From NCBI GenBank assembly GCA_947630545.1, contig CANRHX010000005.1:44-64043 (forward strand): 64,000 nucleotides of DNA, in the 5' to 3' direction. The notes under the pieces are model-generated. The model had not been told where the DNA came from. It saw only the letters and a list, made by a program, of their open reading frames with translations, and did not search any database. The translations under genes were made by a program, and so were the position numbers. Origin of the DNA: an uncultured Clostridia bacterium. Lineage in GTDB: Bacteria; Bacillota; Clostridia; TANB77; CAG-508. Of the stretch, positions 1-64,000 are shown in pieces (positions within the stretch are counted from its first letter, which is position 1; the number at the start of each line of letters is the position of its first letter).

Positions 1-104
1 GAATTTTTGCTCAGTTCTATTATACAATTTACATAAATTTGCCCAAGCTCCTTTTTTAATTTTGATACTTAAAACTTCTTCTCTACCTTTTTTTGTTTTT
101 CGCC

Positions 105-1517
105 TTAAGCATTCAGCCCTACGATATATAAAATGGGGCGAAATCCATAGTAAGTGCCTATGACGTTTGATAAATGCGCGCGGGCACCCGCACACCAATA
201 ATAATCGGCGTACTGTCCTCCTCGAAAGACATACGGCTCGATGGCGTTACGCTCGTTGATGAAGCTAGAGCGTTCTGTTGTCAATTCTTGCATATTACCT
301 GCCATATCATTTATTTTACATTTCTCATCTCCTCTATCTCCTGTGTTTGAAAGTTTACCTATATCATCTCCTTGATAAGCATAATAATTTCCATCTTTAT
401 CGCATTTCATTATATACACTATCGCTGTATCCCATGCATAACTATTTATTAAATCACTTGTATATATTGTTGTTTCTCCTTTTTTTACATCGTTATATAA
501 ATTTCGTGATTCTTCTTTTGCTTTCTCTATTTCTATACCATTATATACTAATACTCCTGCTTTGCATACTGCTTCATTTTCATTTTCTTTTCCCATTTCA
601 TATCTTCCTATATAATATCCTTTGGCTTTATTCGTTTGGGTTTTGAATTCTTCTATATCCCTTGCTCCTGACTCGTCTGATATTTCTGTAAAATAATCTT
701 CTATAACATCTTTTCCTTCTTTAGGTGCGTCTAAGTCACCCAAAAAATCATATCTTCCTAATTGTATTACTCCCATTTCACCATCATGAAATTTTATTTT
801 TTGCTCTACTGGCACCCATACAAATTGGTTTCCTTTTTTTGTTGAATCTTCACTTGCATCTTCTATTACTATTCCTCCTTCTAATGTATCGGCTGAATCA
901 GTTGCTTGTTTAAAACCAGCTGGGATTACTACTTGTTGCTCCTCTCCTTCGGTTTCCTTTTTTACTATTGTATTTTTTTTTGATGGTAATTCTGCTTTAC
1001 TATTTAGGTCTGCAAATGAATCAACTTCCACCGTTCTTGTTGTAGATGTTTCTTCTCCTGAGTCTCCCGTTGATGCTTTAGTATCACTCCATGTTATTCC
1101 TCCGTTTTCTTCTATTGTTCCTGTTACTGTGTATGATTTTGTGTTTAATGTTATTGTATTATCTGATACTCCTGATGACTCTAACAATTGACTATTTCTT
1201 TTTTCGGCATTTTCTACTGCTCTTCCTGCAGCCTCTTCCACTACTGATTGTGTACTTGCTCCTTCTGTTATATTTCCTTTTACATAGGTATTATTATAAT
1301 AATTTAATAATGCCTCTTGCACCTCCATTGCTATTTCATCTTTTGCTCCTGCTATTGCATCTTTTTGTGCTGCCTCTGTTGCTTTTTGTGGTGCGCTGTT
1401 GTCTCCTGATAACATCGCTATTGTTACTCCTGCAAGGATTAGCAAGACTATTATAGTGATAACAAGTGCTATTAATGTTATTCCTTTATTTTTACATCCT
1501 TTTCCTTTGAAATTCAT
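105..1517 (-). CDS. Pilin-like (prepilin-type N-terminus) protein with C-terminal FGE-sulfatase/SUMF1-like domain
   Basis: ORF 105..1544. Preferred start is the ATG at 1517, preceded by a GGTGGG RBS. The N-terminus MNFKGKGCKNKG|ITLIALVITIIVLLILAGV has a short basic leader ending in Gly followed by about 20 hydrophobic residues, with Ala rather than Glu at +5. The C-terminal part shows FGE-sulfatase hallmarks: FVWVP, IGRYE, YAWDTA, NDMAGNMQE, FRGG, YYGFRP. Confidence 0.6.
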   Translation of the reverse strand: MNFKGKGCKNKGITLIALVITIIVLLILAGVTIAMLSGDNSAPQKATEAAQKDAIAGAKDEIAMEVQEALLNYYNNTYVKGNITEGASTQSVVEEAAGRAVENAEKRNSQLLESSGVSDNTITLNTKSYTVTGTIEENGGITWSDTKASTGDSGEETSTTRTVEVDSFADLNSKAELPSKKNTIVKKETEGEEQQVVIPAGFKQATDSADTLEGGIVIEDASEDSTKKGNQFVWVPVEQKIKFHDGEMGVIQLGRYDFLGDLDAPKEGKDVIEDYFTEISDESGARDIEEFKTQTNKAKGYYIGRYEMGKENENEAVCKAGVLVYNGIEIEKAKEESRNLYNDVKKGETTIYTSDLINSYAWDTAIVYIMKCDKDGNYYAYQGDDIGKLSNTGDRGDEKCKINDMAGNMQELTTERSSFINERNAIEPYVFRGGQYADYYWCAGARAHLSNVIGTYYGFRPILYIVGLNA

Positions 1518-1673
1518 ACTTTTCCCACCTTTCATTTGTACCATTAAGTATTTTACTTAAGGGTTCAAATGAAAGATTACAAAAAAGCTTTTATATCAAT
1601 TGTTTCACACATTTATTTATAATAATAAAACCAAATAATTTTTAAAAAAGTTTTAAAAAATCATAAAAAAATA

Positions 1674-1702
1674 TTGTCAAAAAACTCTTATATTGCTATA
1701 AT
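1674..1702 (+). promoter_or_regulatory. Near-consensus promoter-like hexamers on the plus strand
   Basis: TTGTCA (1674-1679), 17 nt, TATAAT (1697-1702). The only thing downstream is the 1714-1748 hairpin and then antisense of the GGDEF gene. The same bases read TTGACA on the minus strand (1675-1680). Confidence 0.3.
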
Positions 1703-1713
1703 ACGAATTATAG

Positions 1714-1748
1714 AAAAAGTCGTTAAGTAAAATACTTCACGACTTTTT
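1714..1748 (-). terminator. Hairpin terminator after the GGDEF gene (bidirectional shape)
   Basis: Stem aaaaagtcgt/acgacttttt (10 bp) with a 15-nt loop. The A/T runs give a U-tract on both strands. Confidence 0.5.
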
Positions 1749-1792
1749 ATTTATTTTTGTAAATATGCTTGTGTGTGTGCACTACTTGCTCC

Positions 1793-2716
1793 TTATTTTC
1801 TTCTATCTATTGCATAGCTACTACCCATTACAGATTTTGCAGCATGCTTAACTTGAGCACCAATTTCTCCAATTTCCAATATATTGTGGAATCTACCTAA
1901 ATCTGCAACAACAACTCCAATTGAAATTGAAGTAAGAGGAAATTGTTCTATTATTCCCTTTCTATTAGCAACTTCTATATATCCTCTATAATTATCTTCA
2001 TCTGTAAAAAAACTACTAACCTTAGCATCAAAATTTGCAATTATATCTTGGCAAACTTTATCACAATGAATACCTGGTATTATTCCTACAAAATCATCTC
2101 CACCAATATGTCCAACAAAAACATTATCTGACCAATTATTATGCAAAACTTTATAAATTATATCTGCAGTATATACAATTATTTCATCACCTTTTAAAAA
2201 TCCGTAAACATCATTATAAGCCTTAAAATTGTCCAAATCGAAATATAATACAGTAAATGTCTCTCTATTTGATAATCTCTTCTTCAATTCTGCATGTATC
2301 TGTACATTCCCTGGTAACCCTGTAAGAGGGCTTATTCTTCTATTTATTGTAAGCAATCTACTTAAATTTTTTACTGTATAATATAAATATTCTTCATCAA
2401 CTGGTTTTTTTATATAATATTCTATTGACTCTTGCAAAATTTTCATTCTGTGAGATTTCTCTCCATTAGAAGATACCACAATAACAGGAGTTATTGTATT
2501 ATCTTCATCACTTCTTATTTGTTTGCAAAGATTTACTACATCTCTATCTACAGCATCTTCATTAATGATTATAAGTGATGGAATATTTTTTAAAGCTACA
2601 TCAATTTCTTTAGATTTAACATTAATAAATTTATAATCTAAATCATTCTTAAATAATTCTTTAAATACTAATATAGAAGAATCATCATCATCTATTATAT
2701 ATATTTCTTGTTGCAT
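1793..2716 (-). CDS. Response-regulator receiver + GGDEF (diguanylate cyclase-type) protein, variant GGDDF motif
   Basis: The N-terminal receiver has a DDDD acidic pocket, VVSS and KKP. The C-terminal GGDEF domain shows PLTGLPGN, YFDLDNFKAYND and GHIGGDDF. The start overlaps the upstream gene's stop by 1 nt (2716). Confidence 0.8.
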   Translation of the reverse strand: MQQEIYIIDDDDSSILVFKELFKNDLDYKFINVKSKEIDVALKNIPSLIIINEDAVDRDVVNLCKQIRSDEDNTITPVIVVSSNGEKSHRMKILQESIEYYIKKPVDEEYLYYTVKNLSRLLTINRRISPLTGLPGNVQIHAELKKRLSNRETFTVLYFDLDNFKAYNDVYGFLKGDEIIVYTADIIYKVLHNNWSDNVFVGHIGGDDFVGIIPGIHCDKVCQDIIANFDAKVSSFFTDEDNYRGYIEVANRKGIIEQFPLTSISIGVVVADLGRFHNILEIGEIGAQVKHAAKSVMGSSYAIDRRK

Positions 2717-3526
2717 TACTTCCTCCTTTTATCTTTAGTTTTAATTCTTTTTATTTGAACTTTTTTATTTAATATTTCAGTAATTTCTTTTGTATTAAGT
2801 GCAGGGAATGCTTTTTTTAGTCTATATACATATCTATATAACCTTCTCATTATTCTATTTCTTTTAGCTTTAAGTTCTACTAATGCAGTTTTTACATTTT
2901 CTGTAACTTTAGATTTATCAGTTAGCTTATTTTTGCTTTCTTCTTTTATTTCATTTAATTTTTGTTTAATTTGTTCATTTAAATCTTCAATCTTTTTAAG
3001 TTTTATTTTTATATTATTAATTTTTATAACACTTATTATTGCATCAACTATCATAACTGCTAATGATCCAAAAATTATGTTTCTAAATATATCTTCTGGG
3101 ATATTATTTATGCATGAAACAACAAATGGATGAATATAGTTTATAAAACCTACACCTAAAAATCCCCAAGCTATTGAATTAGTTAAACAAATTCTTCCTT
3201 GAAAATTTATTTTATGATCTGAATAATCCCAATATTTCGTTTTAAAAACTTTTTCTAAGAATACTCCCACAATATATTCCCAAAATGTCAAAAGCACTAC
3301 AGAAATAATGAAAGTAATAATTATTTTGCCTTGTAATCGTCCCATTATTAAAAGCATTATAATACTTCCGCACACCATAAATTGGACAAACTGGACCAAT
3401 CAAAAATCCAGTATTTATTATTTTTCTTTCGCAAAACGACCTAAATATTGATTCAAGTATCCAGCCTAAGAAAGAATAAATTACAAAAAAACATACTATA
3501 TTATAAAAACTTATATCCATTTTCAC
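2716..3526 (-). pseudogene. PF06541-like polytopic membrane protein (putative ABC-transporter type IV family), interrupted by a 1-nt frameshift
   Basis: The 94-aa ORF (3242..3526) carries the family N-terminus FFVIYSFLGWILESIF...GPVCPIYG. The family continues in the 227-aa ORF (2716..3399) as GSIIMLLI... in another frame. The frames switch near 3368-3378. Confidence 0.6.
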
Positions 3527-3552
3527 CCTTCTTTATTGCAAGCTCATCATGA

Positions 3553-3574
3553 AAGCCCTCTTTATAGAGGGCTT
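3553..3574 (-). terminator. 9-bp GC-containing hairpin after the Ig-repeat gene
   Basis: AAGCCCTCT-ttat-AGAGGGCTT directly after the stop at 3578. The T tail on the minus strand is weak (TTTCATG). Confidence 0.4.
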
Positions 3575-3577
3575 GTA

Positions 3578-4522
3578 TTATTTTTTCCATACAGCTTTTC
3601 TTGATTTAGATTGAACACCTTGAGAATTATATGCTGTAACTTTTATATAGTTATCGCCTTCTTTTAAAGGAAAATCATATTTAAAATCTTTTCCATCTGC
3701 TTGCATTTTTGTGATTTTTCCATCTGACATTGTCTCTATTTCAACCCTATCTAATGCCACATCATCATGTGCTTTTATTACATAACAATCATTACCTGCT
3801 TCTATTGTTACTGTTGGCATTGTTGAACCTGCAACAGTCTTTTCTGCTTTTTCTTTATTTCCATTAACATCAACAGCCTGTACTTGTAATGTATGTTCTC
3901 CTAGTGAAACATCTAATTCAAATGAATATTCTTTATTATTTACCTCTTTTGTTTGTACTTCTTCATTGTCCCATTTATATGCAACAGTTTTAATTTCATT
4001 ATTTCCAATTAAATCTATTTTTACCTTATTTCCAGATTTTTGTATATCTATACTTATTTCACTTTGTAATGTATAAGTATCTGAAAATACAGTTTCTTCC
4101 CCATTTATATCAGTTGCAATAACAGTAAATGTGTTTTCACCCTTTGGAATATCAATTTTACTTACTTGCATATAAGTTCTTCCATCTCCACTAACTGTTT
4201 GTTCTTCTTCATCATTCCAATGATATACAACTTTATCTATTACTGATGGTTGTGTTGTTGAAATATTAACTATAAGTTGAGTTCCTTCTTTTACTTGTAC
4301 TTCTATTTCAGGTTTTGTTGAAATTTGCTCTTGTTGATTAGAATCTCCACTAGCACTTCCACTATTTTTGTATAAAGCATATGAACTATTGGCTATTAAA
4401 AATACACCAAAAACAATAAGTATTATAGCAAAAAACTTTATTATTGAATTAACATCTTTGCTTCCACCTTTGTTTATATTATGTTTATTATTGACATTTA
4501 CCGTAGATAATATTTGATTCAT
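3578..4522 (-). CDS. Membrane-anchored protein with three Ig-like/FN3-like repeats
   Basis: GGGGGA RBS before the ATG at 4522. One N-terminal TM helix (FFAIILIVFGVFLIANSSY). Three roughly 85-aa repeats follow the pattern (V)xYxW(N)D(E)E...GEN/H T..V.A.D.NG. Confidence 0.6.
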   Translation of the reverse strand: MNQILSTVNVNNKHNINKGGSKDVNSIIKFFAIILIVFGVFLIANSSYALYKNSGSASGDSNQQEQISTKPEIEVQVKEGTQLIVNISTTQPSVIDKVVYHWNDEEEQTVSGDGRTYMQVSKIDIPKGENTFTVIATDINGEETVFSDTYTLQSEISIDIQKSGNKVKIDLIGNNEIKTVAYKWDNEEVQTKEVNNKEYSFELDVSLGEHTLQVQAVDVNGNKEKAEKTVAGSTMPTVTIEAGNDCYVIKAHDDVALDRVEIETMSDGKITKMQADGKDFKYDFPLKEGDNYIKVTAYNSQGVQSKSRKAVWKK

Positions 4523-4552
4523 ATTTCCCCCTTGTTATAACTATTCGAAAAA

Positions 4553-4581
4553 ATTATATCATAAGTATTTTAAAAAGTAAA
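4553..4581 (-). promoter_or_regulatory. Possible extended -10 promoter for the Ig-repeat gene
   Basis: On the minus strand: TTTACT, 17 nt, TGaTATAAT, located between the adhesin stop (4584) and the ATG at 4522. Confidence 0.35.
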
Positions 4582-7500
4582 TCTTATAATACATATTTTT
4601 TAATTAAGAATATTCCTCCTGCTATTATTACTAATATGCCTGTTCCTAACATTATATATGTTGCTTCTATACCTGTTGCTACTGATAACATTACTGGTGC
4701 GTCATCTATATCATCTTCTCCTGGTTTCTTATTGTCTGGTGTTGAATCTTTATCTGGTACTCCCCATTCATTGTAATCTTCTGATATTTCTGCTGTATTT
4801 GTTTTTAATCCTAAATTGTTTGATCCATTTATCCATGTTAATAATACTTCTACATCAGCATATTCTCCTGGTTGTAATAATGTATTTTCTAGTTTTCTTG
4901 TTGATATTACATTATTTCCTTCATCTTTCCAATCTGGATTATCTTTTGCTACAAATTTTAGTCCTTTTGGTATATAATCTGTTACTTCTTTTGCATATCC
5001 TGCTATCTCTCCTTGATTATATACTCTTATTGAATATCTGAATTTTACTGTTACTTTTGATAGTTTCTTTCTATGTAATTCTACTTTTACTACATCTTCT
5101 GGGTCATCCCATGCATCATGTCCTGTTTTTGTTACTTTTGTTTTTCCATCTTCTATTACTATAGCTTCTGTTACCCATTTTCTTAATGCTAAGTCAAATT
5201 CTGGTACTCTTATTTTCTCTATGTCTTGGTCATCTTCTCCTTCATTCCATTCATCTGGTTTTGAGTCTATATCTTCAACTTCATCACCGTTTTCGTCTGT
5301 GTCATCTGATATTTGTGCATAGTTGATTAATATTCTTTTACTTCCATTTGGCTCTGTTACTCTAAATGCTACTTTTATATCTTTATAGTCTGGGTTTGTA
5401 TCTGATATTTCTTTACTTTCATCAAAAGTCTTTAGTAAGTTTGGATTTTCTTCTTCTTCTGATGTCTTTCTTTCTTCTCCTTGTTCTTTTGATAGGTAGT
5501 CTGTTCTTATTATTACTGCTTTGCTTGCATCTTCTGTTTCTATATATTTCTTTACTTCTGAACTTCCATTTACTTTACATTCAATAACTTTTGATTCATC
5601 TTCTACTTCTGTTCCTTCTTTTAGTTCTGTGTACATTACCCATCTGTATTCTTTGTTTGTATCATGCTCTGGTAAAAATTCTACTCCATCTGGAATGTCA
5701 TCTGTTATTACTGATGCGTATCCGTCTATTTGACCTTCATTAAATATTCTTAATGTATATGTTACTACATTTCCATTTACTACATTTACTGGTTCTTTAG
5801 TATGTTCGTAAGTTATTTTTCCATCTGCATATTTTACTTGTGGTACTCTTGTTGTTACATCTTTATCTTCTACTTTTGTTATGAATTTTCTTAATGCTAA
5901 GTCAAAATTTAATGGTTTATTTTCTATTAATCTATTTGTTGTTTCTTTTGACTCTTCTTCTTTTATTAATACTTCTACATCTTCTTTATAAGTACCATTA
6001 TTTATTGTTACTTCTATTGGTTCTTTTATTGTTGCATATCCTTCTGGCGCTTTTGTTTCTACTATCCAATATTTTGTTCCTGGTATTACTCTTGCGTTTG
6101 CTTCTCCTTGTATATATGTTCCATCAGTTTTTTTGTTGCTTTCATTATCTTTTGCATCTTCTCCATATTCTAATCCTACAAATTCTACAAGTCCATTTTC
6201 TCCTGATTTTGCTGTTTGTACTGCATTTGTTTTATTTTCTGCATCTTCCCTTGTTCTATATATTGCAAATTCCGCATCTTTTAATGCTACTTTTTCTCCA
6301 TTAGATTTTTTGTATTTGTATAATGTTATTCCTCCTGTATGTACTTCTGGTATTTCTGATTCTTTATGGTTTTCTCCTGATTCATTTGTATAGTCTAATC
6401 TTGCTTTATTTGGTATTTCTTTTCCTATTATTTCTGCTAATAATTTTCCATCTTTATCTTTTGCGAATGTTGTTTTGAATTTTACTTCTATTATGTTTCC
6501 ACCATTTTCTTTTATTTTATCAGAAATTATTTGTTCTTCGCTTATAAATGTTAGTTTTAATGTTCCTGAATATTTATTTCCTAATATATCTGATATTGCA
6601 TCTGGTTGTTCTGTATTTTGAGTATATGTTACTTTATAGTCTGTATTTTCTGTTAATTCTGCTACTTTTGTTCCTTTTTTGTCTATAATATTTACTGATA
6701 TTATTCCTTCATATACTAATCTATAGTCTATATCATCTACAATTTCGTATTTTTTATAGTTTGCTATATTTGATGGTAGACTAGAATTTATTACCCATTC
6801 ATGTGGTTTATTTACATCATCATCATATCCTGAATCTTGGTTTTCAACTTCTTTTACACCTTTGTGTATTTCTGGTTCATCATAAATAATTATTTTTTCA
6901 AAGTCATCATCATCTTGTTGTCCTTCAAAGTATTCATCAGGATTTGTCCAATCTTTGTCATCATTACCTTCTCCAATATAACCTTTACTTGGACTATCTG
7001 TAACTAAATCTTCTTCTTGTGGATGTTCACTTGGCTTTGAGTCTATATCTGTTACACCACTCTCATTGTAATCTTCAGAAATCCATGCTATATTTGTATA
7101 TATTTTGTCTCCACCTTCTTTTGCATTTGCTGTTACTTGACATTTAATTGTTACTGTTTCACTATTTAAGGTATTTCCATCATAAGCTGTTATTGTTCCT
7201 TGATTATCTTTTCTTGTTAATATTAATGTATTTGTACTTTCTGTATAAGAATCTAGTTTATATTTTGAATTATCTTCATCATCTATTGCAATGAATTTAA
7301 GTCCTGATGGCAATGTATCTGTTATTGTTTTTGCATATCCATCTATACCACCTTCGTTATATACAGTTAAACTATAATATACAAAATATCCTGGTTTTAC
7401 AACTACTGGATCTTTTCTATGATCATATGTTGCTGTTGTTGTTTCACTTTCTATTGTTGATTCGTCAATATCTGGTGTTCTTGATAGATTTGGAAGTTCT

Positions 7501-8150
7501 ACACCTTCTCCTTGTTCGTCTTCAACTTTTGTTATATATTTTCTTAATGCTAAATCGAATACTTGTAAATCTTCAAAGTCATCATCATCTTGTTCTCCAA
7601 GTCCTTCTTCTGGTTTCTTTGGACTATATTTGTCTGTATCTATATCTTCTGGCTGTGAATCTTCATCTACTTTATTTCCACTTTTGTCTTCTGCTTCTGT
7701 TATTGCTGCAATATTTTTTAAATTATTTGATGTTGCTTTGTTATTTACTACACATTCTACTAATAAATCTTTATAATATTCTTCTTCGTTTAATTTTGTA
7801 TAATCTCTATTTGCTGCTTTTATTATTGTATCTGCTAAATATCTTGTTGTTATTGTCTTTCCATCACTTGTCCATCCATATTGACTATTTATTGTACTTT
7901 CTTCTTTTAAGTCTAATCCTTCTGGTAAATAGTCTGTTACTTCTTTTGCATATCCGTCTATTTTTCCTTCATTATATACTCTTATTGTATATACTACTGT
8001 ATCTCCTCTTGATACTGATACTTTATTTTTTGGATGTTTTTTCTCTGCTGTTGTTGATTCTCCTTCTATTGAACTTTCACCTATTTGTGGTATTCTATTT
8101 TCTATGTTTTTATCTCCTATTTTTGTTATGAATTTTCTTAATGCTAAATC
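4575..8150. repeat. Copy 1 of a ~3.5 kb direct repeat (offset 8296 bp)
   Basis: Compared by eye with 12871..16446. Mismatches occur only at 4630 and 4640, then none found until 7964. Divergence increases over 7964-8150 and similarity is lost beyond 8150. Confidence 0.9.
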
Positions 8151-11100
8151 GAAGTCTGTTGGTATATTTTCTATTAATCTGTTTGTTGATGCTTTTGATT
8201 CTTCTTCTTTTATTAATACATTTATATCTTCTTTATATGAATCATTATCAATTGTTACTTCTATTATATCTTGTTTAGTTTCATAGCCTTCAGGTGCTTT
8301 TGTTTCTACTATCCAATATGTTGTTCCTGGAATTTCTCTTGCATTTTCTCTTCCTTGGATATATGTTCCATCAGATTGTAGGTTGTCTGGACTATTTTTT
8401 GCATCTTCTCCATATTCTAATCCTACAAATTCTACAAGTCCATCTTCTCCTGATTTTGCTACTCGTAGTGCATTTTGTCTTTTTTGTGCATCTTGCTCTG
8501 TTTTGTATATTGCAAATTCTGCATCTTTTAATCCTACTTTTGTTCCATTAGATTTTTTGTATTTGTATAATGTTATTCCTCCTGTATGTACTTCTGGTTT
8601 TTCTGATATATCTTCTTTTTCTTCGTTTGATTCGTTTGTATATTCTAATTTTGCTTTATTTGGTATTTCTTTTCCTAATACTTCTGCTAATAATTTTCCG
8701 CTTGAATCTTTGGCAAATATTGTTTTAAATTTTACTTCTATTATGTTTCCAGCATTTTCTTTTAATTTTTGAGAAATTTGTTGACCTTCACCTATAAATG
8801 TTAGTCTTAATGTTCCAGAATATTTATTTCCTAAAATACTAGATGTTGCTGTTGTATTGTTTGTATTTTGAGTATATGTTTCTTTATAATCTGTGCCTTT
8901 TTCTAATTCTGCTACTTGTTTTCCTTCATTGTTTATAATATTTACTGATATTATTCCTTTATATTCTAATCTATAATCTATATCATCTACAATTTCGTAT
9001 TTTTTATAGTCTGCAATATTCAATGGTAAACTAGAATTTATAACCCATTCATGTGGTTCATTTGTATCTATTTGATTATCATCATTATCATCATATCCTG
9101 AATCTTGGTTTGTAACAGTTTTTACTCCTTTGTGTATTTCTGGTTCTTTATAAATTACTATTTTTTCAAAGTCATCATCATCTTGTTGTCCTTCAAAGTA
9201 TAATTCTGGATTTTTTAAATCTTTATCAGTATTATTATTTCCTATATATCCATTATTTGGAATATCTGTAACTAATTTATTTTCTTGTGGATGTGTATCT
9301 GGTTGTGAATCTCTATCATTTACATTTTTTTCATTGTAGTCTTGTGAAATCCATGCTATATTTGTATATATTTTATCTGCTCCTTCTTCTGCGTCAGCTG
9401 TTACTTTACACTTAATTGTAACCGTTTCACTATGTAATGTATTTCCATCATACGCTGTTATTGTTCCCTGACTATCTTTTCTTGTTAATACTAATGTGTT
9501 TGTAGTATCTGTATAAGAAGCTGTATATTTAGATGTATTTTCATCCTCTATTTTAATAAATTGAAGTCCTGTTGGTAACTTATCTGTTATTGTTTTAGCA
9601 TATCCATCTATGTCTCCTTCATTATACACTGTTAATTTGTAATACACAAAATATCCTGGTTTTACAACTACTGGATCTTTTCTGTGTTTATATGTTGCTG
9701 TTGTTGTTATACTTTTTATTGTTTCATTATCAATTTCTGGCGTTCTTTGAATATTTGGAACTGCTACGTTTGTTCCTTTTTCATCTTCAATTTTTGTTAT
9801 ATATTTTCTTAATGCCAAGTCAAATTCTACAATTTTTAAATCTTCAAAGTCATCATCGTCTTGCTCTCCTTTTCCTCCTGTTGGTGCCTCTGGAGTATAA
9901 TTGTCTTTGTGAACATCGTTTGGAGTTGAATCTCTATCTTCTACATCTTTCTTTTTACTATCTTTTGTTTCTGTTATTTCTGCTATATTTTTTAAGTTAG
10001 ATGATGTTGCTTTATCATTTACTTGACATACTATGTATAATATTTCACTATCTAATTCCTTTGTAGATTTGTTAAATGCACTTAATAATTTTCCTTCTTC
10101 TGCTAACTTATTTGTTGTTATTTTCTTTGGATCATGTGTATCTTGTGTCCAACCATTATTTATATTAGTTGGGTCACTTGGTAAAAAATCTAATCCATCT
10201 GGCAAATAATCTGTTACTTCTGTTGCATATCCATCTATTTCACCTTCATTATATATTTCAATTGCATATGTTACCTTATCACCTTTTGCAACTTCTAAAG
10301 GTGTTTTTGTATGCGTTTTAGCAAGTGTTGTTCCATCATCATATGTTGCTGTATCTGTTGCTAATTTATTTTTTTCATCTTCTGCTATTGAAGGTTTTCT
10401 TGAAGTCTTAATATCACTTCCATTTATTTGGGTTATGTATTTTCTTAATGCTAAGTCAAATTGATAGTTCTTTACATATACATATAAATTTCCATCTTTT
10501 AATTCTACTTTTACTTTTTCTTCTGATTTTATTGAACTTCCACTACTATCTTTTACATCATATGTTACGCTTGATGCATAGTATTTTGAATCATCTTCTG
10601 CTTTATTTACTGTTACTGTTATTGTTCCATCAAATTTACAATATTTATCTGGTGCTTGTATCTCTTTAATTGTATATACATCTGGAGTATTAACATTAGA
10701 AGCATTTATTTTTACAGGTGTTTCTCCTGTAAACTTTAACTCACCAGTCACTTCTTTTTCTTTTTCTGCTGTATCCCCTGGTCCTTTGACACTAAATTTT
10801 GCTTTACTACTAAGATTTTTTCCTTCTGCATCTTGCTTTACAATGTATATATCATATGATCCTCTTTTAGGCATTACTTTTACTTTTTCAAAATCATCAT
10901 CATCTTGTTGTCCTTCATAATATTTAGTAGCATCACTTAAATCTGTTTCTGATGTGTAATTAGTTTTTCCTGTATAACCTAAACTATTTGTTGTTCTTAA
11001 ATCTTCTTTAGTATAATCACTTGAACCATTCTTTGGATAATCTCCTGGTGCTGAGTCTCTATCATGTCCAATTATACTTCCACTATATGGATTGTCTGAT

Positions 11101-12581
11101 GTTTGTGATTTTTCAGCATCTAATGCTTTACTTATCCATGCTATATTTGTTAAAATTTTATACTCTGTTTCATCTGGTTGTTCTGTAACATCACAAACAA
11201 CATATACTGTTGTTGAATCTGGATTTCCAGTTCCACTATATGCATTTAATTCTCTATCGTTTGCTGTTATAGTTAATAAATTAGTTGAACTATTACAATT
11301 AAATGTATATTTTGAATTATCATTCTGTTTTGCAGTTTCTGCCTGATTATATTGTAATCCTGCTGGTAGTTGATCTTTTATTTCTGTTGCTTTTCCTTTT
11401 TTATCACCCTCATTATATATTGTTATTGCGTATGTTACTTTATCTCCTTTTTTTACGACTATTGGATCTTTTTTATGTTTATATGTTGCAGTTTTTGCAC
11501 TTCCATCTTTTAATTTTGTACTATCTACATTAGGCATTCTATTACCTGATGTTGTATAGTTTGTTGTTGCTCCATTTGATGTTACTGAAGATATATATTT
11601 TCTTAATGCTAAGTCAAATTCCTTTTTTCCTGGTTCTATTTCTATTACTGGTTGTGATTTTGTGTTGTCAATTTCACTTTTATCTTTAGCAACATTTGCG
11701 TTTGTATATAAATATACTGTATTTGTACTTACATAATTTCCATTTTTAGCATTTGCTGCATTTGTTTTTGCTTGTCTTACTAAATATTTATAAAGTTGTT
11801 TTGCCATATTGTTTCGATAAGCTCCATTGCCGTTGCTGGATAAATCTATATATCTATCTGTATTTGATGTTGTTCTATAATACAAGAATGAAACTTTCTC
11901 ATTGTTTACATCTGAATCATCATCCCAACTTGTATTGTCATCAACATTTAATCTTACATCGTCATTTGTAAAATACCATAGTGCTACTTGTTGCACTGCT
12001 CTTACTTCATTTGGAGTTATTATACGGTCAGATGAATATGTTTTTAATTCATCATAACTATAACCATCATCATATAATGCATAATAATTATGTCCGTTAT
12101 ATGTATATTCTTTTTCATATAATGATTTTATATATGCTTGAAATTCTGCAGAATCTTTATCAGAATCTCCTAGGTAAAACAAATCTGCTAGTGCTAGTAT
12201 TTGATTATAATTTGATGTATACATACCTAACCCATTAATTAATAATTTATCATTATCATTGGACATATTGTATTTATTAGTATAAATATCTTTGTATTTT
12301 GCAGTTCCAGATAATGCTGTTCTGTTTTCAAACCCAACATTAGCCATACCACAATATGCATTTATTTTTCTCTTTCCACTTTCATCACCAATTTGTGTAA
12401 TTGCATAATTATCATAACTTAATGCATACTCTGGGTTAGTCTCATTTACATATGTTGATGAATTAGCATTTAATTCCATCAATGTTATATTAACAGTATC
12501 TACTGCCAATGAATTTTGAGCAGATAATGCCATTAATATTAGTGCACTTATTATACTTAAAATAATTCTTTTGATTTTCAT
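4584..12581 (-). CDS. Giant cell-surface adhesin (2665 aa): signal peptide, putative thioester domain, 7 DUF11-like repeats, 2 pilin-type isopeptide-like domains, 2 CnaB-like domains, C-terminal hydrophobic anchor
   Basis: AAGGAGAGAGG RBS. Signal peptide MKIKRIILSIISALILMALSAQNSLA. YCGMANVGF and VQQVALWYFTN resemble the thioester Cys and TQxA(I/V)W Gln motifs. There are seven FDLALRK...VYNEG.IDGYA...D.LP.GL units. Other modules are EPEIHKGVK...IPNKA.L.YTNE, and GGITLYKYKK...YWIVETKAPEGY. The C-terminus is SVATG + hydrophobic stretch + KKYVL. Confidence 0.85.
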   Translation of the reverse strand: MKIKRIILSIISALILMALSAQNSLAVDTVNITLMELNANSSTYVNETNPEYALSYDNYAITQIGDESGKRKINAYCGMANVGFENRTALSGTAKYKDIYTNKYNMSNDNDKLLINGLGMYTSNYNQILALADLFYLGDSDKDSAEFQAYIKSLYEKEYTYNGHNYYALYDDGYSYDELKTYSSDRIITPNEVRAVQQVALWYFTNDDVRLNVDDNTSWDDDSDVNNEKVSFLYYRTTSNTDRYIDLSSNGNGAYRNNMAKQLYKYLVRQAKTNAANAKNGNYVSTNTVYLYTNANVAKDKSEIDNTKSQPVIEIEPGKKEFDLALRKYISSVTSNGATTNYTTSGNRMPNVDSTKLKDGSAKTATYKHKKDPIVVKKGDKVTYAITIYNEGDKKGKATEIKDQLPAGLQYNQAETAKQNDNSKYTFNCNSSTNLLTITANDRELNAYSGTGNPDSTTVYVVCDVTEQPDETEYKILTNIAWISKALDAEKSQTSDNPYSGSIIGHDRDSAPGDYPKNGSSDYTKEDLRTTNSLGYTGKTNYTSETDLSDATKYYEGQQDDDDFEKVKVMPKRGSYDIYIVKQDAEGKNLSSKAKFSVKGPGDTAEKEKEVTGELKFTGETPVKINASNVNTPDVYTIKEIQAPDKYCKFDGTITVTVNKAEDDSKYYASSVTYDVKDSSGSSIKSEEKVKVELKDGNLYVYVKNYQFDLALRKYITQINGSDIKTSRKPSIAEDEKNKLATDTATYDDGTTLAKTHTKTPLEVAKGDKVTYAIEIYNEGEIDGYATEVTDYLPDGLDFLPSDPTNINNGWTQDTHDPKKITTNKLAEEGKLLSAFNKSTKELDSEILYIVCQVNDKATSSNLKNIAEITETKDSKKKDVEDRDSTPNDVHKDNYTPEAPTGGKGEQDDDDFEDLKIVEFDLALRKYITKIEDEKGTNVAVPNIQRTPEIDNETIKSITTTATYKHRKDPVVVKPGYFVYYKLTVYNEGDIDGYAKTITDKLPTGLQFIKIEDENTSKYTASYTDTTNTLVLTRKDSQGTITAYDGNTLHSETVTIKCKVTADAEEGADKIYTNIAWISQDYNEKNVNDRDSQPDTHPQENKLVTDIPNNGYIGNNNTDKDLKNPELYFEGQQDDDDFEKIVIYKEPEIHKGVKTVTNQDSGYDDNDDNQIDTNEPHEWVINSSLPLNIADYKKYEIVDDIDYRLEYKGIISVNIINNEGKQVAELEKGTDYKETYTQNTNNTTATSSILGNKYSGTLRLTFIGEGQQISQKLKENAGNIIEVKFKTIFAKDSSGKLLAEVLGKEIPNKAKLEYTNESNEEKEDISEKPEVHTGGITLYKYKKSNGTKVGLKDAEFAIYKTEQDAQKRQNALRVAKSGEDGLVEFVGLEYGEDAKNSPDNLQSDGTYIQGRENAREIPGTTYWIVETKAPEGYETKQDIIEVTIDNDSYKEDINVLIKEEESKASTNRLIENIPTDFDLALRKFITKIGDKNIENRIPQIGESSIEGESTTAEKKHPKNKVSVSRGDTVVYTIRVYNEGKIDGYAKEVTDYLPEGLDLKEESTINSQYGWTSDGKTITTRYLADTIIKAANRDYTKLNEEEYYKDLLVECVVNNKATSNNLKNIAAITEAEDKSGNKVDEDSQPEDIDTDKYSPKKPEEGLGEQDDDDFEDLQVFDLALRKYITKVEDEQGEGVELPNLSRTPDIDESTIESETTTATYDHRKDPVVVKPGYFVYYSLTVYNEGGIDGYAKTITDTLPSGLKFIAIDDEDNSKYKLDSYTESTNTLILTRKDNQGTITAYDGNTLNSETVTIKCQVTANAKEGGDKIYTNIAWISEDYNESGVTDIDSKPSEHPQEEDLVTDSPSKGYIGEGNDDKDWTNPDEYFEGQQDDDDFEKIIIYDEPEIHKGVKEVENQDSGYDDDVNKPHEWVINSSLPSNIANYKKYEIVDDIDYRLVYEGIISVNIIDKKGTKVAELTENTDYKVTYTQNTEQPDAISDILGNKYSGTLKLTFISEEQIISDKIKENGGNIIEVKFKTTFAKDKDGKLLAEIIGKEIPNKARLDYTNESGENHKESEIPEVHTGGITLYKYKKSNGEKVALKDAEFAIYRTREDAENKTNAVQTAKSGENGLVEFVGLEYGEDAKDNESNKKTDGTYIQGEANARVIPGTKYWIVETKAPEGYATIKEPIEVTINNGTYKEDVEVLIKEEESKETTNRLIENKPLNFDLALRKFITKVEDKDVTTRVPQVKYADGKITYEHTKEPVNVVNGNVVTYTLRIFNEGQIDGYASVITDDIPDGVEFLPEHDTNKEYRWVMYTELKEGTEVEDESKVIECKVNGSSEVKKYIETEDASKAVIIRTDYLSKEQGEERKTSEEEENPNLLKTFDESKEISDTNPDYKDIKVAFRVTEPNGSKRILINYAQISDDTDENGDEVEDIDSKPDEWNEGEDDQDIEKIRVPEFDLALRKWVTEAIVIEDGKTKVTKTGHDAWDDPEDVVKVELHRKKLSKVTVKFRYSIRVYNQGEIAGYAKEVTDYIPKGLKFVAKDNPDWKDEGNNVISTRKLENTLLQPGEYADVEVLLTWINGSNNLGLKTNTAEISEDYNEWGVPDKDSTPDNKKPGEDDIDDAPVMLSVATGIEATYIMLGTGILVIIAGGIFLIKKYVL
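5906..10460. repeat. Internal tandem duplication (~2.25-2.3 kb x2) of a four-domain module inside the 2665-aa gene
   Basis: Module order is DUF11-DUF11-pilin-like-CnaB, at about 8151-10460 and again at about 5906-8150. The last three domains are highly similar (e.g. RKDPVVVKPGYFVYY, EPEIHKGVK, GGITLYKYKKSNG). The first DUF11 unit is much more diverged. Confidence 0.75.
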
Positions 12582-12621
12582 GACCTCTCTCCTTAAATCT
12601 ATATTGTATTCTCCTATATTT

Positions 12622-12649
12622 ATTTTATCGTATTTTTTTATAAAGTCAA
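12622..12649 (-). promoter_or_regulatory. Sigma-A-type promoter of the 2665-aa adhesin gene
   Basis: On the minus strand: TTGACT (12644-12649), 16 nt, TAAAAT (12622-12627), about 40 nt upstream of the RBS. The same hexamers and spacing occur upstream of the paralog. Confidence 0.6.
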
Positions 12650-12712
12650 TGCCTTATTTTTACAGTATTTTAAACACTATTTTTTTCTTTTAGGGAAATA
12701 TATATTCATCTT

Positions 12713-12755
12713 ATAATATAAAAAATCACCTTACATTACAATTGTATTATATTTT
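12713..12755 (-). promoter_or_regulatory. Conserved upstream block (copy 1) 64 nt beyond the -35 of the adhesin promoter
   Basis: ataatataaaaaatcaccttacattacaattgtattatatttt is very similar to 18260-18301. It contains the perfect 10-bp palindrome tacaattgta and promoter-like hexamers. Confidence 0.4.
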
Positions 12756-12838
12756 AGTAATATACTTGTAATAATAAGGTATTCATTATTATTTTACAAA
12801 TTAAAATGATTAAATCCGTAGGTTTTGCTATCTTATTG

Positions 12839-12874
12839 AAAAAAAAACGGGAACTAAGTTTCCTTAATTCCCGC
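12839..12874 (-). terminator. Intrinsic terminator after the 1744-aa adhesin gene
   Basis: The minus strand reads GCGGGAAttaaggaaacttagTTCCCGC-like hairpin (CGGGAA/TTCCCG stem) followed by a 9-T run (plus-strand A-run 12839-12847). It lies immediately after the stop at 12880. Confidence 0.7.
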
Positions 12875-15800
12875 AAATTTTATAACACATATTTTTTAAT
12901 TAAGAATATTCCTCCTGCTATTATTGCTAATATGCTTGTTCCTAACATTATATATGTTGCTTCTATACCTGTTGCTACTGATAACATTACTGGTGCGTCA
13001 TCTATATCATCTTCTCCTGGTTTCTTATTGTCTGGTGTTGAATCTTTATCTGGTACTCCCCATTCATTGTAATCTTCTGATATTTCTGCTGTATTTGTTT
13101 TTAATCCTAAATTGTTTGATCCATTTATCCATGTTAATAATACTTCTACATCAGCATATTCTCCTGGTTGTAATAATGTATTTTCTAGTTTTCTTGTTGA
13201 TATTACATTATTTCCTTCATCTTTCCAATCTGGATTATCTTTTGCTACAAATTTTAGTCCTTTTGGTATATAATCTGTTACTTCTTTTGCATATCCTGCT
13301 ATCTCTCCTTGATTATATACTCTTATTGAATATCTGAATTTTACTGTTACTTTTGATAGTTTCTTTCTATGTAATTCTACTTTTACTACATCTTCTGGGT
13401 CATCCCATGCATCATGTCCTGTTTTTGTTACTTTTGTTTTTCCATCTTCTATTACTATAGCTTCTGTTACCCATTTTCTTAATGCTAAGTCAAATTCTGG
13501 TACTCTTATTTTCTCTATGTCTTGGTCATCTTCTCCTTCATTCCATTCATCTGGTTTTGAGTCTATATCTTCAACTTCATCACCGTTTTCGTCTGTGTCA
13601 TCTGATATTTGTGCATAGTTGATTAATATTCTTTTACTTCCATTTGGCTCTGTTACTCTAAATGCTACTTTTATATCTTTATAGTCTGGGTTTGTATCTG
13701 ATATTTCTTTACTTTCATCAAAAGTCTTTAGTAAGTTTGGATTTTCTTCTTCTTCTGATGTCTTTCTTTCTTCTCCTTGTTCTTTTGATAGGTAGTCTGT
13801 TCTTATTATTACTGCTTTGCTTGCATCTTCTGTTTCTATATATTTCTTTACTTCTGAACTTCCATTTACTTTACATTCAATAACTTTTGATTCATCTTCT
13901 ACTTCTGTTCCTTCTTTTAGTTCTGTGTACATTACCCATCTGTATTCTTTGTTTGTATCATGCTCTGGTAAAAATTCTACTCCATCTGGAATGTCATCTG
14001 TTATTACTGATGCGTATCCGTCTATTTGACCTTCATTAAATATTCTTAATGTATATGTTACTACATTTCCATTTACTACATTTACTGGTTCTTTAGTATG
14101 TTCGTAAGTTATTTTTCCATCTGCATATTTTACTTGTGGTACTCTTGTTGTTACATCTTTATCTTCTACTTTTGTTATGAATTTTCTTAATGCTAAGTCA
14201 AAATTTAATGGTTTATTTTCTATTAATCTATTTGTTGTTTCTTTTGACTCTTCTTCTTTTATTAATACTTCTACATCTTCTTTATAAGTACCATTATTTA
14301 TTGTTACTTCTATTGGTTCTTTTATTGTTGCATATCCTTCTGGCGCTTTTGTTTCTACTATCCAATATTTTGTTCCTGGTATTACTCTTGCGTTTGCTTC
14401 TCCTTGTATATATGTTCCATCAGTTTTTTTGTTGCTTTCATTATCTTTTGCATCTTCTCCATATTCTAATCCTACAAATTCTACAAGTCCATTTTCTCCT
14501 GATTTTGCTGTTTGTACTGCATTTGTTTTATTTTCTGCATCTTCCCTTGTTCTATATATTGCAAATTCCGCATCTTTTAATGCTACTTTTTCTCCATTAG
14601 ATTTTTTGTATTTGTATAATGTTATTCCTCCTGTATGTACTTCTGGTATTTCTGATTCTTTATGGTTTTCTCCTGATTCATTTGTATAGTCTAATCTTGC
14701 TTTATTTGGTATTTCTTTTCCTATTATTTCTGCTAATAATTTTCCATCTTTATCTTTTGCGAATGTTGTTTTGAATTTTACTTCTATTATGTTTCCACCA
14801 TTTTCTTTTATTTTATCAGAAATTATTTGTTCTTCGCTTATAAATGTTAGTTTTAATGTTCCTGAATATTTATTTCCTAATATATCTGATATTGCATCTG
14901 GTTGTTCTGTATTTTGAGTATATGTTACTTTATAGTCTGTATTTTCTGTTAATTCTGCTACTTTTGTTCCTTTTTTGTCTATAATATTTACTGATATTAT
15001 TCCTTCATATACTAATCTATAGTCTATATCATCTACAATTTCGTATTTTTTATAGTTTGCTATATTTGATGGTAGACTAGAATTTATTACCCATTCATGT
15101 GGTTTATTTACATCATCATCATATCCTGAATCTTGGTTTTCAACTTCTTTTACACCTTTGTGTATTTCTGGTTCATCATAAATAATTATTTTTTCAAAGT
15201 CATCATCATCTTGTTGTCCTTCAAAGTATTCATCAGGATTTGTCCAATCTTTGTCATCATTACCTTCTCCAATATAACCTTTACTTGGACTATCTGTAAC
15301 TAAATCTTCTTCTTGTGGATGTTCACTTGGCTTTGAGTCTATATCTGTTACACCACTCTCATTGTAATCTTCAGAAATCCATGCTATATTTGTATATATT
15401 TTGTCTCCACCTTCTTTTGCATTTGCTGTTACTTGACATTTAATTGTTACTGTTTCACTATTTAAGGTATTTCCATCATAAGCTGTTATTGTTCCTTGAT
15501 TATCTTTTCTTGTTAATATTAATGTATTTGTACTTTCTGTATAAGAATCTAGTTTATATTTTGAATTATCTTCATCATCTATTGCAATGAATTTAAGTCC
15601 TGATGGCAATGTATCTGTTATTGTTTTTGCATATCCATCTATACCACCTTCGTTATATACAGTTAAACTATAATATACAAAATATCCTGGTTTTACAACT
15701 ACTGGATCTTTTCTATGATCATATGTTGCTGTTGTTGTTTCACTTTCTATTGTTGATTCGTCAATATCTGGTGTTCTTGATAGATTTGGAAGTTCTACAC

Positions 15801-16446
15801 CTTCTCCTTGTTCGTCTTCAACTTTTGTTATATATTTTCTTAATGCTAAATCGAATACTTGTAAATCTTCAAAGTCATCATCATCTTGTTCTCCAAGTCC
15901 TTCTTCTGGTTTCTTTGGACTATATTTGTCTGTATCTATATCTTCTGGCTGTGAATCTTCATCTACTTTATTTCCACTTTTGTCTTCTGCTTCTGTTATT
16001 GCTGCAATATTTTTTAAATTATTTGATGTTGCTTTGTTATTTACTACACATTCTACTAATAAATCTTTATAATATTCTTCTTCGTTTAATTTTGTATAAT
16101 CTCTATTTGCTGCTTTTATTATTGTATCTGCTAAATATCTTGTTGTTATTGTCTTTCCATCACTTGTCCATCCATATTGACTATTTATTGTACTTTCTTC
16201 TTTTAAGTCTAATCCTTCTGGTAAATAGTCTGTTACTTCTTTTGCATATCCGTCTATTTGTCCTTCATTATATACTCTTATTGTATATACTACTGTATCT
16301 CCCCTTGATACGGATACTTTATTTTTTGGATGTTTCTTCTCTGCTGTTGTTGTTTCTCCTTCTACTGCACTTCCACCAATTTGTGGCATTCTATCTTCTA
16401 TGTTTTTATCTCCTATTTTTGTTATGAATTTTCTTAATGCTAAATC
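12871..16446. repeat. Copy 2 of the ~3.5 kb direct repeat
   Basis: Same as above. The antisense ORFs in the track (e.g. 5366/13662, 5521/13817, 5894/14190, 6133/14429) translate identically. Confidence 0.9.
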
Positions 16447-18114
16447 CATTTTTTTAGGTTTTAATACTAGTTTTTCAAAGTCGTCATCATCTTCTTGTCC
16501 TTCATAATAGTAGTCTGAATCTGCTGGTGTAACTTCTTGATTTGTTTCTTTTCCTTTATAGCTTTCCATACTATCTTTATTTACTTGTGGTGTTGTCCCT
16601 GGTGCAGAATCTCTATCATATTTTGTATCAGGTCCTTTTTCAGTTCCAGTATATTTTTCTCCTGTTGAATCATTATAAGCTTCACTTATCCATGCTACAT
16701 TTGTTAATATTTTGTCTGTATCTGTATTTGCATGTGCTGTTACTGTACAAACTACTTGTACACTTGTTTTATCTAGTGTTCCATCATTATTATATTTATT
16801 TAGATTATTTAAAGCTTGTTTTTCTGATATTGTTACTTTATTATTGGCTGAATCATAGTTAAATGTATAATTATCATTATCTCCATGTAAATTTACTGTT
16901 GCTGATTGATCAAACTCCAATCCTGTAGGCAATTGGTCTACTATTTGTGTTGCTCTACCATTTACATCGCCTTCATTATATACTGTTAATGTATATATTA
17001 CTTCATCTCCTTCATTTACTGTAACTGGATCTTTTTTATGTTTGTATTCTGCAGTTGTACTTTCTCCATTATCTAGTTTTGTTGTTACTATGTTAGGATT
17101 TCTATCATTTATATTTGTATTTCCTACTTTTGTTATATATTTTCTTAATGCTAAGTCAAATTCTTTTTTACCAGGTTCTATTTCTATTACTGGTTGTGAT
17201 TTTGTTGTTTCAGTTGTTTTTTTAGCTATTGTTCCATTTGTATATAAATATACTGTATTTGTGCTTTCATAATTTCCATTTGTAACATTTTTAGCATTTG
17301 TTTTTGCTTGTCTTATTAAATATTTATATAGTTGCTTTGCCATATTATTTTGGTAATCCCCATCAGTTCCTGTACCTGTTGATAAACTTTTATAACTATT
17401 TTGATTTTGTTGATAATCTGCATGTGTTCTATAATATAAAAATGCGGCTTTAGAATTATTTTCAGATGTATCTGAATCATCATCAACATTTAAATATTTT
17501 CTATCAGGATTTGTAAAATACCATAGTGCAACTTGTTGTACTGCTCTTACTTGGTTAGGAGTTATTATACGACCAGGCTTAAACTGTTTTAATTGTTCAT
17601 ATGTATATTCTTCGGCTTCATGTAATACATAATAATGTTTTCCATTATATGTATATTGTTTATCAAATAATGGTTTTATATATGCTTCAAATTCTGTATC
17701 AGAACTTCCTAAATAAAATAAATCTGCTAGTGCTAATATTTCATCATAATTTTCTAGATACATTCCTTCGTTTTGAATAGTTTGTTTTTCTGTTGACATA
17801 TTGTATTTAGTTTTATAAATATCTTGATATTTATTATTAGTTTCAGAATAGTTAGTCCTATTTTCGAACCCTACTCCTGCCATAGCACAATATGCATTTG
17901 GTCTTCTTTCTCCATTACTATTTGCAATTTGTGTAATTCCTAAGTCAGTACTATTTAATCCGAATTCAGGATTATCATCATTAACATTTGCAGAATTTGC
18001 ATTTAATTCCATTAATGTTAATTCAATATTTTCAACAGCAAATACATTTTGTGCAAATACTGCTACTAATATTAATGCGCTTAACATTGTTAAAATAATT
18101 CTTTTAATTTTCAT
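12880..18114 (-). CDS. Giant cell-surface adhesin paralog (1744 aa), same architecture with 5 DUF11-like repeats
   Basis: Signal peptide MKIKRIILTMLSALILVAVFAQNVFA. YCAMAGVGF and VQQVALWYFTN motifs. Five FDLALRK units. The C-terminal part, about 1100 aa, is amino-acid identical to the 2665-aa protein. Confidence 0.85.
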   Translation of the reverse strand: MKIKRIILTMLSALILVAVFAQNVFAVENIELTLMELNANSANVNDDNPEFGLNSTDLGITQIANSNGERRPNAYCAMAGVGFENRTNYSETNNKYQDIYKTKYNMSTEKQTIQNEGMYLENYDEILALADLFYLGSSDTEFEAYIKPLFDKQYTYNGKHYYVLHEAEEYTYEQLKQFKPGRIITPNQVRAVQQVALWYFTNPDRKYLNVDDDSDTSENNSKAAFLYYRTHADYQQNQNSYKSLSTGTGTDGDYQNNMAKQLYKYLIRQAKTNAKNVTNGNYESTNTVYLYTNGTIAKKTTETTKSQPVIEIEPGKKEFDLALRKYITKVGNTNINDRNPNIVTTKLDNGESTTAEYKHKKDPVTVNEGDEVIYTLTVYNEGDVNGRATQIVDQLPTGLEFDQSATVNLHGDNDNYTFNYDSANNKVTISEKQALNNLNKYNNDGTLDKTSVQVVCTVTAHANTDTDKILTNVAWISEAYNDSTGEKYTGTEKGPDTKYDRDSAPGTTPQVNKDSMESYKGKETNQEVTPADSDYYYEGQEDDDDFEKLVLKPKKMDLALRKFITKIGDKNIEDRMPQIGGSAVEGETTTAEKKHPKNKVSVSRGDTVVYTIRVYNEGQIDGYAKEVTDYLPEGLDLKEESTINSQYGWTSDGKTITTRYLADTIIKAANRDYTKLNEEEYYKDLLVECVVNNKATSNNLKNIAAITEAEDKSGNKVDEDSQPEDIDTDKYSPKKPEEGLGEQDDDDFEDLQVFDLALRKYITKVEDEQGEGVELPNLSRTPDIDESTIESETTTATYDHRKDPVVVKPGYFVYYSLTVYNEGGIDGYAKTITDTLPSGLKFIAIDDEDNSKYKLDSYTESTNTLILTRKDNQGTITAYDGNTLNSETVTIKCQVTANAKEGGDKIYTNIAWISEDYNESGVTDIDSKPSEHPQEEDLVTDSPSKGYIGEGNDDKDWTNPDEYFEGQQDDDDFEKIIIYDEPEIHKGVKEVENQDSGYDDDVNKPHEWVINSSLPSNIANYKKYEIVDDIDYRLVYEGIISVNIIDKKGTKVAELTENTDYKVTYTQNTEQPDAISDILGNKYSGTLKLTFISEEQIISDKIKENGGNIIEVKFKTTFAKDKDGKLLAEIIGKEIPNKARLDYTNESGENHKESEIPEVHTGGITLYKYKKSNGEKVALKDAEFAIYRTREDAENKTNAVQTAKSGENGLVEFVGLEYGEDAKDNESNKKTDGTYIQGEANARVIPGTKYWIVETKAPEGYATIKEPIEVTINNGTYKEDVEVLIKEEESKETTNRLIENKPLNFDLALRKFITKVEDKDVTTRVPQVKYADGKITYEHTKEPVNVVNGNVVTYTLRIFNEGQIDGYASVITDDIPDGVEFLPEHDTNKEYRWVMYTELKEGTEVEDESKVIECKVNGSSEVKKYIETEDASKAVIIRTDYLSKEQGEERKTSEEEENPNLLKTFDESKEISDTNPDYKDIKVAFRVTEPNGSKRILINYAQISDDTDENGDEVEDIDSKPDEWNEGEDDQDIEKIRVPEFDLALRKWVTEAIVIEDGKTKVTKTGHDAWDDPEDVVKVELHRKKLSKVTVKFRYSIRVYNQGEIAGYAKEVTDYIPKGLKFVAKDNPDWKDEGNNVISTRKLENTLLQPGEYADVEVLLTWINGSNNLGLKTNTAEISEDYNEWGVPDKDSTPDNKKPGEDDIDDAPVMLSVATGIEATYIMLGTSILAIIAGGIFLIKKYVL

Positions 18115-18157
18115 TTTTTCTCTCCTTCACCTTATAAAATGGTATATTTCTATATAT

Positions 18158-18185
18158 ATTTTACTCATTTTTTTTATAAAGTCAA
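18158..18185 (-). promoter_or_regulatory. Sigma-A-type promoter of the 1744-aa adhesin gene
   Basis: On the minus strand: TTGACT (18180-18185), 16 nt, TAAAAT (18158-18163). The surrounding block tttataaagtcaatgccttatttt is conserved with 12634-12660. Confidence 0.6.
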
Positions 18186-18259
18186 TGCCTTATTTTTTAA
18201 AGTTTTCTACCAATTTATTATGGTCTTTCTTTCGCCTACGGAAGTATATTTTTAATCTG

Positions 18260-18301
18260 TAATATAAAAATACACCCTACATTACAATTATATTACATTT
18301 T
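18260..18301 (-). promoter_or_regulatory. Conserved upstream block (copy 2)
   Basis: taatataaaaatacaccctacattacaattatattacatttt, about 75 nt beyond the -35 hexamer. Confidence 0.4.
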
Positions 18302-18437
18302 CGTGACAAAATCAAGGCTTTATGCGAATTTCGTGTATATTTATTAATCTTCCCCAATTTTCCCTAATCTTTTTGACACAATATAATTTTATCATAATTA
18401 GATTTTATAAAAATATATTTAAAATAAAGGTGATTCT

Positions 18438-19697
18438 ATGTTTAAAAATTCAAGATTATTTAAATTGCTATTGATCATAATAATGGTTTTATATGTTACA
18501 ATACCAACAATCCACGCAGATGATATGAATGAAACTACTGATGAAAAAGATAAAATTGATGAGCAAATAATAGAAACTGTTTCAAACCAAACAGATATAC
18601 CTGATATTAATTCAAGAGCAGCAGTTGTAATAGATAGAAATTCTAATACAATATTATTTGGAAAAAATGAAACTCAGAGAAGAAAAATGGCATCTACAAC
18701 TAAAATTATGACGTGCTTATTAGTTATAGAAAATTGCAATTTAAGTGACACTGTAGAAGTTTCGAAAAAATCTGCTGGAACTGGCGGTTCAAGATTAGGT
18801 TTAAAAACAGGTGATAAAATAACAATTAGAGATTTACTTTATGGGTTAATGTTATGCTCTGGAAACGATACTGCCGTAGCACTTGCTGAACATGTAAGTG
18901 GTAGTGTAGAAAATTTTGCAATTTTAATGAATAAAAGAGCAAAAGAACTTGGGTTAGAAAATACAAATTTTGAAACTCCTCATGGCTTAGATAAAGATAA
19001 TCATTATACAACTGCTTATGAACTTGCTCTACTTGCAAACTATGCATTAAATAATGAAACTTTTTCTAAAATCGTGGGTACAAAATCTCATACAGTTACA
19101 ATTAATGGATATCCTAAAACAATTTCTAATACTAATGAACTACTTGGGAATTTAAATGGTGTTTATGGCATTAAAACTGGTTTTACAAATGGTGCCAATA
19201 GATGTTTAGTAACTGCTTGTAAAAGGGATGATTTAGATATTATTTGTGTTGTTTTAGGAGCCGATACTAAAAATTTAAGAACAAAAGATAGTATAAAGTT
19301 AATAGAGTATACATTCAAAACCTTTAAACCCGTAAGCATAGATGTTCTTATTAATAAAAAATTTGAAGAGTGGAAACAAAATAATTTAGATGATTTTACA
19401 ATAATAAAAGGACAAAATAAAAATCTTAAATTGAAAATTTTACCATTAAAATATAATAAAATTCCTATTAAGAAAGATTTAATTGATAATATAGACATAT
19501 TAATAACTTGTCAAAAAACATTAGAAGCTCCTCTTGCATCGAATTCTAATCTTGGCTCTATTGAAATATTGTCTGACGGTAAAATTGTAGCTTCAACCCA
19601 AATTCTCTTGGATTGTGACATAAATAAAAAAGAAATATTTGATTACTTTTATGAATTTTGGAAATTTCATCTAAACTTATCAAATATAAATATTTAA
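18438..19697 (+). CDS. D-alanyl-D-alanine carboxypeptidase (S11, PBP5-type)
   Basis: Signal/TM N-terminus. SxxK (ASTTK), SxN (SGND) and KTG (KTGFT) motifs in the correct order. AAAGGTGA RBS. Confidence 0.85.
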   Translation: MFKNSRLFKLLLIIIMVLYVTIPTIHADDMNETTDEKDKIDEQIIETVSNQTDIPDINSRAAVVIDRNSNTILFGKNETQRRKMASTTKIMTCLLVIENCNLSDTVEVSKKSAGTGGSRLGLKTGDKITIRDLLYGLMLCSGNDTAVALAEHVSGSVENFAILMNKRAKELGLENTNFETPHGLDKDNHYTTAYELALLANYALNNETFSKIVGTKSHTVTINGYPKTISNTNELLGNLNGVYGIKTGFTNGANRCLVTACKRDDLDIICVVLGADTKNLRTKDSIKLIEYTFKTFKPVSIDVLINKKFEEWKQNNLDDFTIIKGQNKNLKLKILPLKYNKIPIKKDLIDNIDILITCQKTLEAPLASNSNLGSIEILSDGKIVASTQILLDCDINKKEIFDYFYEFWKFHLNLSNINI

Positions 19698-19698
19698 T

Positions 19699-19722
19699 AA
19701 AAACCACCCGTTTTGCGGGTGG
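19699..19722. terminator. Bidirectional terminator between dac-like gene and acpP
   Basis: CCACCCG-ttttg-CGGGTGG hairpin flanked by an A-run (left) and T-rich sequence (right), between convergent genes. Confidence 0.7.
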
Positions 19723-19737
19723 CTATTATTTATCTAA

Positions 19738-19977
19738 TTAAACATTTTCTTTTATGTAGTCAACTACATCTCCAACTGTAACAACTTTTTCAGCATCTGC
19801 ATCTGGAATTTCTATATCAAATTCTTCTTCTAATGCCATTATTAATTCTACTATGTCTAGTGAATCAGCTCCTAAATCATCTATAAAAGATGCTTCCATT
19901 GTAACAGCTGTGTCAGCTACACCTAATTGTTCAACTATTATTCCTTTTACTTTTTCTAATACTTCTTCTGAACTCAT
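19738..19977 (-). CDS. acpP: Acyl carrier protein
   Basis: 79 aa with the [20 protein letters not shown] phosphopantetheine-attachment motif. Confidence 0.95.
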
Positions 19978-20034
19978 AATTTGAGTTCACCTCCTCTCAA
20001 GTTTTCAAATGAAAATATTAAATTTCATATTTCT

Positions 20035-20063
20035 TTTATATTATATGTTTGTATTTTTGTCAA
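20035..20063 (-). promoter_or_regulatory. Sigma-A-type promoter for acpP
   Basis: On the minus strand: TTGACA (20058-20063), 17 nt, TATAAA (20035-20040). Confidence 0.5.
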
Positions 20064-20101
20064 GTATATTTTAAAATTAATTTATTTTTTATACTAATCG
20101 T

Positions 20102-21121
20102 TCAATTTTCTTTTTGAAATTCTTCTATCATTCTAGGAACCGCCTTGTTTTCAACGAATTTTTCTGCCTGTATAATAGTAAATTCAAATAATGTTTCATC
20201 ACTACTTCCATGAGCTTTTACAACTGGTTTTTTTACTCCTAAAAATAATGCTCCACCATAAGATTTGTAATCCATAGCTTTTGAAAGATTATTTATTGGT
20301 TTCTTTGCTATTAAATATGATAATTTTGTAAATATATTTTTTGTAAAACTTTCTGTAAGATTTCTTTTTACTAACTTTCCTATCCCTTCTGTAGTTTTTA
20401 AAAATACATTACCAGTAAATCCATCAGTTACTATTGCATCAATTTTTCCTGAAAATGCATCTCTACCTTCAACATTTCCTACAAAATTTATGCCTAATTC
20501 TTCTGATTTTTCTTTTAATAAATTATAACTTTCTTTTACTAATTCATTTCCTTTTGTTTCTTCTGTACCAATATTTAGTAATCCAATTGCAGGCTTTTCT
20601 ATTCCAAATGTATTTCTTAAATATATTGTAGACATTTGAGCAAATTGCAATAAATTTACTGGCTTGCAATTTGTATTAGATCCAGCATCTATTAATAATA
20701 ATTGACTTTTATATGCTGGTAATATTCCAGCTAAAGCCGGTCTATCTATCCCTTTAATCCTTCCAACTAATAAAGTTGCACCTGTTAGTAATGCCCCAGA
20801 ATTTCCGGCAGAGATAAATACATCTCCTTCATCTTCTTTAAGCATTTTAAATCCTACTACCATTGAAGAATCTTTCTTATGTTTTATGGCTTGAGTTGGT
20901 ATGTCACACATTTCTATTGTCTCTGTAGCATTTTTTATTTTTAATCTATCTGAAATTTCTTCCATTTCTTTTCCATAAAATTCTCTCATTTTATCTCTTA
21001 TTACTTCTTCTTTTCCAACCAATACAATTTCTGCTTTTACTTGATTTACTGCTTTTACTGCACCCTTTATTGTTGCATCTGGTGCATTATCTCCACCCAT
21101 TGCATCTAATACTATTTTCAT
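20102..21121 (-). CDS. plsX: Phosphate acyltransferase PlsX
   Basis: Starts MKIVLDAMGGDNAP. Full-length PlsX-like sequence (GNVEGRD, TDGFTGN). Confidence 0.95.
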   Translation of the reverse strand: MKIVLDAMGGDNAPDATIKGAVKAVNQVKAEIVLVGKEEVIRDKMREFYGKEMEEISDRLKIKNATETIEMCDIPTQAIKHKKDSSMVVGFKMLKEDEGDVFISAGNSGALLTGATLLVGRIKGIDRPALAGILPAYKSQLLLIDAGSNTNCKPVNLLQFAQMSTIYLRNTFGIEKPAIGLLNIGTEETKGNELVKESYNLLKEKSEELGINFVGNVEGRDAFSGKIDAIVTDGFTGNVFLKTTEGIGKLVKRNLTESFTKNIFTKLSYLIAKKPINNLSKAMDYKSYGGALFLGVKKPVVKAHGSSDETLFEFTIIQAEKFVENKAVPRMIEEFQKEN

Positions 21122-21202
21122 TAATTGCCCTCCTATTTTTTGCTTTTTTCAAGTATTTATATTTTATTATTGTTTTTATAAAAAATCAATAGATTATATG
21201 CA

Positions 21203-21239
21203 AAAAATAAAAAAAGATGCTAGCCTAAACTGCATCTTT
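21203..21239 (-). terminator. Intrinsic terminator after tuf
   Basis: Minus-strand AAAGATGC...GCATCTTT hairpin followed by TTTTTTTATTTT. Confidence 0.65.
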
Positions 21240-21249
21240 TTATTAATTA

Positions 21250-22452
21250 TTATTGTAATATATCAGCAACAACTCCAGAACCAACTGTTCTACCACCTTC
21301 ACGAATAGCGAATCTTAATCCTTTTTCTATAGCGATTGGTGTAATTAATTCTATTGTCATTGATACGTTATCTCCTGGCATAACCATTTCTGTTCCAGCA
21401 GGTAATTCAATAACACCTGTAACGTCTGTTGTTCTGAAATAGAATTGTGGTCTGTATCCATTGAAGAATGGTGTATGTCTTCCACCTTCTTCTTTTGTTA
21501 AGATATAAACTTCTGATGTGAATTTTGTATGTGGATTGATTGTTCCTGGTTTGCAAAGAACTTGACCTCTTTCAACATCTTTTCTATCTATACCTCTTAA
21601 TAATGCTCCAGCATTATCTCCAGCTTCTGCTGAATCTAATGATTTTCTGAACATTTCAAGACCTGTAATAACTGTTTTTCTTCTTTCTTCAGTAAGACCG
21701 ATAATTTCAACTTCGTCTTGTAATTTTACTTGTCCTCTTTCTACTCTACCTGTTACAACTGTTCCTCTTCCTGAAATTGTCATAACGTCTTCGATAGGCA
21801 TTAAGAATGGTTGATCAATTGGTCTTTCTGGTGTTGGAATGTAGCTATCAACTGCTTCCATTAATTCTTTCATAGGTGTATATACAGGATCATTAGGATC
21901 TGTAGATGTACTTTCTAATACTTGTAAAGATGAACCTTTAACGATTGGAATATCATCTCCTGGGAAATCATAACTTGATAATAAGTCTCTAACTTCCATT
22001 TCAACTAATTCTAATAATTCTGGATCGTCTACCATATCGCATTTGTTTAGGTAAACAACGATGTATTTAACACCAACTTGTCTTGCTAATAGTATATGTT
22101 CTCTTGTTTGAGGCATTGGACCATCAGCTGCAGATACAACTAGTATTGCACCATCCATTTGTGCAGCACCAGTAATCATGTTTTTAACATAGTCAGCGTG
22201 ACCTGGACAGTCAACGTGAGCATAGTGTCTGTTGTCTGTTTCGTATTCAACGTGAGCTGTGTTAATTGTGATTCCTCTTGCTTTTTCTTCTGGAGCACCA
22301 TCGATTTGATCATATGCTTCATATTGTGCTTTTCCTAATAATGATAAATATTTTGTAATAGCTGCTGTTGTTGTTGTTTTTCCATGGTCTACGTGACCAA
22401 TTGTACCAATGTTAACATGTGGTTTTGTTCTTTCAAATTTTGCTTTTGCCAT
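21250..22452 (-). CDS. tuf: Elongation factor Tu
   Basis: [36 protein letters not shown]. Confidence 0.99.
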
Positions 22453-22580
22453 TTGAATTTTCCTCCTCTTTTTAAGCCTTTCCGGCTATTTTTTTTATAA
22501 ATTTAAAAAGTTAATAACATAATTCGTACTTGCATTTTATACTATTTCTTATAAAAAAGCAAGTGTTTTTAACAATTATT

Positions 22581-24662
22581 TTACTCTGCTTTCTTTCTTG
22601 AAGCAACGATAGCTTCATGAACAGATTTTGGAACTTCCTCATAGTGACTTGGTTCCATAGAGTATGATCCTCTACCTTGTGTTTTTGAACGTAAGTCTGT
22701 AGCATAACCAAACATTTCTGATAATGGTATGAATGCTTTAATTTCTTGCATTCCATCATTTGCTTCCATTCCTTCCAATCTTCCACGTCTAGAGTTAACA
22801 TCTCCAATAACATCTCCCATATATTCTTCTGGAACTGTTATTTCTACTTTCATTATTGGCTCTAAAATAACTGAATTAGCTTGTCTGCATCCTTCTTTGA
22901 ATGCCATAGAAGCTGCTATTTTGAATGCCATTTCTGAAGAGTCAACTTCGTGGTAAGAACCATCAACTAATGAAACTTTGAAATCTATAACTGGGTAACC
23001 AGCAAGAACACCAGTTTCAGCTGCTTCTCTCATACCTTGTTCAATAGGTTTGATATATTCTTTTGGAACAGCTCCACCTACGATTTTGCTTTCAAATTCA
23101 ATTCCTTTACCTGGCTCTAATGGTTCCATTTCAAACCAAACATCACCATATTGTCCTTTACCACCAGATTGACGAATGAATTTACCTTGAACTTTAACTT
23201 TATTTCTAATTGTTTCTTTATAGGCAACTTGTGGCTTACCTACATTACACTCAACTTTGAATTCTCTTTTTAATCTATCAACGATAATGTCTAAGTGTAA
23301 CTCACCCATACCTGCGATGATAGTTTGACCTGTTTCTTGATTTGTATAAGCTTTAAATGTTGGATCTTCTTCAGCTAATTTTCCTAAAGCTATACCCATT
23401 TTTTCTTGAGCTGCTTTATCTTTTGGCTCAATAGCTATATCAATAACTGGCTCTGGGAATTCCATTGATTCTAGAATTATTGGATGTTCTGGATCACATA
23501 AAGTATTTCCAGTTGTAACATCTTTTAATCCTACAGCTGCAGCAATATCTCCAGCATATACTTTTTCAATATCTTCTCTATGATTTGAATGCATTTGAAG
23601 AATTCTTCCAATTCTTTCTTTTTTATCTTTACTTGAATTTAAAACTGTTGAACCAGACTCTAATGTTCCAGAGTAAACTCTGAAGAAACATAATTTTCCA
23701 ACAAATGGGTCTGTAGCAATTTTAAATGCTAATGCTGCAAATGGTTCTGAATCTGAAGTTTTAGCTTCTGTTTCTTCTCCATCTAATGTTTCACCTTTGA
23801 TATGTGGAATATCTAATGGTGATGGCATATAATCAACTACTGCATTTAATAGTTCTTGTACACCTTTGTTTTTGTATGAAGAACCACATGTTACTGGAAC
23901 TATTGTGTTTGCAATTGTACCAGCTCTTAAACCTTTTTTGATTTCTTCTTCTGTTAGTTCTTCACCTTCTAAATATTTCATCATTAATTCTTCGTCTTGT
24001 TCAGCAACAGATTCTACCATTTTGTCATGATATTCTTGTGCTAAATCTTTCATATCATCTGGAATGTCTGTTTCTTCTATTTCTTTTCCTAAATCATCTT
24101 TGTGTAAAAATGCTCTCATTTTAATTAAGTCAACAATTCCTTTGAATTGGTCTTCTGCACCTATTGGTAATTGGATCGGAACAGCATTTGCTTTTAATCT
24201 ATTTTTTAATTGATCTACGCAAAGCATGAAATTTGCTCCTGTTATATCCATTTTATTTACATATACCATTCTTGGAACTTGATATTTATCAGCTTGTCTC
24301 CAAACTGTTTCTGTTTGTGGTTGAACTCCTCCTTTTGCAGCTAAAACTGTTACTGCACCATCTAGAACTCTTAAAGATCTTTGAACTTCAACTGTAAAGT
24401 CAACGTGACCTGGTGTATCTATAATATTAATTCTGTTGTTATTCCAGAAACATGTTGTTGCAGCTGATGTTATTGTTATTCCTCTTTCTTGTTCTTGTTC
24501 CATCCAGTCCATTGTTGCTGCACCTTCGTGAACTTCTCCTATTTTGTGAGTTTTTCCTGTATAGAATAATATTCTCTCTGTTGTTGTTGTTTTACCAGCA
24601 TCAATGTGAGCCATTATTCCTATATTTCTTGTTCTCTCTAAAGGATATTCTCTTCCTGCCAT
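22581..24662 (-). CDS. fusA: Elongation factor G
   Basis: [32 protein letters not shown]. 693 aa. Confidence 0.99.
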
Positions 24663-24725
24663 TTTATTTATTTCCCCCTTTCGTTTATTGTTAAACGATT
24701 TTATCTTTATTTTTTACTACATTAA

Positions 24726-25196
24726 TTAAAACTTATAGTGTGCGAAAGCCTTATTAGCTTCTGCCATTCTATGTGTATCTTCTTTTTTCTTAAATGCTCC
24801 ACCATTTCCGTTAACAGCATCGATTAATTCTCCGGCTAATTTTTCAGCCATTGTTTTTTCATGTCTTGTTCTAGCATATGTTACTATCCATCTTAAACCT
24901 AAAGTTTGTCTTCTTTCTGGTCTAATTTCTAATGGAACTTGGTATGTAGCACCACCAACTCTTCTTGCTTTAACTTCAAGAACTGGCATTACATTTTCTA
25001 AAGCTGCTTCAAAAACTTCTAAAGGATTTTTTCCTTCTTTTTCTTTTATGATGTCAAATGCATCATATACTATTTTTTGAGCAACTGATTTTTTACCATC
25101 TAACATTATGTTGTTTACTAACTTTGTAACAACTTTGCTATTGTATATTGGATCTGGTAATACATCTCTTTTTGCTATAAATCCTCTTCTTGGCAC
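24726..25196 (-). CDS. rpsG: 30S ribosomal protein S7
   Basis: MPRRG...ILPDPIY...; GTG start. GGAGGGAAG RBS. Confidence 0.98.
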
Positions 25197-25408
25197 TATT
25201 CTTCCCTCCTTAAATTTTATTTGATGTTTTATTAAAACATCTAGGTACTCTGATAGGCTAACCTATCCGTATAGTGCATATAATATATTCTTAAATTTAA
25301 GTACCTAAATTTTTCGATATAATTACAAGCACTACTTTTAATTTTTTGTTGCTAATTAAAATAAATCTTTAGAACAAAGCAAAAATGGTATATTGCCATT
25401 TGTTCAGA

Positions 25409-25822
25409 TTATTTTTTAGGTCTCTTAGCCCCATACTTAGAACGCGCTTGCATTCTATCTTTAACACCTGCTGTATCTAATGTTCCTCTAATGATATGGT
25501 ATCTAACACCTGGAAGGTCTTTTACCCTACCACCTCTAATTAATACAACACTGTGTTCTTGTAAGTTATGTCCTATACCTGGGATGTAAGATGTAACTTC
25601 ATAACCATTAGAAAGTCTAACTCTGGCAACTTTTCTTAATGCTGAGTTTGGCTTTTTAGGTGTAACTGTTTTTACTACTGTACAAACTCCTCTTTTTTGT
25701 GGGGCTCTGTTATCTGTTAATTTTTTGTTTTTAGAGTTCCACCCATGTTGAAGAGCTGGTGCAGTTGATTTGGTTACTCCTGTTTTTCTTCCTTTTCTTA
25801 CTAATTGATTAATTGTTGGCAC
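25409..25822 (-). CDS. rpsL: 30S ribosomal protein S12
   Basis: [12 protein letters not shown]...[13 protein letters not shown] start after AGGAGGTG. Confidence 0.98.
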
Positions 25823-25977
25823 TTAAATTTCACCTCCTATTTTTTATTATTTTTTTATGTGCTTTTTGCTACATAAAAAATTATAAACCGTTACGGAACT
25901 ACCATTTTATGGCAATTTATCATAACGGTTTATATTGTATCATCTTTTTATGTAGAAGTCAAGATAAAAACAATAAT

Positions 25978-26088
25978 TTATCTTTGTATTTCACTGCGTG
26001 AGTTACTTATATTTATATGGGATTTTTTATGGGATTTTTCATAATAACCCTTTTTTGGTATGGTTTTTTCATATTGCTCACAATTCAT
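25978..26088 (-). CDS. Possible 36-aa basic peptide (not in ORF track)
   Basis: ATG at 26088, 5 nt after a GGAGGG RBS. MNCEQYEKTIPKKGYYEKSHKKSHINISNSRSEIQR, stop at 25978-25980. No homology recognised. Confidence 0.3.
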   Translation of the reverse strand: MNCEQYEKTIPKKGYYEKSHKKSHINISNSRSEIQR

Positions 26089-26215
26089 ACTTTCCCTCCA
26101 TTGTTTGCTTCTTGTTGTTTCCCTTACTTCCGTACTTTCATCAGTACTTTCATTAGTCTTTTCAGTTTTATTTTTTCTTGGAAATATTTTGTTTAATAAT
26201 TTTTTTAAATTATAA

Positions 26216-27103
26216 CTAAGTCCGCCTTTTTTCAGTTCTAAACACGATTAATCCTGGTCCCTCTCTTAATAAATCATAATTTTCTTCGAACTTCAATTTT
26301 ATATCTTTTTTTTCTTCAGTATTTTCAGGACTTGGGAGACTTATATCAGGTATTTCTCTAGGTTCTTTAGGTCCTGGAAATTTTATATCAACAAATTGCG
26401 GTTTTTCTTTAGGCTTTTCAAGACCTGGAAATTTTATATCAATATTAGAGGGTTTTGAATTATTTTCCTTAGTTTTTTCTATATTAGAGGGTTTTGAATT
26501 ATTTTCCTTAGCTTTTTCTATTGCTGATTTTATCTCGTTTAATTTATCTTGCATTTCAGATATTTTTTCATCAATCTTTCGGTTATTTGAATTATTACTT
26601 TCTCTTAAATCTTTTCTAAAATTTTCGCTTCTAGCAATTTCTTCATCTATTTGGGTAATTCTAGAATTATATTCTCCTGCCAATAATTTGGGATTAATAT
26701 TATATTCTTCAATTTCTGTTCTAATATTTTTTAATTCTTCCATTTTTAGTTTATAATCTGTGTATATTATTCTTTTTCTTTTTTCATAAGTTTTTGAAGA
26801 AATTCTCTTTTTTTCTTTATCTTTTTCATTTTTTTGAAGTTGATTTTGAGCTTCTGTTTTAAACCTTTCACTCCAGTCTTCTGAAGTCATATTTCTATTT
26901 AAAACAATATCAAGTTGTAATTCTAAATCTTTTCTCTTTTCTTGTAATCTTCTTTTATTTATTAAACTTTCTTTATAAGTTTTTGTACATTGCAACTTTT
27001 GTCTGCTCATTTTTTTACTTTGTAATTTTTCTTTTTCCATATTTAACTTGTTATATTCTTCTAACAAGTTTTCTACTTCATTTGATTGATTATTATCTTC
27101 CAT
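26216..27103 (-). CDS. Lys/Glu-rich coiled-coil protein with C-terminal short repeats, unknown function
   Basis: 295 aa with no signal peptide and long heptad-like K/E/Q/N stretches. Contains KENNSKPSNI x2 and DIKFPG(L/P)(E)KP x2 repeats. Confidence 0.6.
   Translation of the reverse strand: MEDNNQSNEVENLLEEYNKLNMEKEKLQSKKMSRQKLQCTKTYKESLINKRRLQEKRKDLELQLDIVLNRNMTSEDWSERFKTEAQNQLQKNEKDKEKKRISSKTYEKRKRIIYTDYKLKMEELKNIRTEIEEYNINPKLLAGEYNSRITQIDEEIARSENFRKDLRESNNSNNRKIDEKISEMQDKLNEIKSAIEKAKENNSKPSNIEKTKENNSKPSNIDIKFPGLEKPKEKPQFVDIKFPGPKEPREIPDISLPSPENTEEKKDIKLKFEENYDLLREGPGLIVFRTEKRRT
26442..26519. repeat. 39-bp tandem repeat x2 inside the 295-aa gene
   Basis: atattagagggttttgaattattttccttag(t/c)tttttct at 26442 and 26481. 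Also cctggaaattttatatcaa at 26373 and 26423. Confidence 0.85.
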
Positions 27104-27175
27104 TCTAATCCCCCCCAGTTCTCTTACTTTCTTATTAAAATATCCTAGAAAATAAATCTAGGATATTTTAATATA

Positions 27176-28318
27176 TTAACGTTCTTCATCTTCTTTTTCA
27201 GTTTCTGCATTCTTTTTTTCAGCTTCTTGAATTCTTGTTGGTTGTTCTTCCTTAATTCTGTCTTTAATAAATTTAACATTTTTTAAATCATCTAAATTAT
27301 AATTGCTTGTATCATAACTTTTATATTTAGATTCCCTATCAGCCTTCTCTTTTGCTTCTATTTGAGCTGAAATTGCTGTTTTTTTCTCTTGATTCCATAG
27401 AATTGGATGTCTTAATTTATACCAAAATGATCTTTTTGGCATTTGAGGAACTAATGCATTTTGTGCTTCAGGTTTATAATTTGAAAATCCTGTGAAATTA
27501 ACTTCCATATCTTTTCCTTCTTTTATGATGCCTTCTAATGCAGTTTTATTATTGTTTAAATTTTTTTGTGCTATTTTTGTTTGACTTGCTAATCCTTCTT
27601 CAATTGTCATTCCTATAGGATTTTTATCTATAATACCTTTAAAATCACTATAATTTATAAAACTATTTATAGGTAATTGATTTTTTAATTCATTAAACTT
27701 TGCTTCCATTTTAGTAGCAGCATCTTTGATTTCAGCCTGTGCTTTAATATATTCTGTATTAGTTTTTAAATCAACTTTAGCTAGTTTACAAGCTTTTTTA
27801 ATTTCCTCCATGTGTACTTTTAATTTATTATAATCTTCAACACTTTTCTTTAAATCATCTCTACTTTTATTTTCTTTTGCATCAGCTCCATCTCTTGGTT
27901 TTAGCGCTTCTTCCACATTTTGTATATTATTAATGTCTTTTTGATATTTACCTATATTTTTATCAAATTCTTTACCTTGTGTATATAGTATATATTTTTT
28001 TAAATCTGGTTCACTTTTTATTATAGCATTTATTTCTGCCTTAACTCCTGCATCTTGATTTTTCACGAAGTTCTTTTTTTGATTTACTTCAAACTTTAAC
28101 TGTTCTTTTTCCTCTTCTAAAGTTTCAAGTGCTTTTTCTAATGTCTCTTTCTTTTTAGGGTCTTTTTCTTTTTTTATAGCTACTTTTTGACGATCTATAT
28201 CTTTTTTATTAGCTTTAATTTTTGCATTAAGATCGTCTATTTCCTTCTGAAAATTTTTAACTGCTTTTTCCATTATTTCAATTTTTTTTGTACCATTATT
28301 TAATTCCTCTCCTGTCAT
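27176..28318 (-). CDS. Lys/Glu-rich coiled-coil protein, unknown function
   Basis: 380 aa with no signal peptide or TM. No motif recognised. Its ATG abuts the stop of the upstream 46-aa ORF. Confidence 0.6.
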   Translation of the reverse strand: MTGEELNNGTKKIEIMEKAVKNFQKEIDDLNAKIKANKKDIDRQKVAIKKEKDPKKKETLEKALETLEEEKEQLKFEVNQKKNFVKNQDAGVKAEINAIIKSEPDLKKYILYTQGKEFDKNIGKYQKDINNIQNVEEALKPRDGADAKENKSRDDLKKSVEDYNKLKVHMEEIKKACKLAKVDLKTNTEYIKAQAEIKDAATKMEAKFNELKNQLPINSFINYSDFKGIIDKNPIGMTIEEGLASQTKIAQKNLNNNKTALEGIIKEGKDMEVNFTGFSNYKPEAQNALVPQMPKRSFWYKLRHPILWNQEKKTAISAQIEAKEKADRESKYKSYDTSNYNLDDLKNVKFIKDRIKEEQPTRIQEAEKKNAETEKEDEER

Positions 28319-28459
28319 TTATTTATCCTCCCCTTCATCAATTTCTGATTGCATATCTTCTAATTGCATATCCAAATCTTTTAGTTGAGCACTTAAAATT
28401 GCAAGTTCTTTTAGATTTAATTCTTTTAGATTTTCATTATTAAAAACATTTTCTTCCAT
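28319..28459 (-). CDS. 46-aa acidic coiled-coil ORF, translationally coupled to the 380-aa gene (not in ORF track)
   Basis: AAAGGAGA RBS 8 nt before the ATG (28459). MEENVFNNENLKELNLKELAILSAQLKDLDMQLEDMQSEIDEGEDK. The TAA (28319-28321) is followed directly by the ATG of the next gene. Confidence 0.5.
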   Translation of the reverse strand: MEENVFNNENLKELNLKELAILSAQLKDLDMQLEDMQSEIDEGEDK

Positions 28460-28540
28460 AACAATCTCCTTTCATTTGTTAAAATACCTCTAGTTATTAT
28501 TTTAACATACTTTTCCAATTTATGCAACAATTTTATGTAA

Positions 28541-28569
28541 ATTTTAAGAAAATTTAATACAAATGTCAA
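28541..28569 (-). promoter_or_regulatory. Sigma-A-type promoter of the coiled-coil operon
   Basis: On the minus strand: TTGACA (28564-28569), 17 nt, TAAAAT (28541-28546). Confidence 0.55.
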
Positions 28570-28611
28570 ATTTTAGTAATATTTTGGTAATATTTAGCAT
28601 TTATATATTTT

Positions 28612-28642
28612 AAAAAGAAACTTAGAAATTTTCTAAGCTTCT
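28612..28642 (-). terminator. Hairpin overlapping the trmFO stop codon
   Basis: cttagaaa-t-tttctaag perfect inverted repeat (28621-28637), extended by agaaa/cttct. T-rich tail on the minus strand. Confidence 0.45.
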
Positions 28643-30016
28643 TTTTGCAAGTTCCATATATCTTTGTTTTTTATCTTTTATTTTTTTACCTTCTAACTCT
28701 GGAAGTATTCCAAAATTAGCATTCATAGGTTGGAATTTAGAATTTGGTGTAGATATATATTTTGCTAAGCTTCCTATTATTGTATTTTCCGAAAAAGTAA
28801 TAGGTTTATATTGTTCACTATTAGTTCCAAATTTATCTTTAAAATTAGCTTTAAAATCATTTATTGCATTTAATGAAGCAACCATTCCAGATGAAATTGA
28901 TTCAACATATCCTTCTACTCCAGTAATTTGCCCTGCAAAGTATATATTTTTATTTGATTTTAATTTATAAGTTTCATCTAGCAATTCTGGAGAATTAATA
29001 TATGTATTTCTATGCATTACTCCATATTTTACAAACTCTGCATTTTTAAGTCCAGGGATTATGCTAAATACTCTTTTTTGCTCTCCATATTTTAAATTTG
29101 TTTGAAATCCAACTAGATTATACATACTTGCAATTTTATCATCTTGCCTTAATTGAACTATTGCATAAGGTCTTTTCCCTGTCCTTGGATCATCAAATCC
29201 AACTGGCTTTAGTGGTCCAAACCTTAATGTATCTATTCCTCTTTTTGCCATTATTTCTATTGGCATACATCCTTCAAAAATTTCTTTCTTTTCAAATTCA
29301 TGCAAAGTAACAACTTCCGCTTCTACAAGATTTTTCCAAAATTCTTCATATTCTTCTTTATTTAAAGGTAAATTAATATAACTATTTTCTTCTTCGGTTT
29401 GCTCTTTAAGTCTTTTTTTCCATTCATCTATTGTCTCATCTTTTTTCTTTTCCTGAGAATATCTATCACCATAAAAAGCAACATTAAAATCTATGCTATC
29501 TTTATTTACAATTGGAGCAGCAGCATCATAAAAGTAAAATTTGTCTTGTCCTGTTATTTTTTGAATTTGAGTTGACAGTTTATCAGATGTTAACGGACCT
29601 GTTGCTATTATTACAATTCCATCTTGTGCCATTTGCTTTAAATTATCTGTAACCTCTTCATGTATTACCTCAATTAATTCATTTGATTTAATTGCATCTG
29701 TTACCTTTTTAGCAAAATTTTCTCTATCTACTGCTAAAGCCTGTCCAGCAGGTACTTTAGTTTCATCTGCAATATGAATAAGTAAAGAGTCTAATTTTCT
29801 AAGCTCCTCTTTTAATAATCCGCATGCATTGGTTAGCAAATTGGATTTAAATGAATTACTGCATACAATCTCTGCTAAATTTTCATTACTATGTGCTTGA
29901 GTATATTTTTTTGGTTTCATTTCATATAATTTTACTTTTATGCCTCTTTTTGCAATTTGGTAGGCAGATTCACAACCTGCTAAACCTCCACCAATTACAG
30001 TAATATAATCATTCAT
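28622..30016 (-). CDS. trmFO: Methylenetetrahydrofolate--tRNA-(uracil-5-)-methyltransferase TrmFO
   Basis: VIGGGLAGCESAYQIAKRGIKVKLYEMKP and a full-length Gid/TrmFO-like sequence. Confidence 0.93.
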   Translation of the reverse strand: MNDYITVIGGGLAGCESAYQIAKRGIKVKLYEMKPKKYTQAHSNENLAEIVCSNSFKSNLLTNACGLLKEELRKLDSLLIHIADETKVPAGQALAVDRENFAKKVTDAIKSNELIEVIHEEVTDNLKQMAQDGIVIIATGPLTSDKLSTQIQKITGQDKFYFYDAAAPIVNKDSIDFNVAFYGDRYSQEKKKDETIDEWKKRLKEQTEEENSYINLPLNKEEYEEFWKNLVEAEVVTLHEFEKKEIFEGCMPIEIMAKRGIDTLRFGPLKPVGFDDPRTGKRPYAIVQLRQDDKIASMYNLVGFQTNLKYGEQKRVFSIIPGLKNAEFVKYGVMHRNTYINSPELLDETYKLKSNKNIYFAGQITGVEGYVESISSGMVASLNAINDFKANFKDKFGTNSEQYKPITFSENTIIGSLAKYISTPNSKFQPMNANFGILPELEGKKIKDKKQRYMELAKRSLENF

Positions 30017-30081
30017 TCTTATCCTCCAATTTATGCTTTTAAAACAATCTTGCTCATCAATTTTTTCAACTTATTTGTGTT

Positions 30082-33072
30082 CTATTCAAATAAACTCATT
30101 AAATCTTCTTTAGAAAGCTTACTAATAAATGTAGTCTTTGTATCTAACACATTATCAATTAGTGTTTCTTTCTTTTTTTGAAGTTCATAAATTTTTTCTT
30201 CAATTGAATTTTTAGTAATCAATTTATAAACTTGTACATTATTTTTTTGTCCAATTCTATATGCTCTATCTGTTGCTTGATTTTCTGTAGACAAGTTCCA
30301 CCATGGATCATAATGAATTACCATATCTGCTCCTGTTAAATTAAGTCCCGTTCCTCCAGCTTTAAGTGAAATCAAAAATACTTTTATTTCGTCATTAGAA
30401 TTAAATTCATCTACTAAATTTATTCTTTCATCCACTTTGGTTAAACCTGTTAGTTTGAAATACTTTATATTTTTTTCATTTAATTTTTCTTCAATAATTC
30501 CAAGCATTGATGTATATGATGAAAACAATAATATTTTATGTCCTCCCTTTGTTGCTTCTTCTACTATTTCCATACATTGTTCTAGCTTGCTACTCTCACC
30601 TTGATAATCTTTTATAAATAAACTTGGGTGGCAACAAATTTGTCTAAGTCTTGTAAGTGCTGCTAATACTTTCATTTGATTTTTTCCATAATTATTTGAT
30701 TGAATTATATTGGCAACATCTTCTTTTACATTTGCTAAATATGATAAATAAATTTGTTGTTGTTCTTCTTGCATTTCGCTTTCTAACACTGTTACCTCTT
30801 TTTCAGGCAATTCTGTCAATACTTCTTTTTTTGTTCTCCTTAACACAAATGGCTCAATTAGTGTTTTTAATTTTTCTAAAGTTTTTATATCTTCGTCTTT
30901 AACAATAGGAATTTCATACATTGTTTTAAATTTTTTATATGTATATAAATATCCTGGCATAATAAAATCAAATATTGACCATAACTCTGCAAGTGAATTT
31001 TCTATTGGTGTCCCTGTTAGAGCATATCTTGTATCTGCTTTTAATTCTTTAATAGCTTTTGCATTTTGAGTATTACTATTTTTTAAATATTGAGCCTCGT
31101 CAGCAATTATAAATCTAAAATTGTAATTCATCATTGTATATAAATCTATATCTCTTTTTAGTAAATCATACGATGTTATTACTAAATCATATTTTGGTAT
31201 ATTATTTATTAATTGCTTTCTTTCAGATAGATTTCCTCTAATTACTAACACATTTAAATCTTTAGCAAATTTTTTTGATTCGTTTTTCCAATTTAATGTA
31301 AGTGAACTTGGAGCGATTACTAGGCTTGCTCTTTTAGGTTCTAAACTTTCTTGCCCTTCTATGTTTCCATTTTTATTATTGTAGCTTTTTATATAATCTA
31401 AAATTATTGATAGTATTTGAATTGTCTTTCCAAGTCCCATATCATCTGCAAGAATACCACCAAATTTATAATTATCTAATACTTTTAACCATTTAAATCC
31501 TGTCTTTTGGTAGTATCTAAGTGTATTTTCTACCTCATCTGGTATATTTATTTCTTCTAATTGATTTTTGTCTAATTGAGTAACAATTTTTTTATAGTCT
31601 TCATTCATATTTACAGGAGTAGAATTTAGACTTTTTAATATTGTATTTAAATACATGGTTCTATTGACAGGAAGGATTACTTCTCCTTTTTGTAAGTCTT
31701 TATAACTGACATCCATTCCATTTATTAATTTGTCAAAAAATTCAACTTCTTTATTATCATTTAAATTTAAGAAACTACCATCTTTTAACCTATAATACTT
31801 TTTCTTAAGTTCATATTTTTCAATAGCTTTTTTTAACTCTTCTATATCGATATTCAAGTCTTCTAAATTTATTGATAATAAATCGTTTTGAATTTTTATA
31901 CCTATATTCCCTATATTTACTCCTTTTATTTGTTTTGTCTTAAAATTTTCTGTTACTAGAACTTCAAATCTGTTTATGTATTGTTGGATTCCTTCTGTTA
32001 TAAAATCGAAAATTTTATCATCATTAGGTAAAATAAATCTTAAATTTTTTACATCAAACATAAACCCTGTTTTTCTAAACATATTTAATGCCTTTGTTTC
32101 GTCAATTATATTTCTTGGAATATTTATTTTCTTTTTTTCATCTAAAGGATTAAATTCTTCCATTCCATACTTGAATATTAAATCTGCTACTATGTTTCCA
32201 GCTTTATCAAAGTCAAAAAACACTTTTACTTCTAGCTCTTTTGGTTTATATTCTTCTAATTCTCTCTCATCTATATTTTTAATTTTTATTGCATTTTTCA
32301 TTTTAGGCATAACTATTGAGAAAAATTGAGATAATTCTTCTCTTTCTAGCGTTACTTCTGTTAAATAGTTTTGTCTAAACATTTCTACTAATCTTATAAC
32401 TGTACTCTCGAAATTTTTGTCGCATCTGTAAAATTTATTTTTATATAAAATATATCTATAATCTTTTCCCTTTATTATTATAAGCTTGTATATATCTGTG
32501 TTTGGCTCTATTATAAATTCTTCATTATTTAATTGTTTTAATACAAATTCAATTTTTGGGTTTTCCTCTATAAATTGTACTTTTTCTATCTTTGCCTCTT
32601 TATAAAAATTGACATCTTGATCTTTTAATATTTCAAATATCTCGTCTATTCCACTATTTCCTATTATTATAGTATTTTCATTTAATGCTTTACCAAAGTA
32701 TTTATAATTACTGTTTGAATTTGAATTTGCAAATTTTATCATTTCAGCATATTTTAGAATAAATTTTAGTAATTTCTGGCTTTCTTCAGAAAAAGCATCT
32801 TCAGTATGTACAAATTGTAATCCTTCTCTATATTTAAAGTTTTCCCTATTAGTCATTCTTGTATAAAATTCAGAAAGATTTTTTATTTTGTACATTTTAT
32901 TTTTTCCAATTTTAAATTCAACTTTCATGTTTCCTGAAAATTTATCATATATTATTTGTGGTTCTATGTTTAAAGTGCCACTATCCTTACTTTTATTTTC
33001 TTCCCCACCTATGTTATCTATTTCTTCATTATATAATATATTTACTATTTTATTAAAATTTTTTGTAGACAT
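30082..33072 (-). CDS. SNF2-family helicase (YwqA/RapA-like)
   Basis: DDMGLGKT (motif I), DEAQYLKN (II), C-terminal helicase motifs (GGTGLNLT, QATDRAYRIGQ). Long N-terminal SNF2-associated region. Confidence 0.85.
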   Translation of the reverse strand: MSTKNFNKIVNILYNEEIDNIGGEENKSKDSGTLNIEPQIIYDKFSGNMKVEFKIGKNKMYKIKNLSEFYTRMTNRENFKYREGLQFVHTEDAFSEESQKLLKFILKYAEMIKFANSNSNSNYKYFGKALNENTIIIGNSGIDEIFEILKDQDVNFYKEAKIEKVQFIEENPKIEFVLKQLNNEEFIIEPNTDIYKLIIIKGKDYRYILYKNKFYRCDKNFESTVIRLVEMFRQNYLTEVTLEREELSQFFSIVMPKMKNAIKIKNIDERELEEYKPKELEVKVFFDFDKAGNIVADLIFKYGMEEFNPLDEKKKINIPRNIIDETKALNMFRKTGFMFDVKNLRFILPNDDKIFDFITEGIQQYINRFEVLVTENFKTKQIKGVNIGNIGIKIQNDLLSINLEDLNIDIEELKKAIEKYELKKKYYRLKDGSFLNLNDNKEVEFFDKLINGMDVSYKDLQKGEVILPVNRTMYLNTILKSLNSTPVNMNEDYKKIVTQLDKNQLEEINIPDEVENTLRYYQKTGFKWLKVLDNYKFGGILADDMGLGKTIQILSIILDYIKSYNNKNGNIEGQESLEPKRASLVIAPSSLTLNWKNESKKFAKDLNVLVIRGNLSERKQLINNIPKYDLVITSYDLLKRDIDLYTMMNYNFRFIIADEAQYLKNSNTQNAKAIKELKADTRYALTGTPIENSLAELWSIFDFIMPGYLYTYKKFKTMYEIPIVKDEDIKTLEKLKTLIEPFVLRRTKKEVLTELPEKEVTVLESEMQEEQQQIYLSYLANVKEDVANIIQSNNYGKNQMKVLAALTRLRQICCHPSLFIKDYQGESSKLEQCMEIVEEATKGGHKILLFSSYTSMLGIIEEKLNEKNIKYFKLTGLTKVDERINLVDEFNSNDEIKVFLISLKAGGTGLNLTGADMVIHYDPWWNLSTENQATDRAYRIGQKNNVQVYKLITKNSIEEKIYELQKKKETLIDNVLDTKTTFISKLSKEDLMSLFE

Positions 33073-33139
33073 GGTTGTTCTCCTTTACTTGGTTAATTAT
33101 TATATAATGAAAATCTCAAAATTGCAAGTATTATATAGA

Positions 33140-33168
33140 TAAAAACAAGTCTAATTTTAGACTTGTTT
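33140..33168 (-). terminator. Intrinsic terminator after scpB
   Basis: Minus-strand AAACAAGTCTA-aaatt-TAGACTTGTTT followed by TTTAT. Confidence 0.6.
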
Positions 33169-33187
33169 CATTAATTATATACGTAAT

Positions 33188-33751
33188 TCAATTATCTTCT
33201 ATTAAATCATCAATTACAATTTGTTGATTACTATCTAATTTGTATTTTGGTAGTTCTGGTAAATCAGCTAAAGATGTATAACCAAACATTTTTAAAAACT
33301 CATTTGTTGTTTTATATGTCATTGGTTTTCCGGGTAAATCAGATTTTCCAGCTTCTTCAATCAAACCATACTCTAATAATTTATATATACATCCATCTAC
33401 ATTAACTCCTCTTATTGCTTCTATTTCTGCTCTTGTTATTTTGGGATTATATGCAATTATTGAAACAGTTTCTAATGCTGCATTTGAAAGGTTCGGTTTG
33501 GCTCTTTTATCTATAACTGGATAAATAAAGTCATGTAGTTCCTTTTTTGTACAAAGTTGATAACTGTCTTCTATTTTTATTATTTCTATTCCCCTATTTT
33601 GAGATTTGTATTCTTCTTCCATATTTTCTATTATTTTTTCTAAATCTTCTTTAGAAATTTCTAGAATTAAAGCTAATTCTTTTGATGCTACTGCTTGTCC
33701 AGATGCAAAAAGTATTGCTTCTATTATTGATTTTATTTTTTCTATTTCCAT
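33188..33751 (-). CDS. scpB: Segregation and condensation protein B
   Basis: IIEAILFASGQAV...; two winged-helix repeats typical of ScpB. 187 aa. Confidence 0.88.
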   Translation of the reverse strand: MEIEKIKSIIEAILFASGQAVASKELALILEISKEDLEKIIENMEEEYKSQNRGIEIIKIEDSYQLCTKKELHDFIYPVIDKRAKPNLSNAALETVSIIAYNPKITRAEIEAIRGVNVDGCIYKLLEYGLIEEAGKSDLPGKPMTYKTTNEFLKMFGYTSLADLPELPKYKLDSNQQIVIDDLIEDN

Positions 33752-33783
33752 TATTTTTTCCTACTTTTCTTTACTTTTGTTTT

Positions 33784-33813
33784 ATATTATCATAATAATT
33801 TTATTTATGTCAA
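33784..33813 (-). promoter_or_regulatory. Promoter for scpB
   Basis: On the minus strand: TTGACA (33808-33813), 18 nt, TGaTAATAT (extended -10). Confidence 0.5.
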
Positions 33814-33839
33814 GAATGATAATTTAAGATTTATTATAT

Positions 33840-33868
33840 TTGCAATATGGTGTAAAACATGATATAAT
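33840..33868 (+). promoter_or_regulatory. Promoter for the tandem-Nudix gene
   Basis: TTGCAA (33840-33845), 17 nt, TATAAT (33863-33868) with TG at -15/-14. This shows the track's TTG start at 33840 is really the -35 box. Confidence 0.6.
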
Positions 33869-33890
33869 TTATGTATATAATTTGAGAGGG

Positions 33891-35219
33891 ATGATTATTA
33901 TAGCAAACTATAAAAAAATAGAAGAAGTATATAAAAACGATGGATTTGAAGAAAATCATGAAGAACCAATAAGACAGAATAGAATAACATACCCAGACCC
34001 TTCAGCCACTACCGAAAAAGATGCCACTCAAAACTATGTTGATTATCTTGACTTAGCAGTTGTAATATTGGTTAGAGCTAACGAAAATGGGCAAATGGAA
34101 TTTGGATTGATTGAAAAACCCTCTCCTGCATTTATGACTGATAAAAATGATGAATTTAATGGAATGTTTTTAGAAGCCCCTGCATTTGTTTTACCTGGAA
34201 AAGGAAAATTACCAGAAAATATTGGCGAAATTCTAAAGGATCATATATCTAAAATGGGATTAACAATGCATAGATTCTCTGATTTAGATACAACAGGCAC
34301 ATCTGTTTGTCAATCTTTTACTAACCAAGATGCTTATTTCTTTGTAGCAAGCATTGATGAAAAAGAGCAAGATAAAAACAGTAATATACATTGGTTTCCA
34401 ATGTCTTCTTTGGAATCTTATATCAATATGCAAAGATGGAATGACAAGGAGATTAACAAAGAGAATTTACATAGTACTCTTCAAACACAATATCCTTTGA
34501 TGCTACTATCAGAAAAATATAAAGAACAACTACAAAAAATACCTGCAACAGAATTCAAATTAGATAAACCTGTAGCTAAACCTATATTAATAAAAAAAGA
34601 CAGTGTAATTCCTCAAGGTTACCGTTTTAGTATAGAAGGAGCTTGGTATTATCCTTCAGAAAACGACCCAAGCACAATAGAATATTCTACTTTCTTAAAT
34701 GCTCAAGCAAAGGGAAAAGAACAAGCAAGAGCTGCAAATTGTTTATTAATGGCTGAAGATTTATCTACAATAGATTTAAGAGACCAATTTAGAAGTCCTT
34801 ATTTAGAAGGAGGGTATCCCTATAAACGTGAAACTTCTGGTGGTTTAGTAGAGAAGAATGAACCTGATAAAAAAGCTGCAACAAGAGAGTTAGCAGAAGA
34901 ATATGGTATATCAACGGATGATGCATGTCCACTTACAGGACCAGTTGCTGCTACATACCTAAATAATGAAGTTACAGTTATATATCAAGCATTTACTGAT
35001 AAAGCTATAGAATGTAAACAACGTTTTGATGAAGGTGGAGAATTTATTGGTAATAAAAACATAAGTACTTTTGAAGAATTAAGTAATACGCAAAAACTTA
35101 GAAACAGTACTTTAACAACAAAATTTGCTATTCAATGTGCAAAAAGAGAATTAGAAAAACAAAAATTAGGAAATGATAATCAAATTAAGAATAAAACAAC
35201 TGATGATCTTGAACTATAG
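33891..35219 (+). CDS. Two-domain Nudix-fold protein (degenerate N-terminal box + canonical C-terminal Nudix box)
   Basis: Start moved to the ATG at 33891, after a GAGAGGG RBS. The C-terminal box GLVEKNEPDKKAATRELAEEYGI fits Gx5Ex7REUxEExGU exactly. The N-terminal half GKGKLPENIGEILKDHISKMGL keeps the spacing but loses RE/EE. Confidence 0.7.
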   Translation: MIIIANYKKIEEVYKNDGFEENHEEPIRQNRITYPDPSATTEKDATQNYVDYLDLAVVILVRANENGQMEFGLIEKPSPAFMTDKNDEFNGMFLEAPAFVLPGKGKLPENIGEILKDHISKMGLTMHRFSDLDTTGTSVCQSFTNQDAYFFVASIDEKEQDKNSNIHWFPMSSLESYINMQRWNDKEINKENLHSTLQTQYPLMLLSEKYKEQLQKIPATEFKLDKPVAKPILIKKDSVIPQGYRFSIEGAWYYPSENDPSTIEYSTFLNAQAKGKEQARAANCLLMAEDLSTIDLRDQFRSPYLEGGYPYKRETSGGLVEKNEPDKKAATRELAEEYGISTDDACPLTGPVAATYLNNEVTVIYQAFTDKAIECKQRFDEGGEFIGNKNISTFEELSNTQKLRNSTLTTKFAIQCAKRELEKQKLGNDNQIKNKTTDDLEL

Positions 35220-35256
35220 TAATTATTTAAAATATATGGTTAGGGGGTTATGTAAT

Positions 35257-35412
35257 ATGATTGAGAGCGAAGAAAAAAAAGAAATAGAAATCGTTGATGG
35301 CGACGGTACAAACCTAGATATTTCACCTGTTTATGAAGATATAGGTGATTTAAGACCAAAAACAAATAATGAAAAACCTAAAGACATTATAATACCTAAA
35401 GTAAAAAAATAA
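35257..35412 (+). CDS. Possible 51-aa acidic protein
   Basis: AGGGGG RBS 9 nt before the ATG at 35257. MIESEEKKEIEIVDGDGTNLDISPVYEDIGDLRPK.... No homology recognised. Confidence 0.4.
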   Translation: MIESEEKKEIEIVDGDGTNLDISPVYEDIGDLRPKTNNEKPKDIIIPKVKK

Positions 35413-35593
35413 GTTTGTTATTGGTTGTGTCATTGGTTCCGGGTTTGCTTGACACATTTTGTGCTATCGGTGCAAGGTCTAAGTGTTTTAAACCTGGCAC
35501 CGATGGCACAAAATGTGTCAAGCAAACCCGGAACCAGTGGCACAAAATGTGTCAACCAAACCCGGAACCAATGACACACAACCAGTAATAAAC
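35413..35593. repeat. Hyper-palindromic intergenic element, copy A (181 bp; one left arm, right arm with an extra 31-bp unit)
   Basis: Left arm tgtgtcattggttccgggtttgcttgacacattttgtgctatcggtgcaaggt (from 35426). Right arm acctggcaccgatggcacaaaatgtgtcaagcaaacccggaacc... (from 35493). 31-bp units lie at 35426-35456, 35514-35544 and 35548-35578. The element fills the whole gap between two convergent stops (35412, 35594). Confidence 0.9.
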
Positions 35594-36259
35594 TTATTTT
35601 TTATTTGCAATTTCACCTTGATTTTTATAAATACTATTTTCCGCAACTACACCTCTTACAGAAGATAATGGATAAATATTAGTATTTTTACAAATTACAC
35701 TTCCAGGATTTAAAACAGATCCGCAACCAACTTCTACATTATCGCCAATCATACATCCGAATTTTTTTAATCCTGTTTCATATAATTTATCTCCATCTTT
35801 TACAACAACTAATTTTTTATCTGATTTAACATTTGAAGTTATTGATCCAGCACCCATATGTGACTTATAACCTAATATTGAATCTCCTACATAATTATAA
35901 TGTGGAACTTGAACATTATTAAATAATACTACGTTTTTTAATTCTGTAGAATTTCCCACAACTGAGTTTTCTCCTACAATTGCATTTCCTCTAATAAAAG
36001 CACAATGTCTTATTTCGGCATTTTTTCCTATTATTGCAGGTCCAGTAATACTTGCTGTAGGTGCCACTTTGGCTGATTTAGCAATCCAAACATTCTCATA
36101 TTTTTCTTCATACTCATCTTTATTTAAGCTTTTTCCTAATTCTTTTATAAATTCACTTATTTTAGGTAATACTTCCCATGGATATGTGGCACCATCAAAT
36201 AACTTTGATGCAATTGTTTCTTTTAAATTATATAAATTTTTTATTGTTATATCATTCAT
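35594..36259 (-). CDS. Left-handed beta-helix (hexapeptide-repeat) acyl/acetyltransferase-like protein
   Basis: Repeated [LIV]G...... hexapeptide pattern (IIGKNAEIRHCAFIRGNAIVGENSVVGNSTELKN...). Confidence 0.65.
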   Translation of the reverse strand: MNDITIKNLYNLKETIASKLFDGATYPWEVLPKISEFIKELGKSLNKDEYEEKYENVWIAKSAKVAPTASITGPAIIGKNAEIRHCAFIRGNAIVGENSVVGNSTELKNVVLFNNVQVPHYNYVGDSILGYKSHMGAGSITSNVKSDKKLVVVKDGDKLYETGLKKFGCMIGDNVEVGCGSVLNPGSVICKNTNIYPLSSVRGVVAENSIYKNQGEIANKK

Positions 36260-36277
36260 GTTTTTTCTCCTTTTTGT

Positions 36278-37534
36278 TTATAAATTTTCTTGTTGTCTTT
36301 CCCAATATTTTTCATATAATTCTTTTGCAGTTTTTGGACTATCTGCACCTTCTTTATTCTTTACTGGTGCAAAGTCATCTTCTCTTTTTCCTCTTAATAT
36401 TGCCATATCATCGAAAAACTCAAAAGCATCAAAAATAAAAGATTCAAATTTGTATGAATTTGGCTCGTCAGGAATTACTTCTTTTCCATTTTCATCTATA
36501 TATGAATTTTTCTTAATTGCAGTATGGTACATTAAAGGTTCTACACTAACTTTTTCTATTGCTTCAATTGTATATAAATGGCATAGAATATTTGATTCTC
36601 CAAATTTAAGTTCTCCTTTGTTATCTACTTCTTCAGCCATTTTTTCTGGAAGTTCTGTATATTCGATAACTTTTGGATGACCATTCATTTTGCAGAATAC
36701 TCCTACTTTTTCATGTGGATTGGCTTTAACTACTGATTTTGCTGCTACTTGATATTTTTTGTCTATAGCAACTCCTAGCAAAGTTACATCTGCCATCTTT
36801 AATAAAACGTTATCTACTCCACCTATGAATATCCATTTTATTCCTCTTTCTTTCATATCAGATAACATTCCACTTGCTCTTAATGAAGCATAAGTTCCAC
36901 CATTTCCGTCTGAAGCTTCTTTTATTTTCATTTCTTTACTTATTAATAATTTTCCATTTTTATCTAATAATGGTAATTCTCCTTGAATAAATAGTGTTAC
37001 GTAATTTCTATCATATCCGAAATAGTTATTTTTTTCTAAAAAGTCTTTAGTCATTTGATTATTTTCTTTACTTGTCATTATGTACCATGGTATTATTTTT
37101 CCGTATTTTTTATTAGCTTCTTTTAGATTTTCTGCAAGAATTTCGAATAAATATTTTCCTTTTCCATATACATCCAATTTAAAAGTTCCTTTTGGTCCTG
37201 GGTGTCCTAGTCTTGTTCCTTGCCCTCCTGCCATTGTTACCACTGCGTATTGTCCATTTTCTAATACTTGTTTACCTAATTCATCATATTTTTGTTTTTC
37301 AGTAGCACTTAATTTTGCTTTATCTAAATACTCAATTGGCTTTATTTCTCTTTCTTTTATTTCAATTTTCTTTTTAGTATTGTCATATAATTCGGAAAGA
37401 TTATGGAAATCAATATTTAAAACCTGCTTTGCAAGTTCTGATTGTTTGCTTTCTTCTATTTTATCAAATAATTTTACAATATGATCTTGATTGTATTCTT
37501 TTAATATTCCTTTTGCCCTTTCTATTTCATTCAT
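36278..37534 (-). CDS. UDPGP-family (UAP1/eukaryotic-type) UDP-sugar pyrophosphorylase
   Basis: VVTMAGGQGTRLGHPGPKGTF nucleotide-binding loop, DGNGG, ...GGVDN. 418 aa. Confidence 0.7.
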   Translation of the reverse strand: MNEIERAKGILKEYNQDHIVKLFDKIEESKQSELAKQVLNIDFHNLSELYDNTKKKIEIKEREIKPIEYLDKAKLSATEKQKYDELGKQVLENGQYAVVTMAGGQGTRLGHPGPKGTFKLDVYGKGKYLFEILAENLKEANKKYGKIIPWYIMTSKENNQMTKDFLEKNNYFGYDRNYVTLFIQGELPLLDKNGKLLISKEMKIKEASDGNGGTYASLRASGMLSDMKERGIKWIFIGGVDNVLLKMADVTLLGVAIDKKYQVAAKSVVKANPHEKVGVFCKMNGHPKVIEYTELPEKMAEEVDNKGELKFGESNILCHLYTIEAIEKVSVEPLMYHTAIKKNSYIDENGKEVIPDEPNSYKFESFIFDAFEFFDDMAILRGKREDDFAPVKNKEGADSPKTAKELYEKYWERQQENL

Positions 37535-37657
37535 TTTGTAACTCTTCCTTTCTGCTATATATTGATATTTTTTATTCTACTACATAATATGTTTATAAAT
37601 TGCCATTTGATATTCTAACATATATTTATTAATTTGGCAAATATTTTTTTTAAACTT

Positions 37658-37689
37658 GTCATATTATTTAAATTCTCCCAATATACATT
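37658..37689 (+). promoter_or_regulatory. Sigma-E-like promoter upstream of spoIVA
   Basis: GTCATATT (37658-37665) then TATACATT (37682-37689). This resembles the B. subtilis sigma-E -35 (kcATAtt) and -10 (CATACAhT) boxes. The 16-nt spacer is slightly longer than the textbook value. Confidence 0.4.
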
Positions 37690-37735
37690 AATTAAAGTTA
37701 CTTAGTACATGTTTAAATTTAAAGGAGGTTTATAG

Positions 37736-39214
37736 ATGAAAAATATAGGTCTATATCAAGATATAAGTAGCAGGACACAAGGAGACATTTATGTTGGAGT
37801 AGTTGGTCCAGTAAGAACTGGGAAGTCCACTTTTATAAAAAAATTTATGGATTTACTGGTAATTCCTAACATTGAAAATGAATATAAAAAGGAAAGGGCT
37901 AAGGATGAACTTCCACAAAGTGCTGGTGGAAGAACAATAATGACTACAGAACCTAAATTTGTTCCAAATGAAGCTATTGAAATTACACTTGATAATAATT
38001 TGAAATTGAAAACTAGATTAGTAGATTGCGTTGGATATTTGGTAGATAATGCTATTGGATATTTAGAAGATGAAATGCCAAGAATGGTTAAAACTCCATG
38101 GTCAGATGAAGAAATACCTTTTGAAACAGCTGCAGAAATAGGTACAAAAAAGGTAATTGAAGAACATTCAACAATAGGAATTTTAGTAACTACTGATGGA
38201 AGTATAACAGATATTCCAAGAGAAGATTATATTATGGCTGAAGAAAGGGTTGTTTCAGAACTAAAAGCTTTAAATAAACCTTTCATAATACTATTAAATT
38301 CAAATGACCCAAATTCTAGTTATACTCAAGAGCTTGCTGATAATTTAACCCAAAAATATGAAACTACTGTTATTCCTACAAACTGTGAACAATTATCAAT
38401 TGATGACATTAGTGATATTTTTGGTAAAATTTTATATGAATTTCCAATTGAACAGATTAATATAAAATTTCCAAGATGGATTGATGGTCTTGACTTCTCT
38501 CATCCAATCAAAAATGAATTGTTTAACCAAATTAAAAATACCTTTTCTGATATTAATATTTTAAAAGAAGTTCCTTCAGCTATTAATTCTATTGATAGAA
38601 CAGAAATAATAGACAATACAAATATTGATAGTATAGAATTGGGATCTGGAAATGTAAATATTTCAATTGCTTTAAAAGATAATTTATTTTATAATGTTCT
38701 ATCAGAAATAACTGGTGTAGAATTAACTAACGAAGGTGATTTGTTTAGTACAATTACTGAATTATCTAATGCTAAAAAGAAGTATGACAAAATTGCCTAT
38801 GCACTAGAAGAAGTAAATGCAAAAGGATATGGTATTGTAACTCCTTCTATAGATGAATTGATTTTGGATGAGCCAGAAATGGTAAAACAAGGTTCTAGAT
38901 TTGGTGTAAAACTTAAAGCTACTGCTCCTAGTATACATTTGATTAGGGCAAACATTCAAACAGAAGTATCGCCTATTGTTGGCTCTGAAAAACAATCTGA
39001 AGAACTTGTGAATTATTTGCTTTCTGAATTTGAAAATGATCCTAAAAAAATTTGGGAATCTAATATTTTTGGAAAAAATTTGCATGAACTTGTAAATGAA
39101 GGATTACAAACTAAACTTGCTAAAATGCCAGAAGATGCTCAAATGAAAATCCAAGAAACTTTGGAACGTATTGTAAATGAAGGCAGTGGCGGACTTATTT
39201 GTATAATTTTATAA
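37736..39214 (+). CDS. spoIVA: Stage IV sporulation protein A (spore coat morphogenetic ATPase)
   Basis: GDIYVGVVGPVRTGKSTFIKKFM Walker A. 492 aa, collinear with SpoIVA. AAAGGAGG RBS. Confidence 0.93.
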   Translation: MKNIGLYQDISSRTQGDIYVGVVGPVRTGKSTFIKKFMDLLVIPNIENEYKKERAKDELPQSAGGRTIMTTEPKFVPNEAIEITLDNNLKLKTRLVDCVGYLVDNAIGYLEDEMPRMVKTPWSDEEIPFETAAEIGTKKVIEEHSTIGILVTTDGSITDIPREDYIMAEERVVSELKALNKPFIILLNSNDPNSSYTQELADNLTQKYETTVIPTNCEQLSIDDISDIFGKILYEFPIEQINIKFPRWIDGLDFSHPIKNELFNQIKNTFSDINILKEVPSAINSIDRTEIIDNTNIDSIELGSGNVNISIALKDNLFYNVLSEITGVELTNEGDLFSTITELSNAKKKYDKIAYALEEVNAKGYGIVTPSIDELILDEPEMVKQGSRFGVKLKATAPSIHLIRANIQTEVSPIVGSEKQSEELVNYLLSEFENDPKKIWESNIFGKNLHELVNEGLQTKLAKMPEDAQMKIQETLERIVNEGSGGLICIIL

Positions 39215-39226
39215 TTTAGATATAAT

Positions 39227-39250
39227 AAAAGAAGCCTTATGGCTTCTTTT
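39227..39250. terminator. Bidirectional terminator between spoIVA and the M23 peptidase gene
   Basis: aaaagaagcc-ttat-ggcttctttt perfect hairpin between convergent stops. Confidence 0.75.
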
Positions 39251-39255
39251 ATTTA

Positions 39256-40224
39256 TTATTTATACATATAAATTTGTGGATTTACATGATTTCCATTAAT
39301 TCTAATTTCTAAATGTAAATGTGGTCCAGTCGAATTACCTGTACTTCCTACTGCAGCAATAACATCTCCTGCTTTAACTTTTTGTCCTGCTGATACATAC
39401 ATTTTACTTGTATGTGCATACCAAGTTTCAACACCATTTCCGTGGCTTATTTTTACTAAATTACCATAAGACCCTGTATATTGTGCAGATATAACTGTTC
39501 CATCAGATACAACCTTAATTGGTGTTCCAGAAGAAGTCGCTATATCTAACCCTGTATGTGTTGACCTTCTAATTCTACTACTTACTCCATACCTTGAAGA
39601 AATAATGCCCTCTACTGGTTTTACAGCTAATTTAATTCCTTTAACTTCTCCTATAATACTTTCTTTTTCCTTTTGTTCTTTTATTTTATTAGAAATATTA
39701 GTTTTTGCCACTTCAATTTTATCAGTCTTTATTTCTTCTATATTGGTTGTTATCTTTTCTATTATGTTAAATTTTAAATCTTTATCATCTTTTTTTAATT
39801 GATTAACTAAATTTTGTGCTTCTTCTTTATTATCTACTTTTTCAACTACTTTATCGTTTAATGCTATTTCATAGTATTTATATTTTATAGTCATATCTTT
39901 TTGCATAGCAATTATAATTTCTTTTTCATTAGTTTCTTCTTCCCTACTTACTAATTTAAACTCATAGCTAGGTTTGTCCTTTATATTAACACTATCAACA
40001 TTTTTGGCTGAATAGTTTATTACATTTTTTTCTACTTCTTTTTCAAAGTTTTCTTTATTTTCTATATAACCTACTTCTTCATTACCTAATGTTACTGCAT
40101 ATACAGGTTTATATTTTATAAATATCATTCCAATTATTAAACCAAAGGCTATTGTTATCATTCCCACAAATTTCAAGCTTTCTTTTGTATAAAATTTAAG
40201 CTTTCTTTTTAAAATAAAATTCAC
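39256..40224 (-). CDS. Membrane-anchored M23 (LytM-type) metallopeptidase
   Basis: N-terminal TM. C-terminal HTGLDIA...GNSTGPHLHLEIRINGNHVNP (HxxxD and HxH motifs). Confidence 0.85.
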   Translation of the reverse strand: MNFILKRKLKFYTKESLKFVGMITIAFGLIIGMIFIKYKPVYAVTLGNEEVGYIENKENFEKEVEKNVINYSAKNVDSVNIKDKPSYEFKLVSREEETNEKEIIIAMQKDMTIKYKYYEIALNDKVVEKVDNKEEAQNLVNQLKKDDKDLKFNIIEKITTNIEEIKTDKIEVAKTNISNKIKEQKEKESIIGEVKGIKLAVKPVEGIISSRYGVSSRIRRSTHTGLDIATSSGTPIKVVSDGTVISAQYTGSYGNLVKISHGNGVETWYAHTSKMYVSAGQKVKAGDVIAAVGSTGNSTGPHLHLEIRINGNHVNPQIYMYK

Positions 40225-40623
40225 TCTCCTTTTATTGTTCCGAATTTACTAACTTAATTACATATTAAAAAGTTTTCCATAATTTTCCAAACAACCACTC
40301 TTTATTATACTATATATTCACTGTTTTTGCAAATTATGTATACTTTATTATGCCCAATTTTTAAAATTTATTACAAAATATTCTTTTAATTTTTTTATTT
40401 TTTCCCTTTTTACTCTTATAAATTCTTTTTTACTCGTTTTTTCTTTAATTTTCATCTGAAGAATTTTATTTTTTATTTTGGAAATATTAAATTATATAAA
40501 TTAATGTATTTATTTCAACACATAGGTTTCTGTAAAGTTTAACTATATAATGTTATATTCACTTTAATATACATAGCAAATCTTTAATATAACTTAATTT
40601 GCTAATTTTAAGGAGTGATTTTT

Positions 40624-40947
40624 ATGGCACTAGATTATAATATTATTGGATCTAGAATAAGACAAGCAAGACTAGCTAAAAATTATACTCAAGAAGATTT
40701 GGCTGAACAACTTGATATTTCTGTTGCTTTCTTAAGTAGAGTTGAAAGAGGAAATTCTCAAATTAATCTGAAAAGGCTAAATCAAATTTGTGGATTATTA
40801 GATGTTACAGAAGGATATATGCTAAATGGTGCAGCTAACAATTCAGAAAATTATTTAGAAAAAGAATTCTCTGAAATTTTGAAAAATTGTTCACCAGAAA
40901 AGCAAAAATTAATCTACAATGTCGCAAAAACTATTGCAGAAAGTTAA
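40624..40947 (+). CDS. XRE-family helix-turn-helix transcriptional regulator
   Basis: AAGGAG RBS then the ATG at 40624. IGSRIRQARLAKNYTQEDLAEQLDISVAFLSRVERG. Confidence 0.8.
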   Translation: MALDYNIIGSRIRQARLAKNYTQEDLAEQLDISVAFLSRVERGNSQINLKRLNQICGLLDVTEGYMLNGAANNSENYLEKEFSEILKNCSPEKQKLIYNVAKTIAES

Positions 40948-40954
40948 TAATTAA

Positions 40955-40990
40955 AAAGTCATTTTACAAAAATGGCTTTTATTTTTATTA
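40955..40990 (+). terminator. Intrinsic terminator after the XRE gene
   Basis: 10-bp stem aaagtcattt/aaatggcttt (one G-U pair) followed by a T-run. Confidence 0.55.
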
Positions 40991-41007
40991 AAAATATATA
41001 AAATTCA

Positions 41008-41036
41008 TTGTAAAAAAAGTAAATTTATGGTATTAT
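41008..41036 (+). promoter_or_regulatory. Promoter for pflB
   Basis: TTGTAA, 17 nt, TATTAT with upstream TG (extended -10). Confidence 0.5.
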
Positions 41037-41097
41037 ATTTTTTGGCATAAAAAGAAATAATATTTTTAGATAAAGAAAAAAGAAAGGATTGTGAAAA

Positions 41098-43335
41098 ATG
41101 GAATTTAAAGAATGGTCAGGATTTAAAAGTGGTGAATGGCAAGAAGAAATAAACGTAAGAGATTTTATTCAAAAAAATTATACACCATATGAAGGAGATT
41201 CTAGTTTTTTAGAAGGGGCAACTCAAAAAACTAAAAAACTATGGGATGAAGTATTAGAATTATATAAAAAAGAAAAAGAATCAAAAGGTGGAGTTTTAGA
41301 TATAGATACAAAAACACCTTCTACAGTAGCTTCACACGAAGCTGGTTATATTGACAAAGATTTAGAAGAAATTGTAGGATTACAAACAGACGAGCCTTTA
41401 AAAAGAGCTATAATGCCATTTGGAGGCATTAGAATAGTAGAGAAAGCAACTGCTGCATGTGATAAACAATTAGATGAAAAAGTTGAAGAAATCTTTCATA
41501 AATATAGAAAAACTCATAATGATGGAGTATTTGATATATATACACCAGATATAAGAGCTGCTCGTAGTTCTCATTTACTTACAGGATTACCAGATGGTTA
41601 TGGTCGTGGAAGAATAATTGGTGATTACAGACGTGTAGCACTTTATGGAGTAGATAAATTAATTGAAGAAAAGCAAGAAGAATTAGAAATTTTAGATGTT
41701 GATAATTTTACTGAAGATATCGTAAGAAATAGAGAAGAAGTTAGTGAACAAATTAAAGCATTAAAAGAGCTTAAAGTAATGGCATCAAAATATGGTTATG
41801 ATATATCTATTCCAGCGTCTAATGCAAAAGAAGCTGTACAATGGTTATACTTTGGATATCTTGGTTCTGTAAAGTCACAAGATGGTGCTGCAATGAGCTT
41901 GGGTAGAACTTCTACATTTTTAGATGTTTATATAGAAAGAGATTTACAAAATGGTACTTTAACAGAAATTCAAGCTCAAGAAATAATTGATCACTTTGTA
42001 ATGAAATTAAGAATGGTTAGATTTTTAAGAACTCCTGAATACAATGAATTGTTTAGTGGAGACCCAGTTTGGGTAACTGAAAGTATTGGTGGTATGGGAG
42101 TTGATGGAAGAACATTAGTTACTAAAAATTCTTTTAGAATTCTTCATACTTTAGAGAATTTAGGACCAGCACCTGAGCCAAACCTAACAGTTTTATGGTC
42201 TACTAGATTACCAGAAGGATTTAAGAGATATACAACAAGTCTTTCAATTAAAACATCTTCAATTCAATATGAAAATGATGATGTTATGAGAACAACACTT
42301 GGAGATGATTATGGAATAGCTTGTTGCGTTTCTCCAATGAAAATAGGAAAACAAATGCAATTTTTCGGTGCTAGAGCTAATTTAGCAAAAACTCTACTTT
42401 ATGCAATAAATGGAGGTAGAGATGAACTTTCAGGCAAACAAATAACTCCAAAATATACACCTATAACTTCAGAATATTTAGATTATGATGAAGTTATGGA
42501 AAAATTTGATGTTATGATGGATTACGTTGCAAGAATATATATTAAAGCTTTAAATGGAATTCACTTTATGCATGATAAATATTGCTATGAGTCATTAGCA
42601 ATGGCTCTACATGACGGAGATGTAATTAGAACAATGGCATGTGGAATTGCAGGTCTTTCAGTTGTTGCTGATTCTTTATCTGCAATTAAGTATGCAAAAG
42701 TAAAAGTTATAAGAGACGAAACTGGTTTAGCTACAGACTTTGAAATTGAAGGAGATTATCCTCAATTTGGAAATGATGATGATAGAGTTGACCAAATTGC
42801 TGTAAATATAGTTAGAACATTTATCAAAAAATTAAGAAAACATCCTACTTATAGAAATTCAAAGCATACATTATCAATTTTAACAATAACATCTAATGTT
42901 GTTTATGGTAAATCAACAGGAAATACTCCAGATGGAAGAAAATCTGGTGAACCATTTGGACCTGGTGCAAATCCACTACATGGAAGAGATAGAAATGGTG
43001 CATTAGCTGTAATGAACTCAATTGCAAAACTTCCATTTGATTCATCAGAAGATGGTATATCTTATACTTTCTCTATAACACCTGGTACTCTTGGAAAAGA
43101 CGATGAGCAAAAAATTTCAAATTTAGTTAGCATGTTGGATGGTTACTTTGCTCAAACAGGACATCATATAAATGTAAATGTTTTTGATAGAAGTTTATTG
43201 CAAGATGCAATGGATCATCCAGAAAAATATCCACAACTTACAATTCGTGTTTCTGGATATGCTGTAAACTTTACAAAATTAACTCGTGAGCAACAATTAG
43301 ATGTAATTAATAGAACAATTCATGAAAGAATATAA
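41098..43335 (+). CDS. pflB: Pyruvate formate-lyase (glycyl radical enzyme)
   Basis: 745 aa. Active-site ACCVSPM. C-terminal glycyl radical motif [11 protein letters not shown]. Confidence 0.96.
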
Positions 43336-43346
43336 AACAAACAAAA

Positions 43347-43380
43347 CTGCCAAAAGATATTATTACTTTTGGCAGATTTT
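43347..43380 (+). terminator. Hairpin between pflB and pflA (partial terminator/processing site)
   Basis: ctgccaaaag-9 nt-cttttggcag followed by atttt. Confidence 0.5.
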
Positions 43381-43391
43381 AGGAGCAGAAC

Positions 43392-44120
43392 ATGGAAAAT
43401 AACGATAAAAATAACTATGTAAATATTCACTCATTTGAATCTTTTGGAACTGTTGATGGTCCAGGAATTCGATTCGTATTTTTTATGCAAGGTTGTCATT
43501 TAAAGTGCAAATATTGTCATAATCGTGATACTTGGAAGGTCAATAGCGGAACTCTATATTCAATTGATGAAATATTTAATAAAATTATGCATTATAAAAA
43601 CTATATCTATCCGAATGGAGGGGTTACTGCATCTGGTGGTGAACCTCTACTACAGGTCAAGTTTTTAATAAATCTTTTTAAAAAACTAAAAAAAGAGAAA
43701 ATTCATACTTGCATTGATACATCTGGTATGTTTAGAATTACTGATGATATAAAAGAATTACTTTCTTTAACTGATTTAGTTTTACTGGACATTAAACATA
43801 TCGACGATGAAAAATGCAAAAAATTAGTAGGCTTTTCTAATAAATATGAATTAGATTTTGCGAGATATTTATCAGATAATGGTATTAAAATGTGGATTAG
43901 ACAAGTTTTAATTCCTGGATATACTGATGATGAAAATGATTTATTAAGACTTAAAGCATTTATAGAAAGTTTAAAAACAGTTGAAAAAGTTGAACTTCTT
44001 CCCTACCACAATATGGGAAAATTTAAATGGAAAGACCTTGGATTAAAATATGAATTAGAAAATGTACAACCTTCCACTAACGAAGATGTGGAACATGCAA
44101 AAAAAATTTTAGGAATATAA
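43392..44120 (+). CDS. pflA: Pyruvate formate-lyase activating enzyme (radical SAM)
   Basis: GPGIRFVFFMQGCHLKCKYCHN (CxxxCxxC). 242 aa. Confidence 0.95.
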   Translation: MENNDKNNYVNIHSFESFGTVDGPGIRFVFFMQGCHLKCKYCHNRDTWKVNSGTLYSIDEIFNKIMHYKNYIYPNGGVTASGGEPLLQVKFLINLFKKLKKEKIHTCIDTSGMFRITDDIKELLSLTDLVLLDIKHIDDEKCKKLVGFSNKYELDFARYLSDNGIKMWIRQVLIPGYTDDENDLLRLKAFIESLKTVEKVELLPYHNMGKFKWKDLGLKYELENVQPSTNEDVEHAKKILGI

Positions 44121-44252
44121 AAAATTTGTGTCACTGGTTCCGGGTTTGGTTGACACATTTTGTGCCATCGGTGCAAGGTCAGAGTATTTTAAACCTGGCA
44201 CCGATGGCACAAAATGTGTCAACCAAACCCGGAACCAGTGACACAAATTTTT
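44119..44252. repeat. Hyper-palindromic intergenic element, copy B (about 134 bp, nearly perfect)
   Basis: aaaaatttgtgtcactggttccgggtttggttgacacattttgtgccatcggtgcaaggt | cagagtattttaa | acctggcaccgatggcacaaaatgtgtcaaccaaacccggaaccagtgacacaaattttt. I saw one arm mismatch. It spans exactly from the pflA stop to the stop of the convergent gene. Confidence 0.92.
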
Positions 44253-45189
44253 ATCCTTCCAATAATTTTAAATTTACATTTTCTACTTTATATTTATTAG
44301 TATTTTCATCCAATTTAAATTGAATTAAAGATTGAGATAAATCATCTGCATTTTGTCGTAAATCTGTAGTAAACAGTAATGAAATTTTAGAAATCTCTAC
44401 CTGTGATGTAACAATTTCCTTAAATATTTCTGCCAAATGTTTTTCGTCTTCACCAACAATTATAAGTTGAGGCATACTGCTATATCCTGAATCTCCCATA
44501 ACATAATTTTCATAAAAATCTTTATATAATTTCATTTTATCAACTAGCTTCTTTTGCCAATCATCTTCTCTTCTAACTACTTCAAATATAAAATCAATTG
44601 ATTTATTAGCTTTGGTAAGTTTTACCCCACCATTTGTTTTAAATGTTTTCCCTGATTGCTTTGCATTAATAACTGGTTTTATAGTATAGCTATCAAAAGC
44701 TTTTACCTTCTTTTTATATGCAATTAATATTTGATTTCCAACTAATCTTTTCTTTATCATTGCAACCGGTTTAGTATTATCTGATTGTTGCCATTTACAT
44801 TCAATTTCTTTTGAATTTAATAAGTATTTTCCCATTTTTTCTAAACAATAAATTCTATATACACCTTTTCCTTCATCTGATGTAAAGTAGTATCTTGTAA
44901 GAATTTTAGATTTTACTAAACTTTCTAATTTGTTATTTAACTTATCTTGGGTTTGTGGATCAATACCTTTTAATTCTAGCAATTGATAAATTTGCCTTGA
45001 TGTTATGAACTCAAAGTCATTTACAATTTCTAATATTGCAAAATGAATGTCTGTTATATGCCCTATGTTTATTTTATGAACTATTTGATTCATAGATACA
45101 TACGCATCTTTCCCATCAAAGGTTTTTATTTCACCTTCTCTCATTGCAAATGGTGATACTTCTGCTTTAATTTCACTATCTTTTATCAT
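44251..45189 (-). CDS. Replication-relaxation-like (PF13814-like) winged-helix protein, orphan
   Basis: The N-terminal third has the pattern FAILEIVNDFEFITSRQIYQLL...LESLVKSKILTRYYF...GVYRIYCLEKMGKYLL, typical of plasmid/ICE replication-relaxation proteins. Assignment is by pattern only. Confidence 0.4.
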   Translation of the reverse strand: MIKDSEIKAEVSPFAMREGEIKTFDGKDAYVSMNQIVHKINIGHITDIHFAILEIVNDFEFITSRQIYQLLELKGIDPQTQDKLNNKLESLVKSKILTRYYFTSDEGKGVYRIYCLEKMGKYLLNSKEIECKWQQSDNTKPVAMIKKRLVGNQILIAYKKKVKAFDSYTIKPVINAKQSGKTFKTNGGVKLTKANKSIDFIFEVVRREDDWQKKLVDKMKLYKDFYENYVMGDSGYSSMPQLIIVGEDEKHLAEIFKEIVTSQVEISKISLLFTTDLRQNADDLSQSLIQFKLDENTNKYKVENVNLKLLEG

Positions 45190-45227
45190 TTTTCCTCCTC
45201 CTGATATTAAAAATTACTAATATCATA

Positions 45228-46032
45228 TTATACAACTAATACTTTTACTTTTTTTCTTTCGTAATCAATTCTTTTTATATAAACATCAACCTTTTGCCCG
45301 TATTCCAAACCGTCTTCATATTCTGCCATTCCTACCAAATTAGGCATTAGTTCAATGAATATACCATTTTTATTTTTTTCTGTTTCACGTACTATTCCTC
45401 TTGCCTTTTGACCAACTGAAAATTGTTTTGCATTTTCTTCCCATGTTCCGAGCAATTCTTTGTATGACAAAATCACTCTTCCATCTTGTCTATTTATAGA
45501 TTTTACCATAACTTTTATCCTTTGTCCAATTTTTAGCCTTTCAAATGGTGATTTTATTCTTGCAATTGATAAATCTTCAATATGAGCTAATCCGACTATT
45601 CCGCCACCAATTTCTATAAATACTCCATAGCTTTCTATTCTCTTGACTATTCCGTGTAACTAAGTCTCCCTCTTTTAATTCTTTTTTTACCCAATTTAAT
45701 GCTTCATTTTGAACTTCTTTTCTTGATAGAAATACTGTATTCTCATCTTTTTTTTGTTTTACTTTGAATTGAACATATTTATGTACTTTTCCTGTACAAA
45801 GATTTATTTTTGGAAGTCCATCTTCTCCAATATTTATTCCTTCAACTTCAGATCTTGGAATTATCCCTCTAATATTATTTCCTAAATTTATATGTAAATT
45901 AAATTCATCATCACATTCTTCTACAATTCCTTGTAGTGTTTTTTTATTTTGTATATATTCTTCAATATTTTCTTCATTTAATACTGCTATTTTATCTAGC
46001 CATCCCTCTGGCGTAATTTTATTTAAAATCAT
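45228..46032 (-). pseudogene. Multi-S1-domain RNA-binding protein interrupted by a 1-nt frameshift
   Basis: The 151-aa ORF ends in out-of-frame junk (RNSQENRKLWSIYRNWW). Shifting one base at about 45654 reads GDLVTGIVKRIESYGVFIEIGGGIVGLAHIEDLSIARIKSPFERLKIGQRIKVMVKSINRQDGRVILSYKE, running straight into the 93-aa ORF (45228..45509). Confidence 0.75.
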
Positions 46033-46088
46033 TTGTTTCTCCTTATCTTTCGTTTTTTCTTATTATATATTTTTGATTTATAAATTTC

Positions 46089-46200
46089 AATAGTTTTTTA
46101 TTAATCGCATTAATTTATATATTTTAATAGATTTTATCAACCACATTAATTATATATTTTAATAGTTTTTATTAATTACATTAATTTATCTATTTCATAT
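46089..46200. repeat. AT-rich ~36-bp imperfect tandem repeat x3
   Basis: Units start with aatag at 46089, 46126 and 46161 (aatag-T5/6-attaat(c/t)(g/a)cattaatt(t)atatatttt). They lie between the rluB-like stop and the S1 gene start. Confidence 0.7.
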
Positions 46201-46901
46201 TTTTTTAAATATCTCCATTTTCCTAGATCTAAATCTTTAACCGAAATATCTCCAATTTTGCTACGATGTAATGCTAAAACCTTTCTTCCTAATGTCTCAC
46301 ACATCTTTCTAACTTGTCTATTTTTTCCTTCATGGATTGTTATTTCTATACGAGAAATATTTTTTTCAATATCGGTTTTTAATATTTTAACCTTAGCTTT
46401 TCTAGTTATATATGGTACTCCATTATCGTCAATCTCTACTCCATCACGTAATTTTTGAATTTCTTCATCTGAAATTATCCCATTTAAGGTTACAGTATAA
46501 GTCTTTGTTATTTCGTGCTTTGGATGCGTTATTTTAAAAATGAAATTACCATCGTTAGTAAGAATTAAAGCTCCAGAAGTGTACATATCAAGCCTACCAC
46601 AAGGTACTATCCTTTCTTTTATTTTTACTAAATCTAAAACATTGTCCCTGCCAAACTGATCTTTTACTGTTGTTACATATCCTATAGGTTTATTTAGTAA
46701 AATATAAACTTTTTTTGAAACATTTTCCACAATTTTTCCATTATATGTGACTTTGTCACTACTAGGATTTATTTTTATTCCCAATTGTGTTACAACTTTG
46801 CTATTTACTTCTATCTTTCCTTCAACAATTAACTCTTCACATTTTCTTCTTGAGGCTATACCCGCTTCTGCTAAAAACTTCTGCAATCTAATTTGTTCCA
46901 T
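46176..46901 (-). CDS. rluB: RsuA/RluB-family pseudouridine synthase (S4 domain + catalytic domain)
   Basis: RLQKFLAEAGIASRRKCEELI (S4), GRLDMYTSG catalytic Asp motif. Confidence 0.85.
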   Translation of the reverse strand: MEQIRLQKFLAEAGIASRRKCEELIVEGKIEVNSKVVTQLGIKINPSSDKVTYNGKIVENVSKKVYILLNKPIGYVTTVKDQFGRDNVLDLVKIKERIVPCGRLDMYTSGALILTNDGNFIFKITHPKHEITKTYTVTLNGIISDEEIQKLRDGVEIDDNGVPYITRKAKVKILKTDIEKNISRIEITIHEGKNRQVRKMCETLGRKVLALHRSKIGDISVKDLDLGKWRYLKKYEIDKLM

Positions 46902-47794
46902 TACTCCTCCTCAATTATTTTTTTAAAATACTCTGGAAGTTCAGCTTCTATAAGCATCTCTTTATTAGTAATTGGATGTTTAAATCTAATAGATTTTGCA
47001 TGAAGACATTGTCCTACTATTCCCCACTCATTTTTACCATTTGAATAAACAGTATCCCCTATTATTGGATAACCAATTTCAGATAGGTGAACTCTTATTT
47101 GATGTGTTCTTCCAGTTTCAATTTTGACTTCTAGTAATGTATAATTTCTAAATCTTTTTAATACTTTAAAATGCGTAACTGCATTTTTACCATTTTTTAC
47201 TACTGCCATTTTCTTTCTGTCTTTGTTGCTTCTACCTATTGGCATATTAATAGTTGCTTCATTCTCTGGGATATTTCCTCGTACTAGTGCTATATATTTT
47301 TTTTCTACTTCATGATTTTTTATTTGCTCACTTAAGTTTATATGAGCTTTATCATTTTTAGCAATTATTATAACGCCAGAAGTATCTTTATCAAGTCTGT
47401 GTACTATTCCAGGTCTTATTTCTCCGCCAATACCAGACAGAGAGTCTTTACATATAGCCATTATTGCATTTACTAGCGTTCCATCTGGATTTCCATTTGC
47501 TGGATGTACAACCATTCCTTTTGGTTTATTTACAACAATTATGTCATTATCCTCATATAAAATTTCTAATGGAATATCTTGTGCTTTAAGTTCAATTTCC
47601 TTTGCTTTAACTTCTTCTATTGCTATTTTGTCTCCATTTTGTACTTTATATGATGCCTTTGTCTTGTTTCCATTTACTTTGATTTTTTCCTCATCTATAA
47701 GCCTTTGAATAGTTACCCTAGAATATTCAGTTTTATCTGATAAATAAGCATCTATCCTTTTTTTATTATTTTCATTTACTACAATTTCTTCCAT
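46901..47794 (-). CDS. rluD: RluA/RluD-family 23S rRNA pseudouridine synthase
   Basis: S4-like N-terminus, HRLDKDTSG, ...GRTHQIRVH. The stop overlaps the next gene's start by 1 nt. Confidence 0.88.
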   Translation of the reverse strand: MEEIVVNENNKKRIDAYLSDKTEYSRVTIQRLIDEEKIKVNGNKTKASYKVQNGDKIAIEEVKAKEIELKAQDIPLEILYEDNDIIVVNKPKGMVVHPANGNPDGTLVNAIMAICKDSLSGIGGEIRPGIVHRLDKDTSGVIIIAKNDKAHINLSEQIKNHEVEKKYIALVRGNIPENEATINMPIGRSNKDRKKMAVVKNGKNAVTHFKVLKRFRNYTLLEVKIETGRTHQIRVHLSEIGYPIIGDTVYSNGKNEWGIVGQCLHAKSIRFKHPITNKEMLIEAELPEYFKKIIEEE

Positions 47795-47820
47795 ATTTTC
47801 CTCTTTTCAATATGTAACTA

Positions 47821-49476
47821 TTATTTAGCATTTAAGCGTTCATAAATAACAAAATAGTCGTCTGAATAAATTTTATTATAATTTTTATCTTGTGATTTAT
47901 CAATTAACATACTTATTTTAGAATTTGAATATACAAGAATATGTGTAAAATTATATTTTTCGAAAATATCTTCATAATAAGCTCCCACACTTGAAACATT
48001 TATAAAGTCACTAAAAATGTCATCCTCTAATCCACTAAATTCAGGTGCATATAAATCAGCTCTGGAATCAATAAATACTGGGATTCCTCTAAATATCATA
48101 TAACTACCATAATTATATTCATTATAAAACCTAGCTTTGCTTAAATCTATATTCTCCAATATATAATCACAAGCCTCTACAGGATAAGTTGATTCACTAA
48201 CAAATTCATCATATTTTTTATGTTTTGCTTTATCATAAGAAAGCCATAATACTAAAAGTATAATAATAACTAGTGGTATTGACTTTAATATCCTTTCAGA
48301 AATTTTTTGTAGCATTTCTGGATCATATTCATTTATCATTTCTACAATTAATCTACTTAATACTATTGACCCAATAATTGAAAATAATGACAATTGCCTT
48401 CTTGTATATAACATTAGTAACGTTAATCCACCTATCATAAATAAATCATTTAATTTTATTTTTGCCTTTGTAAATGTTATAATACTTAATAAAATTATTA
48501 TCGTACATAACACTTCTGGCTGATTTGAAATTGTCATTGGCAAATGTTCATTTATACTTTTTGTTGTGTTACCTTCCATTGTTTTTGTTAAATATGTAAA
48601 TGGTGTATCTCCTATAGGTGTCATTAGTCCAGTAAAGATGCATAATATCATAATTAAAATTAGCAATTTTACATTTTTATTTTTTGTTATTTTAATTTTA
48701 TATGGATTTTCTAGATTTTTAGCACGTTTAATTTTTATTTTTTCAACTTTTTCATTTAGTTCATCTAATTGCTTCTTAAATTTTTCTCTTTTTGCTTCAT
48801 CTTTTGTAAATTTTATTTTTCTTTTTAATTTCAATTCTTTAGATTTTCTATATATTATAAAATCTCCTAAAATTGCAACCAAGTATTCTCCTATATATGG
48901 CAAAAATAAAACAAAGAAAAATGGCCAAACTGCGGTGTGTAGGTTTGCTATTAATAGTGCAATTATAAATAGTCCTAATCCATATCGCATCTTTTTATTT
49001 TCTATAAACTTTTCAATAAAATATACTTCTAAAATAAATAATATAAATGTTACAAGTTGAGCTCTTGCTGTAATATAACCTATTATTAAATATAAAGCAC
49101 CTATTGTCACTATAAGTGAAATTACATTGTTTTTGGACAATTTGCTATTTACAAAATATATTAAAATTCCAAGTACACTTGTTAAAATACACGTGGTAAC
49201 ATATATTCCAGTAAATCCAAAGGTTTCATAGATTTTAAATGTTAATAAATCATATAACCAATGTGGGTACGTATAATTTAATCCTTCATGCCAAGAAAAT
49301 GGATCTTTCATATCAATTCCATTATTTTGTATATGTTCCCCTATTTTTATTGTGTAGTATGTATCATTTTGTAATGTTATTGGCGATATTGCAACACAAA
49401 ATATTACAATTAATATAATCGCAATTATTGAAAATTTTACATTATTACTTAATATTTTTTTCTTATTTTTTTCCAT
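47821..49476 (-). CDS. Polytopic integral membrane protein (GT-C/ArnT-like shape), unknown function
   Basis: 551 aa with more than 10 predicted hydrophobic helices, a central K-rich loop and a soluble C-terminal domain. No catalytic motif recognised with confidence. Confidence 0.55.
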   Translation of the reverse strand: MEKNKKKILSNNVKFSIIAIILIVIFCVAISPITLQNDTYYTIKIGEHIQNNGIDMKDPFSWHEGLNYTYPHWLYDLLTFKIYETFGFTGIYVTTCILTSVLGILIYFVNSKLSKNNVISLIVTIGALYLIIGYITARAQLVTFILFILEVYFIEKFIENKKMRYGLGLFIIALLIANLHTAVWPFFFVLFLPYIGEYLVAILGDFIIYRKSKELKLKRKIKFTKDEAKREKFKKQLDELNEKVEKIKIKRAKNLENPYKIKITKNKNVKLLILIMILCIFTGLMTPIGDTPFTYLTKTMEGNTTKSINEHLPMTISNQPEVLCTIIILLSIITFTKAKIKLNDLFMIGGLTLLMLYTRRQLSLFSIIGSIVLSRLIVEMINEYDPEMLQKISERILKSIPLVIIILLVLWLSYDKAKHKKYDEFVSESTYPVEACDYILENIDLSKARFYNEYNYGSYMIFRGIPVFIDSRADLYAPEFSGLEDDIFSDFINVSSVGAYYEDIFEKYNFTHILVYSNSKISMLIDKSQDKNYNKIYSDDYFVIYERLNAK

Positions 49477-49524
49477 GCTTATTTCCTTCCTTTTTCACTT
49501 TTTAGATTATATCAAATAACTAAT

Positions 49525-49554
49525 AAAAAAGCCAGATATAATCTGGCTTTTTTT
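49525..49554 (-). terminator. Intrinsic terminator after the SSB-like gene
   Basis: aaaaaa-gccagat-ata-atctggc-ttttttt. U-tract on both strands. Confidence 0.7.
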
Positions 49555-49562
49555 ATATTTTT

Positions 49563-50261
49563 TTATACTGCTTCTTCTTTTTGTTCTTGTTCATTTTCTG
49601 AATTATTTTCATTAATAACTTCTAGACTACCTATAGAAACTTCATAAGCTACTCTAGTTTCTGATGTTCCATCTTCAAATTTTTTCTCATAAGTTCTTGA
49701 TTGAACTCTTCCAACTACTTTTACTTGTGTTCCTACTTCTATTGTTTGGCAAAATCTTGCATTTCTTCCCCAAGCAATACATGGTATATAGTCTGACTTA
49801 TTGTATGCTCTGTTTACTGCAAGTAATATGTCTGCAATTTCTCTACCAAATGGAGTTTGACGATAAATTGGTTTTTTACATATGTAACCTATTAATACAA
49901 CTTCGTTTGTTACAATGTCTTTTTTTACCATTTCGTTTTCTTCATTTTCTTCTTTTTCTTCAACTTCAACAATATCTTTTGCAAATACCGTTAAAATCAA
50001 CTTATTTTTTTCATTCTCGTAGCTGTTATAAGATCTAAATTGACCTTTTACTAGTAATTTTTTCCCTTCTAATAACATATTATCTGTTATTATTCTTTCT
50101 GAAATTGTAACTGGGATTACATCAGAATTTCCACTTAATCTTGGAATTTCAAGATTAAATATGAAAAATCTCTCCCCATAAATTTCATGGCTTAGTCTTT
50201 TTTCTCCTGTAACTTTACCAACTAATGTAATATAGTTGTTTTCTAAAAAATTTGTATCCAA
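49563..50261 (-). CDS. SSB-like protein with two OB folds in one polypeptide
   Basis: OB1: NNYITLVGKV...FIFNLEIPRLSGNSDVIPV...LLVKGQFRSYN. OB2: NEVVLIGYICKKPIYRQTPFGREIADILLAVNR...IPCIAWGRNA...VKVVGRVQSRTYE. Acidic tail without the canonical D-D-D-I-P-F ending. Confidence 0.6.
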   Translation of the reverse strand: MDTNFLENNYITLVGKVTGEKRLSHEIYGERFFIFNLEIPRLSGNSDVIPVTISERIITDNMLLEGKKLLVKGQFRSYNSYENEKNKLILTVFAKDIVEVEEKEENEENEMVKKDIVTNEVVLIGYICKKPIYRQTPFGREIADILLAVNRAYNKSDYIPCIAWGRNARFCQTIEVGTQVKVVGRVQSRTYEKKFEDGTSETRVAYEVSIGSLEVINENNSENEQEQKEEAV

Positions 50262-50432
50262 TTTTTTTCCTCCCCTATCTTTTTTTATTTATCAATTGTA
50301 CTTTTTTCTTTTAGCTTTTCCATCTTTTTCTATTATACACTATTTTTTTGGTTTTGTCTACATAAAAAGTTAAATTTTATCTTTTTTTCCTTATTTTAAC
50401 AATATTGTAACTATTATTTTTTGGATTTATGT

Positions 50433-50927
50433 TTATAAATACAATTGCTTTATAATAAATGATACTAAGATTTCATATAAATTTGTTCTTTCTTCTTTAT
50501 TTATTTTTAAATTATATTCACCTACTTCAACTAATTTTTCATTTTTGTTCATAAAACTTCTTTGCACTGAAATTAATATATTTTCATCCGTTATGCTTGA
50601 AAAAGTTATTGTAGATTTATGATTAAGTCCGAATGTTAATATATTTGCTTTAATGTCTGCTAATACATCTAACATTATTTTAATATCAGAATTAATAATT
50701 AAATATCTAATATCCTTACAAATCAGTTGTAAATTAGAATTTTGATTTTTAAATTTTTCTATGGAATCTAATAATACTATTGTATCAAATTTAATATTTT
50801 TTAAATTTTCTATATTTTTATTATTAATGTTTATTAACGTAATTTCATTTTTATTCACATTTTTTTGTATGTTTTTTTTAATTATATCAAATTTTTGGTG
50901 TTCAGAAATCACCCCAATAAAAGCCAT
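50433..50927 (-). CDS. Hypothetical protein
   Basis: 164-aa ORF with codon usage like its neighbours. No motif recognised. Confidence 0.5.
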   Translation of the reverse strand: MAFIGVISEHQKFDIIKKNIQKNVNKNEITLININNKNIENLKNIKFDTIVLLDSIEKFKNQNSNLQLICKDIRYLIINSDIKIMLDVLADIKANILTFGLNHKSTITFSSITDENILISVQRSFMNKNEKLVEVGEYNLKINKEERTNLYEILVSFIIKQLYL

Positions 50928-50960
50928 GTTAACCCCCTTCTTTTGGGGATATTATTTCCT

Positions 50961-51155
50961 TTATTTTACAATATTATTCGCAATTACATTATTTTCTTTA
51001 ACATTATTTTCCTGAACATTATTTACTTGTATAGAATTAGAAGATGTTTCTACTACTTTGTCTGTGTTTACTTTTGCTATAAAAAATAAAAAACATACTG
51101 TTAAAACTGAAACAACATATGCACATATCTTTTCTTTATTTAAAACTAAAAACAT
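50961..51155 (-). CDS. Small membrane-anchored hypothetical protein
   Basis: GGAGG RBS 5 nt before the ATG at 51155 (MFLVLNKEKICAYVVSVLTVCFLFFIAKV...). One TM helix. Confidence 0.45.
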   Translation of the reverse strand: MFLVLNKEKICAYVVSVLTVCFLFFIAKVNTDKVVETSSNSIQVNNVQENNVKENNVIANNIVK

Positions 51156-51291
51156 ATAAACCTCCAAGCTTCTACTTTAATTTTATGATTTTAATTTACT
51201 TTTATTACATTCAAATTCAATCACATTTCGACATTCTTTTCATAAAATATATTAAGTAGGTTGCTACTAAAACTTTGAAAGGATGATAAAA

Positions 51292-51735
51292 ATGGAAGAA
51301 TTTAAAAAACCAGAATGCCCTAAAATTGACGTAGATGGAGTAATTAGTAAAGGCAAACAATTTGACTTAGATATAACTTTACCAGAAGATCATAGAAATG
51401 TAATTTATGGAATTGTAAAAGATTGCTTTAAAGAACCAGTTCAAGATGCTGTTGTTAAGTTAGTTGAAGTTGTATATGATTGCGGAAAGGAAGAAAGAAG
51501 ACCTGTTGGTCATACTTTTACTGATAAAGAAGGAGAATTTGTTTTTGGACCTCTTTGCCCAGATAAAAAATATGCAATTCAAATTTGGGTAAACGATACT
51601 AAACAAATAAAAATTTGTGCTAAATGTAATCATGAAGGTAAATGCTTAAAAGGCAAAAAAGAAGAAAAATGCGATTGTTTTGTAGACGACAATAAATTAA
51701 TGCCTAGATCTACAGAAGATATAGTTGAATTATAA
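51292..51735 (+). CDS. CarboxypepD_reg-like (prealbumin-fold) domain protein with Cys-rich tail
   Basis: AAAGGA RBS then the ATG at 51292. IYGIVKD...VVKLVE...TDKEGEFVFGPL...YAIQIW. Tail CAKCNHEGKCLKGKKEEKCDC. Confidence 0.5.
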   Translation: MEEFKKPECPKIDVDGVISKGKQFDLDITLPEDHRNVIYGIVKDCFKEPVQDAVVKLVEVVYDCGKEERRPVGHTFTDKEGEFVFGPLCPDKKYAIQIWVNDTKQIKICAKCNHEGKCLKGKKEEKCDCFVDDNKLMPRSTEDIVEL

Positions 51736-51765
51736 TTTTATTAATCTTTTTATAATAAAAAATCA

Positions 51766-51810
51766 AAAATGAATTCGTAATCCTATTAATTAGGATTAGA
51801 ATTCATTTTT
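51766..51810. terminator. Long bidirectional hairpin terminator
   Basis: aaatgaattc(g)taatccta-ttaa-ttaggatta-gaattcattt with flanking A/T runs, between convergent stops. Confidence 0.7.
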
Positions 51811-51813
51811 TAA

Positions 51814-52335
51814 CTATAATTGTGCCCAAACAATTTTATTTTGTAATTTACTATTTTTTACATCTATTAATCTTTGATTTTCTGAGCCTCTAAACTGAAG
51901 ATTTAAATTTCTTTTTTCTAATTCAAACTTTCCATCAACTAAAACGTCTATATTATCCATTATCTCTTTTGTTTCTGGCCATTCATTATACATATGTCCC
52001 ATAACATCTTTTTCATAATCAAATCCTGTATAACACCATATAGTTTTATTGGGAAGTTTTTCTTTAACTTTCTTAATTAACCTTACTAATCCTTTTTGAT
52101 TTTCTCTTTCAAGTGGTTCACCACCAAGTAGCGTTAGACCTGTTATATATTCTTTATCTAAATCTTCTATAATATTATCTATTGTTTCTTCTGAAAAATC
52201 ATTACCATAATTGAAGTTCCAAGCTTTTTCATTAAAGCATCCTTTACAATGATGATTACATCCACTTACAAATAATGATACTCTAACTCCTGGCCCATTT
52301 GCTACATCACATTTTTTTATTGCTGCATACTTCAT
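51814..52335 (-). CDS. nrdG: Anaerobic ribonucleotide reductase activating protein (radical SAM)
   Basis: Start moved to MKYAAIKKCDVANGPGVRVSLFVSGCNHHCKGCFN (ATG 52335, AAGGAG RBS at 52347-52352). The track's N-terminal extension runs through the palindromic unit. Confidence 0.9.
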   Translation of the reverse strand: MKYAAIKKCDVANGPGVRVSLFVSGCNHHCKGCFNEKAWNFNYGNDFSEETIDNIIEDLDKEYITGLTLLGGEPLERENQKGLVRLIKKVKEKLPNKTIWCYTGFDYEKDVMGHMYNEWPETKEIMDNIDVLVDGKFELEKRNLNLQFRGSENQRLIDVKNSKLQNKIVWAQL

Positions 52336-52356
52336 AATATTTAATACTCCTTTTTT

Positions 52357-52387
52357 TGTGTCAACCAAACCCGGAACCAATGACACA
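52357..52387. repeat. Single 31-bp unit of the palindromic element, copy C, in the nrdD-nrdG spacer
   Basis: tgtgtcaaccaaacccggaaccaatgacaca flanked by T7 and A5. Differs by one base from the reverse complement of unit 35426-35456. Confidence 0.85.
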
Positions 52388-52396
52388 AAAATTTTC

Positions 52397-54523
52397 TTAC
52401 AAGTGCAATACCCTTGATTTTATCTCTTTTGTTTTGCCAGTATTCCAAAAATTCTCTCCAAGATAGCCACAAGTTCTTCTAACAACATTCATTTTTGAAT
52501 GATCCTTATTTCCACATTGTGGGCACTCCCATTCATTATTATCATTTATTTGAATTTCTCCATCAAATCCACATACATGGCAATAATCTGATTTTGTATT
52601 AAATTCTGCATATTGAATATTATCATATATAAATTTAACTGCTGTTTCCAATGCAGATAAATTATTTTTCATATTTGGTATTTCAACATAAGATATTGCT
52701 CCGCCTGTAGATAGCTTTTGAAAATCACTTTCAAATTTTAATTTATCAAATGCATCTATTTTTTCTCTAACATCTACATGATATGAATTTGTGTAATATC
52801 CTTTGTCAGTAATATCTGTTATTTCACCAAATTTTTCTTTATCTATTCTTGCAAATTTATAACACAAACTTTCTGCTGGTGTACCATACAATGCAAATCC
52901 TATATTTGTTTCTTTTTTCCACTTTTCAACAGTATCTTTTAAGTATTTCATTACTTTTAATGCAAATTCTCTTCCTTCTGGTGTTGTATGAGATACACCC
53001 TTTACAAGTTTAGTCATTTCATATATTCCTATATATCCCAAAGATATAGTAGAATAACCACCATACAATAAATTGTCTATTTTTTCACCTTTTTCTAATC
53101 TTGCAATTGCACCATATTGCCAATGAATTGGGCTTATATCTGATTTTGTGCCAAGCAAAGCATAATGGCGACACATTAATGCTTCTTTACATATTTCTAA
53201 TCTCTCATCTAATAATTTCCAAAATTTTTCTTCATCTCCGTCTGCTATAATTCCAATTTGAGGTAAATTAATGCTTACTACACCTTGATTAAATCTTCCT
53301 TCAAATTTATAATTTCCATTTTCATCTTTCCAAGGTGATAAAAAACTTCTGCATCCCATTGGGCTAAATACATTTCCTTCGTAATTTTCTCTCATTTTTT
53401 TAGCTGATATATAGTCTGGATACATTCTTTTAGCTGAGCATTTTACTGCAAGTTTTGTTAAATAATCATATTTTCCACCTTTTAAGCAGTTATGTTCATC
53501 TAAAACATATACCAATTTTGGAAATGCTGGTGTAACATATACACCTGCCTCATTTTTTATTCCTTCATATCTTTGTTTTAGTACCTCTTCAATTATCATT
53601 GCATTTTCTTTTATATATGGATCATTTTCTTCTAAATGCAAGAATAATGTTACAAATGGAGATTGACCATTTGTTGTCATTAAAGTATTTATTTGGTATT
53701 GTATTGTTTGAACTCCTGCCTTTAATTCTGATTTTATTCTATCTTCAACAATTTCTTCTAACATTTCTTTAGAAATTTTATTTTTATATTTTTCTGATAA
53801 TTCTTTTCTAAATTTGTCATAACTTTTTCTTAAATATTTTCCTAAATGTATTAAATCTACAGATTGTCCACCATATTGATTGCTTGCTACAGCTGCTATT
53901 ATTTGTGTTGTAACTGTACATGCAACTTGAAAACTTTTTGGACTTTCTATTAATTTTCCATTCATTACTGTTCCATTGTCTAGCATGTCAGCTATATTGA
54001 TTAAACAGCAATTGAATATAGGCTGAACAAAATAATCTGCATCATGAAAATGTAAAATGCCTTCTTGATGTGCTTTTACTATTTTTTCTGGTAGTAGTAA
54101 CCTATTTGTTAAATCTCTAGATACTTCTCCTGCTATGTAATCTCTTTGTGTTGATGCAAGCATTGTATTTTTATTTGAATTTTCTTCTGCCAGCTCTTTA
54201 TTCTCGTTTCTTATTAGTCCTAATATTGATTCGTCTGTTGTGTTTTGTTTTCTAACTAATGCTCTTGTGTATCTATAAACAATATATTTTTTAGCTAATT
54301 CAAATCTTTTTCTATCCATCAACTGTTGTTCTATTATATCTTGAATATCTTCAACAAGCATTCTTTTTTTGTTTAATTCTTCTATATATTTTACTATTTC
54401 TTTTATTTCTTCTTTTGTAGCTCTTTCTTTTGCTCTTACTTCTTGATTTGCTTTTTCAATTGCAATAGCAATTTTTTCTTTATTATAATCTACTGCTCTT
54501 CCATCCCTTTTTATAACTTTCAT
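52397..54523 (-). CDS. nrdD: Anaerobic ribonucleoside-triphosphate reductase
   Basis: Start moved to MKVIKRDGRAVDYNKEKI (ATP-cone) after a GGAGGAAC RBS. C-terminal Zn ribbon CHVCG...CPQCG and glycyl radical RRTCGYLG. Confidence 0.95.
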   Translation of the reverse strand: MKVIKRDGRAVDYNKEKIAIAIEKANQEVRAKERATKEEIKEIVKYIEELNKKRMLVEDIQDIIEQQLMDRKRFELAKKYIVYRYTRALVRKQNTTDESILGLIRNENKELAEENSNKNTMLASTQRDYIAGEVSRDLTNRLLLPEKIVKAHQEGILHFHDADYFVQPIFNCCLINIADMLDNGTVMNGKLIESPKSFQVACTVTTQIIAAVASNQYGGQSVDLIHLGKYLRKSYDKFRKELSEKYKNKISKEMLEEIVEDRIKSELKAGVQTIQYQINTLMTTNGQSPFVTLFLHLEENDPYIKENAMIIEEVLKQRYEGIKNEAGVYVTPAFPKLVYVLDEHNCLKGGKYDYLTKLAVKCSAKRMYPDYISAKKMRENYEGNVFSPMGCRSFLSPWKDENGNYKFEGRFNQGVVSINLPQIGIIADGDEEKFWKLLDERLEICKEALMCRHYALLGTKSDISPIHWQYGAIARLEKGEKIDNLLYGGYSTISLGYIGIYEMTKLVKGVSHTTPEGREFALKVMKYLKDTVEKWKKETNIGFALYGTPAESLCYKFARIDKEKFGEITDITDKGYYTNSYHVDVREKIDAFDKLKFESDFQKLSTGGAISYVEIPNMKNNLSALETAVKFIYDNIQYAEFNTKSDYCHVCGFDGEIQINDNNEWECPQCGNKDHSKMNVVRRTCGYLGENFWNTGKTKEIKSRVLHL

Positions 54524-54726
54524 AACTGTTCCTCCATTTCGTATTATGAGCTCATTATAATGGTAGATTTTTTTAGTTTCTAGTTGCAATTGCAACATTT
54601 TTATTTTGAGTTTCATATTTTGAAGGTTACTCTAAGTATTCGACTTTTTATTACATTTTTATTACAAAATGTTCGGTTAACATAGTTATGTGACAACCAT
54701 TCATTTCTTTATATAGTTAAAATTTG

Positions 54727-54767
54727 CCAAAAAGATAGCGTGCAGATTATATAAAAAATCTACACGC
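54727..54767 (-). terminator. Terminator after the GC-rich 62-aa gene
   Basis: Stem gcgtgcagat/atctacacgc (one G-U) followed by a T-run on the minus strand. Confidence 0.6.
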
Positions 54768-54774
54768 CTTTGGC

Positions 54775-54963
54775 TTAATTATTACCAAATTTTACCGTTA
54801 TGGCAATAGTTGTAATGATTTTCCCTCGCTCATCCTTGGTCATACCAACAGACGGAGCGCTTCTCTCAATTTCCACCAATCCACGCCGAGTTTTGTAGGC
54901 TTGAATTCGGGCATTAAGATCGTCCTCGGAATTTGCTAAGAAAGTGTAAAATTCAGTATTCAT
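54775..54963 (-). CDS. 62-aa protein with foreign (GC-rich) codon usage; faint Cse60-like pattern
   Basis: GGAGGG RBS 6 nt before the ATG at 54963. MNTEFYTFLANSEDDLNARIQAYKTRRGLVEIERSAPSVGMTKDERGKIITTIAITVKFGNN. About 41% G+C by hand count. Confidence 0.55.
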   Translation of the reverse strand: MNTEFYTFLANSEDDLNARIQAYKTRRGLVEIERSAPSVGMTKDERGKIITTIAITVKFGNN

Positions 54964-55086
54964 GTTTATCCCTCCATGAAAAGTTGCGCTCTCGATAAAT
55001 CGAGAACTTTGTCCATTTGCTAACATACAAATATTATATCATATTATGTAAAGAAAATCAAATTTTTTCTATTAGTTTAAAATGTC

Positions 55087-55115
55087 TTGACACAAAGATA
55101 TTTTAAGAATATACT
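55087..55115 (+). promoter_or_regulatory. Promoter of the oxidoreductase operon
   Basis: TTGACA, 17 nt, TATACT, about 35 nt upstream of the AAGGAGG RBS. Confidence 0.6.
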
Positions 55116-55149
55116 ATGAATGTAAAAATATAGTAAGGAGGCAACCCAT

Positions 55150-55731
55150 ATGAACAACTTAATCGAAATAAGATGGCATGGTAGAGGTGGTCAAGGTGCA
55201 AAAACAGCATCATTATTACTTGCTGATGCAGCATTTAACACAGGAAAATATATTCAAGGCTTCCCTGAATATGGTCCTGAAAGAATGGGAGCACCAATAA
55301 CTGCATACAACAGAATCAGTGATAAACCAATTACTATTCATAGTAACATTTATGAACCAGACTATGTTGTTGTTGTTGATGACACTCTATTAGAATCTGT
55401 TAATGTAACAGGTGGTTTAAAAGAAGAAGGAGCAATAGTTATTAATACTACAAAAGATGCAGAATATCTAACATCAGTTTTAAAAGGATACAAAGGAAGC
55501 ATTTATACAATTGATGCAAGAAAAGTATCAATGGAAGCACTTGGAAAATATTTTCCAAATACGCCAATGCTTGCTGCAATAGTAAAAGTATCTGGAATTA
55601 TGACAGACGAAGCATTACTTAAAGATATGGAAGGTTCATTTAAGCATAAATTTGCAAAAAAACCTGAAGTAATTGAAGGAAATATGAAAGCTTTAGAATT
55701 AGCTTTAAAAGAAGTAAAAAAAATCCAATAG
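55150..55731 (+). CDS. porC: 2-oxoacid (pyruvate-type):ferredoxin oxidoreductase gamma subunit
   Basis: IRWHGRGGQGAKTASLLLA... typical gamma subunit. Substrate specificity cannot be determined from the sequence. Confidence 0.85.
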   Translation: MNNLIEIRWHGRGGQGAKTASLLLADAAFNTGKYIQGFPEYGPERMGAPITAYNRISDKPITIHSNIYEPDYVVVVDDTLLESVNVTGGLKEEGAIVINTTKDAEYLTSVLKGYKGSIYTIDARKVSMEALGKYFPNTPMLAAIVKVSGIMTDEALLKDMEGSFKHKFAKKPEVIEGNMKALELALKEVKKIQ

Positions 55732-55744
55732 TTTAAGAAAGGTG

Positions 55745-56053
55745 ATGAATATGACAGAAATAAATTCAAATACACCTATGGAAAAACTAACAATAGGTGG
55801 AAATATTTATGACGCTGGAAATGCAAGAGATTTCAAAACTGGTGATTGGAGAAGTTTAAGACCTGTATTCCATGAAGATAAATGTAAACAATGTGGAATG
55901 TGCTTTCCAGTATGTCCAGAAAATGCTATTCCAGTTAAAGATGATTTAAAAAGAACAGATTTCAATTTTGACTATTGCAAAGGATGTGGAGTATGTGCTA
56001 AAGTATGCCCATTCGGTGCAATTTCTATGGTGGAAGAAGGTGTTGACAAATGA
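55745..56053 (+). CDS. porD: Oxidoreductase delta subunit (2x[4Fe-4S] ferredoxin)
   Basis: CKQCGMCFPVCP and CKGCGVCAKVCP clusters. The start is ambiguous (GTG 55742, ATG 55745 or 55751). Confidence 0.85.
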   Translation: MNMTEINSNTPMEKLTIGGNIYDAGNARDFKTGDWRSLRPVFHEDKCKQCGMCFPVCPENAIPVKDDLKRTDFNFDYCKGCGVCAKVCPFGAISMVEEGVDK

Positions 56054-57240
56054 GTATAAGAGAAAGATTGAGTGGTAATGAAGCTGCAGCAACTGCAATG
56101 AAACAAATAAATCCAGACGTTGTAGCAGCATTTCCTATTACACCATCTACAGAAATTCCCCAATATTTTTCAACATTCGTAGCAAATGGTACTGTTGATA
56201 CAGAATTCGTTGCAGTAGAAAGCGAACATAGCGCAATGAGTGCTTGTATAGGAGCTGAAGCTGCTGGTTCAAGAGCAATGACTGCTACATCTGCAAACGG
56301 TCTATCTTTAATGTGGGAAATGATTTATATAGCATCAAGTTTAAGACTTCCAATAGTTATGTCATTAGTTAACAGGGCTGTATCAGGACCTTTAAACATA
56401 CATAATGATCACTCTGATGCAATGGGTGTTCGAGATGCCGGATGGGTTATGCTCTTTTCAGAAAATAACCAAGAAGCTTATGATAACCTACTTATGGCAC
56501 ATAGAATTGCTGAACACAAAGATGTTTTACTTCCATTAATGGTTTGCCAAGATGGATTTATAACATCACATTCTATTGAAAATATAGAACTTGAAGAAGA
56601 TGAAAAAGTTAAAGAATTTGTTGGAACATATAAACCAGAACATTATTTATTAAATAGACAAGAACCAATTGCAGTTGGGCCTTTAGATTTACAATCACAC
56701 TTATTTGAACACAAAGCTCAACAAGCAAATGCAATGAGAAATGCAAAAAATGTAATTTTAGAAGTATCAAAAGAATTTGAAAAAATGACTGGCAGAAAAT
56801 ATGGATTGTTTGAAGAATATAAATTAGATGATGCTGAAATAGCAATAGTTTGTATGAATTCAACAGCTGGAACTACAAAATTTGTTATAGATAATTTAAG
56901 AGAAAAAGGAGTTAAAGCAGGTCTTCTAAAAATAAGAGTCTACAGACCATTCCCTGGTGAAGAAGTTGCAAAAGCCTTATCTCATTTAAAAGCAGTTGCA
57001 GTTTTAGATAAATCTGATTCATTAAATGCTATTGGTGGTGCATTGTTTAGTGATGTAACATCAAGTATGTTTACAAATGGAGTTCAAGTCCCTACTGTAA
57101 ATTATATTTATGGAATTGGTGGTAGAGATACAACATCTACACAAATTGAATCAGTATTTAGTGATTTACAAGAAATTGTTAAAACTGGAAAAGTTGAAAA
57201 CCCTTATAGATATTTAGGTTTGAGAAAGGAGGAAAAATAA
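56050..57240 (+). CDS. porA: Oxidoreductase alpha subunit
   Basis: GNEAAATAMKQINPDVVAAFPITPSTEI.... 396 aa. 4-nt overlap with the delta subunit gene. Confidence 0.88.
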   Translation: MSIRERLSGNEAAATAMKQINPDVVAAFPITPSTEIPQYFSTFVANGTVDTEFVAVESEHSAMSACIGAEAAGSRAMTATSANGLSLMWEMIYIASSLRLPIVMSLVNRAVSGPLNIHNDHSDAMGVRDAGWVMLFSENNQEAYDNLLMAHRIAEHKDVLLPLMVCQDGFITSHSIENIELEEDEKVKEFVGTYKPEHYLLNRQEPIAVGPLDLQSHLFEHKAQQANAMRNAKNVILEVSKEFEKMTGRKYGLFEEYKLDDAEIAIVCMNSTAGTTKFVIDNLREKGVKAGLLKIRVYRPFPGEEVAKALSHLKAVAVLDKSDSLNAIGGALFSDVTSSMFTNGVQVPTVNYIYGIGGRDTTSTQIESVFSDLQEIVKTGKVENPYRYLGLRKEEK

Positions 57241-57242
57241 TT

Positions 57243-58199
57243 ATGGCATATAATATGAAAAAAGTTATAGCAGAAACTCCTTCTCGTTTCACAGAAGGTC
57301 ATAGAATGTGTGCTGGCTGTGGAGCTCCTGTAGTTGCTAGAATGGTAATGAGGGCTGTAAAAACAGAAGATCACGCAGTAGTTGCTTGTGCTACAGGATG
57401 TATGGAAGTATCTACTTTTATTTATCCATATACAGCTTGGACAGATTCTTTTATACACACAGCATTTGAATGTGCTGGTGCTACTTTATCTGGAGCAGAA
57501 GCAGCTTATAAATCATTAAAAAGGCAAGGAAAACTTCCAGAAGATGAGCATACAAAATTTATTGCTTTCGGTGGAGATGGTGGTACTTATGATATAGGTA
57601 TACAATCACTTTCAGGAGCAATGGAAAGAGGACATGACATGGTTTATGTTTGCTATGATAATGGTGCATACATGAACACTGGAATTCAACGTTCATCTGC
57701 AACTCCAAAATTTGCAGATACGACAACATCTCCAGCTGGTAAAGTTATTCCTGGTAAAATGCAATCTAGAAAAGATTTAACTCAAATTATGGTAGGTCAT
57801 CATTTACCTTACGTAGCTCAAACAATCGCTGTTGATAATTTCAAAGATTTATATGAAAAATCAGAAAAAGCAATTTATACAGAAGGAGCTTGCTTCTTAA
57901 ATGTATTATCTCCTTGCCCTAGAGGTTGGGGATATCCAACAGATATGCTTATGGAAATTAATAAATTAGCTGTTGAAACATGCTACTGGCCTTTATATGA
58001 AGTTACAAATGGTGTTTATAAAATTAATTATAAACCAAGAAACAAACGTCCTATAGAAGATTTCTTAAAGCCTCAAAAAAGATTTAAACATATGTTTAAA
58101 CCTGGAAATGAGTGGATGATAGAGGAATTCCAAAAAGAAGTTGATACTAGATGGCAAGAACTTTTAGATTTAGAAGCAATGACAAATAAAGGAGAATAG
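57243..58199 (+). CDS. porB: Oxidoreductase beta subunit (TPP-binding)
   Basis: CAGCG..., GGDGGTYDIG TPP motif, ...YDNGAYMNTG. Confidence 0.88.
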   Translation: MAYNMKKVIAETPSRFTEGHRMCAGCGAPVVARMVMRAVKTEDHAVVACATGCMEVSTFIYPYTAWTDSFIHTAFECAGATLSGAEAAYKSLKRQGKLPEDEHTKFIAFGGDGGTYDIGIQSLSGAMERGHDMVYVCYDNGAYMNTGIQRSSATPKFADTTTSPAGKVIPGKMQSRKDLTQIMVGHHLPYVAQTIAVDNFKDLYEKSEKAIYTEGACFLNVLSPCPRGWGYPTDMLMEINKLAVETCYWPLYEVTNGVYKINYKPRNKRPIEDFLKPQKRFKHMFKPGNEWMIEEFQKEVDTRWQELLDLEAMTNKGE

Positions 58200-58200
58200 G

Positions 58201-59281
58201 ATGAACGACGATTTAAAAAAAGATCTACAAAATGAAGAAATTTTAAATCCAAGTGAAAAACCAAAAAACAAGAGACTTAATATTATAAGTCTCTTGCTTA
58301 TATTTATAATATTTGTTGGACTTGCGTTTTATATGATTCATGTTGATGGATTGGATAATATTATAAATTTGTTAAAATCAGTTGATTACAAATGGGTTGC
58401 TGGTCGGTGTAATAATTTTAATTTTATGGTGGATCTGTGATGCAGTTACTCTTCATCTTCCCCTTAAAACTATGTATAAGGATCAAAAGTTTTCTAATTC
58501 ATTTAAGGTAGCTATGATTGGTCAATTATTTAATAATATTACTCCGTTCTCATCTGGCGGTCAACCTATGCAAGCTTATGAACTCACTAAAACAGGAAAG
58601 CGCGTTAGTGATTCCATGTCAGCAATGACTATGAAGTTTATTATGACTCAAACAGCTTTAGCAGTATTTACTTCTGCATTTATAATTGCTCAATTTAACT
58701 TTTTAAAAGACTTAATGAGCAATTATATGTGGGTCGTAGTTATTAGCTTTGTCGTGAATATTTTAGCAATTGTTTTTGTACTACTTGCAGGAATTAATAA
58801 GAATATTATTTTGACAATATGCAAACCTTTTATTAAGTTAGGTTCTAAATTGCACATTGTAAAAGATTATGAAAAAATATTTAATAAATTTGACGAGAGC
58901 GTTTCCAATTTTAGTATACAGTTTAAAAATATGAAAAAATATCCAAAAACTATTATTGGAATTTTTGTAATGGCAATTATCCAAAGTATGCTTTATTATT
59001 CTATTACTTATGTTGTTTATAGAGCATTTGGAAATTATGGTGTTAGCTATTTTCAAATAGTTCCAGCTCAGGCAATTTTACTTTTGATTATGACCTTTAT
59101 TCCAACTCCAGGCTCTGGTATTGGTGCTGAAGGTGGATTTTTAATTATTTTTAATTCAATCTTTAAGCAAGGTACAATTAATATGTCTATTTTGTTTTGG
59201 AGATTATATACATTTTACTTACCAATAATTTTTGGAGCTTTTTTCTTAATTCCTACAAGGAAAAAGAAAATAAGAAGTTGA
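58201..59281 (+). pseudogene. UPF0104/LPG-synthase-TM (flippase-like) membrane protein interrupted by a 1-nt frameshift
   Basis: The 79-aa ORF (58201..58440) and the 299-aa ORF (58382..59281) are the two halves. Removing one G from tggg at 58393-58396 gives ...SVDYKWLLVGVIILILWWICDAV.... Family motif FNNITPFSSGGQPMQAYEL. Confidence 0.7.
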
Positions 59282-59308
59282 AAATATAAAATTTCAACTT
59301 CTTTTTTC
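59272..59308. terminator. Bidirectional terminator
   Basis: 12-bp stem aagaagttgaaa/tttcaacttctt overlapping the plus-gene stop codon, then a T-run. Confidence 0.7.
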
Positions 59309-60204
59309 TATTCATTCTCCAATTTCTCAAGTTCTTCCAATTCTTTTTTATTTCTTATCTCTTCTTCATCAACCTGTTCTACTTCTGCATCTTTTATAAC
59401 CTTAACATCCTTTACATCATATCTCTTATATGAATATCCATCTCCATCGCTATTCATAATTTTAACTCTAACTCTCTCTTTTAAAGTCTCTATACTATCT
59501 ATTTCTCCTTCACCATCTGCAGTTTTTACAATTGCCCCAATGTGAGGTAATTTAGCCAATTTTTCTTCATATACATTATTTTCATATTTTAAGCAACACA
59601 TAAGCCTTCCACAATTTCCGGAAATTTTTGAAGGATTAAGAGATACGTTTTGTTCTTTAGCCATTTTTATAGAAACTGGCTCAAAATCACTTAAAAAAGT
59701 ACAACAACATAGTTCTCTTCCACAAACGCCATTTCCACCTATTCTTTTTACTTCATCTCTTACACCAATTTGCCTAAGTTCGATTCTTGTTTTATAAATT
59801 GCAGCTAAATCTTTTACCAAGTCTCTAAAATCTATTCTTCCATCTGCTGTGAAATAAAATAATACTTTGCTATCATCAAATTTAAATTCAACATCTGTTA
59901 ATGTCATATCTAATTTATGTTCTTTTATTTTCTTTTGACAAATTTCAAATGCTTCTTTTTCTTTTCTTTTACAATCTTCATAGTGTTTTTTGTCTTTATA
60001 AGTTGCAATTCTTATAACCTTTTTTAAAGGTGCTATTATTTTATCATCTTCCACAATTCTATTTGGAATTAAAACTTCAGCATATTCCTCTCCTTGAGCC
60101 GTTTCTACAATTACCTTGTCTCCTTTTCTTATATGCAATCTTTCTGGATTAAAAAAATATATTTTGCCTAATTTTTTAAATCTAACTCCTACAATCTTTT
60201 TCAA
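59308..60204 (-). CDS. ricT: PSP1-domain protein YaaT/RicT (stage 0 sporulation / RNase Y regulator)
   Basis: VGVRFKKLGKIYFF..., Cys cluster GVCGRELCCCTFL and CGRLMCCLKYE. Lies downstream of holB as in Bacillus. Confidence 0.88.
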   Translation of the reverse strand: MKKIVGVRFKKLGKIYFFNPERLHIRKGDKVIVETAQGEEYAEVLIPNRIVEDDKIIAPLKKVIRIATYKDKKHYEDCKRKEKEAFEICQKKIKEHKLDMTLTDVEFKFDDSKVLFYFTADGRIDFRDLVKDLAAIYKTRIELRQIGVRDEVKRIGGNGVCGRELCCCTFLSDFEPVSIKMAKEQNVSLNPSKISGNCGRLMCCLKYENNVYEEKLAKLPHIGAIVKTADGEGEIDSIETLKERVRVKIMNSDGDGYSYKRYDVKDVKVIKDAEVEQVDEEEIRNKKELEELEKLENE

Positions 60205-61091
60205 TTAACTTCCCCCCACATGTTAAATAACATATTATCTATACACATATCATAATTACTATTATTTTTTAATCTTTCTTTAGTGTTTTCCACAATGTTT
60301 ATACATTTTGTGTATTTATAGTGTAATTTTGAGAGTTCCAACAATATAACATTTATATATTCTAAAATTGAATATATTTCTTCTTTAGAATCATAAATTA
60401 TTTTAGACATATTTACAATTTCTATTAAATCTTTTTTGTCTAATTCTTTTAGCATTTTTTCTATTTGTGAATATTCAGAGATTTTATCTTTTAAATCAAT
60501 TGCTTTTCCAATACTTCCTTGAAATATTTTTAGCGTTTCTGCATCTATATTTTTTATGTCATAATTATCTTCAATAAATTTTTTTAAGCTATTATTATCA
60601 ATTGGCTCAAAATGCAATATAATGCATCTTGATTTTATTGTATCTAAAAATAAACTTTCATTACTTCCGATTAATATTATTATTGCAAATTCTGGAGGTT
60701 CTTCTAATGTCTTTAATAAACAATTCTGGGCTTCTTTTGTCATCTTTTGACTATCATTAATTATATATATTTTTTTGTCTGAAATAATTGGCTTTTCCTG
60801 TATTTTTCTTTGCATTTCTCTTATTTGATCAATTTTTATACTATTTCCATCAGGTTCTATAATTTCAAAATCAGGATGATTTTGTGATTCAAATTCAATG
60901 CAAGATTTACATGTATTAGCACAATTTTTTTCGCTTAAGCATAACATTTCTTTTGCAAATTCTTTTGCAATTATTTTTTTTCCTATTCCTTCAATTCCTA
61001 TAAATAAATAGCTGTGTGATACTTTTTTTTGTTCAATTGATGTTTTTAAATATTCTTTTATTTTGCTATTTCCAATTACTTTTTCAAACAT
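60201..61091 (-). CDS. holB: DNA polymerase III delta-prime subunit
   Basis: SHSYLFIGIEGIGKK P-loop-like, Zn module C..C..C, LKTLEEPP. Confidence 0.85.
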   Translation of the reverse strand: MFEKVIGNSKIKEYLKTSIEQKKVSHSYLFIGIEGIGKKIIAKEFAKEMLCLSEKNCANTCKSCIEFESQNHPDFEIIEPDGNSIKIDQIREMQRKIQEKPIISDKKIYIINDSQKMTKEAQNCLLKTLEEPPEFAIIILIGSNESLFLDTIKSRCIILHFEPIDNNSLKKFIEDNYDIKNIDAETLKIFQGSIGKAIDLKDKISEYSQIEKMLKELDKKDLIEIVNMSKIIYDSKEEIYSILEYINVILLELSKLHYKYTKCINIVENTKERLKNNSNYDMCIDNMLFNMWGEVN

Positions 61092-61102
61092 TTATGCTCC
61101 TT

Positions 61103-61795
61103 CTAATCAATACCACCAAATTTGTCAAATGGCCAAAATCTAAATGCTACTGTGCTTTCTATTTTTTCTAATGGAATACAACCAAATGATCTACAATCTG
61201 TACTACGAGTTCTGTTATCTCCCATTGCAAATACACAATTGTCTGGAACTATAATATCTGAAAAGCCAGTATTTTCTACATCTGTAACTACACCAGGTTG
61301 CAAATAATCTTCGTCTAATTCTTTATCATCTATATAAACTTTTCCATCTTTAATTTGCATGTGTTCACCAGGAAGTGCAATTACTCTTTTTATATAGCTC
61401 CTTTTTTCTCCCATTTCTAAGAAATTATTAACAAACCAATCCCAACCTTGTCTTTCTTTAAATTGAGCAACAGGATAATTTAAATTTATATCTGCTTCAG
61501 TATAAGAAATTTTTGTTGGTTCTTCAAATGTTATAATTTCGCCTCTTTTGGGAAGAGTATGAGTTGTTCTTCCCCATCTATTAAGCCAAAGTCTTTGATT
61601 TTGCTCCAATGTTGGAAACATTGAAACTTGTTTGACTATTGTTGGTGTACCTATAAAAAATCTAAATAATAATGCTAAAACAATTGCAATAATTACGCAA
61701 TATATCCACTCTAATATATTCTTTATCTTTGGATCCACTTTGTACCATCTCTCCTTAAATTTACTTAAATATAAAATCTCTAAATTATTATACAA
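61103..61795 (-). CDS. lepB: Signal peptidase I
   Basis: SMFPTL (catalytic Ser box), KRVIALPGE, GDNRTRSTDCR. Confidence 0.88.
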   Translation of the reverse strand: MYNNLEILYLSKFKERWYKVDPKIKNILEWIYCVIIAIVLALLFRFFIGTPTIVKQVSMFPTLEQNQRLWLNRWGRTTHTLPKRGEIITFEEPTKISYTEADINLNYPVAQFKERQGWDWFVNNFLEMGEKRSYIKRVIALPGEHMQIKDGKVYIDDKELDEDYLQPGVVTDVENTGFSDIIVPDNCVFAMGDNRTRSTDCRSFGCIPLEKIESTVAFRFWPFDKFGGID

Positions 61796-61811
61796 TAAAT
61801 TTATCCATTTA

Positions 61812-63236
61812 TCAACTCTTTGTAGGGATTTTTATTACTACCTCTGTTCCTTGTCCTACAACACTTTTAATATCTATACTTCCACCATTTTTATCTAAAA
61901 TTTCTTTAGCAATTGAAAGTCCAAGACCTGTTCCGCCCATTTCTCTTGTACGTGCTTTATCTACCCTATAAAATCTTTCAAAAATCCTACTTAAATCTTC
62001 TTCTGGAATACCTATTCCATTGTCAAACACTTTTATATATGCATCATTATATACAAATCCTACATATATCTTTATTTCTCCACCTTCTTTAGTATATTTT
62101 ATACTGTTTGTAAGAATATTTAATACTACTCTTTCTATGTCGTATTTATCAGCATAAACAGGTGGTACATCTGCAGTTACAAAACAATTAACTGTATGAT
62201 TTTTCTTTTTTATTTCTATGGCAAGCTTGTCCTGACATTTTTTTACTAAATCCCCTAAATCAAATTCTTCTTTTTGAGTTTTTTGTTTTTTATTATCATA
62301 CCTTGAAAGTGTAAGTAAATCTGTAACTAATTTTGCCATTCTTCTTGCTTCTGAAGCAATTACATTTAAAAACTTTTCTTGAGTTTCTTTATCATATTCA
62401 CCTTCTAAAAGGGTGTCTGCATAACCCATAATAGAAGTAATTGGCGTTTTTAATTCATGTGATACGTCTGCTACAAACTCTTTTCTCATATTATCTAATT
62501 TAACATGTTCTGTTATATCTTGTACAACTGCAATTACACCATCTGGTCTATCTGCCTGATTTTTGAATGGTGCAAAAAATATATTTATGTATTTATCGTC
62601 TACTTGTACTCTTTGTTCTGTTGATGTCCAATTTTCCAAATAAATGATTTTTTCCATATTTATATCTAATTTAAATTTATCAAAAATGTCTTCAAAAGTA
62701 TTATCTTCTGGTCTTATACTTAATAGTTTTTTTGCTTCAGGATTTATTAATATGATTTCTTTATCCATATTAAAAGCAATAATTCCATCAGTCATATGCC
62801 TTAATATAGTTTCAATTTGATTTTTCTTTGTTGAAACATCATTTAATTGTTCTTTTAATTCTGTAGTCATTAATCCAAAAATATCATCAACTTTTTCTAA
62901 ATTTTCTTTTTTATTTCCCTTTTTATTTTCGTCTTTTGTAGATATTTCTCCTGCACTTTTTATTAATCTATTTATAGGATAAACTACAAACTTTGAAAGA
63001 TAATATCTTACTAAAAAAATTATAATTATAAATGCAACTATTCCAACAACTAAAGCTATTTGACTACTATGTTGAGCTTGTTGTAAAGAATCTGTTAATT
63101 GTTGGGTATTTATTTCATTTAAACTATTATTTAAATCATTTAATATTAATATATTCCTTATTCCAAGTCCACTTATAACAACTATTCCGCTAATTAGTAT
63201 TATTAATATTATTTTTGATTGTATATTTTTAAACAT
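61812..63236 (-). CDS. Sensor histidine kinase (TM-HAMP-PAS-HisKA-HATPase), no cognate regulator adjacent
   Basis: H box FVADVSHELKTPITSI, N box, GGTGLGLSIAKE G2 box. Two TM segments. Confidence 0.88.
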   Translation of the reverse strand: MFKNIQSKIILIILISGIVVISGLGIRNILILNDLNNSLNEINTQQLTDSLQQAQHSSQIALVVGIVAFIIIIFLVRYYLSKFVVYPINRLIKSAGEISTKDENKKGNKKENLEKVDDIFGLMTTELKEQLNDVSTKKNQIETILRHMTDGIIAFNMDKEIILINPEAKKLLSIRPEDNTFEDIFDKFKLDINMEKIIYLENWTSTEQRVQVDDKYINIFFAPFKNQADRPDGVIAVVQDITEHVKLDNMRKEFVADVSHELKTPITSIMGYADTLLEGEYDKETQEKFLNVIASEARRMAKLVTDLLTLSRYDNKKQKTQKEEFDLGDLVKKCQDKLAIEIKKKNHTVNCFVTADVPPVYADKYDIERVVLNILTNSIKYTKEGGEIKIYVGFVYNDAYIKVFDNGIGIPEEDLSRIFERFYRVDKARTREMGGTGLGLSIAKEILDKNGGSIDIKSVVGQGTEVVIKIPTKS

Positions 63237-64000
63237 TATAATATATTCTCCCTATTTACTAATTGTAATATTTGTTCATAAATTTTCTCTTTCGTATTTT
63301 TAATATAAATCTTCGAAGCATTATTTCCCATTTTAATAAATTTTTCTTTATTTGATACAATTTGACTTATTGTAGTATTTAATATTTCTCCGTTTAATGC
63401 TTGATTTTCTATTATTTTAGCAGCTTTAATATTTTCTAATACCTTTGCATTGTATAATTGATGATTATTACTTACATTTGGAAGTGGCACTAAAATAGAT
63501 GCCTTCCCTAATGCAGAAATTTCTGTAATTGTCATTGCTCCGCTTCTTGCAACTATTAAATCTGAAATATTCATCATTTCTTCCATATTGTAAATATATG
63601 ATAATATTTTCATATTTGGTATTTTATTTATATTAATGCTCCTATCTTCCAATTGTTCTTTTATAATATCATACTGTTTTGGACCAGTTGCCCAAACAAC
63701 TTGATAAGATTTATTTAAATTATTTTCTATAATTTCAATTAAAGCTTCATTTATTTTTTGAGCTCCCTGACTTCCACCATATACTAGAACAATTGGCTTT
63801 GATGTATCTAATCCACATTCTTGTATTATCTTAATTTTTTCACTCAAAGTATAATTTCGTTTTTGTATTTTTACTGGTGTACCAGTACAAACAATGTTTT
63901 TTGCATTTTTTATTCTAGCTTTAGCATCTTCAAACGATACTAAAATTGTATCAACATTTTTTGCAAGCATTTTTACGGCTTTACCTGGAAAAGCGTTACT
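63236..64000 (-). CDS. murG: MurG (undecaprenyl-PP-MurNAc-pentapeptide GlcNAc transferase), 5'-truncated by the window edge
   Basis: VYGGSQGAQKINE, VARSGAMTITEISALGKASILVPLP...NHQLYNA. The reading frame stays open to position 64000. The stop overlaps the kinase ATG (TAATG). Confidence 0.85.
   Translation of the reverse strand, partial: SNAFPGKAVKMLAKNVDTILVSFEDAKARIKNAKNIVCTGTPVKIQKRNYTLSEKIKIIQECGLDTSKPIVLVYGGSQGAQKINEALIEIIENNLNKSYQVVWATGPKQYDIIKEQLEDRSININKIPNMKILSYIYNMEEMMNISDLIVARSGAMTITEISALGKASILVPLPNVSNNHQLYNAKVLENIKAAKIIENQALNGEILNTTISQIVSNKEKFIKMGNNASKIYIKNTKEKIYEQILQLVNRENIL

Follow-up and report, generated by a model that had tools for sequence, protein, structure and literature searches.

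Six co-oriented genes of an uncultured gut Clostridium, lying at positions 105 to 18301 of the DNA analysed, appear to form a vertically inherited chromosomal surface-protein locus in which three separable units stand side by side, and not a mobile element; we put the probability of this reading at roughly 0.6. The units are a tandem pair of giant thioester-type adhesins, a triad of genes for an Ig-repeat membrane protein, a CmpB-like membrane protein and a receiver-GGDEF-type protein, and a slot occupied by a pilin-like anchored protein. The analysed window is a stretch of 64,000 nt from an uncultured Clostridia bacterium (GCA_947630545.1, CANRHX010000005.1, positions 44 to 64,043 of the forward strand). 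The host is a low-G+C, spore-forming organism from a rabbit-gut sample, with relatives named Clostridium sp. CAG:440 and CAG:343.

Gene content and genomic setting

The open reading frames (ORFs) lie on the minus strand at 105-1544 (479 aa), 1793-2716 (307 aa), 2716-3399, 3242-3526, 3578-4522 (314 aa), 4584-12581 (2665 aa) and 12880-18114 (1744 aa), and all features described below are on that strand unless stated otherwise. A preliminary description of this DNA had counted seven co-oriented genes on the minus strand; the ORFs are genuine and their strand and orientation are as it gave them, but the number is six, because 2716-3399 and 3242-3526 are halves of one PF06541 gene. The position at which it ended the region, 18301, sits within a conserved promoter block upstream of adhesin B (18275-18315).

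Beyond this block the ordinary housekeeping genes that had been described do follow: first a divergent gene for a dacB-type D-Ala-D-Ala carboxypeptidase on the plus strand (18438-19697; Pfam Peptidase_S11 1.7e-67), a syntenic boundary of the locus that holds the equivalent position in relatives, and then plsX, tuf, fusA, rpsG and rpsL. A genomic island or mobile element was considered and rejected, as the G+C of the region (0.26-0.33) is that of its flanks, no tRNA was found at the region and the flanking order plsX-acpP-dacB is common to relatives. Where an adhesion island with local c-di-GMP control had been proposed, the genes and their common orientation stand, the island does not, and the link between cyclase and adhesins, taken up below, is doubtful. 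Domain searches, which had been suggested as a check, recovered the stalk, receiver and GGDEF domains, left the thioester domains of the window below cutoff and returned no formylglycine-generating-enzyme (FGE) domain in the window's pilin-like protein.

Two tandem thioester adhesins

Thioester-isopeptide-ester (TIE) domain proteins are adhesins of Gram-positive bacteria that include SfbI, Cpa, CpTIE and BaTIE (PMC4450167, PMC6194298), and the two giant genes, already described as thioester-type adhesins, are supported as TIE-type by their stalk domains together with thioester-domain motifs that are invariant in orthologues. Adhesin B (12880-18114, 1744 aa) has a signal peptide (18037-18114), a thioester domain (TED) located by its motifs in alignment (about 17161-18036), a stalk of five CLIPPER-type modules and one SpaA-type module (13018-17160) and a C-terminus made up of LSVATG, a hydrophobic helix and KKYVL (12883-13017). 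It matches Pfam DUF11/CLIPPER (2.9e-27) and SpaA (1.5e-11) as well as NCBIfam isopeptide pilin models. Adhesin A (4584-12581, 2665 aa) follows the same plan with seven CLIPPER-type and two SpaA-type modules, a TED at about 11619-12503 and a C-terminal signal at 4587-4721. CLIPPER is an isopeptide stalk domain (PMC12617251), and the isopeptide character of the stalk is seen in the matches of adhesin A to DUF11 (3.4e-41, seven stretches), SpaA (3.4e-26) and NCBIfam NF033902 (205.8 bits against a cutoff of 95), and in a match to RrgB_K2N_iso_D2 (3.4e-31).

The TEDs of the window copies are divergent, with a Pfam score (E 0.0057, adhesin A) below cutoff. A homologue search with the window TED region gave nothing at E <= 1e-3, so orthologues were drawn from related loci; a direct PDB sequence search with the window TED gave nothing useful, and an AF2 model from a two-sequence alignment had a pLDDT of 35. 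Among the orthologous N-domains, 27 of 31 match Pfam TED (PF08341; best E 3.9e-8), and a profile of the family, compared with the PDB, had thioester proteins as its sole matches. Residues Y76, C77, Q197, Q198, W202 and P311 are invariant across the 31 orthologues and Q310 is nearly so, which gives the [YFL]C, the TQXX-Phi-W-like and the C-terminal Gln elements of the published TED motifs ([YFL]C-Phi-zeta, TQXX-Phi-W and a C-terminal bond-forming Gln; PMC6194298). From these residues we infer thioester chemistry: each adhesin would be exported through its Sec signal peptide and its N-terminal domain, with Cys77, QQxxxW and the candidate bond-forming Gln310, would bind its target covalently.

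At the other end, the LS[IV]xTG motif with its helix and KK tail may act as a membrane anchor or as a variant sortase signal. This element, DDAPV-LS[IV]xTG-helix-KK, is much more conserved than the remaining adhesin. The adhesins do not fit the sortase-anchored (LPXTG) class of surface proteins: they carry LSVATG and no LPXTG, there is no LPxTG anywhere in the 64 kb and the TLxTC sortase signature is absent from the 64-kb window. In comparison with known TIE proteins, the adhesins share the signal peptide, the N-terminal TED, a long isopeptide-type Ig-like stalk and a tripartite C-terminal anchor signal, but their stalks are mostly CLIPPER (DUF11) modules, their anchor motif is LS[IV]xTG and not LPXTG, the TEDs in the window are too divergent for the Pfam threshold, and they occur as two tandem copies with near-identical stalks and a near-invariant upstream operator.

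The extent of the repeat is clear from blastn, which aligns 4579-8150 with 12875-16446 without gaps over 3572 nt (99.58% identity, 15 mismatches). The last 1190 aa of adhesins A and B differ at 11 positions, whereas their thioester domains are only 63% identical. Adhesin A contains in addition an internal 2.4-kb duplication (5677-8011 against 7909-10288, 79% identity). Independent Logan contigs from the rabbit-gut sample itself back the tandem arrangement, among them a junction contig that covers 11634-12916 with zero differences from the window, and metagenome depth roughly doubles within the repeat. The repeat of stalk and anchor points to a recent tandem duplication or gene conversion, which may have left near-identical stalks beneath two diverged 'warheads'.

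Promoters and a conserved operator

A promoter scan upstream of adhesin B identified a distal promoter/operator block (18275-18315) with the arrangement TTGATT-17-TATAAT and direct repeats TGTAAT-ATAAT-TGTAAT, the core of which is the 21-mer AAAATGTAATATAATTGTAAT (18281-18301). The window contains two matches to this 21-mer against 0.14 expected, and the exact sequence is found at 18 distinct related species loci. It accompanies the adhesin family in many gut metagenomes: among 80 metagenome loci with the 21-mer, the TED profile recognises 55 of the 65 ORFs that lie downstream. It is absent near triad loci that lack an adhesin. A conserved CTTCCGTAGG box (18235-18244; family pattern TYCCSTAR) follows the distal -10 hexamer at a distance of about 45 nt; its C89, C90 and A93 are invariant in the alignment of upstream regions. 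A proximal promoter-like site (18158-18185, TTGACT-16-TAAAAT) lies about 45 nt upstream of the ATG, and most aligned upstream regions have a TTGAC[TA] -35-like hexamer about 45-75 nt upstream of the ATG. The upstream region of adhesin A (12622-12755) has its own proximal promoter-like site (12622-12649), a TTTCCCTAAAAG box (12687-12698) and a degenerate copy of the operator (12729-12755) with two mismatches in the 21-mer and the -35 hexamer lost. Between the two genes, an intrinsic terminator after adhesin B (12847-12874) consists of a 12-bp stem followed by a T8 run. Each adhesin gene would on this basis be driven by its own sigma-70-like promoter.

Because the block is conserved, we considered that the adhesin genes might have a conserved leader RNA or a new riboswitch. 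This was rejected because RNAalifold predicts no consensus pairing in the leader and compensatory changes are lacking in the TAGGG/CCSTA inverted repeat. Rfam gave no match at the gathering score or at relaxed thresholds (E <= 5 in the window), either in the window or in seven related loci, and hence no c-di-GMP (GEMM-I/II) riboswitch. In a comparison by eye, none of the sporulation-sigma, CodY, cre and Spo0A consensus sequences fitted the operator. A near-invariant operator-like block that marks the adhesin family across the clade implies a putative conserved DNA-binding regulator rather than a riboswitch.

A conserved triad of membrane and signalling genes

Downstream of adhesin A, the Ig-repeat membrane protein (3578-4522, 314 aa) is as previously described, with matches to Pfam Glucodextran_B (3.6e-9) and Big_13 (1.2e-5); it consists of a short cytoplasmic N-terminal stretch, a single hydrophobic helix and about three Ig-like repeats. 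In essentially all related loci of sufficient length, its gene immediately precedes the CmpB-like gene. The CmpB-like protein (PF06541; 2716-3526; Pfam 8.8e-30 and 4.3e-15) is a polytopic membrane protein that ends in a conserved basic tail, and a literature search on PF06541/CmpB found no functional data. The stop codon of this gene overlaps the start of the GGDEF gene. An insertion of one nucleotide (C at 3370) breaks the reading frame into ORFs 3242-3526 and 2716-3399. The same insertion is present in three related loci (L001-3), every other relative in which the site was found has an unbroken gene, and contigs from independent runs show no indel at the site. The downstream part has a dN/dS of 0.27 between the window and L001, that is, purifying selection. 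The split is an inherited insertion, and the downstream part is still selected.

Wherever the locus is long enough to tell, the three genes are contiguous in essentially all of the 80 related species. Protein identity to the window is 75-90% for the GGDEF protein, 32-61% for the Ig protein and 42-73% for the CmpB-like protein, with dN/dS values (window against L001) of 0.10 for GGDEF and 0.55 for Ig. The triad is a core module throughout the clade. The conservation of the gene neighbourhood, which had been proposed as a check, is found for one part and mostly not for the other: the order adhesin-Ig-CmpB-GGDEF is retained in many relatives (33 of 58 species under one criterion, 41 of 66 under a second), and adjacency of the pilin-like gene mostly is not. 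On a midpoint-rooted NJ tree the adhesin-triad adjacency (41/66 species) appears ancestral, and the species that lack an adjacent adhesin make up essentially one subclade of about 25 species; in 18 species the triad is placed after ssb with no adhesin. Conversely, the adhesin has no triad behind it in 6 of the 14 metagenome loci long enough to judge. The GGDEF gene had been paired with the adhesins, yet the genes that accompany it constantly are those for the Ig and CmpB-like proteins. As the adhesin-triad adjacency is ancient and kept in many species, a functional link is conceivable, although the adhesins are separable from the triad and cross-talk between the two units would be hypothetical.

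One such link would be a sorting or anchoring system built from the Ig and CmpB-like proteins and dedicated to the adhesin C-terminal signal, like the exosortase and rhombosortase pairs. The strong conservation of that signal, the lack of both LPXTG and a sortase signature in the 64 kb and the position of a polytopic membrane protein directly downstream in most species would all suit this idea. However, neither a catalytic motif nor homology ties PF06541 to any sorting enzyme, the XrtG-like match of the Ig protein is insignificant (E 0.07), and triad and adhesin each persist apart from the other, the latter in the 6 of 14 loci mentioned above. We consider it extremely improbable.

A receiver-GGDDF protein with an altered active site

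The third protein of the triad (1793-2716, 307 aa) was described as a receiver-GGDEF protein, and both domains pass their Pfam thresholds: GGDEF (PF00990, 6.1e-15) with 55.8 bits against a cutoff of 23.8 and Response_reg (PF00072, 3.1e-8) with 34.2 bits against 30.2. Its functional residues do not bear out that description, since alignment with PleD places Asn52 (2561-2563), unchanged in 12 clade members, at the phospho-acceptor position, and in place of GG[DE]EF the cyclase domain has GGDDF (2090-2104), which does not vary in the clade. The PleD alignment and a comparison within the subfamily show no RxxD I-site upstream of GGDDF, and there is no conserved acidic residue at the position of the guanine-binding Asp of PleD (D344), although the Asn of LPGN (PleD N335) is retained. 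The protein shares with PleD, WspR and DgcR the receiver plus GGDEF-fold architecture, the metal-binding Asp (DLD), the LTGLxxN Asn and the Lys of the C-terminal helix; it differs from them in the motif, the Asp344 position and the I-site, and in that its gene is in this clade always paired with Ig and CmpB-like membrane proteins. Asn in place of the acceptor Asp is also found in the second, adaptor receiver domain of PleD.

The protein belongs to a subfamily of at least 915 clusters (50% identity) at E <= 1e-30. GGDDF is present in 134 of the best 150 of the 915 representatives, with GGDEF or GGEEF in none, and the GGDDF, LPGN and NRKG motifs are the rule among the members examined. Distant members retain the acceptor Asp and adjoin a histidine kinase. 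The only GGDDF enzyme reported active is GSU1937 of Geobacter sulfurreducens, a cyclic-dinucleotide synthase in vivo, which shares the active-site variant but is a transmembrane Hypr-type enzyme with a Ser348 marker (PMC8835794).

Judged from its sequences, the triad is most likely a membrane-tethered nucleotide-second-messenger cyclase. We infer both the activity and its mode of control: a pseudo-receiver without the acceptor Asp suggests control by protein contacts and not by phosphorylation, and the conserved cytoplasmic tail of the CmpB-like protein, for example, may contact the pseudo-receiver. A more elaborate version of this would make the receiver-GGDDF proteins a distinct, widespread cyclase subfamily with a messenger other than or besides c-di-GMP, which here has lost phospho-control, is membrane-tethered with the Ig and CmpB-like proteins and acts on the adhesins via the operator-binding regulator; taken as a whole we hold this to be very doubtful.

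The c-di-GMP hypothesis

The locus could instead work as an integrated unit of adhesion: c-di-GMP made locally by the receiver-GGDEF protein would control the expression or surface display of the adhesins, as in Clostridioides difficile. There, adhesin control involves c-di-GMP-II riboswitches and the ZmpI protease, and CD2831 and CD3246 were reportedly identified by Peltier and colleagues in 2015 as c-di-GMP-regulated sortase substrates. The present adhesins resemble these two as clostridial surface adhesins with non-LPXTG signals ((S/P)PxTG or NVQTG-like) and with cyclic-dinucleotide genes in the genome, but no riboswitch is found at the window locus or in the seven relatives, the leader has no conserved RNA structure, and no ZmpI-like protease gene turned up among those neighbouring genes that were looked at. 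The genes are co-oriented with short gaps and their order is kept across deep divergence; against this, the triad is kept without an adhesin in the subclade of about 25 species, the adhesin operator is missing near those triads, and adhesin B is served by a promoter of its own and followed by a strong terminator. Activity is possible with a GGDDF motif (PMC8835794); the canonical receiver site here is not phosphorylatable. An intact HD-GYP phosphodiesterase gene is present 5-6 kb away in close relatives, and the invariant operator could be bound by a messenger-responsive transcription factor. On balance, the local c-di-GMP signalling to the adhesins that had been suggested does not fit the missing riboswitches, the Asn at the acceptor position and the GGDDF motif, and we regard an integrated unit as unlikely.

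It is also conceivable, if clearly improbable, that the triad serves spore or cell-envelope biogenesis and that its adhesin neighbourhood is incidental gene order. The organism encodes SpoIVA, the triad has dacB on one side and a CwlD-like Amidase_3 gene on the other (the latter no more than 10 kb downstream in 43 of 54 loci), and in close relatives M23 and M50 (SpoIVFA/B-like) genes come next. Moreover, in another Clostridia clade a 45%-identical receiver-GGDDF gene is found near Amidase_3 with no Ig, CmpB or adhesin genes. However, envelope genes of the Amidase_3 and dacB types are common, inspection by eye revealed no sporulation-sigma promoter pattern, and the literature searched ties neither PF06541 nor this GGDDF subfamily to sporulation.

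The pilin-like anchored protein

The last gene (105-1544, 479 aa) encodes a pilin-like anchored surface protein with an N-terminal KG|ITLIALV... helix (1404-1490), a helical stalk between anchor and head, and a beta-rich head (108-1049) with the weak FGE-sulfatase-superfamily motifs DMxGN, RGG and GFRP. Its N_methyl match is weak (E 0.015) and the residue at +5 is Ala, not Glu. An FGE-domain protein had been described as part of the locus. The window protein has no match to PF03781 (FGE) even at E <= 1 and no catalytic Cys pair, no conserved Cys follows the RGG motif in its homologues, and the gene adjoins the GGDEF gene in few relatives only; the description is not supported. Homologues match PF03781 weakly in 35 of 48 cases and N_methyl weakly in 45 of 48, and the family profile compared with the PDB finds pilins (5.5e-4) and PorK/GldK. 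A direct PDB sequence search with the window protein gave nothing useful, PHROGs gave trivial matches only, and the AF2 model (pLDDT 80) had no significant Foldseek match, and no FGE structure, in the PDB or BFVD.

A head of FGE-like type is thus a weak assignment, suggested by the DMxGNxxEW motif that homologues share with the FGE-sulfatase superfamily and by the weak profile similarity and C-terminal RGG...GFRP shared with GldK/PorK, which belong to type IX secretion and to that superfamily without FGE activity. The window protein departs from the superfamily in having no catalytic Cys pair, Pfam match or fold match, and in the fusion of a pilin-like N-terminal helix and helical stalk to the head. 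The family numbers 7685 relatives, and the N-terminal module has about tenfold depth in the metagenome. The position is probably a variable, poorly conserved slot, occupied here by a single representative of a very large paralogous family whose pilin-like anchored proteins bear a non-catalytic head resembling the FGE superfamily.

Implications

Few genes sampled in the clade are as strongly conserved as the Ig-CmpB-GGDDF module, which has no known function. Within it, the textbook GGDEF active-site motif is systematically altered across a subfamily, which makes this a cheap and well-defined target for enzymology, and the invariant 21-nt operator offers a direct handle on the adhesin regulator. 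Most known covalent thioester adhesins come from pathogens; in this large group of uncultured gut Clostridia they constitute a gene family that is conserved, duplicated and tightly marked by its promoter. The conservation of such a family in small-genome commensals makes these adhesins candidates for attachment to mucus, food particles or other cells.

Organisation of the locus

The minus strand from 105 to 18114 carries six genes arranged head to tail, beyond which a dacB-type carboxypeptidase gene (start 18438), divergent from the adhesin side, is followed by plsX, tuf, fusA, rpsG and rpsL. The preliminary description had proposed an island of seven co-oriented genes. The co-orientation is real, but the count falls to six because the ORFs 2716-3399 and 3242-3526 together make up a single PF06541 (CmpB-like) gene, and an island is not borne out, as G+C across the region (0.26-0.33) is the same as in the flanks and no tRNA gene was found in the 64-kb window. 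The source is a rabbit-gut metagenome, and independent Logan contigs from four runs reproduce the CmpB-like region with no indel, match without a single difference the stretch where the 5′ region of adhesin A meets the 3′ end of adhesin B (11634-12916), and have about twofold depth over the duplicated adhesin stalk.

Elsewhere the window encodes SpoIVA (37736-39214) and an M23 peptidase (39256-40224), from which we take the host to be a spore-former, and a Replic_Relax-family ORF (44251-45189) that may be the remnant of an integrated element. rpsL and a GidA-family (PF01134) gene flank two adjacent minus-strand ORFs, 26216-27103 and 27176-28318 (295 and 380 aa), that have no Pfam match.

A conserved gene triad

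Three of the six genes encode an Ig-repeat protein (3578-4522), the CmpB-like protein (2716-3526) and a receiver-GGDEF protein (1793-2716). Scanning one genome per GTDB species gave 363 relatives of the GGDEF protein, including Clostridium sp. CAG:440, CAG:343 and MAGs from goat, rabbit, chicken and human gut, and in the best 80 of these loci the three genes are adjacent in essentially every case of sufficient length. Conservation across the triad is very uneven: identity to the window is 75-90% for GGDEF, about 50-70% for CmpB-like and 32-61% for Ig-repeat proteins, with dN/dS between the window and the related locus L001 of 0.10, 0.27 and 0.55, respectively.

Co-conservation with an adhesin is real in many species: of 58 that could be judged, 33 have an adhesin gene whose end is no more than 600 nt upstream of the Ig gene. 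The upstream gene is ssb in 18 species. A neighbour-joining tree built from the three triad proteins, concatenated, places the loci that lack an adhesin next door in what is essentially a single subclade (~25 species), so the adjacency looks ancestral and broken once, a weak inference from a midpoint-rooted tree. On metagenome contigs with enough downstream sequence, the triad is not next after the adhesin in 6 of 14. Given near-universal adjacency within the triad and the existence of loci without the adhesin, gene order indicates that the robust unit is the triad, the adhesin being a long-standing but dispensable neighbour. A CwlD-like Amidase_3 gene lies within 10 kb after the GGDEF gene in 43 of 54 loci, and Amidase_3 also follows a GGDEF-type gene in a more distant clade without Ig and CmpB genes.

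The break in the CmpB-like gene is due to an extra C at 3370 (window 3364-3379; L001 9320-9370), which makes a CGG codon and is common to the window and loci L001-3 of a related species, whose GGDEF proteins are 89% identical to that of the window; in all other relatives where the site was found the gene is unbroken. Both lineages keep 217 codons open downstream of the insertion (dN/dS 0.27, dS ~0.6), which suggests that the distal part is still expressed and disfavours a dead gene. Ribosomes could reach the distal part through a +1 frameshift at the CGG codon, which is rare, or by initiation at an ATG formed by overlapping TAT-GGN codons.

Between the Ig and CmpB-like genes lies a palindromic hairpin with a perfect 9-bp stem (3553-3574; AAGCCCTCT-TTAT-AGAGGGCTT) and no T-run on the coding strand; it may thus act as a partial terminator or help to stabilise RNA.

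The receiver-GGDDF subfamily

The receiver-GGDEF architecture is genuine, with Pfam support for both domains. The acceptor position is Asn52, invariant in 12 clade members and opposite D53 when aligned to PleD; the receiver also aligns to the second, adaptor receiver of PleD, where the same-position residue is likewise Asn. The cyclase motif is GGDDF, again invariant in the 12 members, and RxxD is absent. A one-off degeneration of the motif is ruled out by an exhaustive HMMER search, in which full-length matches at E <= 1e-30 come from 915 clusters (50% identity); GGDDF is the motif in 134 of the best 150 of these, and neither GGDEF nor GGEEF occurs in any of them. The motifs LTGLPGN, DLDNFKAYND, NRKG and K..AK...GSSY are common to the subfamily, GGDDF, LPGN and NRKG being the rule among its representatives (P0241-P0390; also locus L087, 6001-7011). 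Distant members retain the acceptor Asp, and the gene for one immediately precedes that of a CHASE2-PAS histidine kinase. We found no solved structure within the subfamily and no family model specific to it.

Catalysis by the GGDDF protein is plausible from the conservation of the subfamily motifs, from the reported activity of another GGDDF enzyme, GSU1937 (PMC8835794), although its architecture is unrelated, and from a nearby HD-GYP gene. The latter, an intact phosphodiesterase gene whose product has HD, HHE and GYP motifs, is found in close relatives 5-6 kb past the GGDEF gene (L001 16046-17008, minus strand; L005 18058-19005), a stretch whose equivalent would fall beyond the start of the window.

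Thioester-type adhesins on a common stalk

Adhesins A (4584-12581) and B (12880-18114) each have a Sec-type signal peptide and an N-terminal domain of ~295 aa, followed by a stalk of modules starting FDLALRK (seven in A, five in B) with interspersed SpaA-type modules (two in A, one in B). The stalks match Pfam CLIPPER/DUF11 (3.4e-41 and 2.9e-27 for A and B), SpaA (3.4e-26 and 1.5e-11) and the NCBIfam isopeptide-pilin model NF033902 (205.8 and 114.7 bits; cutoff 95). [quoted passage not shown]

The window copies of the thioester domain (TED) match PF08341 at E 0.0057 at best, under the gathering score, and direct PDB and homologue searches with them gave no match; we therefore aligned 29 orthologous N-domains drawn from related genomes. 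Y76-C77, Q197-Q198...W202 and P311 are invariant and Q310 nearly so, positions that correspond to all three described TED motifs (PMC6194298), namely [YFL]C-Phi-zeta with the bond-forming Cys, TQXX-Phi-W, and the C-terminal Phi-Q-zeta-Phi-Phi with the bond-forming Gln, which here reads SQPVIEI directly ahead of the first CLIPPER module. The Pfam TED is matched by 27 of 31 N-domain sequences (best E 3.9e-8), and the TED profile has only three PDB matches, all thioester proteins (5dcq and Cpa, 2xi9/4bug). The adhesins are therefore of the TIE (thioester-isopeptide-ester) type, their thioester-type assignment having good support from homology and the thioester bond being predicted.

Both proteins end in ...DDAPVMLSVATG, a hydrophobic helix and KKYVL. 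The C-terminal signal, LS[IV]xTG, is strongly kept across species and differs from LPXTG, and no TLxTC sortase signature was found in the 64-kb window, so that sortase anchoring is unsupported.

The two genes are 99.58% identical over 3572 nt (4579-8150 and 12875-16446), and 11 of their final 1190 aa differ. Identity drops to 72% for the N-terminal parts with the regions upstream of them (11125-12758 vs 16679-18304) and, at protein level, to 63% for the TEDs. The simplest reading of these sequences is that two binding specificities are carried on a common stalk homogenised by gene conversion. Adhesin A also has an internal 2.4-kb tandem duplication (5677-8011 vs 7909-10288, 79% identity), which gives it an extra CLIPPER-CLIPPER-SpaA super-repeat, and some relatives have tandem adhesins too (e.g. 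L011 and L048).

A near-invariant promoter block and putative operator upstream of the adhesins

Adhesin B has a proximal promoter-like site, TTGACT-16-TAAAAT, with a copy also at adhesin A, and a terminator with a 12-bp stem and T8. Further upstream, a near-invariant distal block (18275-18315) comprises TTGATT-17-TATAAT and TGTAAT direct repeats 11 nt apart, and is followed by a TYCCSTAR box. Its 21-nt core, AAAATGTAATATAATTGTAAT, also has a copy with two mismatches at 12729-12755 and one at L001 2242; two occurrences in the window compare with 0.14 expected. Exact copies of the core occur in 18 different related species, invariably ahead of the first adhesin gene, and the block is absent from triad loci without an adjacent adhesin. 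On metagenome contigs (L090-L169), 55 of 65 ORFs starting within ~500 nt downstream of the core, typically at ~170-200 nt, match the TED profile. Conservation of the block is far above that of the coding sequence, the TEDs being 27-40% identical. RNAalifold found no conserved pairing in the would-be adhesin leader and Rfam no match in the 64-kb window or in seven related loci, because of which we reject a riboswitch and read the block as a promoter with a putative protein-binding operator. Control by c-di-GMP as in C. difficile is likewise unsupported.

A variable slot after the GGDEF gene

The remaining gene (105-1544) encodes a 479-aa pilin-like protein to which an FGE domain had been assigned. 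The protein matches no Pfam family at E <= 0.01 and only N_methyl, weakly, at E <= 1; residue +5 is Ala, not the pilin Glu. The family is very large (7685 relatives), and an N-terminal module at ~80% identity is common to paralogues with differing heads. Among 48 homologues, 45 match N_methyl weakly and 35 FGE-sulfatase (best E 1.5e-7), and in the PDB the family profile matches the N-termini of pilins (5.5e-4) and PorK/GldK at its C-terminal end (0.012). An FGE enzyme is rejected, since the window protein has no Pfam FGE match, the family alignment has no conserved Cys pair after the RGG motif, and a fold search with a confident AF2 model (pLDDT 80) gave no FGE or other significant neighbour. 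Metagenome depth over 1269-1902, the N-terminal module stretch with intergenic DNA and a 1-nt length variant at 1713, is about 55-60x against ~5x in the flanks, roughly tenfold, which indicates a stretch present in many copies or genomes of the sample, consistent with the module common to paralogues.

The position that follows the GGDEF gene seems to be a hot spot for insertions. The pilin-like gene adjoins the GGDEF gene in few relatives only (L004-6, L008 and L051), and is thus a variable-slot gene outside the conserved set in which it had been placed. Just downstream of the pilin-like gene in L004 (12751-14931) there is a small mobilisable element with HTH_36, NikA/MobC-like and relaxase genes.

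The original observation therefore stands and its interpretation is partly right; the interest that remains lies in an uncharacterised triad with its GGDDF subfamily and in the invariant putative operator of the adhesins.

Follow-up and report, generated by a model that had tools for sequence, protein, structure and literature searches.

The locus considered here raises the question of what occupies the interval at 35413-35593 of a 64,000-nt stretch of DNA, hereafter the window. This 181-bp spacer lies between two convergent genes and is bounded by the stop codon of a 51-aa open reading frame (ORF; 35410-35412) and that of a minus-strand hexapeptide transferase gene (35594-35596). Almost all of it is an inverted repeat. 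The DNA of the window is chromosomal and comes from a member of the Clostridia that is anaerobic and forms endospores, represented by an uncultured metagenome-assembled genome (MAG) with 28% G+C. The genes of the window include those for SpoIVA, PFL/PflA, NrdDG, a four-subunit 2-oxoacid:ferredoxin oxidoreductase, S7-EF-G-EF-Tu and mur/fts products. The organism is found in metagenomes only, and its exact proteins are present in four low-coverage ENA assemblies with DNA identities of 99.9-100%. Its MAG lineage is represented in samples ERZ27249118, ERZ27249329, ERZ27249337 and ERZ27249603.

An initial annotation, made from the letters of the DNA, had described the spacer between the convergent stop codons as nearly one long inverted repeat with arms of more than 50 bp. 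A repeat search recovered such arms, 58 nt long and 91% complementary (35425-35482 and 35488-35545). The annotation had also placed two consecutive units in the right arm, at 35514-35544 and 35548-35578. Both were found exactly there, and the duplicated arm unit corresponds to a second pairing register of 53 nt and 87% complementarity (35426-35478 and 35526-35578), offset by 34 bp. An outer pair of arms, 27 nt long and 93% complementary (35404-35430 and 35576-35602), takes in both stop codons, so that the palindrome, copy A, spans 35404-35602. Tandem Repeats Finder (TRF) reported a 34-bp period with 2.6 copies in the right arm (35490-35578) and a 12-bp period with 1.9 copies at the left edge (35416-35438), the latter a partial-unit duplication. 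When both strands were folded as RNA, the minimum free energies of copy A were -127.9 kcal/mol for the plus strand and -117.1 kcal/mol for the minus strand, compared with about -48 kcal/mol for shuffled sequences (z = -18 and -17). The components of copy A and the other copies in the same organism are as follows.

35404-35602, no strand: copy A, whole palindrome between the convergent 51-aa ORF and hexapeptide transferase gene (repeat search, folds).
35404-35422, no strand: outer left arm of copy A (AAAAAATAAGTTTG...), partner at 35584-35602 (inverted repeat and the empty site in relative L035).
35416-35425, plus strand: truncated degenerate unit (TGTTATTGGT) that abuts the first full unit (TRF 12-bp period; direct repeat).
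35426-35456, plus strand: unit A-L, TGTGTCATTGGTTCCGGGTTTGCTTGACACA (core match; covariance model, 51.3 bits).
35460-35510, no strand: centre of copy A, diverged half-units TGTGCTATCGGTGCAAGG and CCTGGCACCGATGGCACA (34-bp repeat family comparison).
35514-35544, minus strand: unit A-R1, with TGGCACA instead of TGACACA as its outer stem half (core match).
35548-35578, minus strand: unit A-R2, the additional tandem unit responsible for the second pairing register (covariance model, 52.8 bits).
44120-44252, no strand: copy B, composite palindrome between the stop codons of pflA and a Replic_Relax-family gene (repeat search, folds, comparison with copy A).
44127-44157, plus strand: unit B-L, TGTGTCACTGGTTCCGGGTTTGGTTGACACA (core match; covariance model).
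44215-44245, minus strand: unit B-R, exact reverse complement of unit B-L (core match; covariance model).
52357-52387, minus strand: copy C, solo 31-bp unit inside the nrdD-nrdG operon (core match; covariance model).
L017:912-976: locus D, two head-to-tail units in the spacer between Sua5/YrdC and hisS, about 5.5 kb beyond the right end of the window.

The further copies that had been reported at 44.1 and 52.4 kb are copies B and C. Copy B possesses perfect arms of 55 bp and reaches z = -21 in RNA and DNA folding alike; over 122 bp its identity to copy A is 93%. Relative to a composite of the B type, copy A is longer by one unit in its right arm and, at either side, by a unit that is degenerate and truncated. 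Copy C lies 9 nt past the nrdD stop codon (52397-52399), and the ribosome-binding site of nrdG (52347-52351) is 5 nt further on. Locus D was recovered on L017, a contig of the same organism that reaches about 6.5 kb past the window. The stop codon of Sua5 (TGA, L017:936-938) falls within its first unit, indicating that the repeat encodes the final nine codons of Sua5. The ribosome-binding site of hisS directly follows the second unit, and there is no space for a T-box leader ahead of hisS. The family in this organism thus amounts to four loci and eight full units in the 70.6 kb (70,585 bp) covered. A covariance model built from the units detected no weaker copies elsewhere in the window, and the remaining inverted repeats of the 64 kb are terminator-sized, at 31 nt or less.

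The 31-bp motif TGTGTCA-N17-TGACACA, which the initial annotation took for the repeating unit, is the true building block of the family. It is a hairpin module of the form TGTGTCA-YT-GGTTCCGGGTTTG-ST-TGACACA, with a 7-bp stem and a 17-nt loop for which neither RNA nor DNA folding of either strand indicates internal pairing. Across the family the stem measures 7-8 bp (up to 11 bp with flanking A/T) and the loop 15-17 nt, with minimum free energies of -5 to -9 kcal/mol as DNA and -7 to -17 kcal/mol as RNA. The asymmetric loop core GGTTCCGGGTT is unchanged in all 21 of the 21 units. Within the window, the 13-nt core GGTTCCGGGTTTG occurs exactly six times, compared with an expectation of 0.14 even with two mismatches, and a 21-nt inner segment has five sites against none expected. 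Neighbouring modules are spaced by AAA or TTT, which accounts for the 34-bp period.

A CACATTTTGTGCCATCGGTGC segment had been proposed as the other constituent of the arms. The segment is present, but it is not a separate component; it consists of the end of one unit and a diverged half-unit, with TGTGCCATCGGTGCCAGGTTT and TGTGTCACTGGTTCCGGGTTT matching at 16 of 21 positions. From this match it follows that a head-to-head junction of two half-units forms the centre of each of the composites A and B, in copy A with a short non-palindromic loop between the half-units, and that each arm is a 34-bp tandem array. On contigs L021 and L033 of a related species, described below, the same organisation recurs. 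The units occur singly (copy C), as an inverted doublet (copy B), as head-to-tail pairs (locus D and L021:12128-12200) and in clusters (copy A, L021:20900-21185 and L033:5141-5245). The head-to-tail arrays have a period of 31-34 bp and the inverted arrays form hairpins of 55-95 bp. Truncated units adjoining full ones (35416-35425 in the window, about 1735 in L021 and about 9027-9050 in L033) all end in the 5' part of the loop core.

Copy A is not an assembly artefact. It recurs in L012 and L013, short-read assemblies of this organism that are independent of each other, and is identical there except for one SNP in one of them; in addition, a sister species possesses analogous arrays at the same sites. 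Contigs L012, L013 and L014, from three samples, all break off inside copy B (window 44103-44179). The G+C-rich arms had been contrasted with an AT-rich genome, and the elements indeed contain 45-47% G+C, compared with 28% for the window.

No known sequence accounts for the element, as had been stated for ORFs, transposases and RNA motifs. A 57-aa ORF across copy A has no homologue, and translations of the element in three frames found no match among 5.8 billion proteins. By Pfam, neither a Y1/RAYT nor any other transposase was detected in the 70 kb of the window organism and 45 kb of the sister species (about 115 kb). The whole window gave no Rfam match at gathering score, and in E-value mode Rfam returned hits on both strands that were all to generic miRNA-precursor hairpin models and scored near half of the respective thresholds. 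BLAST searches of phage and plasmid collections found no similarity, and a literature search for the core sequence yielded irrelevant papers only. Hence, no described repeat or RNA family was matched.

These results bear on the structured ncRNA listed among the initial options, here taken to include an RNA that regulates in cis as well as a separate RNA gene. Very stable folds are predicted, and the units at C, at D and on the metagenome contig L004 lie directly 5' of ribosome-binding sites, as might be expected of such an RNA. However, only sub-threshold, generic models responded in Rfam, the conserved core is sense at C and antisense at D, and perfect palindromy marks a DNA repeat rather than an evolved RNA. 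Because the units occur in both orientations relative to transcription, an RNA of this kind is barely credible as the explanation.

Relatives were gathered by searches with NrdD and the SNF2 helicase and consist of uncultured 'Clostridia bacterium' MAG species whose NrdD proteins are 87-94% identical. One of them, probably a sister species, is represented by ENA contig k141_1178564 of sample ERZ27293309 (L021 and L033; 45 kb contiguous) and carries the family in five spacers.

Sister species, locus 1: between HisKA and S26.
Sister species, locus 2: between nrdD and nrdG.
Sister species, locus 3: between Replic_Relax and pflA.
Sister species, locus 4: between rubredoxin and SpoIVA.
Sister species, locus 5: between hexapeptide transferase and a small ORF.

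The density is therefore four loci per 70.6 kb in the window organism and five per 45 kb in the sister species. In contrast, neither the pattern nor the covariance model detected any unit in six other relatives (P0003, P0004, P0005/P0125, P0013, P0123), with NrdD 92-93% identical and about 12-23 kb of syntenic DNA each. The core-plus-stem pattern had only three chance matches, all coding, in the 185,579 species representatives of GTDB, and scans of IMG/VR gave 0 and then 7 chance matches. This distribution indicates that the family is phylogenetically very narrow. Among eight pattern matches in JGI/ENA metagenome contigs, the only true relative is L004, an unrelated low-coverage contig with a pair of sister-type units upstream of an aspS-like gene.

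The initial annotation had envisaged a new dispersed palindromic family, and had allowed that the repeat might instead be confined to three loci and absent from relatives. The fourth locus outside the window and the five in the related species settle the matter in favour of the former. The family is dispersed, and it is present in some close relatives and absent from others. Judged against Rfam, phage and plasmid collections, GTDB and the literature, it is a genuine and previously undescribed family of gut Clostridia. The composites of the sister species have an inner module of their own (G..GCATATATAT-TWGATTT; L021:20975-21115 and L033:8945-8990). Its pflA locus contains an additional centre of about 95 bp with its own hairpin, which may represent a further small element lying within the first.

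All nine loci of the two species are intergenic, apart from the overlap of one unit with the end of Sua5, and they favour either the terminator positions of convergent genes or sites just 5' of a ribosome-binding site. Comparison of filled and empty sites indicates what stood there before. At locus A, relative L035 has a plain, minimal bidirectional terminator hairpin of 32 nt, AAAAAAAATAAGGG-taag-CCCTTATTTTTTTT, with both stop codons in its stem. The empty site orthologous to copy A is L035:7245-7256, AAAAAAAATAAGGGtaagCCCTTATTTTTTTT. The outermost arms of the window locus consist of the sequence that matches L035 (AAAAAATAAG...CTTATTTTTT), and by this alignment the arm at 35404-35422 corresponds to the A tract and stem of a putative ancestral bidirectional terminator. 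In L033, another palindrome with one unit per arm and a different centre is present between the same flanks. At the 3' end of SpoIVA, the window (39224-39253) and L036 possess homologous plain terminators (AAAAGAAGC...GCTTCTTTT), and in L033 an array of three units fills the space from the A tract to the T tract. Locus A keeps the outer terminator stem around its array, and the SpoIVA locus keeps the A and T tracts only. At these two loci, the arrays hold the positions of earlier terminator hairpins. Copy number also varies between nrdD and nrdG, where the window has one unit, L021 has two tandem units, and L023 and L029 have a short spacer with a ribosome-binding site only.

The terminator positions lend some substance to an alternative in which the palindromes are functional RNA modules, either bidirectional terminators or 3'-end mRNA stabilisers, that were selected and spread by recombination without a dedicated enzyme. 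Both A and B separate the 3' ends of convergent genes, and each is flanked by an A tract and, at the opposite edge, by a T tract. Moreover, both strands form very stable hairpins, and at two loci the arrays coincide exactly in position with the plain bidirectional terminator of relatives, lying between the A and T tracts of the latter. However, the base of the stem beside the U tract is rich in A-U pairs in A and B, and loci C and D do not fit the bidirectional-terminator pattern. At C, D and the nrdD-nrdG and HisKA-S26 spacers of the sister species, the flanking genes are co-directional, and the next feature on the transcribed strand is an A run or ribosome-binding site rather than a U tract. 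Terminators of about 30 nt suffice for relatives at the same sites, and a terminator role does not account for an invariant, asymmetric 13-nt loop found in either orientation to transcription. Neither A nor B was called by a simple scan for terminators, but hairpins of this length fall outside the stem and loop limits of that scan. Selection as RNA modules alone is therefore unlikely to explain the family, and termination may plausibly be a secondary property acquired by exaptation.

A second alternative, suggested by the discrete appearance of A and B as composites with long inverted ends and about 93% identity over 122 bp, is a classical MITE. The repeat would then be a deletion derivative of an insertion sequence (IS) with a DDE transposase, and the long arms would be its terminal inverted repeats. 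In contrast to this expectation, target-site duplications are absent from all nine loci, and the ends are not fixed, with one, two or three units in tandem or inverted order. No parent IS was found in the phage, plasmid, GTDB or metagenome scans. Given the lack of target-site duplication, the variable number of units and the existence of solo units, a MITE origin is very improbable. Of the initial proposal of a REP/MITE-like element, the REP-like organisation is supported and the classical MITE is disfavoured.

The distribution of filled sites speaks to the history of the family. The DNA covered in the sister species takes in the sites of three window loci, and each of the three is filled in that species too. 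By rough hypergeometric reasoning, with five filled sites among about 32-40 spacers, this overlap is far beyond chance (P ~0.002). The tree is not resolved by protein identities, whose matrices have a star-like form. A 1-nt insertion in the LPG_synthase_TM gene (window about 58200-59281, plus strand) causes a frameshift that leaves pieces of 79 and 255 aa. This insertion is common to the window species and L021, and the gene is intact (350-365 aa) in four other relatives. This joint pseudogenisation is a useful marker of relationship and suggests that the two element-bearing species are sisters and that the filled sites were inherited. Together, these comparisons appear to favour shared ancestry over independent insertion at the same three sites.

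Despite this apparent inheritance, the units have diverged by species rather than by site. The unit of the sister species is GTTGTCAA-Y-GGTTCCGGGTT-YRAY-TGACAAC, with the same core and inner stem (TGTCA/TGACA) as in the window species. The outer two stem pairs are swapped between the species, G-C becoming U-A and, in some units, U-A becoming G-C. Stem pair 5-33 is G-C in seven units of the window species and U-A in ten others, nine from the sister species and one from L004. The stem type is uniform within each species and different between the two, and the inner module of the A and B composites is likewise common within a species and not across species. If the sites were inherited, such within-species uniformity requires either homogenisation or turnover in place. 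Mobility may be inferred from the comparison between species; against it, the loci show no insertion or excision polymorphism among the four metagenome samples of the window organism.

The symmetrical change in the stem could also be expected if the 31-bp unit were a double-stranded site for a host protein, with inverted TGTCA/TGACA half-sites and a specific centre, and the arrays were binding platforms, for example in nucleoid organisation or for a site-specific recombinase. In this case the half-sites would have changed together, as for a dimer with altered specificity. The centre is conserved in sequence and not in structure alone, and the 31-34 bp phasing is close to three helical turns. 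However, six close syntenic relatives lack the family, the sites are 3' ends and intercistronic spacers rather than promoters, and an asymmetric centre is unusual in a symmetric dimer site. Nor was a lineage-specific DNA-binding gene found alongside, and a protein site of this type is decidedly unlikely as the basis of the family. Known operators do not provide a match. TnrA/GlnR binds TGTNA-N7-TNACA, for which the half-sites are similar and the spacing, 19-21 nt here, is wrong. NrdR, Rex, CRP/FNR and Spo0A boxes do not match, and locations at 3' ends also disfavour operators. Promoter-like matches to a -35 box (TTGACA), including the one at the HisKA-S26 spacer of L021, are incidental only.

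The neighbour of copy B was considered as a possible partner of the repeat. The Replic_Relax (PF13814) gene at 44251-45189 (minus strand), which ends within a few nt of copy B, is a conserved chromosomal gene for which no solved homologue was found. Its family has been assigned to HTH plus PD-(D/E)XK nucleases (PMC3424549). The gene is syntenic in relatives without the element, so it is not a specific partner of the family. The neighbourhood of copy B is prone to rearrangement: in one relative (L023-L026; L023:19523-22127 compared with window 41098-45189) pflA has the opposite orientation with respect to pflB and the Replic_Relax gene, and another, L029, lacks pflA. Nearby, an S1-domain protein gene is seemingly split into ORFs of 93 and 151 aa (45228-45509 and 45577-46032, minus strand). 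It is a single gene of 266-267 aa in L021, L023 and L027 and is similarly split in L029.

Other features of the window lie apart from the family. Two genes on the minus strand (4584-12581 and 12880-18114) encode giant surface-type proteins of 2665 and 1744 aa with DUF11 and SpaA/prealbumin-like repeats. Within each lies an antisense ORF of 274 aa (7307-8131 and 15603-16427), and their equal lengths point to a large shared internal repeat. The 534-bp spacer at 54617-55149, between the divergent nrdD and oxidoreductase genes, contains a G+C-richer small ORF on the minus strand (about 54780-54965). Three short-read contigs of the window organism stop in this spacer (at 54838, 54993 and 55138), and the cargo of relatives at this spot varies among a HicB-like antitoxin, a LytTR regulator and a C1 peptidase.

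Based on the current evidence, the palindromes probably represent a lineage-specific family of REP/BIME/REPIN-like interspersed extragenic repeats, mobilised in trans, a reading to which a probability of about 0.6 may be assigned. REP, BIME and REPIN repeats are organised as singlets, as inverted doublets that form hairpins, and as clusters (PMC3116915, PMC3733652). The present family resembles them in its short extragenic hairpin modules (20-40 bp in REPs, here a 31-bp imperfect palindrome), in its combination of singlets, inverted doublets equivalent to REPINs and clusters or tandem arrays, and in its location at the 3' ends of genes and between cistrons. Its variants are species-specific, its inheritance at orthologous sites appears to be vertical, and target-site duplications are absent. 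Head-to-tail dimers, intercistronic position, species-specific variants and vertical persistence are all features of the REP literature (PMC3116915, PMC3733652, PMC6006769).

The likeness is not complete. In REPs the stem measures 6-13 bp, the loop is in most cases 2-5 nt long, GTAG or CGTC forms a terminal tag, and the conserved parts are the stem and the 5' tag (PMC3733652). In contrast, the 15-17 nt loop is the most conserved part of the unit described here, there is no GTAG or CGTC tag, and TGTC is present only within the stem. Another difference is the prominence of head-to-tail arrays that keep strictly to a period of 31-34 bp. RAYT-REP systems include a cognate single-copy RAYT gene (Y1 HUH, PF01797-like) with repeats on its flanks; no RAYT was found in the roughly 115 kb covered. 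The host is a low-G+C member of the Clostridia, a group for which the literature searched contained no REP family. However, RAYT group 1 and IS200-type Y1 enzymes have been reported in Clostridia (PMC5581495, PMC6006769).

On the REP-like reading, the hairpin would be extruded in single-stranded DNA, where an enzyme acting in trans from a gene at another place in the genome would recognise and process it; a RAYT/IS200-type Y1 HUH transposase is the candidate precedent for such an enzyme. New copies would land by preference in or beside existing hairpins or copies, which would give rise to the arrays and to the likeness within species. Copies would then persist where the hairpin between A and T tracts was kept, standing in for the bidirectional terminator or 3'-end stabiliser that they had replaced.

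The unusual loop suggests another version of events, in which the unit would not be a RAYT-type REP but the substrate of a different enzyme that reads and nicks the large conserved loop, much as rolling-circle Rep proteins cut a conserved loop carried by a short stem. In this scheme, folding back and copy choice at the nick could generate the head-to-head palindromes, the truncated units that end in the 5' part of the loop, and the turnover in place by which copies at inherited sites stay alike within a species. The family would then represent a new system of hairpin repeat and enzyme that colonises terminators. Such a mechanism seems quite unlikely.

Comparison with other palindromic repeats helps to place the family. 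The BOX element of pneumococci (boxA-boxB(n)-boxC) is an intergenic repeat of Firmicutes with three module types, a variable tandem sub-unit and a strong predicted fold, for which no mobilising enzyme is known. The present family is similar in being a modular intergenic repeat of Firmicutes with a variable number of tandem sub-units and a strongly predicted fold, but it is built from a single hairpin unit in inverted arrays and has no apparent sequence relationship to BOX. The Correia elements of Neisseria measure about 100-150 bp and possess defined terminal inverted repeats and a TA duplication. DNA-uptake sequences are 10-12-mers (approximately) that occur roughly once per kb, also within genes, and their inverted pairs act as terminators. 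Like the present family, Correia elements and inverted uptake pairs are palindromic intergenic repeats, and theirs are transcribed into long RNA hairpins that can act as terminators or processing sites. In contrast, terminal repeats with TA duplication and a spread of about one per kb within genes are absent here. Elements derived from IS200/IS605 carry sub-terminal hairpins that differ between the left and right ends and use a specific target of 4-5 nt, and IS1397-type elements insert into the loops of REPs. These would share with the present family a process centred on single-stranded hairpins and a tendency to land in existing hairpins, and duplications are absent in both. However, neither left-right asymmetry nor a target motif is present at the nine loci.

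Overall, REP-type repeats and domesticated transposases are well studied in Proteobacteria and essentially undescribed in low-G+C Clostridia. The main points of interest in the present family are the atypical hairpin with its conserved loop, the occupancy of terminator positions with empty-site controls, and the concerted divergence. In practical terms, the palindromes fragment short-read assemblies of these gut MAGs and give rise to spurious ORFs. Compact and young, with an element-bearing sister species, clean empty sites and terminator positions, the family is tractable for study of the origin of such repeats, their choice of sites and their homogenisation. The conserved 13-nt loop offers a concrete handle for a search for the partner protein and, if the loop-nicking reading were true, the family would constitute a new system of hairpin repeat and enzyme in Clostridia.
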